Assembly (NCBI GenBank): GCA_963823285.1
Contig: CAWGKX010000008.1
Coordinates: forward strand, 19,166-83,165
Length of the DNA stretch: 64,000 bases
Direction of reading: 5' to 3'
Source: an uncultured Bacteroidales bacterium
Lineage (GTDB): Bacteria; Bacteroidota; Bacteroidia; Bacteroidales; JAGOPY01
Positions 1-64,000 of the stretch are shown one piece after another. A model generated the notes under the pieces. That model had not been told where the DNA came from and did not search any database. It saw nothing but the letters and a program-made list of their open reading frames with translations. Positions within the stretch are counted from its first letter, which is position 1. Every line of letters starts with the position of its first letter. Position numbers and translations under genes: made by a program.

Positions 1-61
1 ATGAAGCCAGATATTGGCTTATTGAATATAATAAGCTTGAGAGGATTATAAAGAATGAATA

Positions 62-454
62 TCAGCAGCGGAAACTGCCCAGGAATGCCGGTAAATCACC
101 GGCTTTATGAATAAGGAATTTTCGGATATCCGATATGGCAGACCAGGAGACTACCGGCTTCTGATCAGTCAATATTATTGAAAGAGATGCGAAAACTACC
201 CTGGAAAAAATCTTTGGGTGATCGGCATTAACTGCGGTACCATTGAATTCATCCGTCAGTTTGTTAAAACAGCTATGGTTGTGGCATTTATCACAGCCGC
301 TGCCGCAGCAAGATTCCGGAGTCGAAAATAAAGAACAGGAAATCAATGAAGCGCCGCAATAATGCCTGGTAATGGTAATTCCGCCGGTGGAAACCAACAG
401 GACAAATATTACCAATATATGGGCAACTTTTTTAAACATGATTATATCAGACAA
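62..454 (-). CDS. Small Cys-rich secreted protein, HYC_CC_PP-like family
   Basis: Hydrophobic N-terminus followed by RHYCG...ESCCGSGCDKCHNH; the start may be the Met of MFKK. Confidence 0.6.
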   Translation of the reverse strand: MSDIIMFKKVAHILVIFVLLVSTGGITITRHYCGASLISCSLFSTPESCCGSGCDKCHNHSCFNKLTDEFNGTAVNADHPKIFSRVVFASLSIILTDQKPVVSWSAISDIRKFLIHKAGDLPAFLGSFRC

Positions 455-518
455 TAATTTAACGAATAAATTTACAAAATGTTTTAGAAAATGATTTTTT
501 ATGAAAATCGACTTATAA

Positions 519-659
519 ATGCAAAGCCGGAATAATAAAAGCTACGAATTGCGCAATGAATTGAAGCCCGGGGACATCGGCCACCTGGTCTGGCTGCACG
601 GAACCCTGTACGATCATGAATATAATTTCGACAGGATCTTATCAATGTTTATTAAATAA
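519..659 (+). pseudogene. N-terminal fragment of a GNAT-type acetyltransferase
   Basis: Manual translation MQSRNNKSYELRNELKPGDIGHLVWLHGTLYDHEYNFDRILSMFIK*; the PGDIG..LHG.LY..EY.FD motif resembles GNAT N-termini; only 46 aa. Confidence 0.45.
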
Positions 660-714
660 TCCGCGTATATCTAAATAAATTAATTTTGATCACTTTAAAT
701 CATATTCTGTCAAC

Positions 715-3051
715 ATGAAAAAATTTACAATTCCTTTCTTCCTGATTTTCATCGCCGCATCCACTTTTGCCGGCACTATCAGTCATACATATTATTTCAA
801 TGATCCGTCGGTCAGACAGGTGGGCAGCTTCCAGGTGCTGGCATTTGAAAACACGCTGGTGACAGGGAAGGCAGGCGAACCTGCCCTGCCTTACCAGGCT
901 GTAAGGCTCCTGCTGCCTCCGGGGGAAGAAGCGGTGTCGGTAAATTACAGCTATGAAGATGAAAGTTTCCTGAATGGGACTTTCACCATCTACCCGCAGC
1001 AACCGTCCCGTCCCGTATCCTTGGGCAGCGATGGCATCTTCCACCAGGACGCGGAGATCTACTCCTCACAAAATGCATATCCTGCCAAAGCTTCAGGCGA
1101 ATTTTCGACGCATTTCATGAACGGGCACTCCTTCCTTCTTACGACTTTTACTCCTGTGAAATATATTCCGGCGGACGGCAAGGTTTCATTCTTCCAAAAA
1201 ATAACGATTACGGTAAAAACGCTCCCGACCGAAAAAGCGGCGCGCGCCCTGGCCAACCTGAATACATCCGCCGGTGTGAACAACCGTATCGGCGCCCTTG
1301 CCCAGAATGCTTCGATGATCTCAGCCTACCCTGCCAAAGATTTCAGGGACGGGGAATACCAGATCCTGATCATCACACCCCAGAGTTTTGCAGGCTATTA
1401 TCAAACCCTTAGTGATCTTTACCTGGTCAGGGGGCTTAAAACTGAGATCGTTACGAGCGAAAATATTGATGCTAACGGCACGGGTCAGGATCTGCAGGAA
1501 AAGATCAGGAATTACATTATCGGGGAATATCAAAGTCATGGCATTCAACATGTCCTCCTTGGTGGTGATGCCGAATTCATCCCCTTCCGCGGGTTTTATT
1601 GCATTGCCTATTCAAGCTCGACCTATGAAGACAGCAATATCCCGTCTGACCTGTATTATTCGGCCCTCGACGGGAACTGGAATACCGACGGTGACGGCTA
1701 CTGGGGTGAGATCGGGGAAGATGACCTGCTGCCCGAGGTGTCGGTTGCCCGTTTCACTGTAAGCTCAGTCGCACAGTTGCAGAGCCTCCTGCATAAGACC
1801 GTTCTCTACCAGGATGCACCTGTGCAGGGCGAACTCCGCAACATCCTCATGGCCGGCGAACAACTCTGGACCGATCCTCTTACCTATGGGGAAGATTATC
1901 TTGAGCTGCTGATCGGCCATCGTGAAGATAACGGTTATACCACTGACGGCATGCCCGAGGACCTGAACTTTACCAGGCTTTATGATTCCCAGGCTTCCTG
2001 GGGCGGTTACGACCTGATCAATTCCATCAACCAGGGAAAAACTTTTATTCATCATTCTGGCCATGCCAACGAGACCTACGTTATGCGGCTCTCCAATCCA
2101 GACATTACCAACGACAATTTTGCCCAGACGAACGGGACGGATCACAACTATCCCTTCATTTACACTCATGGTTGCCTGGACGGGGCTTTCGATTATAATG
2201 AATGCATCGGCGAAGCGATGGTCTCTATAGATAATTTTGCCGTGGGCGGCGCTTTTAATTCGAGATATGGCTGGTTTAACGAAGGACAGACAGAAGGCCC
2301 TTCGGCACATCTCCACCGGGAATTTGTCAATGCCCTGTATCATGACCAGGAAAGCAGGATGGGCATGGCACACCTGATCTCAAAGACAGAAACATCGGTA
2401 TGGGTCAATGCACCCGGCCAGTGGGAAGAAGGGGCGTTGCGCTGGTGCTTTTACGACTGCAACATCTTCGGCGACCCGGCTCTTGCTTTGTGGACCGACG
2501 AGCCGATCGGTATTGAGACTTCTTATCCTGGCAATATCCCCCCGGGAACAACATCCGTGCCTGTCACAGTGACCAGCAGCGGGCAACCGGCTATTGGCCT
2601 CATGTGCACTATCCTTTCCGAAGGTGTTATGCTTGGATCCGCCACGACCGATTCATCAGGGCAGGCTGTCATCATTATCCCAGGCGGTTTCTCAGATGTG
2701 ACCACCGCGGAGCTCATAGTCTCCGGGCACAATTGTCTTCCAAATCATTATGATCTCAATATCTCCGTCGGAGTCAATGAAATCAGCAACGGAACAACTG
2801 ACATCAAGGTCATGCCGAATCCCTTTACCGACCAGGTGAAACTGGTTTTTAAACTGGAAAAAGACTGCCAGGTCAGGATCAGGCTTTACCAGTCATCGGG
2901 CCAGGTCCTTGAAGAATTCGCCCTGAACGGAAGGGAAGGAAACAATGAATTTACCATGAACGCTGCAAAATGGCCGGACGGATTGATCCAGGCCAGGATT
3001 ATCTCCGGAAGCGAGGTCATTCATACACGGCTTATACATTTAAAGAAATAA
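715..3051 (+). CDS. C25 (gingipain-like) cysteine peptidase with propeptide and T9SS CTD
   Basis: Signal peptide, GEPALP propeptide motif, LLGGD, SDLYYSALDG, catalytic His (SGHAN) and Cys (HGCLDG), FGDP, VMPNPF CTD. Confidence 0.9.
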   Translation: MKKFTIPFFLIFIAASTFAGTISHTYYFNDPSVRQVGSFQVLAFENTLVTGKAGEPALPYQAVRLLLPPGEEAVSVNYSYEDESFLNGTFTIYPQQPSRPVSLGSDGIFHQDAEIYSSQNAYPAKASGEFSTHFMNGHSFLLTTFTPVKYIPADGKVSFFQKITITVKTLPTEKAARALANLNTSAGVNNRIGALAQNASMISAYPAKDFRDGEYQILIITPQSFAGYYQTLSDLYLVRGLKTEIVTSENIDANGTGQDLQEKIRNYIIGEYQSHGIQHVLLGGDAEFIPFRGFYCIAYSSSTYEDSNIPSDLYYSALDGNWNTDGDGYWGEIGEDDLLPEVSVARFTVSSVAQLQSLLHKTVLYQDAPVQGELRNILMAGEQLWTDPLTYGEDYLELLIGHREDNGYTTDGMPEDLNFTRLYDSQASWGGYDLINSINQGKTFIHHSGHANETYVMRLSNPDITNDNFAQTNGTDHNYPFIYTHGCLDGAFDYNECIGEAMVSIDNFAVGGAFNSRYGWFNEGQTEGPSAHLHREFVNALYHDQESRMGMAHLISKTETSVWVNAPGQWEEGALRWCFYDCNIFGDPALALWTDEPIGIETSYPGNIPPGTTSVPVTVTSSGQPAIGLMCTILSEGVMLGSATTDSSGQAVIIIPGGFSDVTTAELIVSGHNCLPNHYDLNISVGVNEISNGTTDIKVMPNPFTDQVKLVFKLEKDCQVRIRLYQSSGQVLEEFALNGREGNNEFTMNAAKWPDGLIQARIISGSEVIHTRLIHLKK

Positions 3052-3162
3052 ATATTTCAATATTTTATTTTACACCTCTTCTTTGAACTAATTTTGTAGT
3101 GATTCTTTTATTTTAAGTCTTTTACATATTGATATTCAATTTATCTCCTTAAGCCAGCTATT

Positions 3163-6100
3163 ATGAAAAGGACGTGGCTTTTTCTCTACATCGCTCTATT
3201 CAGTGCTGCCTGGACTAATGCTCAGACATATACCTTCACCGACTCGTGGGACAAAGAAGGATACAACCTCAAATCCGAGAGCCCGCAAAGTATCGTTTTA
3301 AAATACTCTGTCACGAAATTCACCCTGGATGACATTGATATCCGGGGTGAGGCGATGAAAGTGATCAGGCTCGGCAGTCATTTCCTGCCGGGAGACGAAG
3401 GCATGCCCGACCTTCCCGGCAGCGGGAGGTATATTGCCCTGCCGCAGGGCGCCAGGCCCGTCCTTCATATCAAATCCCTCAGAAAAGAAGTTTATCGCGA
3501 TGTCAACATAGCTCCCGCCCCAAGGATCCCGAAAGAAAATGAAAGTGGCCCGCTGGATTACGGCAAAAACACAAAGATATATTCTGCCGATGCTTTTTAT
3601 CCGGCAGAACCGATAAAGCTTTCGGAAGTGACACAGGTTCGGGGTGTCGATGCTGTTATCCTGGGCATAACGCCATTTCAGTACAACCCGGTGACAAAGG
3701 AACTGGTTGTTTACAGGGATATTGAAGTCGAAGTGGAATTTGAAGGAGGGAACGGACAATTTGGAGACAGCAGGCTGCGCAGCCGCTGGTGGGACACGTT
3801 GCTCTCCGATATATTCATTAACTATGATCAACTTCCGTCTGTCGATTATTCGAGCAGGCAGTTCGCAGGTGGCAGTCGGGCGACAGGCTATGAGTACCTG
3901 ATCATCTGCCCGGATAACCCTGATTTCCTCAGCTGGGCCGATTCCATCCGTGTATTCCGCACGATGCAGGGAATTTACACGGGCGTTGTGACCACGACAG
4001 ACGTCGGGGGCAATACAACAGACGCCATTGAAAACTATGTGGATAATGCCTACCAGACCTGGGATATTCCGCCCGCAGCAGTTTTGCTCATGGGAGATTA
4101 CGGAACTTCATACAACACCATCGTTTCGCCGGTATGGGATGATTATTGCGTCTCCGACCATATCTATGCCGACGTCAATAACGATGATCAGGAGGAGATA
4201 GTCTTCGCCCGGATGACTGCCAGAAATGCCGCCGAGCTGGGCGTGATGGTCAGGAAGGCCATCGATTATGAGACCCATCCGCCTACCAATCCTGACTTTT
4301 ACAACCACCCGGTAACTGCCCTGGGATGGCAGACGGAGCGCTGGTTCCAGATCTGCTCGGAAGTCGTCGGGGGTTATTTTAAGAACGTGCAGGGAAAAGA
4401 ACCGGTCCGCATCAACTCTGTTTATTCCGGCGATCCGTCCATCGATCCCTGGTCCACCGCTACCAATACCTCGACCGTAATGGATTATTTCGGGCCTGCA
4501 GGATTGAATTATCTTCCTGCCACCCCGGCCGAACTTGGCGGTTTTACGGGTGGCACCCCGGCACAGGTCAATGATGCCCTGAATTCAGGGTCCTTTCTCC
4601 TGCAGCACAGGGACCATGGCTTTGAATACGGCTGGGGAGAACCTGCCTATACGAGCGATAATATTTCAGGCCTTACCAATACCGATCTAAGTTTCATATT
4701 CTCGATCAATTGCCTTACGGGAAAATATAACGGCCCCGAGTGCTTTGCTGAAAAATTCCACCGTTACACATATAACGGGGAACCGGCGGGTGCGCTCGGA
4801 CTGATTGCCGCTTCAGAAACTTCTTATTCATTCGTGAACGATGTCTATGTCTGGGGTGTCTTCGACAATATGTTCCCGGATTTTATGCCGTCTTTCGGGA
4901 CCACGCCGCCTTCCAGGGGCATGCTGCCGGCTTTCGGCAATGCGGCCGGTAAATACTTCCTCAAATATTCAAGCTGGCCTTATAATACGGAAAGTAAGGA
5001 AGTTACTTATAATCTCTTCCACGATTTCGGGGATGCCTTTACCTGCCTTTATTCTGAAGTCCCGCAAAACCTGGCAGTCATCCACGATCAGGTCCAGCTG
5101 GCCGGTTTAGCGACTTTCACCATTCAGGCTGACGAAGGTTCCCTTGTCGCGCTTTCTGTAAACGGTGAACTGATAGGGACCGGCACGGGAACGGGTTCGC
5201 CTGCCGACATTCCCATCATAGCCCAGAATCCTCCGGATTTCATTGACGTCATAGTTACAAAGGCGAATTATTACCGTTATCATGCCACGGTCCAGGTTAT
5301 ACCGCCAAATGGCCCTTACGTGGTGACCGATTCTTACATTGTGAACGATATTTCGGGGAACAATAACGAAAAACTGGATTATGGCGAGACTGTAAACCTG
5401 GATGTTACACTTAAAAACCTGGGCAATGACGACGCCGAAAATGTAACGGCAACTATTTCAAGCGGGGACGAATATGTGACCATCATTGCTGATTCTACAG
5501 CAGCAGGCACGATCCTCTCCGGCCAGACAGCTTTTTTGCCCGGCGCATTTACTATAAAGGCCGCTGATAATATTCCCAACGGGCATAATATCCTGTTCCA
5601 CATGCAGGCTTCCAATGGGAACGCAGTGTGGAACAGTTCCTTCATCATTAAAGCATTCGCTCCCATCCTAAAATATCTGGAGGTTACGGTTTCCGATACG
5701 GATGGCAATAACAATAACCGCCTTGATCCTGGCGAAACGGCTGACCTGGTCGTTTCCATTACCAATAAAGGTTCTTCAGATGCTCATGGCGTTTATGGCC
5801 ATATTGTCACTGATGATCCTCTTATCGGCCTAATATCCGACTCGGTGATGTTTGGAGAAATCCCGCAAAACTCCATCGTTACACAGACATTCAGGGTAAG
5901 CGCGGCAGTCATCACCCCCCCGGGGCACAATTCAGATTTCAACGTCGACTTTTCGGGCAATATGGGCATCCATGCGACCGGCGAGTTTTCACTGATAGTA
6001 GGGCTTTTCCCGGTCCTTGTCCTGGACCTTGACGGCAATTCCAATTCGGGTAACAAGATAAAAACCGCTATTGACAACTGGCGGGTCTTTGCCGAATATT

Positions 6101-7713
6101 CCCAGGCCATTCCCGCCGACCTCAGTCAGTACAACACTATTTTCCTTTGCCTGGGGACATATAATACAAATCATATACTTACCGGCGATGAATCATCTCC
6201 TTTCGTTGATTTCCTCAACAATGGAGGGAACCTTTACATGGAAGGGGGCGACACCTGGTATTATGACCAGATTTACAATCCGACTTCCCTGCACCCGATG
6301 TTCAATATTGACGGTCTGAACGATGGCGCCTCCGACCTGGCAGGTATTTCGGGCGTACCAGGCACCATGACGGAAGGGCTGAATTTCTCTTTCAACGGAG
6401 ACAACAATTATATAGACCATATTGCGCCTGTAGATCCGGCTTACATCATTTTTAGCAACACAACGCCGGCTTATGATGTGGCGATTGCGCATGATGCCGG
6501 GACTTATAAGACGATCGGCTCTTCTTACGAATTCGGGGGACTGATAGATAACCTGAACAGCACCAGGAAGAACCTTATGCTGAAATACCTGAACTTTTTC
6601 GGGATGACCCCCATTTCCGGAATACCTGAAACTCCTGTCGGTGATACCGTGGTTTGCGGAGACATATTATCAGGCAGTTATTCGACCCAGCCGGTTCCCA
6701 ATGCCAACTATTACATCTGGGAGCTGAATCCTCCCGGTGCCGGAACAGTCGATGGATGGGGCACGGAAGTTACCGTTAACTGGACCCCGGAGTATGCCGG
6801 CGATGCCACCCTGAGGGTCTGCGGGATGAACCCGAGCGGGTTGGGGCCATTATCCACAAGCATTTTGATCCGGCGTTTTGCCTTGCCTGATGCCGAAATC
6901 TCTTTTTCCGATACCACTATCTGCCAGGGCGACACGACTTTCGTGACCATCCACATGACAGGGGATTCGCCGTGGCATCTTGTCTTAAGCCTTGGTGGTT
7001 ATCCGGTTCCGATTGATTATAACAGGCCTGACATTAATGGAATGCCGCTCAGTCCTACAGAAGATATTGAGGTTGCGATCCTGTCGGTGACAGATGCGAC
7101 CGGGTGCGTGAAGACCGGTTTCGGGTCAACGATGATACATGTTCTACCATTGCCGGCAACCGCAGCCAATCCAACCGGTCCGGAATATATCGACTTATTT
7201 GATACGACCCAGGCTGTTTACAATACTTCCGGCTCGGATTCTTCCAATTTCTATGAATGGGTATTACAACCCCCTGAAGCCGGTGTACTTACTGTCAGCG
7301 GGATCGGCCTGGACTGCACTGTAAGCTGGGACACTGCTTTCACCGGGCAGGCAAGCCTGAAAGTGAGGGGGATCAATGATTGCGGGGAAGGCGATTATTC
7401 AGATCCCATTGCCGTGAATGTCACCAATACTTTTGGCATTGATGAAAATGAAAGCGGATTGGGCATCATTGTATATCCGAATCCAAATAATGGAAATTTC
7501 CATGTACAGCTTACCGCAAATAAATTAACAAAGGCTAAATTAATACTGTTATCGGCTGCAGGAGATCCTGTCTGGGGCCCGGCCGGGGTTGAGATCGACC
7601 ATAGACTTATTCTCCCATTGAATTTGGCTACTCTTTCTGAAGGAATTTATTTGCTTCAGGTTGAAACAAATCTGGGAATCAGCAACCGAAAAATCATATT
7701 AAAAAATAATTAA
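3163..7713 (+). CDS. Large C25 cysteine peptidase, multi-domain, T9SS CTD
   Basis: GMPDLP propeptide, LLMGD, HRDHG and SINCLTG catalytic motifs, repeated GNNNxxLDxGET Ig-like modules, VYPNPNNG CTD. Confidence 0.9.
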   Translation: MKRTWLFLYIALFSAAWTNAQTYTFTDSWDKEGYNLKSESPQSIVLKYSVTKFTLDDIDIRGEAMKVIRLGSHFLPGDEGMPDLPGSGRYIALPQGARPVLHIKSLRKEVYRDVNIAPAPRIPKENESGPLDYGKNTKIYSADAFYPAEPIKLSEVTQVRGVDAVILGITPFQYNPVTKELVVYRDIEVEVEFEGGNGQFGDSRLRSRWWDTLLSDIFINYDQLPSVDYSSRQFAGGSRATGYEYLIICPDNPDFLSWADSIRVFRTMQGIYTGVVTTTDVGGNTTDAIENYVDNAYQTWDIPPAAVLLMGDYGTSYNTIVSPVWDDYCVSDHIYADVNNDDQEEIVFARMTARNAAELGVMVRKAIDYETHPPTNPDFYNHPVTALGWQTERWFQICSEVVGGYFKNVQGKEPVRINSVYSGDPSIDPWSTATNTSTVMDYFGPAGLNYLPATPAELGGFTGGTPAQVNDALNSGSFLLQHRDHGFEYGWGEPAYTSDNISGLTNTDLSFIFSINCLTGKYNGPECFAEKFHRYTYNGEPAGALGLIAASETSYSFVNDVYVWGVFDNMFPDFMPSFGTTPPSRGMLPAFGNAAGKYFLKYSSWPYNTESKEVTYNLFHDFGDAFTCLYSEVPQNLAVIHDQVQLAGLATFTIQADEGSLVALSVNGELIGTGTGTGSPADIPIIAQNPPDFIDVIVTKANYYRYHATVQVIPPNGPYVVTDSYIVNDISGNNNEKLDYGETVNLDVTLKNLGNDDAENVTATISSGDEYVTIIADSTAAGTILSGQTAFLPGAFTIKAADNIPNGHNILFHMQASNGNAVWNSSFIIKAFAPILKYLEVTVSDTDGNNNNRLDPGETADLVVSITNKGSSDAHGVYGHIVTDDPLIGLISDSVMFGEIPQNSIVTQTFRVSAAVITPPGHNSDFNVDFSGNMGIHATGEFSLIVGLFPVLVLDLDGNSNSGNKIKTAIDNWRVFAEYSQAIPADLSQYNTIFLCLGTYNTNHILTGDESSPFVDFLNNGGNLYMEGGDTWYYDQIYNPTSLHPMFNIDGLNDGASDLAGISGVPGTMTEGLNFSFNGDNNYIDHIAPVDPAYIIFSNTTPAYDVAIAHDAGTYKTIGSSYEFGGLIDNLNSTRKNLMLKYLNFFGMTPISGIPETPVGDTVVCGDILSGSYSTQPVPNANYYIWELNPPGAGTVDGWGTEVTVNWTPEYAGDATLRVCGMNPSGLGPLSTSILIRRFALPDAEISFSDTTICQGDTTFVTIHMTGDSPWHLVLSLGGYPVPIDYNRPDINGMPLSPTEDIEVAILSVTDATGCVKTGFGSTMIHVLPLPATAANPTGPEYIDLFDTTQAVYNTSGSDSSNFYEWVLQPPEAGVLTVSGIGLDCTVSWDTAFTGQASLKVRGINDCGEGDYSDPIAVNVTNTFGIDENESGLGIIVYPNPNNGNFHVQLTANKLTKAKLILLSAAGDPVWGPAGVEIDHRLILPLNLATLSEGIYLLQVETNLGISNRKIILKNN

Positions 7714-7741
7714 TTTTGCAACATCTCTAAACCAATCGACA

Positions 7742-9223
7742 ATGAAAAAATTTACTTTTCTTTTAGTGTGTCTTCTCTCTGTGTCTGCTTTAATGGCGCA
7801 GGTTACGAGGGATAAAGTTATAGTTGAAATTGGCACAGGCACATGGTGCCAGTACTGCCCCGGCGCCGCCATGGGAGCCGATGACCTGATCGAAAACGGA
7901 TGGCCGTGTGCGATCATTGAAAATCATAATGGCGACATCTTTGCAAACAATTATTCCAATGCCAGAAATTCTTTCTACGGGATTACCGGGTATCCGACTG
8001 CTTTTTTTGACGGTGGAAGTCCCGTCGTTGGCGGGAGCCATACCGAAAGCATGTATTCGTCATACTGGCCGAGGGTGCAGACAAGAATGAATATTCCATC
8101 GCCTGTAACGATAGAAGTTTACGGAACCCACACCGGGCTGACTTACAATGTTTCCGTTACAGTCACCAAGGTAGCTAACATCACCGGCTCAAACATCAAG
8201 CTTCAGTTAGTCCTGACCGAATCACACATAGTTTATGCGTGGCAGGGAATGAGCGAATGTAATTTCGTGGAACGCCTGATGGCGCCGGATCAAAACGGAA
8301 CCACCCTGAATTTTGACAACAGCGACGTGCTTGAAATTCCGCTTACGTTTAATATTCAGGCGGGCTGGAGCGTGCCCAACATGGAGCTCGTAGCATTCGT
8401 GCAAACCAATTCAAATAAAGAAATCCTTAACGGGTATAAAGTGAAGCTGGCTTTCCTTGCGCCGCCACCGCCGCCATTAGCTGCTTCATTTATTTCGGAT
8501 ACGACCACATGTGCAACCTCACAGTTACAGTTTACCGACCAGTCTGCCGGAAACCCCACCGGCTGGTACTGGGAGTTCCCGGGCGGAACACCTGACTCTT
8601 CCAGGGAGCAAAATCCTCTTATCGCCTACAACACTCCCGGCAAATATGATGTTACCCTGATAGTATCCAGAGGCAACAACAGCGATACATCTTACATGGC
8701 TGATTATATCGACGTATTTGAACTTCCGGTAGTTACCTTTGGTACCCTCGACGATGTATGTCTTTACGATGAACCATTCGAACTGACACAGGGGGCGCCC
8801 GAGGGTGGGGTTTATTCAGGCCTCGGCGTTTCAGATGGCTTTTTCCACCCATTGAATGCTCATGCAGGTACGCACGTGCTAACCTACACGTATACCGATA
8901 CAATCGGCTGCGTGAATTTTGCCGAATCGACGATTTACGTGGATGCCTGCACCGGCGTGCCGGAAAACAAGGAAGTGCAGATTGTAACGCTGCCCAATCC
9001 TACCCAGGGCTCGTTCAAGCTTGGCGTGACAAATCTGGAAGACATCGTTAACATAAAGATCATCAACTCAACAGGCAAGACCGTTTACCGGAAAGATAAT
9101 GTCCAGGTCAGCGGCAATTACAACACGATGATCGATCTTTCAGCTAATTCAAACGGGATTTATTACATCCAGGTCGAAGGCAAAAAATCGACCTATTCAA
9201 GGAAGGTCATCTTGCAGAAATAA
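7742..9223 (+). CDS. Omp28-related thioredoxin-fold protein with PKD domain and T9SS CTD
   Basis: GTWCQYCP CxxC, GYPT, PPPPP linker, WYWEFPGG/YNTPGKYDVTL PKD motifs, LPNPTQG CTD. Confidence 0.85.
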   Translation: MKKFTFLLVCLLSVSALMAQVTRDKVIVEIGTGTWCQYCPGAAMGADDLIENGWPCAIIENHNGDIFANNYSNARNSFYGITGYPTAFFDGGSPVVGGSHTESMYSSYWPRVQTRMNIPSPVTIEVYGTHTGLTYNVSVTVTKVANITGSNIKLQLVLTESHIVYAWQGMSECNFVERLMAPDQNGTTLNFDNSDVLEIPLTFNIQAGWSVPNMELVAFVQTNSNKEILNGYKVKLAFLAPPPPPLAASFISDTTTCATSQLQFTDQSAGNPTGWYWEFPGGTPDSSREQNPLIAYNTPGKYDVTLIVSRGNNSDTSYMADYIDVFELPVVTFGTLDDVCLYDEPFELTQGAPEGGVYSGLGVSDGFFHPLNAHAGTHVLTYTYTDTIGCVNFAESTIYVDACTGVPENKEVQIVTLPNPTQGSFKLGVTNLEDIVNIKIINSTGKTVYRKDNVQVSGNYNTMIDLSANSNGIYYIQVEGKKSTYSRKVILQK

Positions 9224-9249
9224 TAAGGCATATACATGATAGATTTTCA

Positions 9250-9282
9250 GGCCCCGGGCATTGAGTCCGGGGTTTTTTATTT
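9250..9282 (+). terminator. Probable intrinsic terminator
   Basis: GGCCCCGGGC-loop-GTCCGGGGTT hairpin followed by a T-run, just after the Omp28-like gene. Confidence 0.7.
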
Positions 9283-9486
9283 CCGGATCCTTCCGCATTT
9301 GCTCATTATGCATTGGACATCCGCAATTTAATCCTTTCAATAAGTTTCATATCTCCGTAAATCTTATTAACATTCAATATATATTACTGAAAGTTAATAA
9401 CATATCGTATCAACTACCCTCCTGTTTCCGGATTAATAGTCAAAGACTAACCAATTCTGATTTTAAATCTCAAAACCAAATGCGCC

Positions 9487-11344
9487 ATGAAAAATTTATT
9501 AATTACTTTGATCGTGTCGTTTTCGATTTATTTGGCTCCGATAAAAATCTACAGCCAGGAATTACAAATTAATAGTAAATTTACGAATGACACGATAATC
9601 TTTCCTTTTAGAAACATTGAAAACATCAGTAGCATTACCATGGAAGGAAATGTGCATTTAAATAATGATACGAGTATGGTAAGGGTGGTCCTGGAAGATG
9701 AAAACGGTTTCCAGTATATGATATTCGAAACTTATTCACTGATTTGCCCAAATCTATTTATTGAAGTTAACAGTCACTGTGATGAGACCTGCTTGCTGGA
9801 CCAGGTAAATCCGTATTCAATTATAATTCAAGTCATTGATGCAGAGTTGAATTTGAAAAATTTTTATTATACGACTGAACCGAAAGAAAATTCCTCAGAG
9901 GAACGTTACAAAGCTAAAAGGTCCCTGGACGCAAATAAAATTGAAGTGATGAATCAGCTTATCCCATCTTATAATATGAACTGGACCGCGGGTGATAATG
10001 ATATTGTAGCCGAGTATTATGATCAGAAAAAACTCATGTTTGGAGATGGATATAATTTGCGCGGATATGATTATTATTCCGATGGTGTTTTTGAATTTCT
10101 TGGTCACAGGAATTATACGAAAGTTGACCCGCATATGGTATGGAAGTTCGATTGGAGGGACCGACATGGTGTAAATGATCCTTCATCTCGTTATTGGAAT
10201 GGGGATTCGGATAAAGCTGGGTGGTTGACGGGAGCTAAAAAACAAAAAAATTGCAAAAGTTGTTGGGCATTTGCGGCCTCAGGAGTAACTGAAGCTATCG
10301 CTAACCTTTATTCGGCGCAACATATTGATTATAATTTATCAGAGCAAGATTTATTATGTAATAGTGATGTTGAAGGATCTTGCACGGGCAGTTCTCTTAA
10401 TCCCTCTACAGTTTTTTTATTCATTAAAAATACAGGATTGATAACTGAAGATTGTTATCCTTATGATACAGTACTTTATGATTCTTCATGTCATACTATT
10501 TTGCCCTGTACGAATCCTAATCCTATTGTTAAAATATCAGATACAATGTATTTTGAAACGGAAAATGAAAAAAATTTTGATAGTATAAGAAAAGAATTAA
10601 TTAATAAGGGACCATTAAAAATTTCATATCCACTTTCCGGAACTACAAATCATGCGGTTGTCCTTGCAGGTTTTGAGTTTAACAACAAAGATTCGACATT
10701 GACCTGGATTATTAAAAATAGCTGGGGAAGTGGAGGACCAAACAAAGGATTTGAAAAACTAAAACTTGAATATTTCAATCATGCTTTTGCAGTGATTCCT
10801 CCGATAATTGAGAACGATACTGCACTGATTGTATCCTGTCAGGATTATGACCATGATGGATATTATTTCTGGGGGATAGGACCAAGGCCAGATACCTTAG
10901 ACAGTCTGGCAATTGAGGATTGCGATGATAACAATCCTTTTGTCGGAGGATATGATGAAAATTATAACTGCAGTTGCATTTTTGAAATGGATTCCGTATC
11001 GCATCACATTACCGCTGATACGAACTGGTCCGACACAACCTATGTAAATTATGAGGTCATTGTTGATCAAAACCACGAATATTAAAGAAGAAAAGCTAAG
11101 GTTATTCCCGAATCCAGCTGGGGATTATGTCATTACCTGTTATGATCTCGAACCTAAATATCAGTCGGGTGAAATTCAACTTTTCGATTTGAAAGGTAAT
11201 TTGTTAAGAAGTTATTACATCAATAACGGAAAGGATCAAATTGTGATTGATCTGAAAGCTTTGCCTAATGGATTTTATATGATTTCCTTGAATTCGAGTA
11301 ATCAGGTGATTGATAACAAGAAACTGAGTAAAGGGGGAAAATGA
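9487..11344 (+). pseudogene. Papain-like C1 peptidase with T9SS CTD, disrupted (catalytic part 9487-11085; CTD in another frame 11051-11344)
   Basis: QKNCKSCWAF, NHAVVLAG and KNSWG triad motifs; LFPNPAG CTD in a different frame after ~11075; AT-rich. Confidence 0.75.
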
Positions 11345-12897
11345 TGGAAAGGTTAAGAAAGGGGGCCTTCCAGATGATTATTTTCTTAAGTGGATTTCTG
11401 TTTACATGCAATTTCATTCATGCCCAGAATTGGCCTAAGATTTATGGTGATAATTTTGATGGATTGATAAAAGATATCAGTGAAGCTTATGACAGAGGAT
11501 ATTATTTAACAGCATTTACATACAGCAATCAGGGAGTTAACAAATATGGCTGGATTATTAAGACAGACATTAATGGAAATATCCTTTGGGATAAAAAATA
11601 TGGGGATGGAAATGATAGAAATTGGTTTTCAGATTCTTATGTAACGTCTGATAAAGGATTGATTATTTCTGGGATTACAACTAAATACAGTCAAGGTGAT
11701 TTTGATCCTACTTTCATCAAATTGGACGTTTGTGGAGAGATTGAGTGGTGTAAAGTATTTCAATCTCCTGATCAAAATTACGGGACTGGCATAATTCAAC
11801 TTTCTGATGGATCTTATATTGGAATGCTTCAGTATTATGGTGAAGGAGAAACCTATGCAAGGATCAACTTGGTTAAGATGGACCAGACCGGGGAACCTTT
11901 ATGGATTCAGAAACAATCACAGGAAGACACCTTGATTTATAATGAAGAAGGCGCAAATATAATCCTCACTTCATCTGGAAACTATTTAATTTCAGGAAGT
12001 TGTAATCATCCGGGTTGGAGGCCATATTTTATTTTAACGGATACTTTAGGATTGCAGAAATGGGGTATTATCTGGAGCTCAGCATATGGACATGTTTTTC
12101 AAACGATTGAACATCAACCGGGAATTTATTATAGCATCGGATTTAATATTCCACCTGGACAAAATAACTTACCTGCAATATATAAGTTTGATGAGAATGG
12201 AAATCAGCTTGATGATTATTTAATTCTTGGGGATACTACTTATCAGGGAGGAGGAGGCTCTATAATTAATATAAATGATACTGCGCTATTAACAGGTTTG
12301 GTTTGGAGCAGCACTAATAATAACGAGGTTTTTAAAAGTGAAGTTGTCTTAATTGACACGCTTGGAGACTTATTAAACAGGAGGCAATTATTATTGGAAG
12401 ATCACGCGCCTACAAGCATGTTTCTAACTTCTGATCAAAAAATTCTTGTAGCGGGAAATTACGTTGTTAACTATTACTGGGACATCTACCTCTGGAAAAT
12501 GAATGCCAACCTGGAAGACGACACCATCTACACCCAACCGCTCACTTATGACAGCCTTTGCCCGTTTGAAATTCAATCGGACACGGCAGAACTGGACTGC
12601 GGGGTATTCGTGAATATAAATGAATTGCCCACAAAAGAGGAATACGAATCCACAATAAAAATATCGCCTAATCCGGCCAGGGATTGGATCATGCTGACAT
12701 TGCCGTATAATGTTAAATCAGGCGTTGTCGAGCTGGCTATATATGACATTTTTGGGCAGGAGGTCTTAAAGAAAGAAGTCATTCTGCAAAACAGGGCTGT
12801 TTCTTTAAATATTTCAAAAATATCACCCGGGCTTTATCTGGTTACCTGCAAAGATTCGAAAAAGAGGATTTTGAAAGGGAAGTTTGTTGTGCTTTAA
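11341..12897 (+). CDS. Secreted beta-propeller-like repeat protein with T9SS CTD
   Basis: Signal peptide, repeated KxDxxGxxxW motifs, ISPNPA CTD. Confidence 0.75.
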   Translation: MMERLRKGAFQMIIFLSGFLFTCNFIHAQNWPKIYGDNFDGLIKDISEAYDRGYYLTAFTYSNQGVNKYGWIIKTDINGNILWDKKYGDGNDRNWFSDSYVTSDKGLIISGITTKYSQGDFDPTFIKLDVCGEIEWCKVFQSPDQNYGTGIIQLSDGSYIGMLQYYGEGETYARINLVKMDQTGEPLWIQKQSQEDTLIYNEEGANIILTSSGNYLISGSCNHPGWRPYFILTDTLGLQKWGIIWSSAYGHVFQTIEHQPGIYYSIGFNIPPGQNNLPAIYKFDENGNQLDDYLILGDTTYQGGGGSIININDTALLTGLVWSSTNNNEVFKSEVVLIDTLGDLLNRRQLLLEDHAPTSMFLTSDQKILVAGNYVVNYYWDIYLWKMNANLEDDTIYTQPLTYDSLCPFEIQSDTAELDCGVFVNINELPTKEEYESTIKISPNPARDWIMLTLPYNVKSGVVELAIYDIFGQEVLKKEVILQNRAVSLNISKISPGLYLVTCKDSKKRILKGKFVVL

Positions 12898-13144
12898 TTG
12901 CTATTATCAACTGTCCCAAATCATGAACGACTGAACATTGAGCATTTTCCTTTATTTTCAATGCACAATGCACAATTGGAAATGGGAAAAGTTCCTTTAT
13001 GCATTTCCCATCATGCATTACACATTTTCCTTTATTTAAAATCTCCCTAAATAATCAGTCCCGATAAATATCTTATAATTTATCGCTAATTTTAGCGTCT
13101 GAAAATCCCAACTTTCAATCTACCAATAAACTACATAACCAGAA

Positions 13145-16100
13145 ATGAAGAATTCTTCTACTTTTTCCAGAACCATCACGATGCTGATGATCGCCGGGCT
13201 GTTTTCAATTCAACTCGTGCAGGCTCAAAAGATTTTATATTCCGACCATTTAAATAAAGCAGGGTTCACGCTGAAAGAGCAAACCCGCGGCGGCGTTTCA
13301 ATCGGTTATTCCGTTGCTTCTTTTACACTGGCGCCGGCAGATATCAATGGCAAGGGAATGACCAGCATTGAACTACCCGGCAACTGGCTGCCAAATGACG
13401 AAGGCGCACCGAACCTGCCCGGAGGAGGAAAATACATTGCCATACCGCAGGGAGCAGTGCCCGTTTTAACCATCGTTTCACAGCGTACGGAAACCTATAA
13501 AAATATCGATGTCGCACCTGCGCCCAGGATTCCCCTGGACACCGACAAAGGTCCGCTGGTATATCCGACCAGGGCCGATATTTATAACCGCGATGCATTT
13601 TACCCCGCCTCGCCGGTAACGCTTTCCGAACCTACGGATATTCGCGGAGTAGACGTTGTCATGGTCGGAATTACTCCTTTCCAGTATAACCCTCTTACTA
13701 AAGAGCTTATCGTTTACCGCGACCTGGATATCCGGATCGAATTCCGCGGAGGAAACGGGCAGATCGGCGACGAACGCCTTCGCAGCCGTTTCTGGGATCC
13801 CATCCTGGAAGATGCAGTATTTAATTATCAATCGGTCCCAAAAATCGATTACGGTAAAAAAGCTATTGAAAAACGCAGCAACGACGGTTGCGAATATCTC
13901 ATCATCGTCCCCAACGGGGCGGATTACATGACCTGGGCAAACCAGATCAAATCCTTCCGCATCAAACAGGGAGTCACCACTGAAATCAGGACCCTTGCCG
14001 ATATCGGCGGCAACAGTGCATCTATCATCGAAAACTATATAAACAACGTTTATAATACCTGGGACCCTGTTCCGGCAGCCATCCTGATCATGGGCGACTA
14101 CGGCACCAACCAGGAAAACAATATCATCTCCCCTATCTGGGATGACTACTGCGCTTCCGATAATATTTACGGCGATGTCGACAACGACGATATGCCGGAG
14201 ATCGTTATGGCGCGCATGGTTGCCAATAATAATACAGAACTGGAAACATTTGTCACCAAGTTCATCAATTACGAAACCAATCCCCCGACCGACCCCGGTT
14301 TTTATGACCATCCCATCACTGCTCTGGGATGGCAGACAGTGAGGTGGTTCCAGATTTGCTCGGAAACGGTCGGAGGTTACTTCAGGAAAGTGCAGGGAAA
14401 GAACCCTGTCAGGATCAATGAAGTTTACGAAGGCAATCCAAATTCTGATCCCTGGTCGACAGCTACAAATACCCAAACCGTCATTGATGAATTCGGCCCA
14501 AACGGCCTGGGCTATATCCCGGCGACACCCCAGGAATTAGGCGGCTGGTCGGGAGGCGACGCGTCAGATATCAACATTGCCATCAACAGCGGGGCATTCA
14601 TGATGCAGCACCGTGATCACGGGTATGAAACCGGTTGGGGAGAGCCCGCTTACTCAAACAGCAATATCGGCGGTCTGACCAATACCGATCTTACCTTCGT
14701 GTTTTCGCTGAACTGCCTGACCGGAAAATACAACTGGTCCGGCGAGTGCTTTTCCGAAAAATTTCACCGGTACAGGTACAATAATGTCAATAGCGGAGCC
14801 CTCGGACTCACTTGCGCTTCCGAAACGAGTTACTCTTTCGTAAATGACACCTATGCCTGGGGATTATACGACAACATGTGGCCGGATTTCATGCCGGAAT
14901 ACGGCTCTACACCGCCTGAAAGAGGCCTCCTGCCCGCATTTGCCAATGCAGCAGGCAAGTATTTCCTTCAGCAATCAGGCTGGCCTTACAACACCGGGAA
15001 TAAAGAAGTGACCTACAATCTGTTCCATCATTTTGGGGATGCTTTCCAGACCCTTTATTCAGAGGTTCCCCAGGATCTCACCATAGTCCAGGATGGTATA
15101 ATCCTGGCAGGGTTGACTGAATTCGATATCACTGCCAATGAAGGTTCTATTATCTGCCTTACCGTCGATGACGTGATTATCGGCCTGGCAACAGGGACCG
15201 GCAGCCCGCAGGTGATCACCATAACCCCGCAATCCGTAGGGACTACGGTACTCCTGACTGTCACCAAAACCAATTATTACAGATACGAAATGCCACTGGC
15301 GGTCATTCCGCCGGAAGGCGCTTATTGTCTTTATGATACTTATACCATTGATGATGAAGCAGGCGGCAACGGTAACGGTCTTGTTGATTACAATGAAACC
15401 GTAGGGCTTAATCTCGCCATAAAAAATGTCGGCATGACAGATGGCGACAGCGTAACAGTTACCATTTCCACTGACGACCCGTTCGTTACACTGATCGATA
15501 CTACCGAATCTTATGGCACGATTCCCGCAGGGCAGTCTGTCACTGTTGAAAATGGTTTCTCTTTCCATGCGGCTGAAAATGTCCCTGACCAGCACGAGGC
15601 GGCCTTTGATGTAGAGGCGACAAGCGGAACGGACAGATGGACCAGCGTTTTCATGTTGAAAATGAATGCGCCGAACCTCTGCATCAACACTTTGACCATC
15701 AATGACCAGGCTAACGGCGATGGCGATGGAATGCTTGACCCGGGCGAACAGGTCACCATGAGCATTAACTACAGCAATAACGGGCATGCTACGGCTTATA
15801 ATGTTGACGTTTACCTGGAAGGTCAATCCGGCTTTATTGATATTCTTAATCCGGAACAGAATTTCAGTTCTATCGGTTTCCTCGGCGTATTTAATAAAGT
15901 CTTTGATGTGACCGTGGATTCAATTACCCCTGAGGGTATTATGATCGATTTTCAGAATGAACTGACGATGGGGAATTTCTTCATGGATAAGACATACAGT
16001 GAAAAAGTCAGTCCGATGATCGAAGATTTCGAGACCGGCGGTTTTGATAAATACAACTGGCAGTTTGGCGGCAATCTCCCCTGGCAGGCAAGTATGCAAT

Positions 16101-17239
16101 ATCCTTACGAGGGTCTTTACAGCGCCACCTCCGGGGCGATCGGGGCGAACCAGACCTCGGAGATGAAAATTTCATATGAAGTGCTGCTGGATGACAGTAT
16201 CACTTTCATCCGTAAAGTGTCCTCGGAAACGGGTGATAAGCTGAAGTTCTATATCGGAAGCACTCTTGTGGGCGATTGGTCGGGTACCGGTGAAGGATGG
16301 AGAAAGGAATCGTTTGCGGTCACCCCGGGGCAAAAGACCTTCCGCTGGGTATATGCCAAGAACGGGACTATTGACGGTGGGACGGATAAAGCATGGCTGG
16401 ATAATATCCATCTGCCTTCACCTGTGGCCCTTACTATATGGGCAGGACCCGATGCAAGGGTATGTTCCGGCGAATCCTTCCAGATTTCGGAATCATACGG
16501 AACAGAATATATAACCATCAACTGGACCACTGACGGCACAGGCAGCTTTGATGACAATACCCAGATGCAACCTGTCTATACGCCGGGAGCGGAGGATATT
16601 TCCACCGGAAGCGTCCAATTGACCCTTACCTTAACCGGCAGCGAAGGCAGCACCGTAACTGATGAATTTATCCTCGTCATCAATTCTGGCCCGGAAGCGC
16701 CACCGGCGGCAGAGGGACCGGATTATGTCGATTTATTTATTACTGCCTCTTCTGATTACAGTACTACCGGGATTCCCGGTATCAGCGATTATACCTGGTA
16801 TCTTGAACCGACTGAGGCCGGAACAATCGAGGGCACGGGGATGACCTCGGCGGTGACCTGGAACCCTGACTTCTCAGGCATGGCCTTCATCAGCGTTTCG
16901 GCTACCGATAATTGCGGTGAAGGGGATGTTTCCTCCCCGCTGGAAGTCACGGTTGAAAATACGGTTGGCACAGGAGATTCAGAAAGCCGTGGCATCGGGG
17001 TTAACGTTTATCCGAACCCTGGTCATGGCTTGTTCAATCTTCATATTGAGACCGGTCAGCAAGGTTTGCAACGACTCAAAGTGACGAACATGCTTGGAGA
17101 CCTGATCTTTGGCGAAATGATCTATATCAATAAAGCCAGGGACTATAATTTGAACCTTGAAATGTTGCCTGATGGAATTTATTTCCTGGAAGTTGGAAAC
17201 AATGAGCAAATTTTAGTGAGAAAACTAATAAAGAAATAG
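13145..17239 (+). CDS. C25 cysteine peptidase, paralog of 3163-7713, T9SS CTD
   Basis: GAPNLP, HRDHG and SLNCLTG motifs; long stretches shared with 3163-7713 (e.g. ALGWQT.RWFQICSE); VYPNPG CTD. Confidence 0.9.
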   Translation: MKNSSTFSRTITMLMIAGLFSIQLVQAQKILYSDHLNKAGFTLKEQTRGGVSIGYSVASFTLAPADINGKGMTSIELPGNWLPNDEGAPNLPGGGKYIAIPQGAVPVLTIVSQRTETYKNIDVAPAPRIPLDTDKGPLVYPTRADIYNRDAFYPASPVTLSEPTDIRGVDVVMVGITPFQYNPLTKELIVYRDLDIRIEFRGGNGQIGDERLRSRFWDPILEDAVFNYQSVPKIDYGKKAIEKRSNDGCEYLIIVPNGADYMTWANQIKSFRIKQGVTTEIRTLADIGGNSASIIENYINNVYNTWDPVPAAILIMGDYGTNQENNIISPIWDDYCASDNIYGDVDNDDMPEIVMARMVANNNTELETFVTKFINYETNPPTDPGFYDHPITALGWQTVRWFQICSETVGGYFRKVQGKNPVRINEVYEGNPNSDPWSTATNTQTVIDEFGPNGLGYIPATPQELGGWSGGDASDINIAINSGAFMMQHRDHGYETGWGEPAYSNSNIGGLTNTDLTFVFSLNCLTGKYNWSGECFSEKFHRYRYNNVNSGALGLTCASETSYSFVNDTYAWGLYDNMWPDFMPEYGSTPPERGLLPAFANAAGKYFLQQSGWPYNTGNKEVTYNLFHHFGDAFQTLYSEVPQDLTIVQDGIILAGLTEFDITANEGSIICLTVDDVIIGLATGTGSPQVITITPQSVGTTVLLTVTKTNYYRYEMPLAVIPPEGAYCLYDTYTIDDEAGGNGNGLVDYNETVGLNLAIKNVGMTDGDSVTVTISTDDPFVTLIDTTESYGTIPAGQSVTVENGFSFHAAENVPDQHEAAFDVEATSGTDRWTSVFMLKMNAPNLCINTLTINDQANGDGDGMLDPGEQVTMSINYSNNGHATAYNVDVYLEGQSGFIDILNPEQNFSSIGFLGVFNKVFDVTVDSITPEGIMIDFQNELTMGNFFMDKTYSEKVSPMIEDFETGGFDKYNWQFGGNLPWQASMQYPYEGLYSATSGAIGANQTSEMKISYEVLLDDSITFIRKVSSETGDKLKFYIGSTLVGDWSGTGEGWRKESFAVTPGQKTFRWVYAKNGTIDGGTDKAWLDNIHLPSPVALTIWAGPDARVCSGESFQISESYGTEYITINWTTDGTGSFDDNTQMQPVYTPGAEDISTGSVQLTLTLTGSEGSTVTDEFILVINSGPEAPPAAEGPDYVDLFITASSDYSTTGIPGISDYTWYLEPTEAGTIEGTGMTSAVTWNPDFSGMAFISVSATDNCGEGDVSSPLEVTVENTVGTGDSESRGIGVNVYPNPGHGLFNLHIETGQQGLQRLKVTNMLGDLIFGEMIYINKARDYNLNLEMLPDGIYFLEVGNNEQILVRKLIKK

Positions 17240-17397
17240 CAATTTCATTTTACGCTGAAGTGCTGAGGTGCGGAGTAGCAGATGTATTTTATATACCTTT
17301 GCACATATGCTCTGATTCATTTGCTCATGAAAACTATTACCGAACTCCGCAATCCGGCAGCCAGAAGCTTATCCGGAAAGTTATTATCCTACAGGCC

Positions 17398-19197
17398 GTG
17401 CTAAGATTTCTTCATATATTATTTTTACTTGTTGTTTGCATTTTTCCTTTAGCCGGTCAGAATATTGTAATTGATGCTTCCAGTCTGCCGGGCAAGTATT
17501 CATCCCGGTATTTGCCTGATATGGAAGGAAAAGTGGTGGTGGCAGAAGGCTTTTCCGATTACATTCTCTCATCATCAGGCCGGGACACGGCAACTGTTTT
17601 TCCCGGATGGCCCTTATCAAGGACCGGTTCCAATGAAAAGGGAGGCGTTTATGCAAACCTCGATGATGATCCCGAACTGGAACTGGTTTACCCGGCAGGA
17701 GCTGTTTTATATGCATTCAATATTGACGGCACCGATGTTCCCGGCTGGCCGCAGACCCTGGATTTCCCGCCTGACGGGGCGCCTGCTTTCGGTGACATTG
17801 ACGGGGACAGCATCGGTGAAATCGTCGTAACTACCCATCAGACCGGAACCTTTGCTTTCGGAACGATCTATGCTTTCAAAACAAATGGCACGAACGTTCC
17901 CGGGTTTCCTGTCGCCACGGAACAGGGAGGGGCTGTGCGGACTCCGGTCCTGGCCGACCTTGACTGGGATGGCGCGCTTGAGATCATCGTTGCCCTGAGA
18001 AACTGGCCTGAAGGCTTAATTTATATCTTTAAGGGCGACGGGACGATTTTACCCAACTGGCCGCAGAAAATGGATTATATCCCCGGTTCAGCAGTCGCCG
18101 TGGGTGATATCAACGGGGATAATATTCCTGAGATCGTCGCGGAATCATATTACAGCCTCCAGGTATATCATATCGATGGCACCATCCTGGAAGGATTCCC
18201 TTACTACCCCGGTTTAAACAGGGTGTTCTCTTACTCCACTCCGGTTTTAGCCGACCTTGACGGAGATGGTAACCGCGAGATCATCTGCGGCGACCATTCC
18301 ATTGATGACGGAACAGGCGCTATCCATATCGTCAATTCTGATGGCACCCCATGGGAAGGCTGGCCCAAAATAACCACAAGCTGGGTGTACGGGCCTCCTT
18401 CCATCGGCGATATCAATAACGACGGGCTCCTTGACATAGCTGCCGGGGACGAGGCTTTATCCACCACCCCCATCAATAAAGTTTATGCATGGACCGCCCT
18501 GACAGGTGATCCCCTGCCGGGTTTTCCCATCAGGGATATTTTTGGCGTGAACACCCAGATCCTGCTGGCGGATATCGACGGGGATAATATGATCGACCTG
18601 ATGTTCGACGATAATACCTCTGTGGGAAAATATGCCGGGTACAAATATGACGGGACAGTAATGGAAGGCTGGCCGCTTCTGCTGAATGGCAGCACTTTCT
18701 TTATCAATCCTTTTGTAGTCGATATCAATTTCAGCGGGATGATGGCCATCTCCGGGGCAGGTTTTGACCTGGAAACCGGAAATATCAATATCTACTTATG
18801 GAATGCAAATGTGGAATTTAACAGCGACCTGGCCGTACTGCCGGTTCTCCAGTATAACACCCGCCATACAGGGGTTTATGGCGATACTTTCATGGTCGGA
18901 ACCCCTGAAATTCCTTCCGGAAATAAAGGAGGATGGAAAATCTATCCCAATCCGGCAACGACGTATATAACACTTAAACCTCCACTAATTTAAGGCGAAA
19001 TTCAATTCCAAAGGAAGATTTACAGGTCGAAATTTACCAGCCATCAGGAAAAATGGTTCAATACAAAAATTTCAGATTTTTCTGACAATCAAATCCGGAT
19101 AGATCTGACAGGATACTCCTCCGGAATATATTGGCTTAAGATAAGAAGCATTTCGACGGTGGAAGAAGTGATTAAATTTATCATTATCTCCGGGTAA
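17398..19197 (+). CDS. FG-GAP/VCBS-repeat protein with T9SS CTD (CTD frameshifted after ~18980; start uncertain)
   Basis: Repeated ADLDGDG/GDINGD and PGWP/PGFP motifs; IYPNPA, then ...IDLTGYSSGIYWLKI...KFIIISG* in a shifted frame; the ORF track starts at 17260. Confidence 0.75.
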
Positions 19198-19211
19198 TTA
19201 TTTTCAGCAAT

Positions 19212-19295
19212 AAAAAAATCCGCGTAAATCCGTGTGCCATCAAAATAAATAGCACACGGATTACACGGATTTTTGCGGATGACCGCGGATTTTTG
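19212..19295. repeat. Inverted ~9-mer repeat hairpin (ATCCGCG/ATCCGTG vs CACGGAT/CGCGGAT) between convergent genes
   Basis: Read directly; could act as a bidirectional terminator. Confidence 0.7.
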
Positions 19296-19301
19296 TTTTT
19301 C

Positions 19302-20645
19302 TTATGGCAGCTTGACGCCCGGGTAATTCGCTACAATCACCTGCGGGATATTGGCAGCATAAGCTTTATTGATCGCTTCGATAAAATAATAGGCGATCAC
19401 GGCGCTACCTGCCGGCGTAGGATTAAGACCATCCGTCGAAAAGAAATTACCGGTTACAAAAGTGGGAGTGAAATTGACATTTTCAAAAACAAGCCCTGCA
19501 TTGAGATTTTTCATGATTGTGTAAATATCCACCAGTCCAAGGCCCTGTTCTGTTGCAAAACCGCTGATCACTCCATTATATTCATCGGTAGCCTGCCTGA
19601 TATTGCCGATTTCTGTCGCATCAAGGATATATCTTGCAGGTATCGGATCCTGGCTTCCCCATCCGCCGCATTTCATCGAATCCTGCGGCGTCAAAGAGAA
19701 GCACAAGCTCATCGCTGTGGATCTGGCGAATCCCCCATGGCAGTCCTGCATCAAAGATGACGACCGGGTTCTGGCCGGCTGTGAAATGAATGGTGTCGGG
19801 TGACCCGGCGCCTTTGATGATCTGGTTCACATAGTAATAGCCAGCATTCAGCGCGTCGGCGGAAGCCTGGTCAAGGGCCAGCGCATTGTAGGGAATAGTA
19901 TGGAAGAAAGGTGCATCTGTAACATCAGGAATATTGGCGATCACTCCTTTGGCCCCGTTTCTTACCAGCGAATCCAAAGTCGCCATAAGGGATCCTGTAA
20001 ACGTTGTCGTCGGCGTGATCGGGTTGGCCGGATCGTTTCCGCCGCCTATCGCATAGCCAAGAATATCATAGCTTCCAAGCCAGAGGGTAAAAAATGTAGC
20101 ATTGACCAGGGGGATATCTGCGTTCACTGCGTTGGCGGGCGCTGAAGCAAATCTTTCGTAATAGGGATTCAAAGTTGCCATTCCGGGAACGCCCATATAG
20201 AAACTCTTCATCCCGGGTGTGGAAATGTTATTAAAGGGACCCCCGCATAAACCGAACCGAGATTAGCCATATTGACCTCTCCATTATTAGCATAGACCGG
20301 TCCCAGAGAGGTGGCCAGGGTGCAATCCGTAATATATCCCATTTCCAGCTTAGGCTCTGGTGATCCTGTTGCCAATCCTATCCCGTAATCGTCAAGCATT
20401 AGCGGCTGATTAAAGGTTCCGCCGCCGACAAAGCTAAACTGCCCTGCAAGGATGTTAGGATAAGAGTTTTGTTGTCCTGATAAATAAAGGGAGGCATCTG
20501 CAAATCCTGCAGTCCATGAATCACCGACTGCGACATACCTGGTGAAGTCGGCATTCCCTTTCGAAGGGGTAAACTCATCAATATTAGGCTCGCAAGCTGC
20601 AAGCAATATTAGTGGAACGATATAAAGTAAATTTATTTTTTTCAT
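19302..20645 (-). CDS. GDSL/SGNH lipase-family lipoprotein, split over three frames
   Basis: Lipobox LLAAC, VAVGDSWTAG, WLGSYDILGYA, STDGLNPT; ORF pieces 20208-20645, 19621-20211 and 19302-19754. Confidence 0.75.
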
Positions 20646-20663
20646 CTTACTGATAGTTAAAGG

Positions 20664-21879
20664 TTAAAAGCGATAGCTGATGCCTATCCCCGGAATGAAG
20701 GTCATAGTCTTGTAGGATCCCGCGAAATTAGCGGGTTCATAGGTTTTATCGGCTTCCAGCCCATGCAGTTCGAGGTATGAAAGGTCGATTTCAAGTCCCT
20801 TTACCGGTGTGATCGTAGCGCCGAGGGTATAAGCTATGGTGTTCAGCGTTATCGTTTCAGGAGTGAAGTATTTTTCATTAGCCGGGGAAGGATCGTAATA
20901 GACACCTGCCCTGAAAGTGAACATGTCGTTCAGCTTGTACTGACCTCCCAGGCGTGGGATCCAGCTGTCTTTATATTGCCTTGCATTTGTTGAGTTAAGT
21001 AATTCCGGGCTTTCGGTCAAATGCAAAATCAAGGGATTCATAGGTATTCCACATGACCCAGTTCACTTCGGCGGCAATAGTCAGCTTTTTATTGATCTCA
21101 TAAGCAAGGCCGAAGTCAAGATTTGCCGGCAAAGGCAGATCCGCGTTGAATTTGTTGGCGAGCGGAACTGAGTTTGAAAGAGCCGAGGGAACGGTAAAAG
21201 TGGCATCTCCGTCCTGGAGTTCCATCGTGATCTGAGAGCGGTAATCCACCCCTATGCTCAGCTTCTCGATGGGTTTGTAAAAAACGCCTGCATTGAAGCC
21301 ATAATTGACTTTGCTGCCGTTAAGATTGACCTTTGAATCGCCGCTGTATGGCAATGCCTTGTTCAGGTCCACACTTCCGATAGCAATGACAAAGCCTGCC
21401 CCTATCCCGAGTTTGCCTTTATAGTTATAAGCCAGCGTGGGTTGGATAAAGATGGCGCTGAGCTTAATATTCTTGACCAGGTAACGCCCTGCCCAGTCGT
21501 CGTTCCATTTGACAGAACTGCCGAAAGGAGTGTAAACGCCAACGCCGACCGCAATCTTGTCCTTAATTTTCATTGAAAAATAACCGTAAAATGGCGTCCC
21601 GAGGGGATTATCGGTACGAGCCTGGTAATTGGTGCCTTCCTGTTGAAAGATTCCCTTGCTCATGATACCGCTTGCACCGACTGAAATGCTGTATTTCCCG
21701 TCATAGAAAGCTAATGAACCGGGATTGTAAAATATGGAACTGGCATCGAAGGCAAAAGGCGTTCCGATGAGCCCGATGCCGGTCTGCTTTTGTCCCTGCA
21801 AACGAACCTGGTAGCCCCCGCCGATCATGGAGACAGACCATAGGCTTAATGCCAGGATTAGTACTAATTTGTTTTTCAT
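20664..21879 (-). CDS. FadL/OmpP1 outer-membrane fatty-acid transport protein (frameshift ~21000)
   Basis: DASSIFYNPG, GVYTPFG and C-terminal GISYRF beta-barrel signature; upstream of the GDSL lipase. Confidence 0.85.
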
Positions 21880-22025
21880 AAGTAGTTGTTTAGGTTAGAA
21901 AAAGGTGTGCAAGTTAAAAATTTATTCATTGCAAATGTTTTTTTTGTACGATGAGGGGGTCAGAAGTCAGTCGTCATGATAAAAATTATTCTACTTTTAT
22001 TTTTCAATTCTGAAGGAAGATTCTA

Positions 22026-25000
22026 TTGATAATGAAAAAAATCCTTACCATATTTCTTTTCCTTCTTTCTGCTTCATTTTGCATCGCCCAGGAGCTTCCT
22101 GAAGCGTACCGGGCCTATATCCAAAAATATCCTGAAGGGCCTGCGCTGAACCACTGGGATTCCCTCTACCAGATGAATATCCGTGAAAAAATCATGCCTG
22201 CAGATCTGCGTTCTGATCCGCTTCCCCCGGTTGTCGATAATTCAACACTGGCATTCCTGAGGCCTGTCTTTATGCAGGAGGGCGCCAGTTGCGGGCAGGC
22301 AGCCATGATCTGTTATAATTTCACCTATGAGATGGCCTACCTGCGCCATCAGCCCGCCCAGTATCCCCAGACCCAGTATCCATCCCACTTTGCCTGGAAT
22401 TTCCAGAACGGCGGCGACGGATGGTACGGGGTCAGCTATTTCCACAGCATAGAGATATTAAGGACATGTGGCACCATGAATTGTTATGATTACGGTGGAT
22501 TTTACGATGACGGCATCCGCTGGATCAACGGGTACGACCTGTATTATAACGGCATGTATAACAGGGTGAAAGGGGTGAACAGCATCAAAACAAACTCTGT
22601 GGAAGGAATCCTGGCTTTGAAACACTGGCTTTATGACCATATGGGAGAAGGAAATTACGGGGGCGTGGCCAGCTTTTACGCTAATTCGCCATGGAATACG
22701 CATTTGCTGAATGATACAACCCCCGAGGGAGGGAAAAATGTAATCACCAACTGGTATCCTTTGGCGTCCCATGCCATGACCATTGTCGGTTACAACGATT
22801 CCATCAGGTGGGATTACAATGGCGACGGGAAATATACCAATAATATTGACCTGAATGGTGACGGGATCATTGATCCGAGGGACTGGGAAATCGGAGGGGT
22901 GAAGTTTGTCAACAGCCACGGCCTGGTGCAGGACAGCGGCTTTTGCTATATGATGTACAAATGCCTGGCCGAAACTTTTGAAAATGGCGGGATATGGAAC
23001 CAGGAGGTGCATATACTTGATATTGATGAGACTTATCAGCCATTGATCACGTACAAGGTAACACTGAAGCATGATTACCGGGGAAAGCTGAAAGTGATGG
23101 CCGGCGTATCGCAGGATACATCTGATATAGCGCCTGCCTGGCTGATGGATTTCCCGATCTTTGATTACCAGGGCGGTTATCATTATCTGCAGGGCCAGGA
23201 TACTGCCGATTACCTGAAATCGCTGGAGTTTGGCCTTGATATTACGCCTCTTTTAAGCAACCTCCATCCCGGCGAACCGGCAAAATTTTTCTTCCTGGTC
23301 GATGAAAATGACCCGTATGATTATGGCCAGGGGGAAATCGCGGCCTTTTCAGTGATGGATTATACGGATGGAGAACACGAGTACGCGTCATCGGAAACGC
23401 CGGTCGCCATTGCAAACAATACCAGGACGACCGCATCAGTAGTCTATAATCCTATATTTGACATTGTCGAAATCACGACAGACTCGCTTCCGCCTTTCAC
23501 ACCGGGTGAATCTTACAGTTTCCAGCTTTCAGCCGACGGCGGAACGAATCCTTATTCATGGGACTCCCAATGCCATTACCTGGTGGAACAATCTTCGGAC
23601 AGTTTCCCGGTGATCAATGAAAACCAGTTGCTATATTCACCCTATCAGGACACGATCGTGCCGGTTCCGCTCGGATTCAGCTTTCCTTTTTACGGCAGAT
23701 CGTACGATACGGTCTATATGCATATCGACGGTTACCTGCAATTCGACAATGACCAGTTACCCTGGCCCTATATGCTGGAGCCGGAGCTTCTTTTCCGCAC
23801 TAACCGTATGATCGCGCCCTGCGCATATAATTCCGTCACTATTGTCCCTGCCGAAGGAGACGGGGGATGGGCTGAAATCACGGATACGTCCGCAACATTC
23901 CGCTGGAAACTTTCCTGCATCCTGAACCCGGGCATGACTGACCTGAATTTTGCCGCCAGGATTTGTGAAAACGGAAATATCGAGTTCATTTCAGGTCCGT
24001 CGACCCTGGAGGGGATTCCCTGGCTGGGCGGCATCTCGGCGGGCAACAATAAGGATTTTGTAAAATCACCGGGATCAGGATCGGTCAATGTGCCTCCCGG
24101 CCGGAAAATCTCATTCGATTATCTTCCCTTTCCGCCTCAGCTGAATCTGTCGGAAACAGGCCTTCTCACCGGAAACATTGAAAATGAAGATCTCATTTAT
24201 GACATTTCGTGCCGTGTCACGGACCGCTCCGGCCTTTCAGCATCGAAAACCCTGCAGCTTACTTCGGGTCCGTATATTTATTTTACGGTTCATGATAATG
24301 ACGATGACCAGCCCGGGTTCGGGGATACGGTCAGATTGGACGCAAAGATCGTGAACGGCAGCCCTGACACTTTGTATGGCTCCTCCCTGGAATTAATGAC
24401 GAACGATCCTTTCATTGATTTGCAGGATTCGCTCTGTTCGCCGGGGAACATTCTTCCGGGCCAGGTCGTTACCGTTCCGGAAGCTTTCAGGTTTATTGTT
24501 TCCATCGATGTGCCTGACCAGCGTGATCTGCTGCTTCATCCGGCCCTTGTTTCAGCCGGGAAGATATGGAACAAGGATTTGATTTTCAAGGCAGTTGCGC
24601 CCGAATTAATTGTAAGCCAGGTCATCACAGACGGCGAAAACAATAAACTCGATCCAGGTGAAACTGCGCCGATGGAGATCACTGTTCAAAACTCAGGCCA
24701 CGCTGCGATCGAAGGTGTCAGCGCCGGATTAGTCGCACTTGACCCGGAGGTCCAGATACTTGATAACCCGGTCCAGAATTTCGGGACAATAGGTAAAAGT
24801 GCTTCTGTAACGAGGTCTTACATGTTACTGGCTGAAGATTCCACCCCGCAGGGTTTTATAGCCCATCTCCTGTTATCCACCGAAACATTACCCGGACTGC
24901 AAAGGCAGGATACAATCGAACTGATGATCGGCAGGGCGCCGGTCCTGGTTATCGACATGGATCCGAATTATCATTCGGGGCCTGTCATCTTCCAGGTACT

Positions 25001-25874
25001 TCAGCAACTGAATATCATTTCGGATTACGATTATACTATATCGCCCAAAATTTCCGATTACCAGGCCCTTTTTATCTGCCTGGGATACCAGAATTCCAGT
25101 CATCCTCTTACACTTGTCGAAGGCACGAAGCTTGCAGAATACCTCGATAACGGCGGAAGGATCTACATGGAAGGCAGAAAAACCTGGATAGATGATCCGC
25201 CTACGCCGGTCCATGCGAAATTCTACCTGCATTCTGTCGGGGGGAGCTCGAATTTTTATGATACTCTGACAGGGATAGAAGGCACTTTTACGCAGGGCCT
25301 TAGCTTTCATAATGAGGGTTATGTTCCGTGGAGTTTCTATTATCTTGAGCCATACGAACCCGCCTTTTCAATCATTCAGAGCACGGAAAATCAGCAGGTC
25401 TGCGCGGTAGCCTGCGATGCCGGCGCCTATAAAACAATCGGCGGCATGTTTGAATTCGGCAAGATGTCGGATATTACCCCAAATGCAAAGAGGGACCTTA
25501 TGGTAAAATACCTTGAATTCTTTGATATACCGGTAAACCCGGTCGGTGTGCATGAGAAGAACCAGGAAAGCTTTGGCATTACTGTATTTCCAAATCCGGC
25601 CATTTCGCAATTGGCCATAGCCCCCTCCCTCACTCCCTCTCCGTCAGTTGGCGGAAGGGACGGGATGGGGGCTGCGTTCGGCCGGCGGTTTTCTATCTTA
25701 ATAATTACTGATCTCTATGGCCGGGAACTGAAACGATTCCGGGACATGGCCTCCTTTCCTTACCTGGTCGATATTTCCGACCTCGGATGTGGATTGTTTA
25801 TTCTGCAGGTGATTACTGATGATGGTGAAACTGCTTCCATTAAGTTCCTGAAAGTTTCAGAATGCTCAAGGTAG
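22026..25874 (+). CDS. Papain-like (C1-type) cysteine peptidase, multi-domain, T9SS CTD
   Basis: QEGASCGQ (Cys), SHAMTIVGY (His), VNSHG (Asn); C-terminal modules similar to 3163-7713; VFPNPA CTD. Confidence 0.8.
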   Translation: MIMKKILTIFLFLLSASFCIAQELPEAYRAYIQKYPEGPALNHWDSLYQMNIREKIMPADLRSDPLPPVVDNSTLAFLRPVFMQEGASCGQAAMICYNFTYEMAYLRHQPAQYPQTQYPSHFAWNFQNGGDGWYGVSYFHSIEILRTCGTMNCYDYGGFYDDGIRWINGYDLYYNGMYNRVKGVNSIKTNSVEGILALKHWLYDHMGEGNYGGVASFYANSPWNTHLLNDTTPEGGKNVITNWYPLASHAMTIVGYNDSIRWDYNGDGKYTNNIDLNGDGIIDPRDWEIGGVKFVNSHGLVQDSGFCYMMYKCLAETFENGGIWNQEVHILDIDETYQPLITYKVTLKHDYRGKLKVMAGVSQDTSDIAPAWLMDFPIFDYQGGYHYLQGQDTADYLKSLEFGLDITPLLSNLHPGEPAKFFFLVDENDPYDYGQGEIAAFSVMDYTDGEHEYASSETPVAIANNTRTTASVVYNPIFDIVEITTDSLPPFTPGESYSFQLSADGGTNPYSWDSQCHYLVEQSSDSFPVINENQLLYSPYQDTIVPVPLGFSFPFYGRSYDTVYMHIDGYLQFDNDQLPWPYMLEPELLFRTNRMIAPCAYNSVTIVPAEGDGGWAEITDTSATFRWKLSCILNPGMTDLNFAARICENGNIEFISGPSTLEGIPWLGGISAGNNKDFVKSPGSGSVNVPPGRKISFDYLPFPPQLNLSETGLLTGNIENEDLIYDISCRVTDRSGLSASKTLQLTSGPYIYFTVHDNDDDQPGFGDTVRLDAKIVNGSPDTLYGSSLELMTNDPFIDLQDSLCSPGNILPGQVVTVPEAFRFIVSIDVPDQRDLLLHPALVSAGKIWNKDLIFKAVAPELIVSQVITDGENNKLDPGETAPMEITVQNSGHAAIEGVSAGLVALDPEVQILDNPVQNFGTIGKSASVTRSYMLLAEDSTPQGFIAHLLLSTETLPGLQRQDTIELMIGRAPVLVIDMDPNYHSGPVIFQVLQQLNIISDYDYTISPKISDYQALFICLGYQNSSHPLTLVEGTKLAEYLDNGGRIYMEGRKTWIDDPPTPVHAKFYLHSVGGSSNFYDTLTGIEGTFTQGLSFHNEGYVPWSFYYLEPYEPAFSIIQSTENQQVCAVACDAGAYKTIGGMFEFGKMSDITPNAKRDLMVKYLEFFDIPVNPVGVHEKNQESFGITVFPNPAISQLAIAPSLTPSPSVGGRDGMGAAFGRRFSILIITDLYGRELKRFRDMASFPYLVDISDLGCGLFILQVITDDGETASIKFLKVSECSR
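25619..25673. repeat. REP-like palindrome read in frame inside the T9SS CTD
   Basis: AGCCCCCTCCC...TCCGTCAGTTGGCGGA...GGGATGGGGGCT; translated as APSLTPSPSVGGRDGMGA. Confidence 0.7.
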
Positions 25875-25922
25875 TGAAATATAATTAATTGTACTTTTAA
25901 TCAATAAACCAGGCATTGAATA

Positions 25923-26195
25923 GTGGCTCACCGGAAGAAACTGGCAGCTAAAATGAGTATCCTGATCCTGTCAGGAGTTGCTGTGATATTTCTTCTGATC
26001 ATGCGGTACAATTATGTTATATCCAAAAATCTGATCCTTAAACAAACTGAAAAGTTTGCATACAGCCTTTGTCAGAGTGTGCTTCATCAGATAGAAAACC
26101 AATTGCTTCCGGCACAGAAAATTCCTGATCGAAGGATTATTAAAGTTAAGTGTAATACCGGCAATGCTCAAGCGTCAAATAACCATACAAAATGA
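25923..26195 (+). pseudogene. N-terminal remnant of a membrane sensor (TM plus start of a Cache-like region), possibly a SpoIIE-type phosphatase
   Basis: One TM helix, then an amphipathic helix that ends abruptly; lies directly upstream of anti-sigma and STAS genes. Confidence 0.4.
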
Positions 26196-26585
26196 CTCCG
26201 GAAAGCTCGAAAAGCTTGCAAAATTTATTGTGGGGGTGGCAAACGACTGGCGACTCAGCGATGAAATGATGTTTAAACTTAATTTAGTCATTGAGGAAGC
26301 AGTTTCCAATATCATTTTATACGGCTATAAAAAACATCAGAAGGAGGAGATCATCCATCTGGAGATGTCATTGGGGAAACAAGCTGTGAGGATTAAAATC
26401 ACGGACCGTGCCGGGGAGTTTAATCCTCTCCGGGTCCCCCGGTGCCTGACGATATCGACAAACCTGTCAGGGAACGTAAAATAGGCGGCCTGGGCATTTT
26501 TTTTATCCGGAGTTTTATGGATAATGTCATTTATGAACGCTCGGGTAAACAGAATATCTTAATTATGAAGAAAAGGCTAATTTAA
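26164..26585 (+). CDS. RsbW/SpoIIAB-like anti-sigma factor kinase (frameshift ~26440)
   Basis: LVIEEAVSNIILYGY and ITDRAGEFNPL; GGLGIFFIRSFMDNV continues in a shifted frame after a CCCCC run. Confidence 0.85.
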
Positions 26586-26597
26586 TAATCTTAAACG

Positions 26598-26930
26598 ATG
26601 GAAATAGTAATCGAGAATTCAGGTAAGGTTTTGATCTTCGGACTGCATGGCCGGCTCGACACTTCTAATTACCTGGAATTTGAAAAGAAGCTGCTGGATG
26701 CTATAGTTGCCGATACGATCATACTGGTGGATTGTTCTGATTTAAATTATATCAGCTCCTCTGGGCTCAGAACGCTTTTGCTGGCTTTGAAAAAAGCTGA
26801 AGTGCACGGGATTACATTGGCCTTATGCAGCCTGCAGCCTAATATCATGGATGTTTTCAGGATATCGGCATTCATAACAATATTCACGGTATTTCCATCG
26901 CGGGAGAAAGCTCTGGCAAAATTATCCTGA
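26598..26930 (+). CDS. STAS-domain anti-anti-sigma factor
   Basis: GRLD, then DCSDLNYISSSGLR with the phospho-acceptor Ser. Confidence 0.9.
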   Translation: MEIVIENSGKVLIFGLHGRLDTSNYLEFEKKLLDAIVADTIILVDCSDLNYISSSGLRTLLLALKKAEVHGITLALCSLQPNIMDVFRISAFITIFTVFPSREKALAKLS

Positions 26931-26932
26931 AT

Positions 26933-27580
26933 ATGGTTCATTTAATCCGGTTTGACGATCCGAATTCCGCGGAGATGGAGAAAGCCCTCCGATCGCTCCC
27001 GAAATGCCCGGGCACCTGTATTTTTATCGACATTGTCAGCTCTACCAGGGTCAAGTACGAATCGGATATCACTCAATGGGGCCGGAGACTGAATAATACG
27101 TTTAATTTCATCTCTTTCCTGAATGATTTTCCGGATAATATTATCAAAGGCATCGGCGACGAACTCATGTTATATATTCCGGATGAGGTCCTTTCAATAA
27201 AAACTACGATAAGTGATCATTATTCGCTTCTCGAGGAGATTTACTCTACGATCCATAATCTCCAGCGGTTTCCGGTAAAAGACCTTTTTTACCACTGCCA
27301 GGTATCGATCCACTATTGCACAGAGGCTTATAACGTTACTTTTCTTGAAGGTTTTAATGACTATTATGGAAGAGATATTGATCTGACTGCCAGGTTGATG
27401 CAGAAAGCTCATTCGGACAGGCTGGTTTTTAGCGAGGCCTTTTATAAAAAAGTTATCGGCATATTAAAACAACAGGGCATTGCAAAAAAGGACACATGTC
27501 TGAACCATGTTTCAGTGAAAATGGTGGAAGAGTTTAAAGGCATACCAAAACCAGTGCCTTACAGGTACATAGATGTTTAA
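26933..27580 (+). CDS. Stand-alone class III nucleotidyl cyclase-like protein
   Basis: FIDIVSST, KGIGDELM, DYYGRDIDLTARL and FKG motifs. Confidence 0.75.
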   Translation: MVHLIRFDDPNSAEMEKALRSLPKCPGTCIFIDIVSSTRVKYESDITQWGRRLNNTFNFISFLNDFPDNIIKGIGDELMLYIPDEVLSIKTTISDHYSLLEEIYSTIHNLQRFPVKDLFYHCQVSIHYCTEAYNVTFLEGFNDYYGRDIDLTARLMQKAHSDRLVFSEAFYKKVIGILKQQGIAKKDTCLNHVSVKMVEEFKGIPKPVPYRYIDV

Positions 27581-27712
27581 TTTTTTATTGTTCATTTATT
27601 AATCAAACATAGACCAATTATATGAATGAATTTCAAATGACAGCGAATGAAATGCTGAACGTTACCTGAGCCTCCAAAATTTCTTACTTTTGCATCCTCA
27701 ATTCCCGTCATT

Positions 27713-29710
27713 ATGAAAAAAGCATTCCTCTACCTTGTATTAATACTTTTTATCCCTGTCCTTATCTCCCAGAAACCGCCCCGTAATGGCGATAAGCCTT
27801 ATGTCGAAGGCCAGATTATGATCAAACTGCGTTCCGATCTCCCGCAGAGCCAGCAGCAAATGCTACAGGATGTCATAGCAGATTTTCAATCCGTCGATCT
27901 TGCCCCGGTCGAAAAACTTTCTGACCGCTTGAATATCTTCCTTCTTAATTTCAACCCGGACCTTATCGAGGACCAGCGGCTCCTGGAAAATATCAAAGCT
28001 AATCCATATGTGGAGATGGCCCAGTTCAACCACTTCGTTCAGATGCGCGAGACCATTCCGAACGACACGTATTTTCCACTGCAGTGGAATATGCATAATA
28101 CCGGCCAGACCGGCGGCATAGTCGGAGCCGACATCCATGGCCCCGAAGGCTGGGACCTTGGCACTTCAGGTGTCACCGCAACCGGCGATACGATTATCAT
28201 TGGAATTGATGATGATGGTTTTGACCTGGATCATGAAGATTTGAGCTTCTGGAAGAATTATCATGAAATCCCTAACAACGGGATCGATGACGATTCAAAT
28301 GGTTATGTGGATGATTACGATGGATGGAATGCATGGAGCAACAACGGGAACATCATTGAGAAAGATCACGGCACACATGTTACCGGGATTGCGGCAGCCC
28401 ATGGGAACAATGGCAAGGGCGTCACAGGGGTCAACTGGAAAGTGAAGGTCATGCCGGTAGTGGGTTCGGCTACTGTCGAATCAATTGTTGTCGCAGGTTA
28501 TGCCTATATCCTGGAAATGAGGTCTCAGTATAATGAAACCAATGGAGAAAAAGGCGCATTCGTCGTATCGACCAATGCATCATTCGGGGTAAATAATGGC
28601 GATCCGCAGGATTTTCCCATCTGGGGCGCAATGTACGATTCACTGGGGATGCGGGGCATTCTCAGCGCAGCGGCGACAGCCAACGCAAACTGGAATGTCG
28701 ATGAAGTCGGTGATATCCCGACTGCTTTCACCAGTGATTACCTGATCTCAGTGACCAACACCGATCAAAATGATGCCAAGAATGCCTTTGCAGCTTATGG
28801 ACCTGTTTCCATAGACCTTGGCGCACCTGGTACCAATATTTATTCCACCCGCCAGACAAATGCGTATGGGTATAAGACCGGTACTTCCATGGCTTCACCC
28901 CATGTCGCCGGCGCCGTTGCCTATATGTTTTCTGTTGCCAACGCCGATTTTATGACGGCGTATCATAATGATCCCGCCGGAATGGCCCTGGTGGTCAAGC
29001 AATATCTTCTGAATGGCACGGATACCGTTGCTTCCCTCGAAGGGATGACAGTCACCGGCGGCAGGCTGAATATCTACAAAGCTGCCACACTTATGCTGGA
29101 TCCGAAATTAATTTTCAATCCGCTTAGCGTCCTGGAGGTGCTTCCTCCCGATAAACTCGATACCATACCCCTCCAATTCACCAATAATACTTCTGAAGAT
29201 ATTCATTACACGGTCGATTATTACGATACGCTTTCCTGGATAAATGTCGTGGGAATTATGGATGGCCTGCTGAATGCCGGCCAGACCGCTACACTGCAGG
29301 TTTACTTCAGTACCATCGGAATGCCTGAAGATACCCTTGCCACATTTATTACATTTAAATACGGCAATAGTGAGCAATTCCTGGTACCGGTGCACCTGTT
29401 TATCGAAGAGCCGGTTTCAGTAGGGCCTGAGATCGGAAGCGGGGAAGCGGCGAAGCAGGGAAGCATGGAGATCTGGCCGAACCCGGCAAGGGAAGGGCTG
29501 AGGTTTAAGGTTTCAGGTTTAAGTATAGGAAAAGAATATTCGGTTGGAATATATGATGCTGCCGGAAAGCTGGTGCAGGAAGTGAAAGCGGATGCCTCAC
29601 AGCCGGAGATATTTGTTAATACGGAGAGTTTTCAGCAGGGGACATATTTCGCGAGACTGAGAGAAGGCAATAAAATACTGCAAAGCAAGAAGATCCTCAT
29701 AGTAAATTAA
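27713..29710 (+). CDS. S8 subtilisin-like serine peptidase with T9SS CTD
   Basis: DDGFD, HGTHVTG and GTSMASPHVAG catalytic triad; IWPNPA CTD. Confidence 0.92.
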   Translation: MKKAFLYLVLILFIPVLISQKPPRNGDKPYVEGQIMIKLRSDLPQSQQQMLQDVIADFQSVDLAPVEKLSDRLNIFLLNFNPDLIEDQRLLENIKANPYVEMAQFNHFVQMRETIPNDTYFPLQWNMHNTGQTGGIVGADIHGPEGWDLGTSGVTATGDTIIIGIDDDGFDLDHEDLSFWKNYHEIPNNGIDDDSNGYVDDYDGWNAWSNNGNIIEKDHGTHVTGIAAAHGNNGKGVTGVNWKVKVMPVVGSATVESIVVAGYAYILEMRSQYNETNGEKGAFVVSTNASFGVNNGDPQDFPIWGAMYDSLGMRGILSAAATANANWNVDEVGDIPTAFTSDYLISVTNTDQNDAKNAFAAYGPVSIDLGAPGTNIYSTRQTNAYGYKTGTSMASPHVAGAVAYMFSVANADFMTAYHNDPAGMALVVKQYLLNGTDTVASLEGMTVTGGRLNIYKAATLMLDPKLIFNPLSVLEVLPPDKLDTIPLQFTNNTSEDIHYTVDYYDTLSWINVVGIMDGLLNAGQTATLQVYFSTIGMPEDTLATFITFKYGNSEQFLVPVHLFIEEPVSVGPEIGSGEAAKQGSMEIWPNPAREGLRFKVSGLSIGKEYSVGIYDAAGKLVQEVKADASQPEIFVNTESFQQGTYFARLREGNKILQSKKILIVN

Positions 29711-29748
29711 ACTTCCCGAACTTAAACCTTAACACTCAACACTTAACA

Positions 29749-30990
29749 CTACTTTGCCAGCCATTCCTCCGGATCCAGCAGCGTTTTCGACTGCCAGACC
29801 TCGAAATGCAGTTCCGTCTTTGAATCAGACTTGTCGGTGAAGATCTTTCCGATCTTTTGCTTGATGGTCACTTTGTCGCCCACTTTCACATAAACCTGGT
29901 CGAGGTTGGAGTAAACCGACAGGAACTCGCCATGGCGGATGATCACTACGTTATTATTGTTAGGCACATTGATCACCCGGGTGACCACACCGCTGAAGAT
30001 GGCCCTGGCTTCGGCGCCTTCTTCCGTCAGCAGGTCGATGCCGTTGTTCTTTGTTTTAACGTTCTTCAGGACCGGATGAGGGTGCTCGCCGAACGTGCTG
30101 GAAATAATTCCCTGCTCGACCGGCCAGGGAAGCTTGCCCCGGTTACTTTGAAAGTTGTCGGATAATATCTTTTCCTCCGGCGTCAGCGCAAATAAGCCTG
30201 ATTTCAGGGAAACGGCACCGGTTTTGTTTGCACGCTCATTGGCCAGCCTGATCTCTTCTGCTATAATATCCTGGATTGCCTGCTGCAGCTTGCGCGCTGC
30301 GGCCTCTTTCTCCTTCAGGGTCTTTTGCAGTTCCTTCTCTTTTTTGGAAAGCGACTGAACCGATTTATTCTTCTGTTCCCTCTCTGTCGTAAGCTGCTGC
30401 CGCTGACGCTCCTCTCCCGCCAGCAGGTCATTTTTCTGATCCATTATTTTATCCAGGTCTTCCATCTTGATCTCCAGAGTTTTCTGTTTTATCTGGATAA
30501 GCAATGCCTGTTTTCTCCTGTATTCATTATACTGCTCGAAATATTTCATTCGCTGGTATGCCTGGTTGAAATCCTCGGAAGAAAAAATGAATATCAGGCG
30601 GTCGTAAAGATTTTTATTCTTGTAGGCATAATAGATCATCTTTGCGTATTCATCCTTTAGTTCCCTGAGATCTTTTGCAAGCATATTAATGCTGTCCTGC
30701 GCCAGCAGCATCCGGCCCTCCAATATGCCGACCTCGCCGCTGATCGTATTGATAAGCTGTTCGCGTGTGCTGATCTTCTTATTAAGGATGACGACCTCGT
30801 TGAGCGAAGTCTTTTTGGTCTGGCGTGTTTGTTCAAGTAATTTGTTCGTGTATTCGATCTCAGCCTCTACCTTCTTTTTATCCTGCTCAAGCTTTGCCCG
30901 GTCCTTCTGGCCAAAAACTCCGGATCCTGCGAGCAGCATATAAAGTATGAGAACGATGATTTTTTTCATTTTGAATACTGATGATTCCAA
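29749..30990 (-). CDS. EnvC-like murein hydrolase activator (coiled coil plus degenerate M23 domain)
   Basis: Long coiled coil, GKLPWPV, NNGIDL, LHFEVW. Confidence 0.85.
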   Translation of the reverse strand: MESSVFKMKKIIVLILYMLLAGSGVFGQKDRAKLEQDKKKVEAEIEYTNKLLEQTRQTKKTSLNEVVILNKKISTREQLINTISGEVGILEGRMLLAQDSINMLAKDLRELKDEYAKMIYYAYKNKNLYDRLIFIFSSEDFNQAYQRMKYFEQYNEYRRKQALLIQIKQKTLEIKMEDLDKIMDQKNDLLAGEERQRQQLTTEREQKNKSVQSLSKKEKELQKTLKEKEAAARKLQQAIQDIIAEEIRLANERANKTGAVSLKSGLFALTPEEKILSDNFQSNRGKLPWPVEQGIISSTFGEHPHPVLKNVKTKNNGIDLLTEEGAEARAIFSGVVTRVINVPNNNNVVIIRHGEFLSVYSNLDQVYVKVGDKVTIKQKIGKIFTDKSDSKTELHFEVWQSKTLLDPEEWLAK

Positions 30991-31041
30991 AATTAGAAAT
31001 AAATCGCAACAAAGATTTCACGCAAAGAATGCAAATAATAA

Positions 31042-31860
31042 TTACTGGATCCTCTTGTAATTCTCCGGGATCGAGAAAGGAAAAGTCATCGGTTCATCCA
31101 GGGTAACCTTGCTGTATTTGATCTTCATTTTGATCAGGTCCCCTGCCGTGATCTCAAAACGGAGGGTGGAAGGATAGATCTGGTTGTTGATGGCCTGGAA
31201 ATCGCCGTAGGTCGCCGACAGTTTTCGGTTTTGTTCCTGGTACTCCTTGACGTCGATCTGCGTGATTTTGAATGAATCCGGGTCAAGCCAGATGTTCTGA
31301 AGAAGGACGATCGGGTCGGAACCGGCATCTTCTGCTGCTTTCCTGATCTTTCTCCGGTCAGTTGTGGAAAGTTTATAATCCTGGTTGTCGATGGAAGCCC
31401 GGAAAGAATTGGTCTCGTAAAACTGGAAATCGTTCCCCAGGATAAGCGACTGAAGAATATCGAAATCGATATGGATCTGCAAAAACCGGCTCACCAGGGC
31501 ATAATCACCGACGAAGTACTCTTTTTTAAACCGGTTGACGTATTTGACCGAATCGTTTGTGATCACCATCCGGAACAATTCGATACCCAAAGCTGGTGTG
31601 ATGGAAATCCATATCATGCTGTCTTTTCTTATCCTCACCTGGCCTTTGAAATCCGTGTTATTCCTTTTTTCGGTGTAACTGGCATCGAATTTCCCCGAGA
31701 GCCAGTCGAAATGAAGCTCCTTTTCTTTTAATTTGGTGTAAAGATAATCGGGCCCTTCTTCTTTCAGCGGTGCTTTTATGATTGGCCTGCTGGATCTGCA
31801 TGATGACAGCACCAATATGGCTGCCGCGATCAGAAATAATCCTTGAACTAGTTTATTCAT
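31042..31860 (-). CDS. DUF4292-like lipoprotein
   Basis: Start at MNKLV (31860), lipobox LSSC, C-terminal FPFSIP..Y; typical position between TPR and EnvC genes. Confidence 0.75.
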   Translation of the reverse strand: MNKLVQGLFLIAAAILVLSSCRSSRPIIKAPLKEEGPDYLYTKLKEKELHFDWLSGKFDASYTEKRNNTDFKGQVRIRKDSMIWISITPALGIELFRMVITNDSVKYVNRFKKEYFVGDYALVSRFLQIHIDFDILQSLILGNDFQFYETNSFRASIDNQDYKLSTTDRRKIRKAAEDAGSDPIVLLQNIWLDPDSFKITQIDVKEYQEQNRKLSATYGDFQAINNQIYPSTLRFEITAGDLIKMKIKYSKVTLDEPMTFPFSIPENYKRIQ

Positions 31861-33757
31861 AATATTGTCTTTCCTGAACTTTCTTTTCCAAAAATTCCGA
31901 CCCCTCACCTGCATTCTTTGCCTTTTCCCAGTATTTAACCGCTTCTTTCTTATCGTCCAGCTTCCACAACACATCGCCGTAATGTTCAATGACCACGGCG
32001 CTCACTTCTCCATTTTCAAGAGCGTTCCCAATCCATTCTTTTGCCTCGTCATATTTGCCCTGTTTAAACATTACCCATCCATAGGTATCCTGGTAAGAAC
32101 TGTTTGAAGGTTCAAGGTCCATGGCTTTTTTCGCCATTTCTTCAGCCTTGTCCAGGTTAATGCCACGTAAAGATAAATAATATGCGTAATTATTCAGCAC
32201 CAGGACATTATCCGGATCGATCTTAAGTACTTTTTCGTAGGCTTCATCGGATTTCTCATTATCTTTTAGCTGGAAATAAGTATCACCCTGGTAAGAATAA
32301 AATTGTTCGAGCATCTTATCATCTGCTACGACGAAATTTGCCCCGTCGGTAAAATATTTTGCGGCTGCTTCATACTGCTTCAACTGAAAACTTGCCGCTC
32401 CGGCAAACAGATAAAGCATCGGCTGCTCAGGGAACAGGGCAATCGCACGCTTGCCCTCATCAAGCATGGCCAGGTCATCCCGCAACTGGGATTCCACGAA
32501 CAAAAGTTGTTCCCAGATGGCATATTTAGTGCTGTCGATACTGATCACCTTCCTGAACTCCTGCCGCGCTTCTTCATATCTTTTATCCTGGACAAGAAAA
32601 TCGGCATAGATCGAATGTGCCTTTGGATCACCCGGGTGTGTGTTGATCAGGATATTGGCAAGCTGAAAAGCCTCATCTTTGTAAGAGCTGTACAATTCGG
32701 TCACCGAATAGTAAGCCAGCAGTATGCTGACCTTGGTGTCGATGTCAAGTTTCGGGTTGGCAAAGCCGGCCTTCAGGTACTCGAATGATTTCTCCCTGTC
32801 TCCTTTTTTCCTGTAATAATCGGACAAAGAAATGTTGATATATGGGTCTTCGGGATCGATTTTCAGTATCTGGTCGTAAACTGCGAGCGCATCTTCATCC
32901 ATCCCGGTGGTCATATAAAGCTCGGCAAGCATTTCAAGGTAACGTGGCTCCTCGGGGAAAGCGACGGTGAGTTTCTTGATCTCTTCGACGGCCTTTTCAG
33001 GCTTGCCCATCATGATATAGATCTTTTCTTTCTGAACGGAGATATCCTCGTTGATCCCCATTTTTTCTTCCAGGATATCGTAAGATTTAATCGCACTCTT
33101 ATAATCGTTGTTATAAATATCATTCAGCCCCTCGTCCTCGTAATATTCAATATTGTCGGGCTCGGCGGTAATGAGCTCATCGATGTACTTTCCAGCTTCC
33201 GTATAATTGCCCTGTGCCTGGTATATCTGTATCAATAGTATCTTGTACCATTTATTGGCAGGATCAAGTGTAACGGCTTTCTCAGCCAGAGGCGCCGCGT
33301 CAGCTACTTTCCCGTGATCGGTATAAATATCAGCCAGCTCGTAAAAGGCTGCGGCATCATTCGGGTCCTGGTCCAGGCACTTCCTGAAAAGCTCAATGGC
33401 TTTATCGTCATTCCCTAAGATCTTTTGTTTGGTGGCATCGTAATAAGTGCCGCGGTCGTTTTGCGGCTTGTCTTTCAGGCTGCTCACCTGGGCGAGGACG
33501 TTAAGACTGTATGACTGTAAGACGATAAGAAAAAGGATGAAAATGATTGGGCGATTGAGCGATTGGACGATTGGAGGATTTGAAGATTTGAAGATTTGAA
33601 GATTGGAAGATTGGGCGATTGGACGATTGGGCGATTTATTGATATGATAGCCGGGAGTTTTAATGATTGAATTTTTTAACAATAGAACAATGGAACAATT
33701 GAACAATTGACCGGCTAGAATATTATTTACTCTTAATTTCTTCATTACCTGTATCAT
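31853..33757 (-). CDS. Tetratricopeptide-repeat protein
   Basis: Many TPR helices, LNNYAYYL, YQDTYGWV, IEHYGD; N-terminus expanded by octamer repeats. Confidence 0.9.
   Translation of the reverse strand: MIQVMKKLRVNNILAGQLFNCSIVLLLKNSIIKTPGYHINKSPNRPIAQSSNLQIFKSSNPPIVQSLNRPIIFILFLIVLQSYSLNVLAQVSSLKDKPQNDRGTYYDATKQKILGNDDKAIELFRKCLDQDPNDAAAFYELADIYTDHGKVADAAPLAEKAVTLDPANKWYKILLIQIYQAQGNYTEAGKYIDELITAEPDNIEYYEDEGLNDIYNNDYKSAIKSYDILEEKMGINEDISVQKEKIYIMMGKPEKAVEEIKKLTVAFPEEPRYLEMLAELYMTTGMDEDALAVYDQILKIDPEDPYINISLSDYYRKKGDREKSFEYLKAGFANPKLDIDTKVSILLAYYSVTELYSSYKDEAFQLANILINTHPGDPKAHSIYADFLVQDKRYEEARQEFRKVISIDSTKYAIWEQLLFVESQLRDDLAMLDEGKRAIALFPEQPMLYLFAGAASFQLKQYEAAAKYFTDGANFVVADDKMLEQFYSYQGDTYFQLKDNEKSDEAYEKVLKIDPDNVLVLNNYAYYLSLRGINLDKAEEMAKKAMDLEPSNSSYQDTYGWVMFKQGKYDEAKEWIGNALENGEVSAVVIEHYGDVLWKLDDKKEAVKYWEKAKNAGEGSEFLEKKVQERQYYE
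33545..33710. repeat. Octamer arrays (GATTGGGC/GATTTGAA ~11 copies; AACAATNG x4) inside the TPR 5' coding region
   Basis: Read directly; translated as SPNRPIAQSSNLQIFKSSNPPIVQSLNRPII. Confidence 0.85.
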
Positions 33758-33775
33758 TAATTTTAATAACGCTCT

Positions 33776-33808
33776 TCACTTCGTACCCGTATGCCCGAAG
33801 CCGCCCGC
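33776..33808 (-). pseudogene. dut: 3' remnant of dUTPase
   Basis: Minus strand gcg ggc ggc ttc ggg cat acg ggt acg aag tga = AGGFGHTGTK* (dUTPase motif V), at the position where dut normally precedes this TPR gene. Confidence 0.7.
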
Positions 33809-33815
33809 AAAGGTA
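33808..33815 (-). promoter_or_regulatory. Bacteroidota -7 promoter box (TACCTTTG) for the TPR-DUF4292-EnvC operon
   Basis: Matches the TAnnTTTG consensus ~50 bp upstream of the TPR start. Confidence 0.5.
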
Positions 33816-33843
33816 GTTATTTTGTGACAGAATTCATAGAGAA

Positions 33844-33922
33844 GACTGTAAGACTGTAAGACTGTAAGACTGTAGGACTGTAGGACTGTAGGACTGTAGG
33901 ACTGTAGGACTATAGGACGGGA
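33844..33922 (+). repeat. (GACTGTAR)x9 + GACGGGA; left inverted arm of locus A
   Basis: Read directly; reverse-complement array at 36451-36529. Confidence 0.9.
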
Positions 33923-34000
33923 GGACCGTTGGAAAGTTGGACGAGAGAAGGTGAGGATAGCGAAATATTCACTCCGGAGGAGCTTAACATTTGTAGAAAT

Positions 34001-34057
34001 ATAACCCAGAGAGGGTTGGGATAAATAAAAAGCCCATTAGATAATCTAGATATTTAA
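34001..34057 (+). pseudogene. Tyrosine-recombinase C-terminal tail remnant (locus A)
   Basis: Translates ITQRGLG*IKSPLDNLDI*, against ITQKGLGKIKSPLDNLDI* at 61499-61555. Confidence 0.8.
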
Positions 34058-34266
34058 TTTGATTATATTTGATGGGATTAACCAGGGTAATGAGGAAAGA
34101 TTACATTTATAATTACTAGGCAGGATGTATCAGCTATTACACAAAAAGTCAGATTTGGAGATTGCAAATGCAAGACACAATACTACCGGAAATTCGAAGA
34201 GTAAATGCAATAATTCAATTGCTAGATTATAAGGAAAAGCAATACATTTAGCCGAGCGTTATGGAT
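34058..34266 (+). mobile_element. Conserved leader ending in an attI-like core GTTATGGAT (locus A)
   Basis: 200 bp ungapped, 172/200 identical by hand count to 45109-45308; similarity ends at GTT (34258); TATATTTG promoter box at 34064. Confidence 0.75.
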
Positions 34267-34282
34267 TATTGTAAAAGGACAG

Positions 34283-34880
34283 ATGAAACATTGTACATTA
34301 ACCATATTAACAATCATATTCTCAGGTTTTTCAGGATTTAGTCAACTAAACAGACAGATCGACAAGAGCCAAAAAGAGTCAATGAAAGTCCACCATTTGA
34401 GACTGCTAAAGGAATGTCCGATGAGTTGAAAATCCAGAAAAAATATCGACTTCAATACATTGCAGACATTGACAGTATTTTGCAACTATTTTCAAATGAT
34501 ACAATAATTTTGACCGAAAGTTATGATTTCATTTGTTTTGGCTGTCCTTCAGACAATGTTCGAATTTTGGTTGATACGGTTTTGATAAATTACGAAAGAG
34601 ATTTTAAATCAAAAGACTATATCAAGACAATTGAGTTTGTGCCTAAAAAGTCGTTCAATTTAAGAGCTAATCAAAGCGATTGTTTGAGTTGAGAAAAGAG
34701 ATTTGGACAAATAAGGATTGGGATAAAAAACCAGAAAAATATGGAACAGATAAGTGTTTTGATGGGGGACACACGTTCTATACAGTCATAAATCCAAGTG
34801 GAGGCATGATTTCAATGTATATGAGGTGTTGGATTCCAAAAGAAATTAGAAATCAGACAGATGAGAACAACAACCCATAA
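34283..34880 (+). CDS. Cassette-borne hypothetical secreted protein (two frameshifts)
   Basis: MKHCTLTILTIIFSGFSGFSQ signal peptide; pieces 34414-34692 and 34680-34880; the stop lies within ACCCATAAC, complementary (8/9) to GTTATGGAT. Confidence 0.6.
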
Positions 34881-35170
34881 CGGATGTGCAGCGCCCAGCC
34901 CGGAAATTAAAATTTTGCCCGGCCAGGCGGGCGGTAGGTGATCCCTCGCTGCGCTCGGGATGACGCGGTTAGCAGTAGACAATATGAGCGGCGCGGCGCC
35001 ACGGAAGTATTAAGTTCTGACTTTCCTTTGGGCCGCGCCGCTCGGGTATCTCCTCCTACAATCGTCATCCCGAGCGCAGCGAGGGATCTGCTTGTAATTT
35101 GTAATACTAATTCATAACTTTACACTCTCGCACCGCCCGCCTGCCCGGTCAAATAATCCGGCCCAGGATG
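34873..35170 (+). mobile_element. attC-like site containing nested palindromes; 3' core not recognisable
   Basis: AAC-ggatGTGCAGCGCCCAGCCCGG start; perfect 26-bp IR 34940-34965/35063-35088; inner GAGCGGCGCGGC/GCCGCGCCGCTC; outer CAGGCGGGCGGT/ACCGCCCGCCTG. Confidence 0.6.
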
Positions 35171-35187
35171 TATAAAGACAAAATATT

Positions 35188-36097
35188 ATGAGTAAAAAAA
35201 GAACTGGTAAGACTGAATTTGTAAAATGGTTCGGACCAGTGCTTGATGCTTTAAGAGCATTAGGTGGCTCAGCGAAACCCAAGGAAATTACTAAATGGAT
35301 TGCTGAGAAAGGTAATATCCCAGATAATGTTTTGAATGAAAGATACGCAAAATCTGGTGGATTAAAGTTCCCTAACCAAATAGCCTGGGCAAGACAGTAC
35401 TTAGTTTGGGAAGAACTTCTTGCTGCTTCAAAACACGGCGTATGGACTTTGAGTGCTAAAGGTTGGGACACTAAATTAAGCGAAACACAAGTATATGATA
35501 TATTTTTAAAATGGGAAAAATATTTCAAGATTTAAGAGAAGGTAAAGACTCGACTTCCATTGACAATGATGCAGAGAAAATTATACAAATTCAAGAAGAA
35601 GGTGAGCCAGACAGTGACAAAACAGACCTTAAATTCTTTAATAGATGTATTACAAAATTTATCTCCCGCTGGATTTGAACAACTTTGTGGTAGATATTAA
35701 GAGAATATGATTTTGAAGACATAGAAATTACTCAACGTTCACATGATGGTGGTATTGATGGTTACGCAACACTAAAGTTAAATCCGTTTGTAAATATGAG
35801 TGTATTTTTTCAGTGCAAGAGATACAGCGGGACAGTGCCGACAGAAAAAGTTCAAGCATTTATTGGGGTTATGGAAACGAATAAACGAAGTGTTGAAAAG
35901 GGACTCTTTCTTACGACAGGTTCATTTGCCAAAGCTGCATTAGATATAGATAAGAATAACATTAAACTTGAATTAATTGATGGAGACAAATTGTAGAAAT
36001 GTTTGAAAAAGTTGAATTAGGCGTTACACCGAGGACAGTTTATGAACCAGACATGACATTCTTTGAACAGTACAGAGACAAGAAGCCCGGCCGGTGA
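35188..36097 (+). CDS. mrr: Mrr-family (type IV) restriction endonuclease, several frameshifts
   Basis: Mrr_N (LDALRALGGSA...NQIAWAR.YL...GVWTL), SPAGFEQL, SHDGGIDG, FQCKRY, LIDGDKL; stop within CCGGTGAC. Confidence 0.85.
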
Positions 36098-36219
36098 CAA
36101 AGGCTTGCTGCAAGCGGGGCAGCGGGGTTTTGGGACAGTGCAGTTCATTAATCAAACGTTAGTGTATTAGGACAGGAACAACCCCGCGGCATAACAACCG
36201 CGCATCGCCCAGCCCGGGG
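36089..36219 (+). mobile_element. Two truncated attC-like half-sites
   Basis: GCCGGTGAC-AAAGGCTTGCTGCAAGCGGGGC..., then GGCATAAC-AACCGCGCATCGCCCAGCCCGG, matching the half-sites at 34881 and 63340. Confidence 0.55.
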
Positions 36220-36450
36220 TTCTTTAAAATGTTGCATCCGCCAGCTGGTGGACCAAACAAATACAAAATCCAAAATTCAAAAACTCCTCAAATCAGCCAA
36301 TCTCCCAACCATCCAATCCGCAAAGTCCCTTGCTTTTCTCCCCAAAACATCCTACTTTTATCCCACCCAATTCATCCTCAACGATCTTCATAATGATGTA
36401 AGATGAAAACCCTGAAATTCCACTTTTAACTGCCAAAATTCCTTCCGCTT

Positions 36451-36529
36451 TCCCGTCCTACAGTCTTACAGTCCTACAGTCTTACAGTCTTACAGTCTTA
36501 CAGTCTTACAGTCCTACAGTCCTACAGCC
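36451..36529 (-). repeat. TCCCGTC + (YTACAGTC)x9; right inverted arm of locus A
   Basis: Reverse complement of the array at 33844-33922. Confidence 0.9.
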
Positions 36530-36545
36530 TCACTCTCCAGCGGTC

Positions 36546-38036
36546 CTAAAACACTGCCTTAAACTCTCTTCTTTCCTTATAATAAACTATAAGCAGGAAA
36601 ATCATCAAAAGCACGACATTGATTCCCATCAACAGCGCTTTCCGCTCGATGGGCATGAAATAGCTGACCAGGAACAGGCCAACTGACAGCAGGAAATAGA
36701 ACGCGATCCTTCTCCTCTGGTAATTGATCCGGTAGAATTTCTGTCCCCAGTAATAAGACAGGATTACCATCACCACGTACGCCGAAAGATGTCCCCAGGC
36801 AGCGCCGAGATAGCTGTACCGCGGCACCAGCAGCACGTTCATAATTATTGTCACTGCGGCTCCCGACAAGCCTATATAAGCGCCATACCGGGTCATATCG
36901 TTCAGTTTGTACCAGATTGACAGGTTGAAGGTAATGCCCAGAAGCAGGTTGGCCATCAGCACGATCGGCAGGATATAGATCCCCTCCCAGTAAGCCGGCC
37001 CGATGAAATACTTGACGATGTCGGCGAATAAGGTCACCCCGAGAAATATGATCAGGCCGAACAGGATGAAGTACTTCATCACGTCGGCATAGACTTTTTT
37101 AGCATTCTGTTCCCTGACCTGGGCGAAGAAGAAAGGCTCGGCGGCATACCGGAACATCTGGATGAATAGCGTCATCAGCACTGAAAGCTTATAGGCCGCT
37201 CCGTAAATCCCCAGCTGGCCCATGGCGTAGGCCGCGGGTTTCGGCACGCCGGGCGGCACGACAAGCAGATATTTGAAAATGATCTTATCCGCCACTTCGT
37301 TTACCATCCCTGCAAGGCCCACGATAAGCAGCGGAAAAGTATAGACGAGCATCCGGCGCAAAAGTTCCCATTCCACCCTGAACCGGATCCGGAAAATGTC
37401 GGGAAGCAATAATAACAGGACGAGGGCGCTTGAGATCAGGTTGGAGATAAAAGCATAGCCGACGCCGATGGAAGGGTTGTAAACCAGTCTTATCCATGAA
37501 TCCGGGTGATGCGAGTAGATCTTCGGGGCGAGCCATAGAAAGAAAAAGTTCAGTGCGACATTTACCACCACATTGATGATCTTGAGCACCGAAAACCTGA
37601 GCGCCTTGTTCTTATGCCGCAGGTAGGCGAAAGGAATGGCGGTAAATGCATCTAGGGCAACTATGATGCAGAACATCGTAATGTATTCCTTATGGTTGCC
37701 GTATTCTATCAGGCTGGCGATGGGCTGTGCAAATATCACCACTAGCAGGACGAAAAGCGCTGAAGTGGCAAATACGCTGAATAGTGAAGCACTGAAGACT
37801 TTTTTGTAATCCGGCTCTTTTTCGGCAAAGCGGAAGAAGGTCGTTTCCATCCCGTAAGTAAGCAGCACCAGCAGGAAAGCCATATAAGCGTAAAGCTCCG
37901 TGATCACCCCGTATTCGCCGGTGATGAAGACGCGCGTATAGAAAGGCGTAAGGAGGAAATAGTTCAGCAACCTCGGGACGATGGTTCCCATTCCATAAAC
38001 AAGCGTCTGCCCGGCAAGCTTCTTGAGCGGATTCAA
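36546..38036 (-). CDS. Polysaccharide/oligosaccharide flippase (MOP superfamily)
   Basis: LKKLAGQTLVYG, YGMETTFFRF, FRYAAEPFFF; many TM helices. Confidence 0.85.
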   Translation of the reverse strand: MNPLKKLAGQTLVYGMGTIVPRLLNYFLLTPFYTRVFITGEYGVITELYAYMAFLLVLLTYGMETTFFRFAEKEPDYKKVFSASLFSVFATSALFVLLVVIFAQPIASLIEYGNHKEYITMFCIIVALDAFTAIPFAYLRHKNKALRFSVLKIINVVVNVALNFFFLWLAPKIYSHHPDSWIRLVYNPSIGVGYAFISNLISSALVLLLLLPDIFRIRFRVEWELLRRMLVYTFPLLIVGLAGMVNEVADKIIFKYLLVVPPGVPKPAAYAMGQLGIYGAAYKLSVLMTLFIQMFRYAAEPFFFAQVREQNAKKVYADVMKYFILFGLIIFLGVTLFADIVKYFIGPAYWEGIYILPIVLMANLLLGITFNLSIWYKLNDMTRYGAYIGLSGAAVTIIMNVLLVPRYSYLGAAWGHLSAYVVMVILSYYWGQKFYRINYQRRRIAFYFLLSVGLFLVSYFMPIERKALLMGINVVLLMIFLLIVYYKERREFKAVF

Positions 38037-38186
38037 AAGGTTTTTGTTTGCGGGAGTAAAAGTAGAAAAAAAAGTCAGCAGTCAGCAGTCAGTGGCAGAG
38101 CATATCCATAAAATGGAATTTTCTAAAAGACAGGTTGCAACCCTTCTAATAATATTTTGTCTTTAATAAATATAAGAAATTAGAAA

Positions 38187-38840
38187 ATGAGAAAAATAAT
38201 ATTTACATTACTAATAGCTATCTTAATAGGAAGTAAATACAACAATTTATCCGGACAGGATGTTGAAACTAAAAATCATTGGCTTGAAAAACATCCTCTG
38301 GAATTTGCCATAGGTAATTTCTCCGTCGGGATGCCATTTTCGAAAATATTTATAAACAAATTCTATCCGGCGATAACGGTAGGCACAGAGTTTTATTACC
38401 GGAATAAAACATATTCGCAAATATACCAGACAGCGCATATTGGAGGTTATTATACTGAATACAGCACCTCCGCATTATTTGTGAATACCGAAATAGGATA
38501 CAGATATACATTCGGTTTTGGATTATTTGCCGATGTAAATTTGGGTGTTGGGTATTCTCATCTTTTCAGACCCAATGCCATTTATAAATTAAACAGCAAC
38601 GGAGAATACGAACAAGTAAGTGATTGGGGAAAACCATCATTAATGGCTGACTATTCATTGTCCATCGGCTATGACTTCACAAAACATTTGCGAAAACCCG
38701 TAAGTGTTTTTCTGCGTTATGGAAATTATGTACAATTGTTTTATAATGATCCCGATATACCCGTTTTGCCCCAGAACAGTTTTCAGATAGGAACAAGATT
38801 TTTAATCAATCAGAAACAGAAATCAAATGAAACTAAATAG
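38187..38840 (+). CDS. Hypothetical outer-membrane beta-barrel-like protein
   Basis: Signal peptide, alternating aromatic beta-strand patterns; AT-rich. Confidence 0.55.
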   Translation: MRKIIFTLLIAILIGSKYNNLSGQDVETKNHWLEKHPLEFAIGNFSVGMPFSKIFINKFYPAITVGTEFYYRNKTYSQIYQTAHIGGYYTEYSTSALFVNTEIGYRYTFGFGLFADVNLGVGYSHLFRPNAIYKLNSNGEYEQVSDWGKPSLMADYSLSIGYDFTKHLRKPVSVFLRYGNYVQLFYNDPDIPVLPQNSFQIGTRFLINQKQKSNETK

Positions 38841-40026
38841 ACTATTTATTGTCATTTCAGCACTTGTATTTTTTGCTTTATTCTCATGCAGGAAGGATGG
38901 CTTGAATGAACCTGTTTCATCAGATTGCAGCCTGCCATTTGCAGACAGCACGGCAAACAATCCGAAGAACTTGGCTTACCAGGCATTGCTTGACAAATAT
39001 GTAAAGGAAGGCCTGCCCGGTTTAGTCGTTTTAATAAGAACTCCAAATGAAGGTTTGTGGATTGGGTCATCAGGTTATGCAAGAATTGAAGACAAAACAC
39101 CGATGAAAAAATGCAATATCGTTTATTCAGCCAGTATCGGGAAAACATATTGTGCTGTGGCAATAATGAAACTGGTTGAAGAAGGCAGATTAAATCTTGA
39201 TGATAAAATGAATAAGTATTTACCGGCAGATATATGTGATAATATACCTAATGGCAATACTGCTTCTATCAGAATGCTGCTTGGACATACTTCAGGGATA
39301 CCAAATTTTGACGATGACACACAATTCATTGCAGACGTTTTAAACGATCCATTTTCAATTACGACAGATGATTTAATTAAATATGAATATTGTAAAAAAG
39401 CATTGTTCCAACCGGGGGAAGGTTATGAATATTCATCAACAGGATATGAATTGCTGGCAAAAATCATTGATAAAGTCACAGGCGAAAACCACAGTAAATA
39501 TTACACATCCCATATCTTTCAGCCACTTGGATTAAACAACACTTATTATAAAAATGAAGTTGGTTTTCCCAAACCCGATGGACTGGTCAACTGTTACTTT
39601 GACAGGCTAGGTGACGGAAAAATTGATAATGTATCGGATGTTAATAATCATCTGACACAGGTATTGACAGGGTCGGATGGTATCATGGCTTCAGTTTACG
39701 ACTATTATTTATTTATTGAAGCATTGATGAAAGGGAATCTGGTAAGTTCTCAATCACTGCAACAGATGACTATCTGGCACGATACTCATTCTTCTCACCC
39801 TGAAATCAAATATGGCCTTGGTTTGTTTCAGATTGAAACCAAATATGGATTTAAAGTAGGTCATGATGGGGATGCAATGGGAGCTGGCACTGATATGTAT
39901 TATTTCCCTGAACATGATATTACTATTGTAACAGCTACCGACCTTGGAACGTTTCTCGACACAGATCTGGCGCTGAAATATAACAACGACTTTCAAGACG
40001 ATTTGCTGGATGCCGTGTTTGAATAA
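38827..40026 (+). CDS. Serine hydrolase lipoprotein, beta-lactamase class C / D-peptidase superfamily
   Basis: Lipobox LFSC, SIGK (SxxK), LLGHTSG, YSSTGY, HDG. Confidence 0.85.
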   Translation: MKLNRLFIVISALVFFALFSCRKDGLNEPVSSDCSLPFADSTANNPKNLAYQALLDKYVKEGLPGLVVLIRTPNEGLWIGSSGYARIEDKTPMKKCNIVYSASIGKTYCAVAIMKLVEEGRLNLDDKMNKYLPADICDNIPNGNTASIRMLLGHTSGIPNFDDDTQFIADVLNDPFSITTDDLIKYEYCKKALFQPGEGYEYSSTGYELLAKIIDKVTGENHSKYYTSHIFQPLGLNNTYYKNEVGFPKPDGLVNCYFDRLGDGKIDNVSDVNNHLTQVLTGSDGIMASVYDYYLFIEALMKGNLVSSQSLQQMTIWHDTHSSHPEIKYGLGLFQIETKYGFKVGHDGDAMGAGTDMYYFPEHDITIVTATDLGTFLDTDLALKYNNDFQDDLLDAVFE

Positions 40027-40167
40027 AAAACATAATACCAATTCAAACATGCCGCGCCGTGTTTTAATACATTGGTTTAAATAATATTGTGCCGTACATT
40101 TTTTGCAGCTGATCTGAACATTCCTGGCGTCAATATGTTAATTGAATAACATTCAGATATGCCATAG

Positions 40168-41637
40168 TTGCTTAAAATGATGTGTCACTTTATGCAAAAT
40201 AAGTCTGATCGGGTCAGAATTAGACGTGCATTTTATTCTGCCTTAATATTCCTTTATATAATTTTTGGCCAGGGGCTGTTCGCACAACCAAAGACCTGGA
40301 CCATGAAAGAATGCATCGATTATGCGCTGGAAAAGAATATCCAGCTCAACCAGACGCAGCTCACCAGCAAGCTGAACGACCTCAGCCTTGCGCAGGCCAG
40401 AGCGAACCTTTACCCGAACCTTGCACTCACGGATTATTATTCGCTGAATTTCGGCTATTCGACCAATACTTTCACTTACCAGTCCGGCCAGCAGGATATT
40501 TCGATCAACAATATGGCACTGACCAGCAATTTCACCATATTCAACGGTTTCGAGCTCAGGAACACGGTTAAGCAGTCGAAATACATTTATGATGCGGGCA
40601 ATTTCGATATCGAAAAAGCAAAGAACGATATCCTGCTGGCCGTCGTCGCGGATTACCTGCAGATCCTCTATTCTTACAAAGCGCTGGAAATTGCCCGGAG
40701 CCAGGTGAGCAACACCGCGACCCAGGCCGAAAGGACCAGGAAATTCGTGGACGCCGGCAAACTGGCCGAGGGAAACCTTTTACAGATACAATCCCAGCTA
40801 TCGACCGACAAAGCTTCCGCCGTCAGTGCCGAAAACCAGGTCCAGCTTGCAAAAGTGACGCTGATGCAGATGATGGAACTTCCCATCGTCGAGAATTTCG
40901 AGATTGACAGTTCGGGCATCGTTGAACCGTCGCTCGAAGCGGTCACCTCATCCGCTGATATTTACCGGGTTTCGGAAGGCATCATGCCCGAGATCAGGAG
41001 CGCCGAGCTTAAAACCCAGGCTGCCGAGGCCGGCATCAGGATCGCAAACGCTTCGTACCTGCCCAGGCTCACCCTGGGACTGACCCTTAAATCGGGCTAT
41101 TCCAGCGGGAGCCGTCTTTATTCGACCATGCTCGTCCCGCAAAAAATAGGTTATCTTCAAAATGATCCCGCGACACTTGTTTACGGCGACGTGCCCATTA
41201 CATCAAAACATAATTATCCTTTTACAAGGCAGCTTAAAGACAATTTCGGCCAGGTCATCAACCTGAACCTGACGGTTCCGATCTACAGCAACAGCCAGGC
41301 CAGGTATGGATCCGAAAGGGCTAAGATCGACTATATGAATTCACAGCTCTCCGAGCAGGCAACCAGGGACCAGTTGCGGAAACTGGTGGAGCAGGCCTAT
41401 ACCGATCTTACCGCGGCCATCAAAAATTATGTGGCGGCGCAGGAAATCCTGGTTTCCGAAGAACGGACCTACCGCGACATGGAAAGAAAATTCAACCTCG
41501 GGCTGGCCACCGCCACGGATTTCCTGATCGAAAAGGACAATTATGTAAAGGCACAGTTGTCGGTCGTACAGTCAAGATTCACCTATATTTTCAAATCCAA
41601 AATCGTAGACTTCTACCTGGGTAAAAATTTAAACTAG
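40168..41637 (+). CDS. TolC-family outer-membrane efflux protein (start uncertain)
   Basis: WTMKECIDYALEKN, two OEP repeats, DFYLG. Confidence 0.9.
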   Translation: MLKMMCHFMQNKSDRVRIRRAFYSALIFLYIIFGQGLFAQPKTWTMKECIDYALEKNIQLNQTQLTSKLNDLSLAQARANLYPNLALTDYYSLNFGYSTNTFTYQSGQQDISINNMALTSNFTIFNGFELRNTVKQSKYIYDAGNFDIEKAKNDILLAVVADYLQILYSYKALEIARSQVSNTATQAERTRKFVDAGKLAEGNLLQIQSQLSTDKASAVSAENQVQLAKVTLMQMMELPIVENFEIDSSGIVEPSLEAVTSSADIYRVSEGIMPEIRSAELKTQAAEAGIRIANASYLPRLTLGLTLKSGYSSGSRLYSTMLVPQKIGYLQNDPATLVYGDVPITSKHNYPFTRQLKDNFGQVINLNLTVPIYSNSQARYGSERAKIDYMNSQLSEQATRDQLRKLVEQAYTDLTAAIKNYVAAQEILVSEERTYRDMERKFNLGLATATDFLIEKDNYVKAQLSVVQSRFTYIFKSKIVDFYLGKNLN

Positions 41638-41645
41638 ACTGATCG

Positions 41646-42872
41646 ATGAAAAGAAAGACGGTCATCATTATTTCCATTATTATCCTCGCCATATGCGGCA
41701 GTGATCATTTATTTTTCTCCTGGCAGGAAAAAACAACGCTTACGCCTGGAAAACAGTGCCTGTCGCAAAAGGGAAGATCATCATCCTGGTAAAATCGACG
41801 GGGACCATTGATGCGGATACGACCGTGGATGTCGGGACCCAGGTCACCGGGACCATATGGAAGCTTTATGCCGATTATAATTCCGTGGTGAAAATCGGGA
41901 GATATCATCGCGGTACTTGATACGACTTTTCTTTCCGCATCGAGGATAGATGCACAGGCCACCCTGGAGAGGGCCCAGGCCCAGCTTGACCAGGCCCAGC
42001 GCGATTACGACCGGAATAAGATATTGCTGGATGAAAAAGTCGTCGCGCAATCGGATTATGAAACTACGCTCACCGCGCTTGCAGTTGCAAAAGCGGCCGT
42101 CACTTCGGCCAGGGCAGAGCTTAACCACGCCAAAGTCAACCTGCAGTATGCCGTGATCCGCGCCCCCGTCAACGGCGTTGTTATTTCCAGGAATGTGGAG
42201 CTCGGGCAGACCGTTGTTTCGAGCTTTAATACCCCTACCCTCTTTTCCATCGCGAACGACCTCACGCGGATGCAGGTCCAGGCCAGCGTCGATGAAGCGG
42301 ATATCGGCCAGGTTCAGCCCGGCCAGAAGGTCTCATTCACAGTCGACGCTTACCCGGACGAAATATTCAAAGGCGTGATATCCCAGGTAAGGCTCCAGCC
42401 CGTCATGGTCCAGAATGTCGTGAACTATGTCGTGATCATCAATGTCCCCAATCCTGAAATGAAGCTCAAGCCTGGACTGACGGCCAACATCAGCATCAAT
42501 GTCAATGAGCATGACGATATCCTGAAAGTCCCGTCAAACGCCATTTCCTTCAATCCGCCCGACGATTACCTGAAAAAAATGAGCAACATACCTGATTCGG
42601 TCAGAGCCGGCCTGAAAAAATCAGGCACGCAGACTATGGATGAAAATACGGGTGAATTTATAAAACAGAAAACCGCTTATGTCTGGGTAAAAAAAGGACA
42701 GGAAATTTATCCCGTGAAAGTTACGACAGGGCTGTCGGACGGCAATTTCACCGAAATTTCGGGCAATATCAATGAAGGCGAAGAAGTCGTGACAGGACTG
42801 GGCACGGCGGGAAAATCCGCCAAGGCTTCCAGGAGCCCGTTCATGCCGCAGTTCCCGGGTGGAAAAAAATAA
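41646..42872 (+). CDS. MacA-like efflux periplasmic adaptor (5' frameshifts)
   Basis: ATG 41646 MKRKTVIII; VDVGTQVTG; IRAPVNGVVISRNV; VDEADIGQV. Confidence 0.85.
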
Positions 42873-42881
42873 TGATACCTG

Positions 42882-43640
42882 ATGGCGGAACAGATCATAT
42901 CGGTTACTGACCTGGTAAAAGTCTATCACATGGGCGACGTGGAAGTTCATGCTTTGAGGGGAATATCGCTTTCAATCAACAAGGGGGAGTACATGGCCAT
43001 TATGGGGGCAAGCGGATCCGGAAAATCGACCTTTATGAACATCCTGGGATGCCTTGACCGCCCGACAAGGGGTGATTATTTCCTGGACGGAATCAATGTG
43101 AATACTTACAACAAGAACCAGCTTGCGGAACTGAGAGGCAAGAAGATCGGCTTTATTTTCCAGTCATTTAATATCCTCGCCCGGACCTCCGCACTCGACA
43201 ATGTGGAGCTGCCCCTTTTGTATAACCGGAATGTCAACAGCAAAGAAAGAAAAGAAAGGGCGTACAATGCGCTGAAATCCGTTGGCCTCGCCGACCGGGC
43301 GCGTTCAATGCCCAACCAGTTGTCGGGAGGCCAGCAGCAAAGGATTGCCATTGCCCGCGCCCTGGTAAATGAACCCGTCGTCATCCTGGCCGATGAACCT
43401 ACCGGCAACCTTGACACAAGGACCAGCTACGAGATCATGGAAATTTTCCAGTTGCTGAACGAGAACGGAAGCACCATTGTCATGGTCACCCATGAAGCCG
43501 ATATCGCCCTGTTTGCGCGAAGCAACGTCATATTCCGGGATGGAAGGATCATAGCCAACAACCCGGTAAAGGCGCGCAAAATTGCATCGGAAGAATTGCC
43601 TAATTTACCGGACATAGAAGAGGACCCCCAAAAACAATGA
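42882..43640 (+). CDS. ABC ATP-binding protein (MacB/LolD type)
   Basis: [31 protein letters not shown]. Confidence 0.95.
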
Positions 43641-44857
43641 GAATCTCCAACCTGATAAAAGTCGCCCTGCTTTCCCTCAGCAAAAATAAAATGAGGACTT
43701 TCCTGACCATGCTGGGCATCATCATCGGCGTGGCTTCCGTGATTGCCATGCTGGCTATCGGGCAGGGATCGAAGCATTCGGTGCAGGAATCCATTTCCAG
43801 CCTGGGAACCAACAGCATCCTGATCTTCCCGGGTTCGTCGAACCAGGGAGGCGTCAGGGGCGGAGCAGGATCCACCTCCACGCTGACCGTAGACGATGCC
43901 GATGCCATCAGGGAAAGATGCAACCTGGTCGATCATGTATCTCCCGTCGTGCAGCGCAGGGTGCAGGTGATCTCCGGCTCGCAGAACTGGAATACGCTTA
44001 TCGTAGGCGGCCTTGACGACTACTTCTATATACGCAACCTCGAGCTGGAATCCGGGAACGAGTTCACGGAAACCGATATGAGGGCTGCGGCCAAAGTTTG
44101 CGTTGTGGGCCAGACAGTCATTACAAGCCTTTTCGGGGAAGGCGCCAATCCTATCGGGCAAACCGTCAGGATCAACCAGATCCCTTTCCAGATCATCGGG
44201 ACGCTTGTGAAAAAGGGCCAGAATACATTCGGGCAGGACCAGGATGATATCATCATCGCCCCCTTTTCCACGGTACTTAAGAGACTGGTCAATACGCCCA
44301 ATATCAACATGATCATTGTATCGGCCGTCAGCCAGGACGACATTGATGCGGCAACCGCGCAGATCAGGCCGTTACTGAGGGAGATGCACAAACTGCTTCC
44401 CAATGACGAAGATGATTTCACCATACGCACGCAGGCTGATATAGCGAATATTTTCGGAAGCATTTCCAAGGTCATGACTGTTCTGCTTGCCGCCATAGCC
44501 AGCATTTCCATCGTCGTTGGCGGGATCGGGATCATGAACATCATGCTGGTATCCGTCACCGAGCGGACACGCGAGATCGGCATCCGCATGGCAGTGGGCG
44601 CCAAAGGCCGCCACGTCCTGATGCAGTTCATGATCGAGGCCATATTTATCGGGATACTCGGGGGGATCCTGGGCATCATTCTCGGTGTGATCGTTTCTGT
44701 AGTAGTGGCAGACGCGGCAGGATGGCCCATCTCCATCACTTTCTTTTCAATTTTTCTTTCCTCTGTCTTCTCCGTGGCAGTGGGAATATTTTTCGGCTGG
44801 TACCCTGCGCGCAAAGCGGCAAGCCTGGATCCGATCGATGCATTGCGGTACGAGTGA
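43637..44857 (+). CDS. MacB/FtsX-type ABC permease
   Basis: LTMLGIIIGV, SVTERTREIGIR, PARKAASLDPIDALRYE. Confidence 0.95.
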   Translation: MRISNLIKVALLSLSKNKMRTFLTMLGIIIGVASVIAMLAIGQGSKHSVQESISSLGTNSILIFPGSSNQGGVRGGAGSTSTLTVDDADAIRERCNLVDHVSPVVQRRVQVISGSQNWNTLIVGGLDDYFYIRNLELESGNEFTETDMRAAAKVCVVGQTVITSLFGEGANPIGQTVRINQIPFQIIGTLVKKGQNTFGQDQDDIIIAPFSTVLKRLVNTPNINMIIVSAVSQDDIDAATAQIRPLLREMHKLLPNDEDDFTIRTQADIANIFGSISKVMTVLLAAIASISIVVGGIGIMNIMLVSVTERTREIGIRMAVGAKGRHVLMQFMIEAIFIGILGGILGIILGVIVSVVVADAAGWPISITFFSIFLSSVFSVAVGIFFGWYPARKAASLDPIDALRYE

Positions 44858-45045
44858 AGCAGGGAAGCTTAGAGGCAGTTCAAAGTTCAAAGTTCAAAGT
44901 GCAAAGTGAAAGAACGCAGGGGAGCAGGGAAGCAGGGGAAGCGGGGAAGAGGGGACAAGGAGACTGGGAGACTGGGAGACCGCCGACCGCTGACCGTCGA
45001 CCGCCGACCGTCGACCGCTGACCGCCGACCGCCGACCGCTGACCG
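44857..45045. repeat. Composite array of AAAGTTC, GGAAGCRG, GGAGACTG and GACCGCC/GACCGYY repeats
   Basis: Read directly; abuts the integrase tail of locus B. Confidence 0.9.
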
Positions 45046-45051
45046 GGGTTT

Positions 45052-45108
45052 ATCACTCAAAACAGGGCCTTGAAAAATAATACTCCTGTTGATAATCCTG
45101 ATATTTAA
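45052..45108 (+). pseudogene. Degenerate tyrosine-recombinase C-terminal tail (locus B)
   Basis: Translates ITQNRALKNNTPVDNPDI*; same length and register as 34001-34057. Confidence 0.65.
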
Positions 45109-45317
45109 ATTGATTATATTTGAAAGGATTAACCAAGGCCATGAGGAAAGATTACATTTATAATTACCGGGCAGGAAGTATCAGCTATTACATATAAAGT
45201 CGGATATGAAGATTGTATATGCAAGACACAATACTATCGGAAATTCGAAGAGTAAATGCAATTATTCAATCCCTGGATTATAAGTAAATGGAATACCATT
45301 AGCCGTGGGTTGTAGGC
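45109..45317 (+). mobile_element. Conserved leader ending in an attI-like core GTTGTAGGC (locus B)
   Basis: Paralog of 34058-34257; GTT at 45309, exactly 200 bp after the integrase stop, as in locus A. Confidence 0.75.
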
Positions 45318-45338
45318 AAAATTAAAAAAAGTCTCACA

Positions 45339-45926
45339 ATGAAATATTTGATAGCTATTTTATTGATTCTGTTTTCTTTATCAATTGTGAAAGCTCAAAC
45401 AGATGAAAGTATAATAAATGAATTATTCTTTGATTTATTTGACCCTTTATCTTTTAATTTACTGGATAACCAGATTGATACATTGCTAATTAGCTCAACT
45501 ATTTATAAAACATACTTTGATTACGATTCTGTTAAATTTGAGAGTGCGACTGGTCTAAAAGTTCCAATGGGAATAATTTCAGACTGGAAGAAAAATATGG
45601 AATCTGACAATTATAGCTCTTCTTGGAATGAAAAGGAGCTAAATAAAATTGACACAATTTTTACAGGAAAGGACACCGTTTTTGCAAAGAAACCATTTGT
45701 TAAGTGCTTATCTCAGAGTGAAGAAAAATCACTGTTTGAAAAAACAAAAACAAGACAGCCAATTTATTCAATAAGCAAAATACTGTTTGATGATTCAAGG
45801 GAAAATGCCATATTTGATTTCTTATATACTCCTTGGCCTGGCGATGTAAGTGGATATAAGATTTTTATAAAAAAGGTATTTGGAAAATGGGTGATTATTA
45901 CGAGATTTAATTATTTTATGACTTAA
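45339..45926 (+). CDS. Cassette-borne hypothetical secreted protein
   Basis: Signal peptide, AT-rich, bounded by GTTGTAGGC and GCACACAAC (7/9 complementary). Confidence 0.7.
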   Translation: MKYLIAILLILFSLSIVKAQTDESIINELFFDLFDPLSFNLLDNQIDTLLISSTIYKTYFDYDSVKFESATGLKVPMGIISDWKKNMESDNYSSSWNEKELNKIDTIFTGKDTVFAKKPFVKCLSQSEEKSLFEKTKTRQPIYSISKILFDDSRENAIFDFLYTPWPGDVSGYKIFIKKVFGKWVIITRFNYFMT

Positions 45927-45934
45927 AAAATTCT

Positions 45935-46067
45935 GCACACAACATCATGTATAAAATATTGCCGGTTCATCGGTTAATTAAAGGTTGTTTCCCGCATTAA
46001 GTTTATTGTATCTTGACAGGGAATCGCACCACAATCGACTACTTTTAATACATGTATCGTTGTAGTC
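45935..46067 (+). mobile_element. Complete attC-like site (133 bp)
   Basis: ACAAC...GTTGT cores; CATGTATAAAA pairs with TTTTAATACATG with one extra base, like an attC extrahelical base. Confidence 0.75.
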
Positions 46068-46086
46068 AATTGAAATACAAACAAAT

Positions 46087-46589
46087 ATGATAACTGAAAA
46101 AGCTCCTAATGTTAAAAAACTAGTGGATTACAAAATTCCATTTGTGTTAAGAGATTTAGAAATGGGCTTTAATTCAGCATCCCGAGAAAGAAGCACTTTA
46201 GAGAAATTAAGATACTGGCAGATAATTATTACTTCTGCACTAATTACTTTTTTAATCGGAAATAAAGAAGTTTCAGTGTATTTCTCATTGATTATTCTAA
46301 TCATGAATTTGGTAATTTTTTATATAGAGTTAGGCATTAAATGGCAAATCTTTCTAATAGGTAAAAAGACCGGCGAGCAAGAGAGGCTATTGGAAACAGA
46401 ATCTGATGAAAAATTCGAAGAAAACATAATCAAATGGAAATTTGGAACAGGAATATCAAACCCTTATTATTATAAGACATAAAAGTTATTTTTAAAGAAT
46501 TAATATGGAAACGAAGTATCATACCTTGGTGTTTATTATTAATAACTCTCTCAATTCTACCAATAATATTACAAGTTTTTATAGTTTAA
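46087..46589 (+). CDS. Cassette-borne hypothetical membrane protein (frameshift ~46470)
   Basis: Two TM helices in 46087-46482; a further hydrophobic segment ends at TAA 46589 in another frame. Confidence 0.55.
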
Positions 46590-46593
46590 TCAA

Positions 46594-46920
46594 CTGACCA
46601 CATTCGCGCAGCACCCAGGCCGGCCAAGGGAATTACACGATTGTTCCGCCAGCTGGCGGACGGGCGCCAAAAGATCCCTCTCCGCCAGCCGGCGGATTCG
46701 GGATGACGCAAAATCGAGAGATCAATGAGGCGGCGCGGCACACCTTAAAAAAGTAACAATGGGGTGCCGCGCCGCTCCTGTTTTTATCAGCCAGGCACGT
46801 CATCCCGATCCGCCGAAGGCGGAGAGGGATCTGTTTGCAAAATGTTTTGTAAATTTATAACTTTACTCTCTGTGCCTGGCCGGCCAAAATCCCGCGCCAG
46901 GTCGCTGCGCTCGAGCCTTT
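46594..46920 (+). mobile_element. Degenerate attC-like site with nested REP-like palindromes
   Basis: GCGCAGCACCC...GTCGCTGCGC outer arms; AGATCCCTC...CGGGATGACG / CGTCATCCCG...GAGGGATCT; inner GCGGCGCGGCAC/GTGCCGCGCCGC; homologous to 34873-35170. Confidence 0.65.
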
Positions 46921-46969
46921 TCACCCCTTTTGAAAAAAATATTTTACCATACTGCGAATAAATTTTTTT

Positions 46970-46999
46970 TGTACGTATATTTGTACTTTATTTTGTACA
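46970..46999 (+). promoter_or_regulatory. Probable YefM-YoeB operator: three TGTAC boxes at 12-bp spacing
   Basis: TGTAC at 46970, 46982 and 46994; yefM-yoeB operators are known to use TGTACA hexamers. Confidence 0.65.
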
Positions 47000-47014
47000 G
47001 AAAGGAATATTATT

Positions 47015-47269
47015 ATGTTAACAACAACAATTTCCGAATTCCGAAAAGATATCAAACGGTATTTGGACAATGTGACTCGAAACTTTGAAACTCTGATTAT
47101 TAATCGTGGAAAAGACACAGGTGTCGTAATCATGTCTTTGGAAGAATATAATTCCCTGAAGGCAACCTATCATGAATTATCATCCAAGATTAATGAACAA
47201 AGGTTGGATTCAGCTATTGAGAAACTGAAAAATGGATCCTCTTTCCAAAAAGGCCTGATTGAGCCATGA
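47015..47269 (+). CDS. yefM: Phd/YefM antitoxin
   Basis: TTISEFRK...LIINR...VVIMSLEEYNSL; overlaps the toxin start. Confidence 0.9.
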   Translation: MLTTTISEFRKDIKRYLDNVTRNFETLIINRGKDTGVVIMSLEEYNSLKATYHELSSKINEQRLDSAIEKLKNGSSFQKGLIEP

Positions 47270-47523
47270 AACTTATATTTGTGGATGAGTCCTGGGAAGA
47301 TTATCTGTATTGGCAAAAAACCGACAGAAAGATATTGGATAGAATTAATAATTTGGTAAAAGACATTTCTCGAAACCCTTACACTGGCCTTGGAAAACCA
47401 GAGTCATTAAAATATAAGTACCAAGGATATTGGTCCCGTAGAATAACAGAGGAACATCGATTAATTTACAGAGTTTATAATGACGAGATTCATATTGCTA
47501 AATGCCGTTTCCATTACGATTAG
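47266..47523 (+). CDS. yoeB: Txe/YoeB toxin
   Basis: WEDYLYWQ, GLGKPESLK, WSRRITEEHRLIY, CRFHY. Confidence 0.95.
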   Translation: MKLIFVDESWEDYLYWQKTDRKILDRINNLVKDISRNPYTGLGKPESLKYKYQGYWSRRITEEHRLIYRVYNDEIHIAKCRFHYD

Positions 47524-47538
47524 ACACAAATCAAAAAC

Positions 47539-47709
47539 GGCTGGTAACGATCGCAGCGCCCTGCCCGGGAGAAAAAAGTCGTCAGTCATTAGTCGTTAGT
47601 CTTTAGTCATTAGTCTTTGATTTTGAGTTAATTTTAGACTGCCGGCTAATGACCAGCGACTAACGACTAAAAGGAACGGGCGGGGGCGCTGCAATCGGCC
47701 GTTACGGGG
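47539..47709 (+). mobile_element. Complete attC-like site with a heptamer-repeat hairpin in its loop
   Basis: GTAAC-GATCGCAGCGCCCTGCCCG ... CGGGCGGGGGCGCTGCAATC-GGCC-GTTAC; internal TTAGTCN repeats pair with NGACTAA-type repeats. Confidence 0.8.
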
Positions 47710-47763
47710 CATTTTAAAAGGAATGAAATATTAATTTTGTCCAAATAAATAACCAAACCGGAT

Positions 47764-48365
47764 ATGAAAATACTATTTACAATTTTAATAGGATTATTTC
47801 TATCAATCACAGGTTACTCACAGACTTGTCTGCACGAAGGAATTATATTTACAACACAATATCAAATCGACAGGTTTCAGATAATTTATCCAAACTGTAC
47901 TGAGATGAAGGCAGCGTAGCAATCAGTGGAGAAGATATTACCAACTTAAACGGATTAAGCGTTTTAACTTCAATTGGGGAATACCTTATAATAGAAAATA
48001 ACAAAACACTTACCAGCCTGTCAGGATTAGAAAGTCTGGTATCAATCGGGGGAGACCTTAAAATTGGAACTTATTCCGGAAATCCAGTCCTGACATGTGG
48101 AGTCGGATTTGAAGATCCGGGAATACCGGAAAGCCTGATCTGCGTTTATCCTAATCCATCCTCTGCACAAATCACTATTAAAACCGAAATCCCGTTAAAT
48201 CAAGGGTTACTTCGAATTTTCAGCATGAGTGGTCTTGAACTTAATCATTACCATGTCACTACACCTAAAATGGTCATTGATATCGGTTATTTGCCAGCAG
48301 GAGTTTATTTTCTTCAGCTAATAACTGATAATCAAGTTACAGTAAAGAAAATTATCAAAAAATAA
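47764..48365 (+). CDS. Cassette-borne L-domain/LRR-like protein with T9SS CTD (frameshift ~47905; absent from the ORF track)
   Basis: MKILFTILIGLFLSITGYSQTCL..., then ITNLNGLSVLTSIG / LTSLSGLESLVSIGG, VYPNPSS, LPAGVYFL, KKIIKK*; followed by GCCGTATAC, an imperfect complement of GTTACGG. Confidence 0.7.
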
Positions 48366-48445
48366 CGCATGCTGCCGTATACGCAAAGTCCGGCCAAAAA
48401 CGTGCTTTGTGCCTGAGCGTCAGCTGGCATCTAATTTCTTCTATT

Positions 48446-48994
48446 ATGAAACAGACTATTATTCTGATACTACCGGGTTGGAAAGATTCAGAACCGGAGC
48501 ATTGGCAAGGTATCTGGCTGAAAAAATACCCCAACGCGATCAAGGTCCGGCAAGATGAATGGATGTTCCCCGAAAAATCGGAATGGGTGAAAACCCTGAA
48601 TGACTATATTGAAAAGTACAAAGAAAACAACATTATCTTCGTCGGGCACAGCTTGGCGTGTGCCACGTTTGCCTACTGGTCGAAGGAGTATTCTGCCGGC
48701 ACATCAGCCACTATTAAAGGTGCGTTGCTTGTCAGCCCGAGTGATATGGATGTTGATGATTTTCCTGAAGAGGTCACGGGTTTTCCACCCATGCCCCTGG
48801 GGCCGTTAAACTGTAAAACAATCGTAGTCGTCAGCGAAAACGATCAATATGTAAGCGTAGACCGGGCCAAATTCTTTGCAAACTCCTGGAAGGCCAGACT
48901 GATCAACATTGGTCCGCATGGACACATAAATGTCGAGGCGGGCTTTGGAGAGTGGCCGGAGGGAGAAAGGCTATTACAGGAACTAATGGAATAA
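48446..48994 (+). CDS. RBBP9/YdeN-family alpha/beta hydrolase
   Basis: LPGW..S...HWQ, GHSLAC, SENDQY, HGHIN...GFGEWPEG. Confidence 0.9.
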   Translation: MKQTIILILPGWKDSEPEHWQGIWLKKYPNAIKVRQDEWMFPEKSEWVKTLNDYIEKYKENNIIFVGHSLACATFAYWSKEYSAGTSATIKGALLVSPSDMDVDDFPEEVTGFPPMPLGPLNCKTIVVVSENDQYVSVDRAKFFANSWKARLINIGPHGHINVEAGFGEWPEGERLLQELME

Positions 48995-49039
48995 AATGAT
49001 AATAGATGACCGGTCAATTTTTACTCCCGAAACGGATAT

Positions 49040-49127
49040 AGTTCGCAGTTCGCAGTTCCCAGTTCGCAGTTCACAGTTCGCAGCTTCCGTGCCCCTGCAC
49101 CCTTCGCCCTATGCCCTTCGCCCTATG
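49040..49127. repeat. Heptamer arrays (AGTTCGC)x6 and GCCCTTC/GCCCTAT
   Basis: Read directly; right boundary of locus B; the lyase stop codon lies inside the array. Confidence 0.85.
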
Positions 49128-50003
49128 ATGCCTTCCTCTAATTGCTGCCGCGCCTGGTTAAGCAGTGCTATGTTCAGCCCGTGCTCAATCCCGTTCTTTT
49201 CACAGTAACTGATCAAAGCAAATGTGTTGAGGTTCCCGACGAGATGGTCATCGGCCATGGGACAGCCGCCAAAACCGCCGGTAACGCTGTCGAAGCGCCG
49301 GACGCCCGCTTTCCAGGCCGCGTCGATCTTGTCATATTCTTCTCCCGGCCGGCGAATGCAGGTGAATGCCGAATTCCACCTCCGGGAAATGTCCTGATAA
49401 TCCTGGAATACACCTTCGTGATCGTCTCCGGCGTAACATTTCCAAGGATATCTGATAACGGAATGACCCTGAGCCCGAGTTCATAAAGATAACCTGCCCA
49501 TTCCTCCACTATCCCCGGATCCCACTTATCGCCGTAAGGATTTCCAAAAGCCATCGTCAGGTAAACGATCAGGCGCTTTTGTCATGCTGATCGCATATCT
49601 CCATCAAATCCATGATGGTCCCTTTCGCCCGGTCGAAATCGGTGTTGAGATTGCGTTTTAAAAATGAAGGCGAAATCGAGAATGGGAATAAGATATCGTC
49701 GATTCTTTCACTTTGAACTTTGAACTTTGAACTTTGAACTGCTTCCATGCCTCCGCGCTTATTTCCTACAAGCACCATGATCCTGCTCTTACTTCCCGAA
49801 ATATCAAGGTTATTCAAGACTTCTGCAGTATCTGCCATCTGGGGGATAGCTTTTTCTGAAACGAAGCTTCCTGCTTCGACCGTATCAAAACCGACTTTGA
49901 GCAAAGAATTTATGATCCTGACCTTCTGATCGGTGGGAATGAACTGGGAGATGCCCTGGAAGGCATCGCGCGGGGTTTCAATTATTTTCAGGTCAAAGTT
50001 CAA
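49109..50003 (-). CDS. HMG-CoA lyase-like DRE-TIM protein (frameshifted; start uncertain)
   Basis: IIETPRDAFQG, GSFVSEKAIPQMADT, MAFGNPYGD, LSD; C-terminus ...GNLNTFALISYCE... in a shifted frame. Confidence 0.8.
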
Positions 50004-50488
50004 AGGGCAAAGGGAAAAGTTGAAGTTATTCAGGGCAAAGTTATTAACAAGACGGGTATTTTTTTAGAATTTACGGATAAACTATAAAATAATCTATTTA
50101 TGGAAGGGCCAGTTTACAAAAAAACAATTGAGTTTTCAATTAGTCTGATCAGCATTTATAAAGAGTTGCTAAGGAACCAGGAGTTTATTATTTCCAGACA
50201 ACTTTTTAGGGCCGGGACCAGCATTGGTGCAAATGTCCAGGAAGCCACTTCCGCTCAAAGCAGGAGGGATTTTATTAATAAAATGTCTATTGCTGCTAAA
50301 GAAGCCAAAGAGACACGATACTGGCTGATAATATTATCAGAAGGAAAAATTATTAATTATGATTACTCCAAGCAAATGAATGATATTGAAGAGATAATTA
50401 AAATCCTCAGCAAAATAATAATAACGGCAAAGAACAACTTAAACACTAATAAACTTTAACTTTTCCCTTTGCCCTTTGCCCTTTGAAC
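49998..50488. mobile_element. Four-helix-bundle gene bracketed by inverted heptamer-based repeats
   Basis: 49998-50027 GTTCAAAGGGCAAAGGGAAAAGTTGAAGTT vs 50452-50488 AACTTTAACTTTTCCCTTTGCCCTTTGCCCTTTGAAC. Confidence 0.6.
50100..50459 (+). CDS. Four-helix-bundle protein (TIGR02436 / 23S-IVP family)
   Basis: QLFRAGTSIGANVQEA, SRRDFINK..IA.KEA.ET.YWL. Confidence 0.9.
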   Translation: MEGPVYKKTIEFSISLISIYKELLRNQEFIISRQLFRAGTSIGANVQEATSAQSRRDFINKMSIAAKEAKETRYWLIILSEGKIINYDYSKQMNDIEEIIKILSKIIITAKNNLNTNKL

Positions 50489-51490
50489 TCACTTCATGTG
50501 CTTCGGGATCCTCCCATTCCTGATTGTCTCCGAGCGCAATCTGCGGCCGACGATCTTTTCCACCATTTTCCCGGTTTCCAGGATACGATCCACATCCAGA
50601 CCGGTATCGATACCCATTTCATCCATCATGACCACCATATCTTCCGTCGATACAAGCCCGACGATCTCCGGGTCTTTGTAATAATATTCGCCGGTACCGG
50701 GAACGGGGACCCCGTCTACGAAGTTGGCCGGCTGGCCCCCGATTCCGCCCATGGTCGATTCATAATTCGTCATACCGGCCTCTAGCGCTGCGAGGACATT
50801 GGCCAGGCCCCATCCGCGGGTGGTATGGAAATGAGCGATGTGTTTGTCGGGTGATCCGAACTTATCGAGGAGCATCGAATAGTATTTGTATACCCGGTCG
50901 GGAGAGGCGGATCCGTCATGGTCGGCATGCTCGACATCAGTAGCGCCGATATCAAACCATCGCTTGGCAAATTCGATAGCTTTCGACAATTCCGTGGGCC
51001 CTTCAATAGGGCATCCCCAGATCGTGCTGACGGTGCCATTTACTTTGAGGCCGGCATCAAGAGCCATCGGTATGTACTTTTCGGCCATTTTAAAGTATTC
51101 TGCAATCGAAATCCCTGAATTAATCCTGTGATGCGATTCGCTCGTGGACACCATCAGGAGGATGCGGTCAGGGCCATAGCCATCTTTACGCGCCTGGATC
51201 GCCCGCTCGATAGCCCTTTCCCGGATAGTGATAGCCGTAAGACTGACTTTATCGATGAGATGTTCCACTTTCTTGCTGTTCCTGAGGCTTTTCATCAGTT
51301 CGTCGGCATCCCTGAACTGAGGCATTCCTTTAGGGTTGCCGTAATTTGTCACTTCGATGTGTTTGAAGCCGCACATTAAAAGTTCTTCTGCCAGCCAGAG
51401 CTTGGCCTCCGTCGGTATGAATTTCTCTTCGTGCTGGAAACCGTCACGGACAGTAATATCGCCTATGGTTACTTTTTTGGGATAATTCAT
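50489..51490 (-). CDS. DRE-TIM metallolyase (HMG-CoA lyase / pyruvate carboxyltransferase family)
   Basis: DITVRDGFQHE, AHFHTTRG, GGIGG, STEDMV. Confidence 0.85.
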   Translation of the reverse strand: MNYPKKVTIGDITVRDGFQHEEKFIPTEAKLWLAEELLMCGFKHIEVTNYGNPKGMPQFRDADELMKSLRNSKKVEHLIDKVSLTAITIRERAIERAIQARKDGYGPDRILLMVSTSESHHRINSGISIAEYFKMAEKYIPMALDAGLKVNGTVSTIWGCPIEGPTELSKAIEFAKRWFDIGATDVEHADHDGSASPDRVYKYYSMLLDKFGSPDKHIAHFHTTRGWGLANVLAALEAGMTNYESTMGGIGGQPANFVDGVPVPGTGEYYYKDPEIVGLVSTEDMVVMMDEMGIDTGLDVDRILETGKMVEKIVGRRLRSETIRNGRIPKHMK

Positions 51491-51496
51491 GCTGGA

Positions 51497-51705
51497 AATG
51501 TTGAATGTTGAATGTTGAATTTTGAATGTTGAATTGTAAGGGGTTTTCTTTTCAGGGTTCTAAAATAAAAAAAATAGTGATATCATTGCACATTAACGGC
51601 TAAGTTGGGGGATTGTTAAATTGTTCCAGGGTTCCAGGGTTCCAGGGTTCCAGGGTTCCAGGTTCCAGGGCTTGTCCTGAATCCGCCGGAGGCGGATGAA
51701 GGATT
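51497..51705. repeat. (AATGTTG)x5, (GTTCCAGG)x6 and a TCCGCCGGAGGCGGA hairpin
   Basis: Read directly in the divergent intergenic region. Confidence 0.85.
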
Positions 51706-51794
51706 CAATTGTTAAAATGTTATGGGGATTATGATAAAATAAGATTCATAAATTTGAACAATGAATAATCGCTATATCACACAAAATATTTGTA

Positions 51795-52706
51795 ATGCCA
51801 ATAACCTATAAGAATTGCCCTCTTTGTAAATCGGATAAGATATCAGCTTTTCTGAAGGCGGAAGATCACCTTTTGACCCATGAAACGTTCGATATTTTCC
51901 GGTGCCTGAACTGCAGCTTTGTCTTTACGCAGGGTGTCCCCGCAACGGATCAGATAGGACAATATTACCAGAGCCCGGATTATATTTCCCATTCTGACAC
52001 ACGCAAAGGGATGATGAACAAGATTTATCACCTGGGAAGGGCGGTCATGCTGAGAAAAAAATACAGGATGATAAGGAAGGCAGCCAAAGGAAAAATGTTG
52101 CTTGATATAGGCTGCGGAACAGGTTATTTTCCTGCTTACATGAAACAGAAAGGTTATATCGTTGCAGGCATTGAGGCAGATCCGAAAGCCAGGGCATTTG
52201 CGCAAAAAGAGTTCGGTATACCGGTACATTCGCCGGTGGAATTCATCAACTCCGGGATAGAGGGCCGGTTTGACGTGATCACCTTATGGCATGTCCTGGA
52301 GCACCTGGATAATTTCGACCTTTATGTTGATAAAATGCTGGAACACCTTTCACCCGGCGGCTTGCTGGTTATTGCCCTTCCCAACTGCAACGCTTATGAT
52401 GCACGGCATTATAAGGAATTCTGGGCAGGCTATGATGTGCCAAGGCATCTATGGCATTTTACTCCTTCGACATTACAATACCTTGCTGAGAAGCACGGAC
52501 TTGAAATAAGAACAATTAAACGCCTTATGCTGGATCCGTTTTATAATTCTTTGCTGAGCGGGAAATACAGGGGAAACAGGTTTTATATGATTTCCGGGGT
52601 TGTAATAGGAAAGCTGGCATATATTGAAAGCCTGTTCAATATTAAAAAATCAAGTTCGATAGTTTATTTTTTACTTAAAAAAGACACAAATAACAATATA
52701 ATATGA
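51795..52706 (+). CDS. Class I SAM-dependent methyltransferase with N-terminal Zn ribbon
   Basis: CPLC...CLNC, LLDIGCGTG, ITLWHVLEH, DVPRHLWHF. Confidence 0.9.
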   Translation: MPITYKNCPLCKSDKISAFLKAEDHLLTHETFDIFRCLNCSFVFTQGVPATDQIGQYYQSPDYISHSDTRKGMMNKIYHLGRAVMLRKKYRMIRKAAKGKMLLDIGCGTGYFPAYMKQKGYIVAGIEADPKARAFAQKEFGIPVHSPVEFINSGIEGRFDVITLWHVLEHLDNFDLYVDKMLEHLSPGGLLVIALPNCNAYDARHYKEFWAGYDVPRHLWHFTPSTLQYLAEKHGLEIRTIKRLMLDPFYNSLLSGKYRGNRFYMISGVVIGKLAYIESLFNIKKSSSIVYFLLKKDTNNNII

Positions 52707-53239
52707 TTTCGAAAGAACGCTTAATTGTCTTTTTAATTGGAACTATTTTGATAATTCTCTTTTCCTGGTTTGTGTCCATACGGGAAAGACGCTACCACGG
52801 CATACCGCGCTTCTTCGCTTTTGAAGGGCTCATGTTGCTGGCCATTCTGCAATGGCATGACTGGTTCAGGGATCCGTTTTCAATCCAGCAAATCTTTTCC
52901 TGGCTGCTGTTACTTATTTCAATATATTATGTTTATACGGCGGTTTCCCTGTACTTTCGCCATGCCGCTCCGGGCAGGAACTTCGAGAATTCCACCAGGC
53001 TGGTCACGACCGGCCTTTACCATTATGTCCGCCACCCGATGTACGGATCGCTCCTGATCCTGGGGTGGGGAATGTTCCTGAAATCATTAACCTGGCAGAG
53101 CATAGTTCTGATCCTGGTCATCACGATCGCTTTATATCTCACCTGTAAAATTGAAGAAAGGGAAATGCTGAAGAGGTTCGGGGAGGAGTACAGGGAATAT
53201 ATGAGGAGGACGAAAATGTGGGTGCCGTGGGTGGTTTGA
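52703..53239 (+). CDS. ICMT/PEMT-family membrane methyltransferase
   Basis: LVTTGLYHYVRHPMY, EE..L..RFGEEY.EY. Confidence 0.85.
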   Translation: MISKERLIVFLIGTILIILFSWFVSIRERRYHGIPRFFAFEGLMLLAILQWHDWFRDPFSIQQIFSWLLLLISIYYVYTAVSLYFRHAAPGRNFENSTRLVTTGLYHYVRHPMYGSLLILGWGMFLKSLTWQSIVLILVITIALYLTCKIEEREMLKRFGEEYREYMRRTKMWVPWVV

Positions 53240-53240
53240 G

Positions 53241-53364
53241 GACGGGAAGACTGTAAGACTGTAAGACTGTAAGACTGTAGGACTGTAGGACTGTAGGAAT
53301 ATTGGATATGAGGCGGTGAGGATGGCGGAGTACTTGCTCCGGAGGAGCCTGATATTTGTAGAAA
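53241..53364 (+). repeat. (GACTGTAR)x6 plus REP-like GGTGAGGAT...CTCCGGAGGAGC...ATTTGTAGAAA unit
   Basis: Same composite unit as 33844-33999. Confidence 0.8.
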
Positions 53365-53491
53365 GGCAGGCGATAAATACCGATTTTCCCCTCCCGTGAT
53401 AATGTCAGTTTTTTTCAGATGAAAATGGCTTGGGAGGGGACCAAGGGGAGGGTAAGCAGGGAAATTTATTATTAATCTTAATTATTTTATA

Positions 53492-54866
53492 ATGATTTAT
53501 GAATTTAAATTGAGGCAATTATCATTCTGGTGGTTTACGGGATGCCTTATAATTTTATCCGGTTGTGGACCAGTGGCTGATAAAGCGAAACAGGCCGATC
53601 GGCAGATGGCGGAAAAGATCAAAGCCGAGTTCGTCCGTTCCTGGAACGGATATAAAACTTATGCCTGGCCGCACGATGTGCTCCTGCCCGTCTCAAAAGG
53701 TCATATGGACTGGTATGAGCAATCGCTGCACATCTCACCTATCGATGCTTACAGCACCATGAAAGTGATGGGCCTCGACAGGGAGGCTGAAGAAGTTCAG
53801 CGCTATGTGGTAGATAGCATTGATTTCAGTAAAGACATTTTCGTGAAGACCTTCGAAGTCAACATCCGTATTCTTGGCGGCCTGCTTGCCATGTATCAAT
53901 TCACGGGTGATGATAAGGTGCTGGCAAAGGCGGAAGATTTCGGCAGGCGGCTGCTTCCCAGCCTATAATTCTTCCACCGGCATTCCTTATTACTGGGTAA
54001 ACCTGAAAACGGGCGAAGTTAAAGGGGAAACCGTAAATATGGCCGAAGGCGGGTCATCCCTGATCGAAATGGGAATGCTGAGCAGGTTTACTGGAAATCC
54101 CCTGTATTATGAAAAAGCAAAACAAGCCAGTATGGCGATCTTCTGCATGCGATCGCACATTGGGCTGGTCGGGGAAAGCATCAACATTAATAGCGGCCGG
54201 TGGACCGACAGCACGAGCCATATCGGGGCCTGCATCGACAGTTATTACGAATATCTTTATAAAGGCTGGCTGCTTTTCAACGACAAGGATCTTAAAAACA
54301 TGTGGGATGAAAGCATCGTCAGTATCCAAAAGTATTTGACCGACGAGGTGGATTCATCTTTATGGTACTGCCGCGTCAACATGAATACAGGCAAAAGGAT
54401 CAGCCGGGTGGTAACCCTTTATGATGCATTTTTCCCGGGCGTGCTGGCTTTATCCGGCGACCTTGACCATGCCGCCCGGTACCAGGATTCGTGGAACAGC
54501 CTCTGGAAGAAATACGGCCTGGAGCCCATGGTTTACGATTACGGAAAAAAGGAGATCCTGGACGCATCTTACGACCTGAATCCGGAGATCATCGAATCGG
54601 CCTATTATCTTTATTATTTCACCGGCGATAAAAAATACAAGGAGCGGGCAGCTCAATATTTCAATGACCTGATGGACTATTGCCGGACCGACGTGGCTTT
54701 CACCTGCATCAAAGACGTGACTACCAAAGAGAAGAAAGACCATATGGAAACCTTTTTCCTGGCGGAGACCCTGAAATATTTATATCTCGTTTTCGCGGAC
54801 CAGGATGAAATCAACCCTGATAAGAGCGTTTTCAGCACGGAGGCCCATCCGTTCAGGAAAAACTGA
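53492..54866 (+). CDS. GH47 alpha-1,2-mannosidase lipoprotein (frameshift ~53960)
   Basis: Lipobox LSGC, FEVNIRILGGLL, DSYYEYL, PEIIES, ETFFLAETLKYLYL, STEAHP. Confidence 0.9.
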
Positions 54867-54878
54867 TAGAACCTGACA

Positions 54879-54921
54879 GGGTTTCCAACCCCCGGGTTTC
54901 CAACCCCCGGGTTTCCAACCC
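54879..54921. repeat. 15-mer tandem repeat GGGTTTCCAACCCCC, about 3 copies
   Basis: Read directly. Confidence 0.85.
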
Positions 54922-55015
54922 ATTTTTTTCTTGTTTTTGACCTTTCATTCCGTTATTTTTACAAAGTAATTTCCAGAAAAATTACAAATTTGATAATTAA
55001 CTAAAAATCAATACT

Positions 55016-56071
55016 ATGAAAAAGGTAATTTTTATGATCGGCATAATAGCCGTAATCATGTGGGGATGCACACAATCCCCGCAAAAAAGCACGACAAAAG
55101 CTACCGGAAGCAACGCCCAGTTTGCGGGGCTAATCGAAAAGGCAAAAGCTGCCTTCAATCCTTTGCCAACCAGTGTAGATAACCCTGACAACCCGGTTAC
55201 TGCAGAAAAGGTTTTGCTTGGTCAAACCCTTTATTTCGATAACAGGTTGTCAAAAAACGGGAATATCAGTTGCAACTCGTGTCATAACCTGAACACCTAT
55301 GGTGTTGACAATGAGCCGACTTCCACCGGTGACGGGGGGCTTAAGGGCGGCCGTAACTCACCGACCGTATTGAACGCCGCTTTCCATTTTGCGCAGTTCT
55401 GGGATGGCCGTGCAAAAGACGTTGAAGAGCAGGCCGGTGGCCCGATCATGAATCCGATCGAAATGTCCATGCCCGACCAGAATTTTGTTCTCAAGCGGAT
55501 TGAAGGAATCAAAGGCTATAAGGCGATGTTTGACGCTGCATTCCCCGGTGAAAAGCAACCGATCAATTACGGAAACATCCAGAAATCCATTGGTGCCTTC
55601 GAAAGGAAGTTGATCACGCCTTCCCGCTTTGACGAATACCTTGCAGGAAATGAAAATGCCCTGAATGAACAGGAAAAGCAAGGGCTTCTGACGTTTATCA
55701 ACACCGGATGCACTGCCTGCCATTCCGGCGCCAGTATCGGCGGCAATATGTACCAGAAATTCGGGATAACCGGTAATTACTGGGATCTGACCAGGAGCAC
55801 CAAGGTGGATGAAGGCCGTTTCCAGGTAACCAAGAATGAATCTGATAAATACTTTTTTAAGGTCCCGGGTCTTAGAAATGTCGAAAAGACTTATCCATAT
55901 TTCCACGACGGAAGCATAAACAGCCTTGATGAAGCTGTCAGGATCATGGCTAAGCTGCAGTTAGGCAAGGACCTTACACCGCAGGAAATCCAGGATATTG
56001 TGACTTTCATGAAAACCCTGAACGGGACCGTTCCGGAACAATATGCCAAAAAACCTGCAATGCCTGTTTAA
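55016..56071 (+). CDS. Di-heme cytochrome c peroxidase (lipoprotein)
   Basis: CNSCH and CTACH heme motifs, RNSPTV, QFWDGRA, PYFHDGS. Confidence 0.92.
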   Translation: MKKVIFMIGIIAVIMWGCTQSPQKSTTKATGSNAQFAGLIEKAKAAFNPLPTSVDNPDNPVTAEKVLLGQTLYFDNRLSKNGNISCNSCHNLNTYGVDNEPTSTGDGGLKGGRNSPTVLNAAFHFAQFWDGRAKDVEEQAGGPIMNPIEMSMPDQNFVLKRIEGIKGYKAMFDAAFPGEKQPINYGNIQKSIGAFERKLITPSRFDEYLAGNENALNEQEKQGLLTFINTGCTACHSGASIGGNMYQKFGITGNYWDLTRSTKVDEGRFQVTKNESDKYFFKVPGLRNVEKTYPYFHDGSINSLDEAVRIMAKLQLGKDLTPQEIQDIVTFMKTLNGTVPEQYAKKPAMPV

Positions 56072-56078
56072 TTTAAAA

Positions 56079-56230
56079 GAGGCTGTCTCAAAAGTCCTTC
56101 GTGGAACTTCGTGCAGCCTTCGTGGAACTTCGTGTAATTAATAAGTATTTTGTTACACAGAGGTCCACGAAGAAGACACGAAGAAACACGAAGTCAATTT
56201 GAACAAATTAATACCTTTTGAGACGGCCTC
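56079..56230. repeat. MITE/REP-like 152-bp element with 16-bp terminal inverted repeats
   Basis: GAGGCTGTCTCAAAAG ... CTTTTGAGACGGCCTC (15/16); internal CTTCGTG x4 vs CACGAAG x3. Confidence 0.75.
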
Positions 56231-56244
56231 GTTAGTTCCTCTTA

Positions 56245-58618
56245 ATGCTCAGACACTTCTTTATAACAGGTCTTCGGAATTTTTGGCGTAACAAGTCATC
56301 AACCATTTTTAATATCCTGGGACTGGCTATCGGTATGGCCACTACCCTTCTGATCCTGGAGTATATCTTCAATGAACTGAGCTATGACCGTTTCCATAAA
56401 AACAAGAACGACATTTACAGGGTCATTATTAACCAGGAAAAAGAAGGCGTTTTCAGCCCGACAGCTTACCTCACAGCTGCTGTAGCACCCTCCATGGCTG
56501 AAGATTTTCCGGAAGTCGGACATTTTGTAAGATTTTCCAATCCCACCGGTGGATTCCTGTCTTTCGGGGATAAAAATTTCCAGGTAGAAAGTCTCACTTA
56601 TGCAGACTCTTCCCTGTTTGATATCTTTTCCTTTACATTGATCCGGGGCATTCCTGAAAAAGCGCTGGCACAGCCTTACCAGGTAGTGCTGTCGGAAAGT
56701 ACGGCAAGGAATATCTTTGGTAACAGTGACCCTATTGGAAGTGTGGTCAGGCTGAATGGAAAGGATAACCTGGTCGTAACAGGCGTCATTGCTGATTTTC
56801 CCGGCAACTCCCACCTGAAATTCGATGCACTGGTCTCTTTTTCCACCCTCTACCTTAATCCCGATTATTACCTGGACTGGAACGGAGGCAATAATTATTT
56901 TTCTTATGTCAAACTTGTCAGGGGGGCTGATATTGAAAAACTGAAGGCAAAGTTCCCCGCCTTTATGGAGAAAAATATCAATTATATGTACCGGCCAGTT
57001 TGGTATCACCCTTCACCTTGAACTTCAACCTCTTGTGAGGATACATCTTTTCTCCAAAAAAGATTTCGGAATTGATGAAGAAGGAGATCTGCAAAGCCTT
57101 TATATCTTTTCGAGCATCGCCATCTTCATCCTGTTAATCGCCTGCATCAACTTCATGAACCTCACAACGGCACGTTCGCTAAGCCGTGCCAGGGAAATCG
57201 GCCTGCGGAAAGTCTCGGGAGCGACACGCAGGAACATCATACTCCAGTTCCTCTTCGAAACCCTGCTGATCAGCTTCCTTGCCTTCCTGGTCTCAATCCT
57301 GCTGGCTGATATATTCCAGGGCAAGTTCGATCAGCTTATGGGCAAAGATCTTTCCATTTTTGGACCGGTAGCATGGAAAATGCTCGGCGGCATGACCCTG
57401 CTGATCCTGCTGACCAGCCTGGCAGCAGGGAGTTACCCGGCATGGTTCATGTCGCGGTTTCCGCCTTTGTTCAGCATAAAAGGAACGGTGGTCTCCGGCA
57501 AGGGAAAGTCAGTGCTGCGCAATGTCCTCGTCGTATTCCAGTTCCTGATCTCCATCGTCCTGATAATTATCACGCTGGTGATCTTTAAACAGATGAATTT
57601 CATCAACTCAAGACCATTGGGATTTGACAGGGAAAACGTCGTGGTAATCCCGATGGTGAGCGAAAAGGCCATGAATAATTACAAAACTGTCAAGGATGCA
57701 TTCAGCCGTATCCCCCAGGTGACGGGCGCCGGCGCATCATCGGAGATCCCGGGTTACGGCTTTACGATGAATGGCTATTTCCCCGAAGGATTTAAGGAAC
57801 CGCTAATGATCAATGTCCTTGACATCGATGCAGATTATTTGAATGTGATGGGTATCCCTGTTATCCAGGGCCGGGGCTTTGATCCCACATCTAATTCGGA
57901 CAGTTCGTCTTTTCTGATCAACGAAACGCTGGCCAAACAGTTGAATTGGGAGAACCCAACCGGAAAGGCCATCTACAGGGATGGAAAACACAAAGTGATC
58001 GGGGTGATAAGCGATTTTCATTTCGCCAGTCTTCATCAATCCATCCAGCCGCTCATCATAACCAAACAACCCTGGCTCGGGTACAATTATTTATCTGTCA
58101 GGATACTGCCGGAAAACCAGGAACAAACCATTAAAAAGATGGAAGCAGCCTGGCTGGCGGTCAATCCTGACGAGCCATTCAATTTTTTCTTTCAGAAAGA
58201 TTACATTAAAGGTGTTTATACCGGTGTCCGCAATACCGGCGAAGCAATTTTGTGGTTTTCCCTGCTGGCTATTTTCATCGCCGGCCTGGGGTTGCTGGGG
58301 CTTGCCAATTTTACTTTCAACCAGCGGAAAAAAGAAATCGGGATAAGGAAAGTGCTTGGCGCCGAATCAGGGAATATCGCCAGGAAGGTAACCTTCGATT
58401 TTCTCAGGCTGGTGCTGATCGCAAGCTGCATTGCCCTTCCGGTGGCCTGGTGGATCAAGGATATGTGGATGGAAAATTTCGCCTACAGGGCTTATATAAG
58501 TTTCTGGATATTTCTCGTTCCTGTGATTATTGTTACTATTTTAGCCTGGCTGACGATTTATTTCCAGGTCAGGAAGCTCGCAAATACTAACCCGGTTGAT
58601 GTTTTAAAGTTTGAATAA
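56245..58618 (+). CDS. Large FtsX/MacB-type ABC permease (frameshift ~57000)
   Basis: NILGLAIG, ELSYDRFH, ACINFMNLTTARS, KEIGIRKVLGA, NPVDVLKFE. Confidence 0.9.
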
Positions 58619-58624
58619 TCCTAA

Positions 58625-60466
58625 ATGAACGCTGCACCGCTGATCATAGGCGCCATAGCCATCTTTGTGCTGGCTTACAGGCTTTACTACAGTTTTATCA
58701 TGGCCAGGGTCCTGACCATCAATGACCTCAGGGCCACACCAGCATATCGCCTGTCCGACGGACAGAATTACGTCCCGATGAGCAAATGGGTCCTGTTCGG
58801 CCATCATTTTGCTGCTATTGCCGGTGCAGGACCGCTGGTTGGTCCGGTGCTGGCTGCCCAGTTCGGCTATTTCCCCGGTTTTCTCTGGATGGTTATCGGT
58901 TCGGTGATGGCCGGCGCCGTGCATGACCTGGTCATTCTCTCCGCTTCGGTGCAACATGATGGCAAATCCCTTGCAGAGATCGCGCGGGCCGAGATCAGCA
59001 GAATCAGCGGAGCCGTTGCTTCCCTCGCTATACTGATCATTCTGATCGTTGCCCTGGCCGGGATGGGGATTGTTGTTGTCAATGCCCTGGCGGAAAGTTC
59101 CTGGGGGACATTTACAATTGCAATGACAATACCAATAGCAATATTCATGGGATTCTGGATGTTCCGTTTCCGGAAAGGCAAAACCGCAGAAGCCACGGTC
59201 ATCGGCGTTATTCTTCTGTGCCTTGCCGTTATTTACGGAAAATATATCCCCGATTCCTCTGTTGCAAGCTGGTTCAAATTTGACAGGCATACCCTGACCC
59301 TCCTGATCGCCGGTTACGGGTTCCTGGCTTCGGTGCTGCCGGTCTGGGTTTTGCTGTCCCCCAGGGATTACCTCAGCTCAATCATGAAACTATCTGTCGT
59401 GGCCATGCTGGCCTTGGGAATCATCATCGTGATGCCGGAGATGAGGATGCCGGCTTTCACACCCTTTATCCATGGCGGCGGGCCGATCATTCCGGGGCCG
59501 TTGTTTCCTTATTTGTTCATCACGATTGCCTGCGGCGCCATATCCGGTTTTCATTCCATTGTCAGTTCCGGGACGACGCCCAAGATGATCATGAAAGAAT
59601 CGCATATCAAATTCATCGCGGTCGGGGCCATGCTTTCCGAAGGAGTCGTGGGTGTCCTGGCGCTCATTGCCGCCAGCAGCCTGTTCCCGCTGGATTATTT
59701 CCAGATCAATGTCCCGGTGGAGAAGTTTGCCCAGCTCCTCCCTGCCCTGCAGCAAATGGGCTTTACTGAATCGAATCTCACGACCTTATCCAAAGATGTG
59801 GGTGAAAATATTGCAGGCCGGACAGGCGGCGCGGTTTCACTGGCTGTCGGAATGGCGCAGATATTCTCTTCCATTCCCGGGCTGGAAAAGCTGTTATCGT
59901 ATTGGTATCACTTTGCCATCATGTTCGAGGCCCTGTTCATCCTGACGATAATCGATGCAGGGACGAGGATTGCGAGATTTGTTGTGCAGGAAGCGCTTGG
60001 TAAGGTTTACAAACCCTTCGGGGTGACCAACTGGCTTCCGGGAAATCTTATAACCAGCTTTTTTGTTGTCCTTGCCTGGGCTTATTTTGTTTACACCGGC
60101 AGCGTCAGCACCATCTGGCCCATGTTCGGCACGGCCAACCAGTTGCTTGGTACCATTGCTCTCGCTATCGGAACTTCCTATATCATTAACCACGGCAAAA
60201 TTAAATACGCCTGGATCACGATCATTCCCATGACTTTCGTCGGTATTACCACCATGACTGCCGGTTTCATGAACATCAGGAATATTTTTCTGCCTCTGGT
60301 CATGGATGCATCGACAAGGATGCAAGGACTGATTAATTTGGTGCTTACCTTGATTATCATGGCATCGCTGGTAATAATTCTGGTCGATGCGGTGCCACGC
60401 TGGCTCAGGGCGGCAGGCGGTCGGCGGTCGGCGGTCGGCGGCGGAACTCCGACTTCCCCGGGATAA
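58625..60466 (+). CDS. cstA: Carbon starvation protein A family transporter
   Basis: [45 protein letters not shown]. Confidence 0.92.
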
Positions 60467-60659
60467 ATTCCGCGACGTCCCGGTTTAATCTGGATTGGCA
60501 GAGATCTTGCCCATACTACCTGCAGAGAGACTTGACCGATATTCTGACTATTGAGGCAGTTTTCATCAATTTAAAAACTTCAGGCAAAAATGAAATTTTC
60601 CGGATTCGGAACGGGTATTTTTTCCGATTTTCCGGATTAAGCTATGTGGAAGGGTATTA

Positions 60660-61234
60660 TTAACCACATAGAAACATAGGACACATAGATTCACATAGGA
60701 TTAAAGCATGAAATATCTTCTATGTGTTTCTATGTGTTCTATGTGGTGAAAAATAAACAAATAGAAAAATAGGTTATGACTCAGAAATATCTGGATGGCC
60801 TGACTTATCAGGTCATTGGCGCAGCCATTGAAGTTCATAAAGAACTGGGGCCTGGATTGTTGGAAAGCGTTTATGAAAAATGCATGGTTCATCTTTTGAA
60901 AGAAAGGGGGCTTAAAGTTTCTTTCCAGCAGAGGGTGCCAGTAATTTTTCATAGTGTTTATCTAGAATGCGACCTGAGATATGATATCATGGTTGAAGAA
61001 TCCATAATTGTCGAGATAAAGGCAGTGGATATGCTATTGCCGATTCATTTGGCGCAATTACTGACCTATCTGAAACTGACCAATAAACCCAAAGGAATAT
61101 TGTTGAATTTCAATTGTTTTAATCTATTTAAAGAAGGCCAGAAAACACTTGTAACTGAGCTCTTTTCAAAACTACCGGAATGCTAATAGTATTTTCTATG
61201 TGTTCTTATGTGTCCTATGTTTCTATGTGTTTAA
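60660..61234. mobile_element. GxxExxY gene bracketed by ~41-bp inverted CACATAG/CTATGTG repeats
   Basis: 60660-60700 is the near-perfect reverse complement of 61194-61234; an extra CTATGTG arm lies at ~60718-60750. Confidence 0.65.
60776..61186 (+). CDS. GxxExxY protein (PD-(D/E)XK-like)
   Basis: LGPGLLESVYE, RYDIMVE, VEIKAV, AQLLTYL, GILLNF. Confidence 0.92.
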   Translation: MTQKYLDGLTYQVIGAAIEVHKELGPGLLESVYEKCMVHLLKERGLKVSFQQRVPVIFHSVYLECDLRYDIMVEESIIVEIKAVDMLLPIHLAQLLTYLKLTNKPKGILLNFNCFNLFKEGQKTLVTELFSKLPEC

Positions 61235-61243
61235 TTTTCACCC

Positions 61244-61555
61244 TACAGGAATTTTGATCCTCAGAAGCTGACCGATGAGCAGATCAGGGAATACCTGTTA
61301 TACCTGATTGAGCATCGCGACATATCGCTGTCTTACCAGAATCAATCGATCAATGCCATCAAGTTTTACTACGAGCAGGTATTGGGGCGGCCGGTGCGGA
61401 CGTATTACATCCAGCGGCCGAAGCGGGGGACGGATATCAGGTATATACAGACTTTGTTGGGGCACGCAAGTTCAAGGACAACAGAGATTTACACTCATAT
61501 CACGCAAAAAGGCCTTGGGAAGATCAAGAGCCCGCTGGATAATTTGGACATATAA
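61244..61555 (+). pseudogene. Integron-integrase-like tyrosine recombinase, 5'-truncated and internally deleted in frame (locus C)
   Basis: YRNFDPQKLTDEQIREYLLYLIEHRDISLSYQNQSINAIKFYYEQVLGRPVRTYYIQRPKR|GTDIRYIQTLLGHASSRTTEIYTHITQKGLGKIKSPLDNLDI*; SAM-like domain fused to box II; no start codon; R and HxxR core missing. Confidence 0.85.
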
Positions 61556-61586
61556 TTTTTCATGATAAAGGTAAATAATATTAAAA

Positions 61587-61612
61587 TAGTATATACTTTT
61601 GTAATATACTAA
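61587..61612 (+). promoter_or_regulatory. TA promoter/operator: TAGTATAT...ATATACTA inverted repeat overlapping a TACTTTTG box
   Basis: Read directly, immediately upstream of the antitoxin. Confidence 0.55.
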
Positions 61613-61621
61613 AAATCTATT

Positions 61622-61861
61622 ATGAAAACACTTTCCCTTAAATTAGATGACAATATATTCCAGGAGACCGAGCAGGTGACCGGTTACCTTAAAAAATCCA
61701 GGAACCGTTATATTAATGAGGCATTGGAATATTACAACAAAATACAGCGGCGGAAAATGCTTTCAGCACAATTGGAAAGGGAATCTAAGCTTGTTGCCGG
61801 AGAATCCTTGGATGTATTGAATGAATTTGAACAATTGGAAGATGAAACCGAAGCAATTTGA
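61622..61861 (+). CDS. Ribbon-helix-helix antitoxin (putative)
   Basis: MKTLSLKLDD...SRNRYINEAL; overlaps the toxin start. Confidence 0.75.
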   Translation: MKTLSLKLDDNIFQETEQVTGYLKKSRNRYINEALEYYNKIQRRKMLSAQLERESKLVAGESLDVLNEFEQLEDETEAI

Positions 61862-62186
61862 AATATGGATTGCGGATCTGAATCCGCGGATTGGAACTGA
61901 GCCGGGAAAGGTGCGGCCTGTCGTTATTGTGCAGACCGATTTGCTGAACAAACATCATCCATCGACAGTAATTTGTCCATTAACGACGAAGGTTCAGCCG
62001 GGTAGCGAGATATTGCGGGTACATTTAGCTAAGGGCGTCTGCGGACTGGATGAAGGCTGTGATGTTATGATCGACCAGGTAAGGGCGATTGACAATGCGA
62101 GGCTGGTAAATAAAGTGGGAAAGTTGCCGCTTAAAGCAGTTAATAAAATAAAATTCAATTTAGGCGTCATATTTGACCTGGAATGA
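61842..62186 (+). CDS. PemK/MazF-family toxin
   Basis: EIWIADLNP..GTEPGKVRPVVIVQ, ICPLTT, DQVRAID..RL. Confidence 0.92.
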   Translation: MKPKQFEIWIADLNPRIGTEPGKVRPVVIVQTDLLNKHHPSTVICPLTTKVQPGSEILRVHLAKGVCGLDEGCDVMIDQVRAIDNARLVNKVGKLPLKAVNKIKFNLGVIFDLE

Positions 62187-62442
62187 TGTATATTTATGCA
62201 ACCAAACGATTGACCTGACCTAATAGAATCGAACATGGCAAAGCTGGCTTTTCTAATTGCATTTACAGGTAAAAAAATGACAACTAATCCCAATGTTGTT
62301 GCAAAACCGATTTATTATTGCAACAACAATGTGTTAACCCATCATTTTTTGTCAGCTAACAGCAATAAAACCATCCTGATAAGTCAAACATAACATCAAT
62401 GTGTTTGCACAAACGTTATAGGCTATTAATTATTGAAGTCAT

Positions 62443-63339
62443 ATGAAATCAAAACTATTTTATTTAGGATTATATATCATGGTTCTGAGCTTCAATGTTG
62501 AGGCACAACAATACAATCCTCTGGTTATTGAAAATGCCCAATGGAAGGTTCTTTATGACGATGATGAGACCCTTTGGCCAGATTATATGTATGGTTGGTT
62601 ATTAAGAGGTGATACAATAATTAACAATATTCAATATAAGAAGTTGTATTCAAGAGCCTTTGAAGACCCATCATCCAATGTGATTATTTCCCAGCAACTC
62701 CAAGGTTTCTTACGGGAGGATACTGCTGAAAGAATTGTTTATGCCTATGGTCAGCAATGGATGGGCTGCGATTCTATAAACCAGGAATTTATTCTCTTTG
62801 ATTTTTCATATGAAATTGGTGACACTGTGGAATTATGTATTCTAACAGAAGAAATGGGGCCTTGTGTGTTATTAGATACTGGTTATTATATGAATTATTA
62901 TGGAGCAGATAGAGAAATTCTTGATTTTGGAGGTGTATATTGTAATTTTATCGAAGGCATTGGCCATTTTCTAGGACTTCTGGAATCACCTGTATATAAT
63001 ATAAGTGGTGGAATAACTACTTCACTTTATGATTATTGCGTTGGATCTGATGAAGATTGTAATGTTACATATGTAAATGTTGATGATCCATTGCAAACGA
63101 CTAAATATCTGATATATCCGAATCCATTCGATAATTACTTCAATATTGAATGCGCTCAAGAAATTCAGCGATTAATAATCCATAGTCTTTCTGGCGAGAT
63201 CATTAAAGTTATTGATGTCAATAATAATACCTCTTGTATTGAAACCAGTTTTTTGAAGCCAGGCATGTATTTTTTGGAAGTTTTCTTCAATAGCCAGCAA
63301 CCTTTCCAATGCAAACTGATAAAAATTAACAGCCTATAA
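62443..63339 (+). CDS. Cassette-borne secreted protein with T9SS CTD
   Basis: Signal peptide, GDTIINN..YKKL, LFDFS..IGDT, IEGIG, IYPNP CTD; bounded by GTTATAGGCT (62415) and AGCCTATAAC (63331), 10/10 complementary. Confidence 0.85.
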   Translation: MKSKLFYLGLYIMVLSFNVEAQQYNPLVIENAQWKVLYDDDETLWPDYMYGWLLRGDTIINNIQYKKLYSRAFEDPSSNVIISQQLQGFLREDTAERIVYAYGQQWMGCDSINQEFILFDFSYEIGDTVELCILTEEMGPCVLLDTGYYMNYYGADREILDFGGVYCNFIEGIGHFLGLLESPVYNISGGITTSLYDYCVGSDEDCNVTYVNVDDPLQTTKYLIYPNPFDNYFNIECAQEIQRLIIHSLSGEIIKVIDVNNNTSCIETSFLKPGMYFLEVFFNSQQPFQCKLIKINSL

Positions 63340-63363
63340 CGGAAGCGCAGCGCCCAGCCCGGA
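63331..63363 (+). mobile_element. attC-like half-site
   Basis: AAC-GGAAGCGCAGCGCCCAGCCCGG, nearly identical to 34879-34903. Confidence 0.7.
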
Positions 63364-63381
63364 CATTAAAACCAAACCAAA

Positions 63382-64000
63382 ATGAAAAAATCGATACTTA
63401 TTTTCTTAACCGCAGCTCTGTCTGTTTCATCTGCTTTTTCACAATGTATTAATTGTGACAGTAGCTATACCAGCATTCCTTTAAGATCCAGTGTTCTTGG
63501 AACACTCGATACAGCTTCCGGACATTATTCCATTGCCGGTGGTTATTTATGTAAAGCATCAGGGTATTCATCTGTTGCATTGGGTTATAAATGCCATGCT
63601 AATAATGAAGATGATTTTTTTTCAATGGCACTTGGGTATCAAACGACTGCAGCCGGGCGCTGGTCATTAGCAGCAGGCACATTATGCAATACATCCAATG
63701 ATTATGCATTGGCGTTGGGTTATAATGCATCAGCACTGGCTCAATCCAATGTTGCTATCGGCACATGTGTTACATCTGCCAGTTATAATACACAATCAGC
63801 ATACGCAATAGGGACATATCTTACCAATAGTGGTCCATTTTCCATGTGCCTGGGTATAGGAGTTAATAATAATTTACGGATGGAAAATGATTTGGATTAT
63901 TGTATGTTAATTGGATTTAATAGTACAGTTCCCACATTGTTTATCGGACCATCGCCTTCATCGGAATTAGAACCTGACAAAACCGGAAAAGTCGGAATTG
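63382..64000 (+). CDS. Secreted protein with YadA-head-like (xSxAxG) repeats; runs off the window
   Basis: MKKSILIFLTAALSVSSAFSQC...YSIAGG, SSVALG, FSMALG, WSLAAG, YALALG, SNVAIG...KTGKVGI; open to the end of the window. Confidence 0.7.
   Translation, partial: MKKSILIFLTAALSVSSAFSQCINCDSSYTSIPLRSSVLGTLDTASGHYSIAGGYLCKASGYSSVALGYKCHANNEDDFFSMALGYQTTAAGRWSLAAGTLCNTSNDYALALGYNASALAQSNVAIGTCVTSASYNTQSAYAIGTYLTNSGPFSMCLGIGVNNNLRMENDLDYCMLIGFNSTVPTLFIGPSPSSELEPDKTGKVGI

Follow-up and report, generated by a model that had tools for sequence, protein, structure and literature searches.

The three loci at which cassette genes follow the 3' end of a tyrosine recombinase gene in the 64 000-nucleotide stretch of Bacteroidales DNA analysed here (the window) are most probably broken copies of one type of platform, to which we assign a probability of about 0.8; its intact form lies on contig C15 of the same genome (G000). 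Judged from sequence, such a platform comprises a recombinase gene, a docking site and GTT/AAC-bounded cassettes running in the same direction, and its enzyme would insert and excise cassettes as integron integrases do. A preliminary description made from the window alone is thereby partly confirmed: the cassette system is real, and its reverse orientation (cassettes co-oriented with the recombinase) and multiple platforms are supported, but one claimed hallmark, the extrahelical bases of attC type, is wrong.

Organization of the window loci

Each locus starts with the same recombinase 3' end (A, 34001-34057; B, 45051-45108; C, 61244-61555), and the cassette genes downstream are co-oriented and AT-rich (GC content 0.28-0.39 versus 0.44-0.54 in four flanking genes), both as originally described. 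The features are as follows.

34001-34057 (+), recombinase stub of locus A: last ~18 codons, eroded, with an in-frame stop; 84% identity over 67 nt to the intact C15 gene
34064-34071 (+), TATATTTG, match to the Bacteroidota -7 element (consensus from PMC7366714); predicted cassette promoter
34058-34257 (+), leader A with attI-like end, crossover C|GTT at 34257/34258; 85% identity to leader B over 241 nt
34258-34881 (+), cassette A1, gene of unknown family; core/inverse core 9/10
34882-35167 (+), long hairpin site, right end and core deleted; contigs from runs X2, X3 and X5 continue at 35167 with an intact right end
35188-36098 (+), Mrr-type restriction gene (Pfam Mrr_N, Mrr_cat), cassette without core; frameshifts may be assembly errors
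36097-36240 (+), two truncated left site halves, end of array A
45051-45308 (+), locus B: eroded recombinase 3' stub to 45108 (~18 codons left), TATATTTG at 45115, leader with attI-like end
45309-45943 (+), cassette B1, 195-aa gene without Pfam family; core/inverse core 8/10
45944-46058 (+), site B1/B2, complete; ends pair, overall folding not above shuffles
46059-46601 (+), cassette B2; inverse core degenerate (4/10)
46602-46916 (+), long site B2/B3, degenerate at both ends
46917-47548 (+), cassette B3, YefM-YoeB toxin-antitoxin pair; core mutated
47549-47700 (+), site B3/B4, complete; commonest site family of the genome, with many copies; z = -6.2
47701-48380 (+), cassette B4, shortened relative of a C15 cassette, with homology beginning at the core; inverse core degenerate (4/10)
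60607-60642 (+), upstream motif CCGGGTATWTT-N7-10-TTCCGGATWAA, common to the intact recombinase and DNA-uptake/repair genes; predicted regulated promoter
60776-61186 (+), PD-(D/E)XK_3 gene within inverted tandem repeats, between the upstream motif and the locus C remnant
61244-61555 (+), recombinase remnant of locus C: codons ~121-180 fused to ~324-363; ~1-120 and ~181-323 missing
61622-62186 (+), antitoxin-like and PemK/MazF toxin genes without cassette ends, between recombinase and attI-like site
62415-63340 (+), cassette C1, T9SS-tailed protein; core/inverse core 10/10; attI-like site directly upstream
63341-63371 (+), left site half, right half deleted
63382-64000 (+), next gene of locus C, with YadA_head repeats; array extends past the window to about C8 88450

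The proposed complementarity of core and inverse core holds over 10 nt at the first cassette of each locus (C1, 62415/63340; A1, 34258/34881; B1, 45309/45943), and the toxin-antitoxin and restriction cargo is present (Mrr, YefM-YoeB and PemK/MazF). Complete sites occur at only two of the seven cassette junctions, one of which folds no better than shuffled sequences. These two correspond to the hairpins that had been described as separating genes: that at 47539-47710 is far stabler than its shuffles, whereas that at 45934-46068 has pairing ends and a z of 0.20. The locus bounds required adjustment. Locus B stops near 48420 rather than at 48994, because the serine hydrolase gene at 48407-48994 has a GC content of 0.47 and a search of it for cassette ends found none; locus C continues beyond the window. 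The remnant of locus C has lost the catalytic residues R219, K244, H308 and R311, and an intact catalytic set is present in the C15 gene and in none of the three window copies.

Several elements recur elsewhere. Ends resembling that of leader A are seen in six platforms of relatives, homologues of the antitoxin-like/PemK/MazF pair adjoin platforms of relatives and cassette B3 is also found in an array of another genome (G007), there with 10/10 ends. Four further arrays of G000 carry no recombinase stub at all, and at the places corresponding to the three window loci the same-genus genomes compared have no platform. The genome is rich in short tandem and inverted repeats. Frameshifts were rejected as a sign of decay, since housekeeping genes of this genome also carry single-base indels relative to three relatives. 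In a search of sequencing runs, no run contained half of the queried stretch and RNA runs were absent among the holders listed.

The intact recombinase and its family

The full-length recombinase for which a search had been proposed was found on contig C15, where a gene of 363 codons heads a co-oriented array of ~17 kb. The protein matches PF00589 (E = 5e-43) and has R219, K244, H308, R311, H334 and Y343, which are invariant in 29 homologues. Its designation as an integron integrase could not be upheld: the 42-aa IntI insertion (I2) is missing from the family, the insertion region comprising 77 residues versus 119 in all 16 IntI rows of the alignment, the protein aligns to Vibrio cholerae IntIA (2a3v) in two pieces and its score against TIGR02249 is 219 bits versus a cut-off of 265. 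The cut-offs of the Xer models are likewise unmet (TIGR02224, 186 versus 335; TIGR02225, 189 versus 330), and a quick tree places the family with IntI, apart from Xer (SH-aLRT 100). The best solved-structure match is archaeal XerA and the best NCBIfam match is NF040815. The extra N-terminal domain gave weak leads only: Pfam HARP at E = 0.0068, under the cut-off, the SMARCAL1 HARP chain 4o66 at E = 1.7 and unnamed Atlas matches under 0.9.

Among the 201 genomes sampled from the class Bacteroidia, 62 have a member of the family. In the phylum, 90 of 301 genomes contain a canonical IntI that scores above its cut-off, only one of the 90 belonging to this class; none was found in G000, which is 80% complete. 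The genome has Xer-like genes of its own besides the C15 recombinase. Only distant, partial homologues were found in the phage records searched.

Cassette ends, folded sites and competing readings

For 22 cassettes of G000, a cassette's own two ends match at 5.3 of seven variable bases versus 2.5 with foreign ends, a value reached in none of 100 000 permutations; the table was picked by hand because a strict chain scan gave only three oriented sites in this genome, most sites being broken. A simple search for hairpins that did not require chained cassettes gave too much noise to be of use. At loci with homologues of the recombinase, chaining gave 58 sites downstream, in 12 of 27 loci, and none upstream; an independent sample gave 25 sites in 118 kb downstream (7/20 loci) and none in 181 kb upstream. 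Chained sites were lacking at eight of the 20 loci with at least 4.8 kb of downstream sequence in the first sample and at six of the 12 with at least 9 kb in the second. The exchange of cassettes at GTT that had been anticipated is shown, at the level of sequence, to occur between genomes with crossover at G|TT: a contig of run X1 matches cassette A1 from exactly 34258 (nine differences and two gaps over 647 nt), contig matches to cassette C1 in runs X1, X3 and X4 start at 62414/62415, and cassette B3 recurs in the G007 array.

The sites are imperfect hairpins with an unpaired central spacer and a bias towards the bottom strand, which is the more stable in 48 of 58 sites; wobble pairs favour it by 134:11, and by 76:11 in the independent sample. 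Site sequences vary widely with pairing preserved, and the arms extend far past a binding box. Canonical attC sites carry two or three extrahelical bases on the R''-L'' arm (PMC2727003). The bulges described as such bases do not correspond to them: left-arm extrahelical bases number 0 in 15 sites of this genome, 9 in 54 and 2 in 22 sites versus 72 in 40 canonical sites, the latter drawn mostly from one family of related genomes. The extra bases lie instead on the opposite arm, where the spacer is 2-4 nt longer. Canonical IntI sites of the phylum have the same lopsided spacer. A non-hairpin leader with a GTT end is conserved 3' of the recombinase gene and would be used as attI. No Rfam family matched in the window or in five loci, and identity of the sites with the Flavo-1 motif found no support.

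The same system might survive in the window only as dead remains of one or two ancestral arrays, which duplication and deletion scattered and which no recombinase serves any longer; we consider this possible and rather doubtful. Five of the seven junctions are truncated or degenerate, the recombinase is broken in all three copies, the leaders of A and B are as similar as after one duplication and the four stub-less arrays also fit. Against this, the best ends are those of the first cassette at each docking site, A1 differs from its copy in another metagenome at nine positions in 647 and ~100 nt of locus C are identical to the intact C15 gene; moreover, A and B bear different first cassettes on a common leader, so that capture continued after the two had split. 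A different objection concerns the mechanism: the recombinase could act on double-stranded sites as Xer and Cre do, with the inverted repeats serving only as its two binding arms and their folding incidental. The lack of the IntI insertion and of extrahelical bases and the XerA and NF040815 matches are in its favour, but it is improbable given pairing kept in widely differing sites with arms far beyond a binding box, mismatches that favour one strand and a family placed with IntI in the quick tree.

Alternatively, the arrays could be ordinary CALINs (arrays without a working integrase) whose maker, a canonical IntI, is absent from the incomplete assembly or was brought by a mobile element, with the insertion-less recombinase a bystander. 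Canonical IntI is indeed common in the phylum, with similarly lopsided sites, but this reading is very improbable: canonical IntI is nearly absent from this class, many genomes have arrays that begin 150-250 nt downstream of the insertion-less gene, and the sites lack bases required by IntI for attC x attC excision. That interspersed repeats and long-read errors mimic cassettes is scarcely credible, for all the repeats and indels of this genome: sites occur only downstream in two samples, GTT junctions recur in independent runs and long arrays are present in cultured species, among them Nibribacter koreensis and Arundinibacter roseus; for the system as a whole, artefact is already refuted.

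Regulation and relation to known integrons

In the platform reading that we prefer, the recombinase would cleave the bottom strand, in its folded form, at G|TT, its direction being set by the lopsided spacer rather than by flipped-out bases. The cassette promoter probably sits directly behind the recombinase stop codon, which may be why deletions spare the last recombinase codons. TAnnTTTG lies within 60 nt of this stop at 32 of 81 loci of close homologues, versus 12/264 and 163/2319 control windows; it is near the gene end in only three of 20 loci of a wider sample, and this promoter position is therefore not general. A sigma-70 scan of locus A found eight promoters versus 7.0 expected.

The motif upstream of the recombinase also precedes ssb, comM, radC, yraN, a comEA-like gene and nth-bcp-recA, and is retained before the orthologues in three relatives (reversed pattern, 0). 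It is also found ahead of mobile genes and of genes that have no connection with DNA uptake, only half of it occurs before dprA and, as a loose pattern, it precedes only six of 66 recombinase homologues. A mobile-element end or recombination site was set aside as an explanation, given its place before ssb, comM, radC and yraN orthologues in four genomes. The genes that share it likely form a competence regulon that includes the recombinase. In this genus, the enzyme would then be switched on together with DNA-uptake genes, so that cassettes might be harvested from incoming single strands, a parallel to Vibrio cholerae, where cassette capture is driven by transformation (PMC12614218). The Bacteroidetes SOS boxes (PMC8565304) show no enrichment upstream (GGA-N5-TCC, 4/94 loci versus 45/799 controls; CTAA-N5-TTAG, 0/94 versus 1/799). 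The window platforms may have entered the lineage as whole units and lost the gene afterwards, locus C keeping the upstream motif. Their docking sites could still be used by the C15 enzyme, for which a role in trans at the window arrays is plausible. Most sites of these arrays are broken.

Sedentary chromosomal integrons resemble this system in several respects: their tyrosine recombinase likewise has a SAM_4 domain, a catalytic domain and SPLD at its C-terminal end, crossover is at GTT, the stop codon coincides with a complementary inverse core, the bottom strand is favoured, and the promoterless AT-rich cassettes include toxin-antitoxin and restriction cargo. Here, in contrast, the recombinase lacks the IntI insertion, reported as essential for integron function (PMC8138268), and has the extra, weakly HARP-like N-terminal domain, the sites lack left-arm extrahelical bases, the ones read by that insertion, and the array lies behind the gene, not divergent in front. 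Co-orientation by itself is not new and has been published for Treponema, among others (PMC3607928, PMC4889954). These inverted integrons also have cassettes and integrase in one direction but are classed as IntI, and two canonical-IntI loci with co-oriented arrays found among the controls (L177 and L182) carry the insertion. CALIN elements and off-platform insertions at attG sites likewise give arrays without a working integrase, by gene loss, rearrangement or trans action (PMC4889954, PMC8618304, bioRxiv 10.1101/2022.09.11.507474); the four stub-less arrays fit that picture, whereas the window loci retain stub, leader and docking site and their sites fail the attC extrahelical-base test. The 'integron-like' subgroup of tyrosine recombinases and NF040815 are also close; for insertion-less members, the consulted sections of Smyshlyaev 2021 (PMC8138268) give no cassette arrays or sites. 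XerC, XerD and XerA have a similarly short catalytic domain without insertion, but the present recombinase is on a separate branch, with patchy presence and a changing neighbourhood. Our literature searches found no paper describing this cassette system.

Tentatively, and somewhat short of even odds, the family may represent a second lineage of integrons, and the one usual for the class Bacteroidia, in which an IntI-sister recombinase acts on folded single strands without IntI insertion or extrahelical bases, reading the lopsided spacer (perhaps helped by the HARP-like domain), is wired to the DNA-uptake regulon, and many platforms are seeded per chromosome and served by one enzyme. It would have been missed by tools that require the IntI domain. 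Integrons are defined by that insertion and by attC extrahelical bases. A widespread system without both would widen this definition, illustrate how single strands may have been recombined before there was an insertion and give defence and resistance screens access to a large pool of cassettes so far uncounted. Such a platform would also be the source of tet(X3) and tet(X5) and offer a concrete origin for the 'xerD/tnpF' gene before them: on plasmids, a truncated homologue of the recombinase stands before both.

Recombinase remnants, intact platform and window cassettes

The window covers positions 19166–83165 of contig C8 in the genome G000. Each of its three loci (A, B and C) had been described as starting with the 3' portion of the same tyrosine recombinase, which was borne out for all of them, and the full-length recombinase that was sought elsewhere in the genome was found on another contig, C15. 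The relevant features are as follows.

34001–34057, locus A recombinase remnant, about 18 eroded codons
45051–45108, locus B recombinase remnant, about 18 eroded codons
61244–61555, locus C recombinase remnant, codons ~121–180 fused to codons ~324–363
C15 937238–936147, minus strand, intact recombinase gene (363 amino acids) with SAM_4 and Phage_integrase domains
C15 935545, 928969, 927755 and 926457, four copies of a gene-less cassette of 159–160 nt

The leaders of A and B are 85% identical across 241 nt. In locus C, codons ~121–180 agree with the intact gene at 165 of 178 nt, with no difference in the initial ~100 nt, and codons ~324–363 at 97 of 123 nt. The N-terminus of the C15 recombinase is weakly HARP-like, and Arg219, Lys244, His308, Arg311, His334 and Tyr343 are invariant across 29 homologues. 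The nearest homologues of the window recombinase are in records titled Bacteroidales.

An array of ~17 kb runs 3' of the C15 recombinase in the same direction, with repeated cassettes at differing positions; a toxin–antitoxin cassette is present twice, and each copy of the gene-less cassette carries the same 177-nt site with a fully paired core-adjacent stem. The genome (G000) holds four more arrays without a recombinase stub (one on C5, two on C14 and one on C15 near 500 kb). A transposase element, presumably IS1182-like, is inserted at the GTT crossover in two arrays (C15 934588/932870, L001; C14 954251) with an apparent 2-nt duplication.

The cassette genes of the window are AT-rich, as the preliminary description had it, with a GC content of 0.28–0.39 versus 0.44–0.54 in four flanking genes, and the complementarity that it claimed between core and inverse core (the matching GTT and AAC cassette ends) holds at 10/10, 9/10 and 8/10 over ten bases. 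Of the two hairpins that it named, the one at 47539–47710 is far more stable than shuffled sequence (z = −6.2) and the one at 45934–46068 is not (z = 0.20). Complete sites stand at two of the window's seven junctions; the other five are half sites or degenerate. By its composition and its ends, the serine hydrolase gene (48407–48994), which had been placed within locus B, is no cassette. Frameshifts in cassette genes are unusable as evidence of decay, since three housekeeping genes, compared with three relatives, carry single-base indels too. The HMGL-like (49216–50003), GH47 (53492–54866) and MacB (56245–58618) genes are split by single-base indels that are absent from relatives and are likely to be assembly errors. 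An internal CCCAG(C/G)CCGG word common to both arms is the breakpoint in many of the broken or fused sites (C15 925304–924873; window 35158–35167), which suggests a shared decay route.

On average, 5.3 of the seven variable bases by the GTT match the cassette's own inverse core, versus 2.5 for foreign ones (454 pairs), and the sum over the 22 G000 cassettes tested was reached by none of 100 000 permutations. These cassettes were chosen by eye, so that the unbiased site scans described below carry more weight.

Recombinase class and site structure

The recombinase was first taken for an integron integrase (IntI), an assignment that does not hold: the enzyme is without the IntI-specific insertion and scores below the TIGR02249 cut-off. 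The C15 protein reaches 219 bits with this profile (cut-off 265) and 232 bits with NF040815 (cut-off 220), aligns to VchIntIA in two separate pieces and has 77 residues in the insertion region, compared with 119 in 16 IntI proteins. A 56-row quick tree separates six Xer proteins from a joint group of IntI and insertion-less proteins (SH-aLRT 100), with a support of only 81 for the insertion-less group itself. At an E of 1e-110 the family turned up in 62 of the class's 201 sampled genomes, a count that takes in G000 and the unpublished genome G415. Canonical IntI above the cut-off was found across the phylum in 90 of 301 genomes, just one of them from the window's class.

In the attC sites of integrons, the R''–L'' arm carries two or three extrahelical bases (PMC2727003, available part). 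Left-arm bulges, counted within the first 14 stem bases by a single symmetric alignment rule, number none in 15 G000 sites, at odds with the attC-type extrahelical bases claimed for them earlier, and nine in 54 and two in 22 sites at other insertion-less loci. Beside canonical IntI there are 72 in 40 sites, which were called with looser settings, come mostly from one family and are the remainder of 65 calls from which duplicates, calls that were short or mis-anchored, and one locus had been removed. The missing insertion thus goes together with the missing bases that the insertion reads. A right-arm spacer excess of 2–4 nt is common to insertion-less and canonical sites, and wobble pairs are biased to the bottom strand in both (134:11 and 76:11 at insertion-less loci and 81:20 at canonical ones). 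For IntI1, the spacer can still dictate strand choice without extrahelical bases (PMC2727003); from this result, a lopsided spacer would set the direction of recombination where extrahelical bases are absent. In this phylum, attC sites next to canonical IntI genes (L178–L195) combine a right-arm spacer excess of 3–4 nt with normal left-arm bulges and are possibly intermediate between the two site types.

Bacteroidota are among the phyla with integrons and IntI is defined by its extra domain in the sections available of PMC8618304 and bioRxiv 10.1101/2022.02.06.479319, and co-oriented integrases are already in print (PMC4889954 and PMC3607928, in part). In our material, canonical IntI genes with co-directional arrays 3' of them occur in two genomes from other classes of the phylum (L177, L182). 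The accessible portions of PMC3414803, 10.1101/2025.09.30.679653 and 10.1101/2024.07.02.601686 contain nothing on an insertion-less cassette system, and a literature search with few subscription papers and without supplementary files, among which those of PMC8138268 and PMC4889954 could be relevant, returned no description of one. The existence of the cassette system is well supported by sequence comparison. It is integron-like in its working, yet lacks both the IntI insertion and the extrahelical bases by which integrons are defined. We infer catalysis by the recombinase, strand use, a cassette promoter, regulation and action in trans.

Site scans, cassette exchange and dispersal

The chained-site scan accepted sites flanked on each side by self-complementary cassettes; it is strand-blind, and direction was taken from gene orientation and wobble pairs. 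A first sample comprised the 27 of 80 homologue loci that have any DNA downstream of the gene; here the scan linked 58 sites in 12 loci, all downstream and none upstream. Among the 20 loci that offer 4.8 kb or more on the downstream side, eight gave no chained sites. A second sample of 20 more loci, selected for long contigs, gave 25 sites in 118 kb downstream (seven of the 20 loci) versus none in 181 kb upstream. In Nibribacter koreensis, about 15 cassettes sharing one ~60-nt repeat lie immediately 3' of the recombinase gene. At L056 (11069–14480), where the scan gave no sites, near-empty core pairs and repeats of related genes come after a platform. Further homologues are from records with the titles Neomarinimicrobiota, Delongbacteria and Rhodobacteraceae (L011, L021 and L070; binning errors are possible), with chained sites in L070.

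Exchange of cassettes at the GTT, as proposed in the preliminary description, is seen in other sequencing runs and genomes. The match to cassette C1 begins at 62414/62415 in contigs of three metagenomes (X1, X3 and X4), after 642 unrelated bases in that of X1; the match to A1 in an X1 contig begins at exactly 34258; and cassette B3 recurs in the array of genome G007, there with 10/10 ends. A group II intron occupies a site's inverse core on a Chryseobacterium plasmid array (L145 16732–18600; L091, L142), placed as are IIC-attC introns, and reverse-transcriptase-like genes follow the first core in G011.

The platform is absent from the places of A, B and C in five same-genus genomes. At place A, four of these have either no insert or other genes, and one has a contig break. 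Place B (38100–49175, from a flippase to the HMGL-like gene) varies among the five from about 0.2 to 14 kb of differing DNA, which in G005 and G008 includes lone cassette-like genes; on this comparison, the place is an insertion hot spot. Behind cstA, two genomes pass straight to the gene found 14 kb further on in G000. Platforms of relatives adjoin differing genes, and G001, G003, G006 and G011 likewise have platforms reduced to stubs or with internal deletions. Given the platform-free places, varied neighbours and recurrent stubs, dispersal and decay are habitual in the family here and not an accident of the window.

Candidate promoters, probable regulation and a possible resistance link

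The Bacteroidota −7 element TAnnTTTG (PMC7366714, in part) lies within 60 nt of the recombinase stop in 32 of 81 loci, compared with 12 in 264 and 163 in 2319 windows of the two controls. All three window loci have it near the stop. It may be a cassette promoter, a reading against which its presence in only three of 20 loci of a wider sample counts. A promoter behind the recombinase stop would account for both the co-orientation and the surviving stub.

The motif CCGGGTATWTT-N7-10-TTCCGGATWAA is found upstream of the intact recombinase, locus C (60607–60642) and the relatives' recombinase. When a matrix trained on genomes other than G000 was ranked in G000, the recombinase came first and ssb second; further motif genes are HHH_3, Mg-chelatase-type, radC, UPF0102, nth-bcp-recA, topA and DUF2851, of which we take HHH_3 to be comEA-like, the Mg-chelatase-type gene to be comM and UPF0102 to be yraN. 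The motif also precedes IS200-type, IVP and ORF6N genes and several unrelated genes in G000. The exact pattern has 19 matches across three relatives and the reversed pattern none, and it is kept there before orthologous ssb, yraN, comM, radC and DUF2851; dprA has half a motif upstream. With a loose pattern it precedes six of 66 recombinase loci, limited to close relatives. In other bacteria, ssb, comEA, comM, radC and dprA belong to competence regulons, and we infer that the motif is the promoter of a competence-type regulon. The V. cholerae integrase captures cassettes from transforming single strands (PMC12614218, available part).

The known Bacteroidetes LexA box was ruled out as the identity of the motif by comparison with the boxes in the accessible part of PMC8565304. 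An IVP (four-helix bundle) gene within the HMGL-like gene region follows the motif (50048–50083 and 50100–50459), as does a PD-(D/E)XK_3 gene (60776–61186), and small mobile genes (IVP, PD-(D/E)XK_3, IS200-type and ORF6N) appear to fall within its regulon. The DNA preceding the comEC region (C14 12400–14381, L237) is GC-rich and differs from what surrounds it, which makes the region's own upstream sequence unscorable. In some Cytophagales loci (L033 11105–11452; L041) an ssb gene directly adjoins the recombinase.

An N-terminally cut homologue, 63% identical over residues 128–363, is carried by many Acinetobacter plasmids and by pHH1107, and in the two records examined lies directly 5' of tet(X5) and tet(X3). 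About 170 nt past its stop there is a GTT core, followed by tet(X3), an inverse core (7/10) and a half site. The tet(X3) locus has the same layout as the cassette platform with an imperfect end match, and we regard putative carriage of tet(X3) on the platform as a lead.

Follow-up and report, generated by a model that had tools for sequence, protein, structure and literature searches.

Two copies of a 200-base leader as the likely insertion site and promoter of an integron-like system in an uncultured Bacteroidales bacterium

The window analysed here is a stretch of 64,000 nucleotides from an uncultured Bacteroidales bacterium, and it holds three loci (A, B and C) at which the remains of an integrase gene are followed by a leader and by gene cassettes (Table 1). 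The first-pass annotation had placed an integrase ahead of the leaders of A and B; the last 19 codons and the stop are present there, but the whole gene is absent. At all three loci the integrase is present as relics only, the one ahead of leader A measuring 59 bases. A tblastn search of the genome gave one intact integrase of this family (P0001 on contig C15, oriented towards its own array) with its relics, and otherwise Xer-like genes only; the integrase-less sites in this genome number at least four. The tandem repeats ahead of the locus A stub are possibly part of the deleted integrase gene, the link being uncertain since such repeats are common elsewhere in the genome.

Table 1. Features of loci A, B and C in the window (the slash in G/TT marks the presumed cut).
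Feature	Position	Strand	Evidence
8-base tandem repeats, similar to the linker at codons 70-87 of the intact integrase gene, itself derived from repeats	33833..33933	+	
Locus A integrase stub, codons 345-363 plus stop, internal stop	33999..34057	+	83% identical to intact C15 gene
Locus A leader (copy 1 of 200-base repeat)	34058..34257	+	172/200 to copy 2; genus homology
TATATTTG, Bacteroidota sigma-A -7 box, candidate cassette promoter	34064..34071	+	sequence; motif enrichment
Direct copy of left box, 32 bases upstream of left box, candidate accessory integrase site	34202..34209	+	
attI-like core at locus A, with a worn inverted repeat at 34234-34250 and a spacer of 7 bases before G/TT at 34258-34260	34234..34260	+	
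Cassette A1, frameshifted gene, ends AAC 34879-34881	34259..34881	+	9/10 complement of bases from GTT
attC-like hairpin A1, palindromic insert (34939-35092), clipped right end	34875..35180	+	
Cassette A2: attC-like remnants and a restriction nuclease gene of Mrr type, frameshifted	35188..36217	+	Pfam Mrr_N, Mrr_cat
Degenerate integrase stub at locus B (codons 346-363 and stop)	45051..45108	+	73% identical to intact gene
Locus B leader (copy 2)	45109..45308	+	TATATTTG at 45115-45122, upstream box at 45253-45260
Locus B attI-like core, apparently decayed; G/TT at 45309-45311	45285..45311	+	profile score -7.8, below all 51 reference sites
Cassette B1, gene 45339-45926 (195 aa)	45310..45943	+	8/10 complement; homologous cassettes in public runs
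attC-like site B1, AT-rich type (AAC 45941-45943, GTT 46059-46061)	45937..46066	+	ends pair in predicted fold; overall z about 0
Cassette B2, with its gene at 46087-46482 and an attC-like site that is decayed and carries a palindromic insert	46060..46915	+	
YefM/YoeB toxin-antitoxin cassette	47015..47523	+	
attC-like hairpin B3 (AAC 47546-47548, GTT 47701-47703), genome's dominant GC-rich type	47542..47707	+	fold
Cassette B4, frameshifted gene	47702..48366	+	homologous to second cassette of L002
Integrase relic at locus C, codons 121-180 (93%) running into 324-363 (79%)	61244..61555	+	identities vs intact gene
PemK/MazF toxin gene with an antitoxin-like gene, both lying between integrase relic and leader	61622..62186	+	Pfam PemK_toxin; same pair at L128, L002
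Locus C leader, 11-pair hairpin (62294-62328), attI-like core, G/TT at 62415-62417	62187..62417	+	
Cassette C1, 298-aa protein with T9SS sorting domain	62416..63340	+	10/10 complement

The leaders of A and B align without gaps at an offset of 11051 with 172/200 identical bases, the same figure that had been reached by hand count. A TAA stop precedes both of them, as had been annotated, but the likeness starts about 20 bases earlier (34038 and 45089, 17/20), within the integrase stub. Each copy is directly followed by GTT, and the similarity is indeed lost past it, the next 40 bases agreeing at 15 positions only. The substitutions are distributed evenly along the copies, the least conserved stretch being the final 20 bases before GTT (14/20 vs 158/180, Fisher p = 0.04), and the leader is better kept than the adjoining stub (172/200 vs 41/59, p = 0.006). 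No third full copy was found in the 3.8 Mb assembly (80% complete), in which a partial match of 98 bases (70%) lies behind the intact integrase. When copy B was compared by BLAST with 60 relatives, four gave short weak matches, two of which (L003 and L005) are not leaders, and the leader was not found in either of two scans of metagenome contigs by exact pattern. Leader A is homologous to leaders of the genus, which show large indels between them, and relatives are without the platform at matching positions. Upstream parts of the leaders are alike in only 9 of 1225 phylum pairs, and those of A and B match none.

It had also been suggested that the 200 bases are a structured leader RNA; a small RNA is a related reading. 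The length, the ungapped alignment and the predicted 5′ leader of about 190 bases are in favour of it, the median 5′ leader in Flavobacterium psychrophilum being 24 bases and thus far below this value (PMC9723704). However, the folding z-scores of the copies are -0.58 and 0.00, the two copies fold differently, 0/40 pairs of the leader fold are compensatory (in an alignment fold of two sequences only), and Rfam at gathering scores gave no hits over the window. With the large indels and the scarcity of upstream matches given above, the RNA reading is largely refuted and is considered extremely improbable. A leader peptide was also rejected: a frame of 35 codons is open in both copies, but in B it has no start codon, and the changes are mostly residue-altering (by eye).

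GTT is the cassette boundary, the place where the cassettes start. The 10 bases from GTT are complementary to the start of the first downstream hairpin at 9 (A), 8 (B) and 10 (C) positions, and at 7 for the C15 site; in each of these cases the complement opens the first hairpin and is the AAC with the highest score downstream. The complement is 10 of 10 at C14:955012 (by eye) and at L102, L091, L002 and L124, and only 7 of 10 at L090, L007 and L128. Among Bacteroidota loci it reached at least 9 of 10 in 25/32 and stayed under 9 in 7/32, vs 30/453 control GTTs (6.6%) reaching that level. What follows GTT was tabulated for the genus and family, and 17 sites precede 17 unrelated sequences; the refuting condition named in the first-pass annotation, homology well past GTT or no variable genes behind it, did not hold. 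Homologues of cassette B1 begin exactly at 45309, the G of GTT, in 4/4 public runs (3 studies) and end at 45944 in two, and GC-rich foreign sequence precedes the homologue in both runs with listed loose ends. The leader itself had no read cover in the four runs, which carries no weight. The complementary cassette ends and the B1 homologues are two independent tests, and both support the annotated reading of the GTT end as the primary recombination site.

The cassettes are closed by attC-like hairpins with complementary AAC and GTT ends, the site of B1 folding weakly. Canonical attC sites have a 5 x 6 loop geometry, whereas the loop beside AAC/GTT is 4 x 6 or 2 x 4 in the hairpins here. Further copies of the B3-type hairpin are present on C14 and C15. 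Blanks in the attC pattern search carry little weight, since diverged sites escape the pattern. At locus B the genes of cassettes B1 and B2 and of the toxin-antitoxin pair have open frames; the B1 protein gave no match in Pfam and NCBIfam.

Phylum-wide conservation is limited to about 30 bases, namely a covarying inverted repeat, 7 bases and GTT. The covariation amounts to 3.33 vs 2.39 pairs (z 7.7; z at most 2.0 when the register is slid), for phylum sites picked by a profile seeded on 14 genus sites and with 5/56 picks removed by hand before the inverted-repeat tests. By the 51-site phylum profile, three array heads of this genome rank first, second and third among all GTTR, the C15 site scoring 14.9 and the locus C core 13.2 (third). 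The locus A core scores 6.0, which is reached by 2/738 GTTR sites in the window and falls in the lowest tenth of reference sites, and the locus B core looks decayed. The best upstream copy of the left box stands at 32-33 bases in 7/14 genus leaders (by eye), and a copy at any distance was found in 21/51 phylum leaders vs 7.1 shuffled.

The inverted repeat could alternatively be extruded as a single-strand hairpin, so that attI is folded like attC and read by the HARP-like domain of the integrase. At the inner positions of the arms, covariation involves changes on both sides; the loops vary, a few stems reach 10-12 pairs, and at B a perfect 5-pair stem has formed again in another register. Against this, the length varies little (34/51 have 18, 20 or 21 bases), no strand is favoured since G-T and A-C mismatches are equal (27 to 27), the cores of A, B and C give folds no better than those of shuffled sequences, and covariation would also be expected of two boxes that bind the same enzyme as it changes. 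Extrusion is judged rather unlikely.

A TAnnTTTG box 6 bases past the stop had been annotated in both leaders, and TATATTTG begins there at 34064 and 45115. A Pc-like promoter had been proposed, and its candidate -7 box is enriched: TAnnTTTG is present in 31/79 loci, vs 3.5 shuffled and vs 34/179 AT-matched gene ends (p = 0.001), but the -33 box is absent at the usual spacing, with no TTG 19-21 bases ahead of TATATTTG in A or B. Across the phylum, a spacer of 19-21 bases took 12 of the TTG counts. The box is absent within 230 bases in 8/17 genus and family leaders. A sigma-70 scan was uninformative.

The leader of locus C had been described as unrelated and perhaps of a second platform type. 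Its upstream part does lack similarity to A and B (z about 0), and its hairpin has a z of -4.5, but it is homologous to leaders in relative G001 (z 28) and ends in the same site motif; we thus place it as a leader subtype of the same system and not as a second one.

The catalytic residues of P0001 (R219, K244, H308, R311, H334, Y343) are invariant in 91 homologues, and the protein matches TIGR02249 with 219 bits (cut-off 265). The IntI-specific insertion (I2 region) is absent, query 264-290 corresponding to 2a3v 180-249, and of the 91 homologues the 85 that fitted the pattern all have a spacing of 32 residues at this position. The N-terminal domain matches HARP (PF07443) with 17.5 bits and E 0.003, under the cut-off of 25; 58/91 homologues match at E 0.05 or better, and fold comparison gave UvsW (Z 5.9, rmsd 2.2, 57 aligned) and SMARCAL1 HARP (Z 3.3), which gives modest grounds to call it HARP-like. 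About 1500 stretches of the GTDB collection match the integrase peptide patterns (an estimate; 591/599 scanned were confirmed relatives). A whole-protein fold search retrieved Xer and IntI recombinases alike, so that they are not separable thereby, and the best NCBIfam and structure matches include archaeal XerA. This could suggest that the arrays were built by a canonical IntI integron or the host Xer recombinase, with the adjoining integrase a bystander. The tblastn result stands against it, and so does the position of the insertion site at a median of 167 bases past the stop of this family (51 loci); a bystander role is regarded as highly improbable.

The copies are real and end exactly where swappable cassettes start, and they therefore probably represent the insertion site and the promoter of a gene-capture system resembling an integron. 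In the explanation that we hold very probable overall, they are paralogous front ends of integron-like arrays, with G/TT as the likely attI equivalent and the box as a predicted promoter. The C15 tyrosine recombinase, whose R-K-H-R-H-Y set is intact, would bind the GTT box and a box 8-15 bases upstream, helped by the inverted copy of the upstream box and a further copy 32 bases upstream. The attI-like site would most likely be bound as double-stranded DNA and recombine with the folded attC-like end of a circular cassette, cut at G/TT, and the HARP-like domain may replace the missing IntI insertion in reading folded DNA. The transcript would start at the TATATTTG box, about 190 bases before GTT, and run into the cassettes. 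The platform may have been copied to new intergenic places and then have lost its integrase gene by deletion, with promoter and leader retained; locus A may still take cassettes in trans, and the array at locus B would be frozen by the likely decay of its core.

The 200 bases may instead be a passive duplication of a dead platform, their likeness coming from age or gene conversion and not from present function. The evenly spread substitutions, the deleted integrases, the frameshifts in several cassette genes and the decayed B core agree with it; the better conservation of the leader than of the stub, the promoter box intact in both copies and the open genes B1, B2 and toxin-antitoxin pair do not, and the frameshifts may be assembly errors. 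We see this as possible but doubtful. It touches the present activity of the sequence, not its identity. The low scores of the A and B cores, the weak conservation of the last 20 bases, the loci below 9 of 10 in the complement test, the box missing from some leaders and the missing -33 box count against the integron-like explanation itself, and so do two further points: gene conversion also accounts for the leader being better kept than the stub, and all the cassettes could predate the loss of the integrase. A wider proposal is tentative: a distributed integron of Bacteroidota, in which one HARP-fused recombinase without the IntI insertion might serve in trans many satellite sites around the chromosome, each with its own promoter, the primary site being defined by a covarying inverted repeat that possibly folds into a single-strand hairpin.

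Like canonical integrons (IntI, attI, attC, Pc; class 1, Vibrio cholerae VchIntIA, PDB 2a3v), the system has an IntI-related tyrosine recombinase (matching VchIntIA in two stretches), cassettes bounded by G/TT and AAC whose ends complement each other, some of them carrying toxin-antitoxin or defence genes, hairpins between the genes, and a promoter box (a candidate here) upstream of the insertion point. It differs in the extra HARP-like N-terminal domain, in the site lying after the integrase stop, in several attI-like sites per genome and in an integrase about 43 residues shorter than VchIntIA between the catalytic patches, a region that is held essential for integron function (PMC8138268). 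Treponema-type integrons, compared by description (PMC3607928), share the integrase transcribed towards attI and the cassettes, the roughly 200 bases, the R box starting with GTT and the co-oriented cassettes, but are described with IntI integrases and one attI per integron. As in CALINs (attC clusters without integrase; PMC9024848), the arrays A, B, C and C14:955012 have no working integrase gene, whereas the loci here retain an attI-like site, a promoter box and often a stub, and the same genome has an intact enzyme. In Riemerella anatipestifer, of the same phylum, one paper describes homology-independent integration of a unit of a 27-base 5′ flank, a gene and a 140-base 3′ hairpin likened to attC, states the mechanism as unresolved and identifies no recombinase or attI (PMC13148043); B1, with 29 bases from GTT to ATG and a 130-base site, resembles this unit by description, as a lead only.

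Complete integrons were almost absent from Bacteroidetes in the IntegronFinder 2.0 report (PMC9024848), and our literature search found no paper describing this system. The duplication alone is of modest interest; its value is that it exposes the insertion site and the satellite architecture. The defined site (inverted repeat, 7 bases, G/TT) supplies the substrate that was lacking for assaying directly an integrase without the segment held essential for attC recombination, and the site profile locates array heads even where the enzyme is lost. The finding may also bear on the unexplained homology-independent gene capture in Riemerella (PMC13148043).

The two 200-base leader copies of the cassette arrays at loci A and B are a real feature: as first annotated, they align without gaps with 172 of 200 bases identical, GTT stands after both, and beyond it the match drops to 15 of 40 bases. 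The first-pass annotation had them begin at the integrase stop; similarity starts about 20 bases earlier, and only the last 59 bases of the gene precede each leader. These remnants are 83% (A) and 73% (B) identical to the intact gene, and at locus C codons 121-180 are fused to codons 324-363. Between A and B the leader is better conserved than the remnant (172/200 against 41/59, p = 0.006), which fits gene conversion or selection acting on both promoter and leader. A single intact integrase gene (363 aa) was found in this assembly of 15 contigs (80% complete). It lies on contig C15 and is directed towards a toxin-antitoxin-like pair, a related leader, GTT and then an array whose hairpin sites extend over about 15 kb. 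Differing pairs of this kind recur between integrase stop and leader, outside the array, at locus C and at the integrase-family loci L009, L070, L089, L090, L093, L095 and L128. GxxExxY and four-helix-bundle genes of the window have short tandem repeats on their flanks, and a GxxExxY gene occupies the place of the lost 5' half of the locus C integrase.

Positions of the features discussed (window coordinates unless another sequence is named)
Feature	Sequence	Position	Strand
Leader A	window	34058-34257	
Leader B	window	45109-45308	
Leader C	window	62187-62417	
11-pair hairpin in leader C	window	62294-62328	
Toxin-antitoxin-like pair before leader C	window	61622-62186	
GxxExxY and four-helix-bundle genes	window	60776-61186 and 50100-50459	
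Aligned first cassette of locus B, from the G of GTT	window	45309-45944	
Palindromic elements in hairpin loops	window	34939-35092 and 46600-46830	
Region without the dUTPase gene	window	33758-36545	
Intact integrase gene	C15	937238-936147	
Integrase with repeat-built linker (codons 70-87)	L008	11148-12239	(-)
Highest-scoring GTTR site	C14	955012	
Second attI-like site within array	G000:C14	950597	(-)
Apparent group II intron reverse transcriptase	L096 (G011)	2755-3885	

In integrons the opening bases of an inserted circular cassette complement its closing bases. The ten bases from GTT were compared with every downstream AAC, and the matches were ranked, at 14 sites of the genus and family. The top-ranked AAC opens the first hairpin at A (9/10), B (8/10), C (10/10) and the C15 site (7/10), as well as at L102, L091 and L002 (10/10 each) and L090 and L007 (7/10 each); at the other 5 of 14 no such match was found within the available downstream DNA (contig ends, short loci, an intron). 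For the phylum, a profile seeded with the 14 sites gave a pick at 76 of 80 GTDB integrase loci, 56 of them at 9 bits or more. Among the 32 of these 56 with at least 400 bases downstream, the complement reached 9 or 10 of 10 at 25, against 30 of 453 control GTTs inside integrase genes. A homologue (about 91% identical) of the first cassette of locus B was found on contigs of four public sequencing runs from three studies. In each of the four its alignment starts at the G of GTT, and in two it reaches the tabulated end; in these two the bases preceding the cassette are GC-rich, unlike the leader, and are read as the putative end of another hairpin site. The 500 bases 3' of GTT gave no mutual BLAST match among 17 sites, so that neither homology running past GTT nor a lack of variable genes behind it was seen. 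Because of the end complementarity, the starts of the cassette homologue and these unlike downstream sequences, GTT is a cassette boundary, and we infer that this integrase cuts there; the first two results also support the primary recombination site proposed in the first-pass annotation.

The arrays have further peculiarities. In other hosts (runs X5 and X6) the gene of the aligned locus B cassette has a different hairpin body behind it; attC-like sites are therefore exchanged or replaced behind AAC. A palindromic element of 150-230 bases lies repeatedly in the loop of attC-like hairpins, in the window and in the arrays of C5, C14 and C15. In L096 an apparent group II intron reverse transcriptase comes after the first short cassette and is inserted at an attC-like AAC. 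Behind the second attI-like site of C14 stands a unit of about 50 bases that has complementary ends and carries no gene, and in L040, L047 and L061 (Flavobacteriales) the complement of GTT lies within about 20 bases, giving a very short unit and then repeated genes with a similar start.

Within the genus the leaders are homologous and vary by indels (52% column identity over 14 aligned), with A/B, C15 and C subtypes. At phylum level the upstream part shows no conservation (matches in 9 of 1225 pairs, none of them with A or B); about 30 bases are kept, consisting of a left box, a right box (consensus TGCGTWTA), 7 bases and GTT, at a median of 167 bases past the integrase stop. Box pairing was measured on 51 sites, the 56 picks minus 5 probable mis-picks dropped by hand (3 of the 51 are identical to seed loci), and amounts to 3.33 of 6 inner positions against 2.39 with partners swapped between genomes (z 7.7), with z of 2.0 or less in slid registers. 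The paired boxes could be read as a strand-specific hairpin, but with a repeat length of 18, 20 or 21 bases in most sites and as many G-T as A-C mismatches (27 to 27) this reading fits less well than two inverted binding boxes, which would act on double-stranded DNA. In A, B and several relatives the left box recurs in direct orientation 32 bases upstream, and 21 of 51 phylum leaders contain such a copy somewhere, against 7.1 in shuffles; class 1 attI sites have accessory repeats upstream. In several Cytophagales loci (L038, L055, L057, L067, L072) an SSB-like gene was seen by eye between integrase stop and site, which is of interest for single-strand recombination.

The annotated cassette promoter is judged likely, with the TAnnTTTG box as its candidate. 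TAnnTTTG is the sigma-A -7 box of Bacteroidota (PMC9723704). In 31 of 79 loci it lies no more than 60 bases from the integrase stop, against 3.5 in shuffles, 2 on the other strand and 34 of 179 AT-matched gene ends of this genome (p = 0.001). Of the 17 leaders from genus and family, 9 contain it; in 5 of the remaining 8, integrase and leader are separated by other genes. Neither A nor B has a -33 box at the usual distance. The other suggestion, a structured leader RNA, was rejected for the 200-base copies, which fold no better than shuffles (z -0.58 and 0.00), differ from each other in fold, have no compensatory pair and match nothing in Rfam. Homologues of leader C in the relative G001 (L095, L128) show two double, compensatory changes in its hairpin, which therefore, unlike the A/B leader, looks like a kept structure; could it be a terminator or operator for the upstream toxin-antitoxin pair?

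The six catalytic residues are invariant among 91 homologues of the integrase. A separate domain is made up of residues 1-70 (pLDDT 90.5); it gives a weak match to Pfam HARP, seen in 58 of the 91. In fold it comes closest to the T4 UvsW N-terminus (Z 5.9) and XPB (Z 5.1), with SMARCAL1 HARP at Z 3.3, all middling values. With a custom profile the domain turns up at 78 of 80 loci, in a set where full-length matches are favoured. HARP/UvsW-type domains bind forked DNA. The linker that joins the integrase's N-terminal domain to its core consists of the 8-base tandem repeats of the genome and varies in length, in frame, between relatives (copies of G001, G005, G008 and G009; frames of 401-422 residues). 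Against the integron-integrase model the protein reaches 219 bits (cut-off 265), and it passes an archaeal XerA model; between the catalytic patches it has about 43 residues fewer than VchIntIA. The insertion of integron integrases between these patches is described in PMC8138268 as not fully conserved yet essential for integron function; it is absent here, and the system is therefore not classed as a canonical integron. It would work like an integron of the Treponema layout (PMC3607928, PMC4889954). For Bacteroidetes the IntegronFinder 2.0 paper (PMC9024848) names one complete integron, that of Salinibacter, and a review lists Bacteroidota among phyla with integrons (PMC8618304). No description of this integrase family or its site was found in the open literature; subscription papers or supplements could hold one. 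The nearest experimental hint is the unexplained homology-free integration in Riemerella of a gene with a 140-base attC-like hairpin (PMC13148043).

When a profile of the 51 phylum sites was run over all GTTR sites of the genome, the C14 site (17.1), the C15 site (14.9) and locus C (13.2) ranked highest; A scored 6.0, with 5 of the 51 reference sites lower, and B -7.8, below all 51. The cassette-gene frameshifts may be genuine or result from assembly errors, and a nearby housekeeping efflux gene is also split. In the regions of relatives at the flippase and cstA-like genes (17 regions in 9 genomes, 2 ended by contig ends) neither a leader nor an integrase or hairpin motif was found, and the C-type platform of G001 lies on another contig; judged from these comparisons, the platforms are lineage-specific insertions. 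The dUTPase gene that G003 and G006 carry between their flippase and TPR genes is missing from the corresponding place in the window and reduced to a trace in G005 and G008. Three leaders are present in the relative G006 (96% complete), where the integrase of this genome as query found no intact copy. The C14 site heads an array without an integrase relic, and its first cassette has a complement of 10/10. Since the heads of A, B, C and C14 lack an integrase, there are at least four integrase-less sites beside one complete platform, and it is possible that one integrase serves satellite sites in trans.
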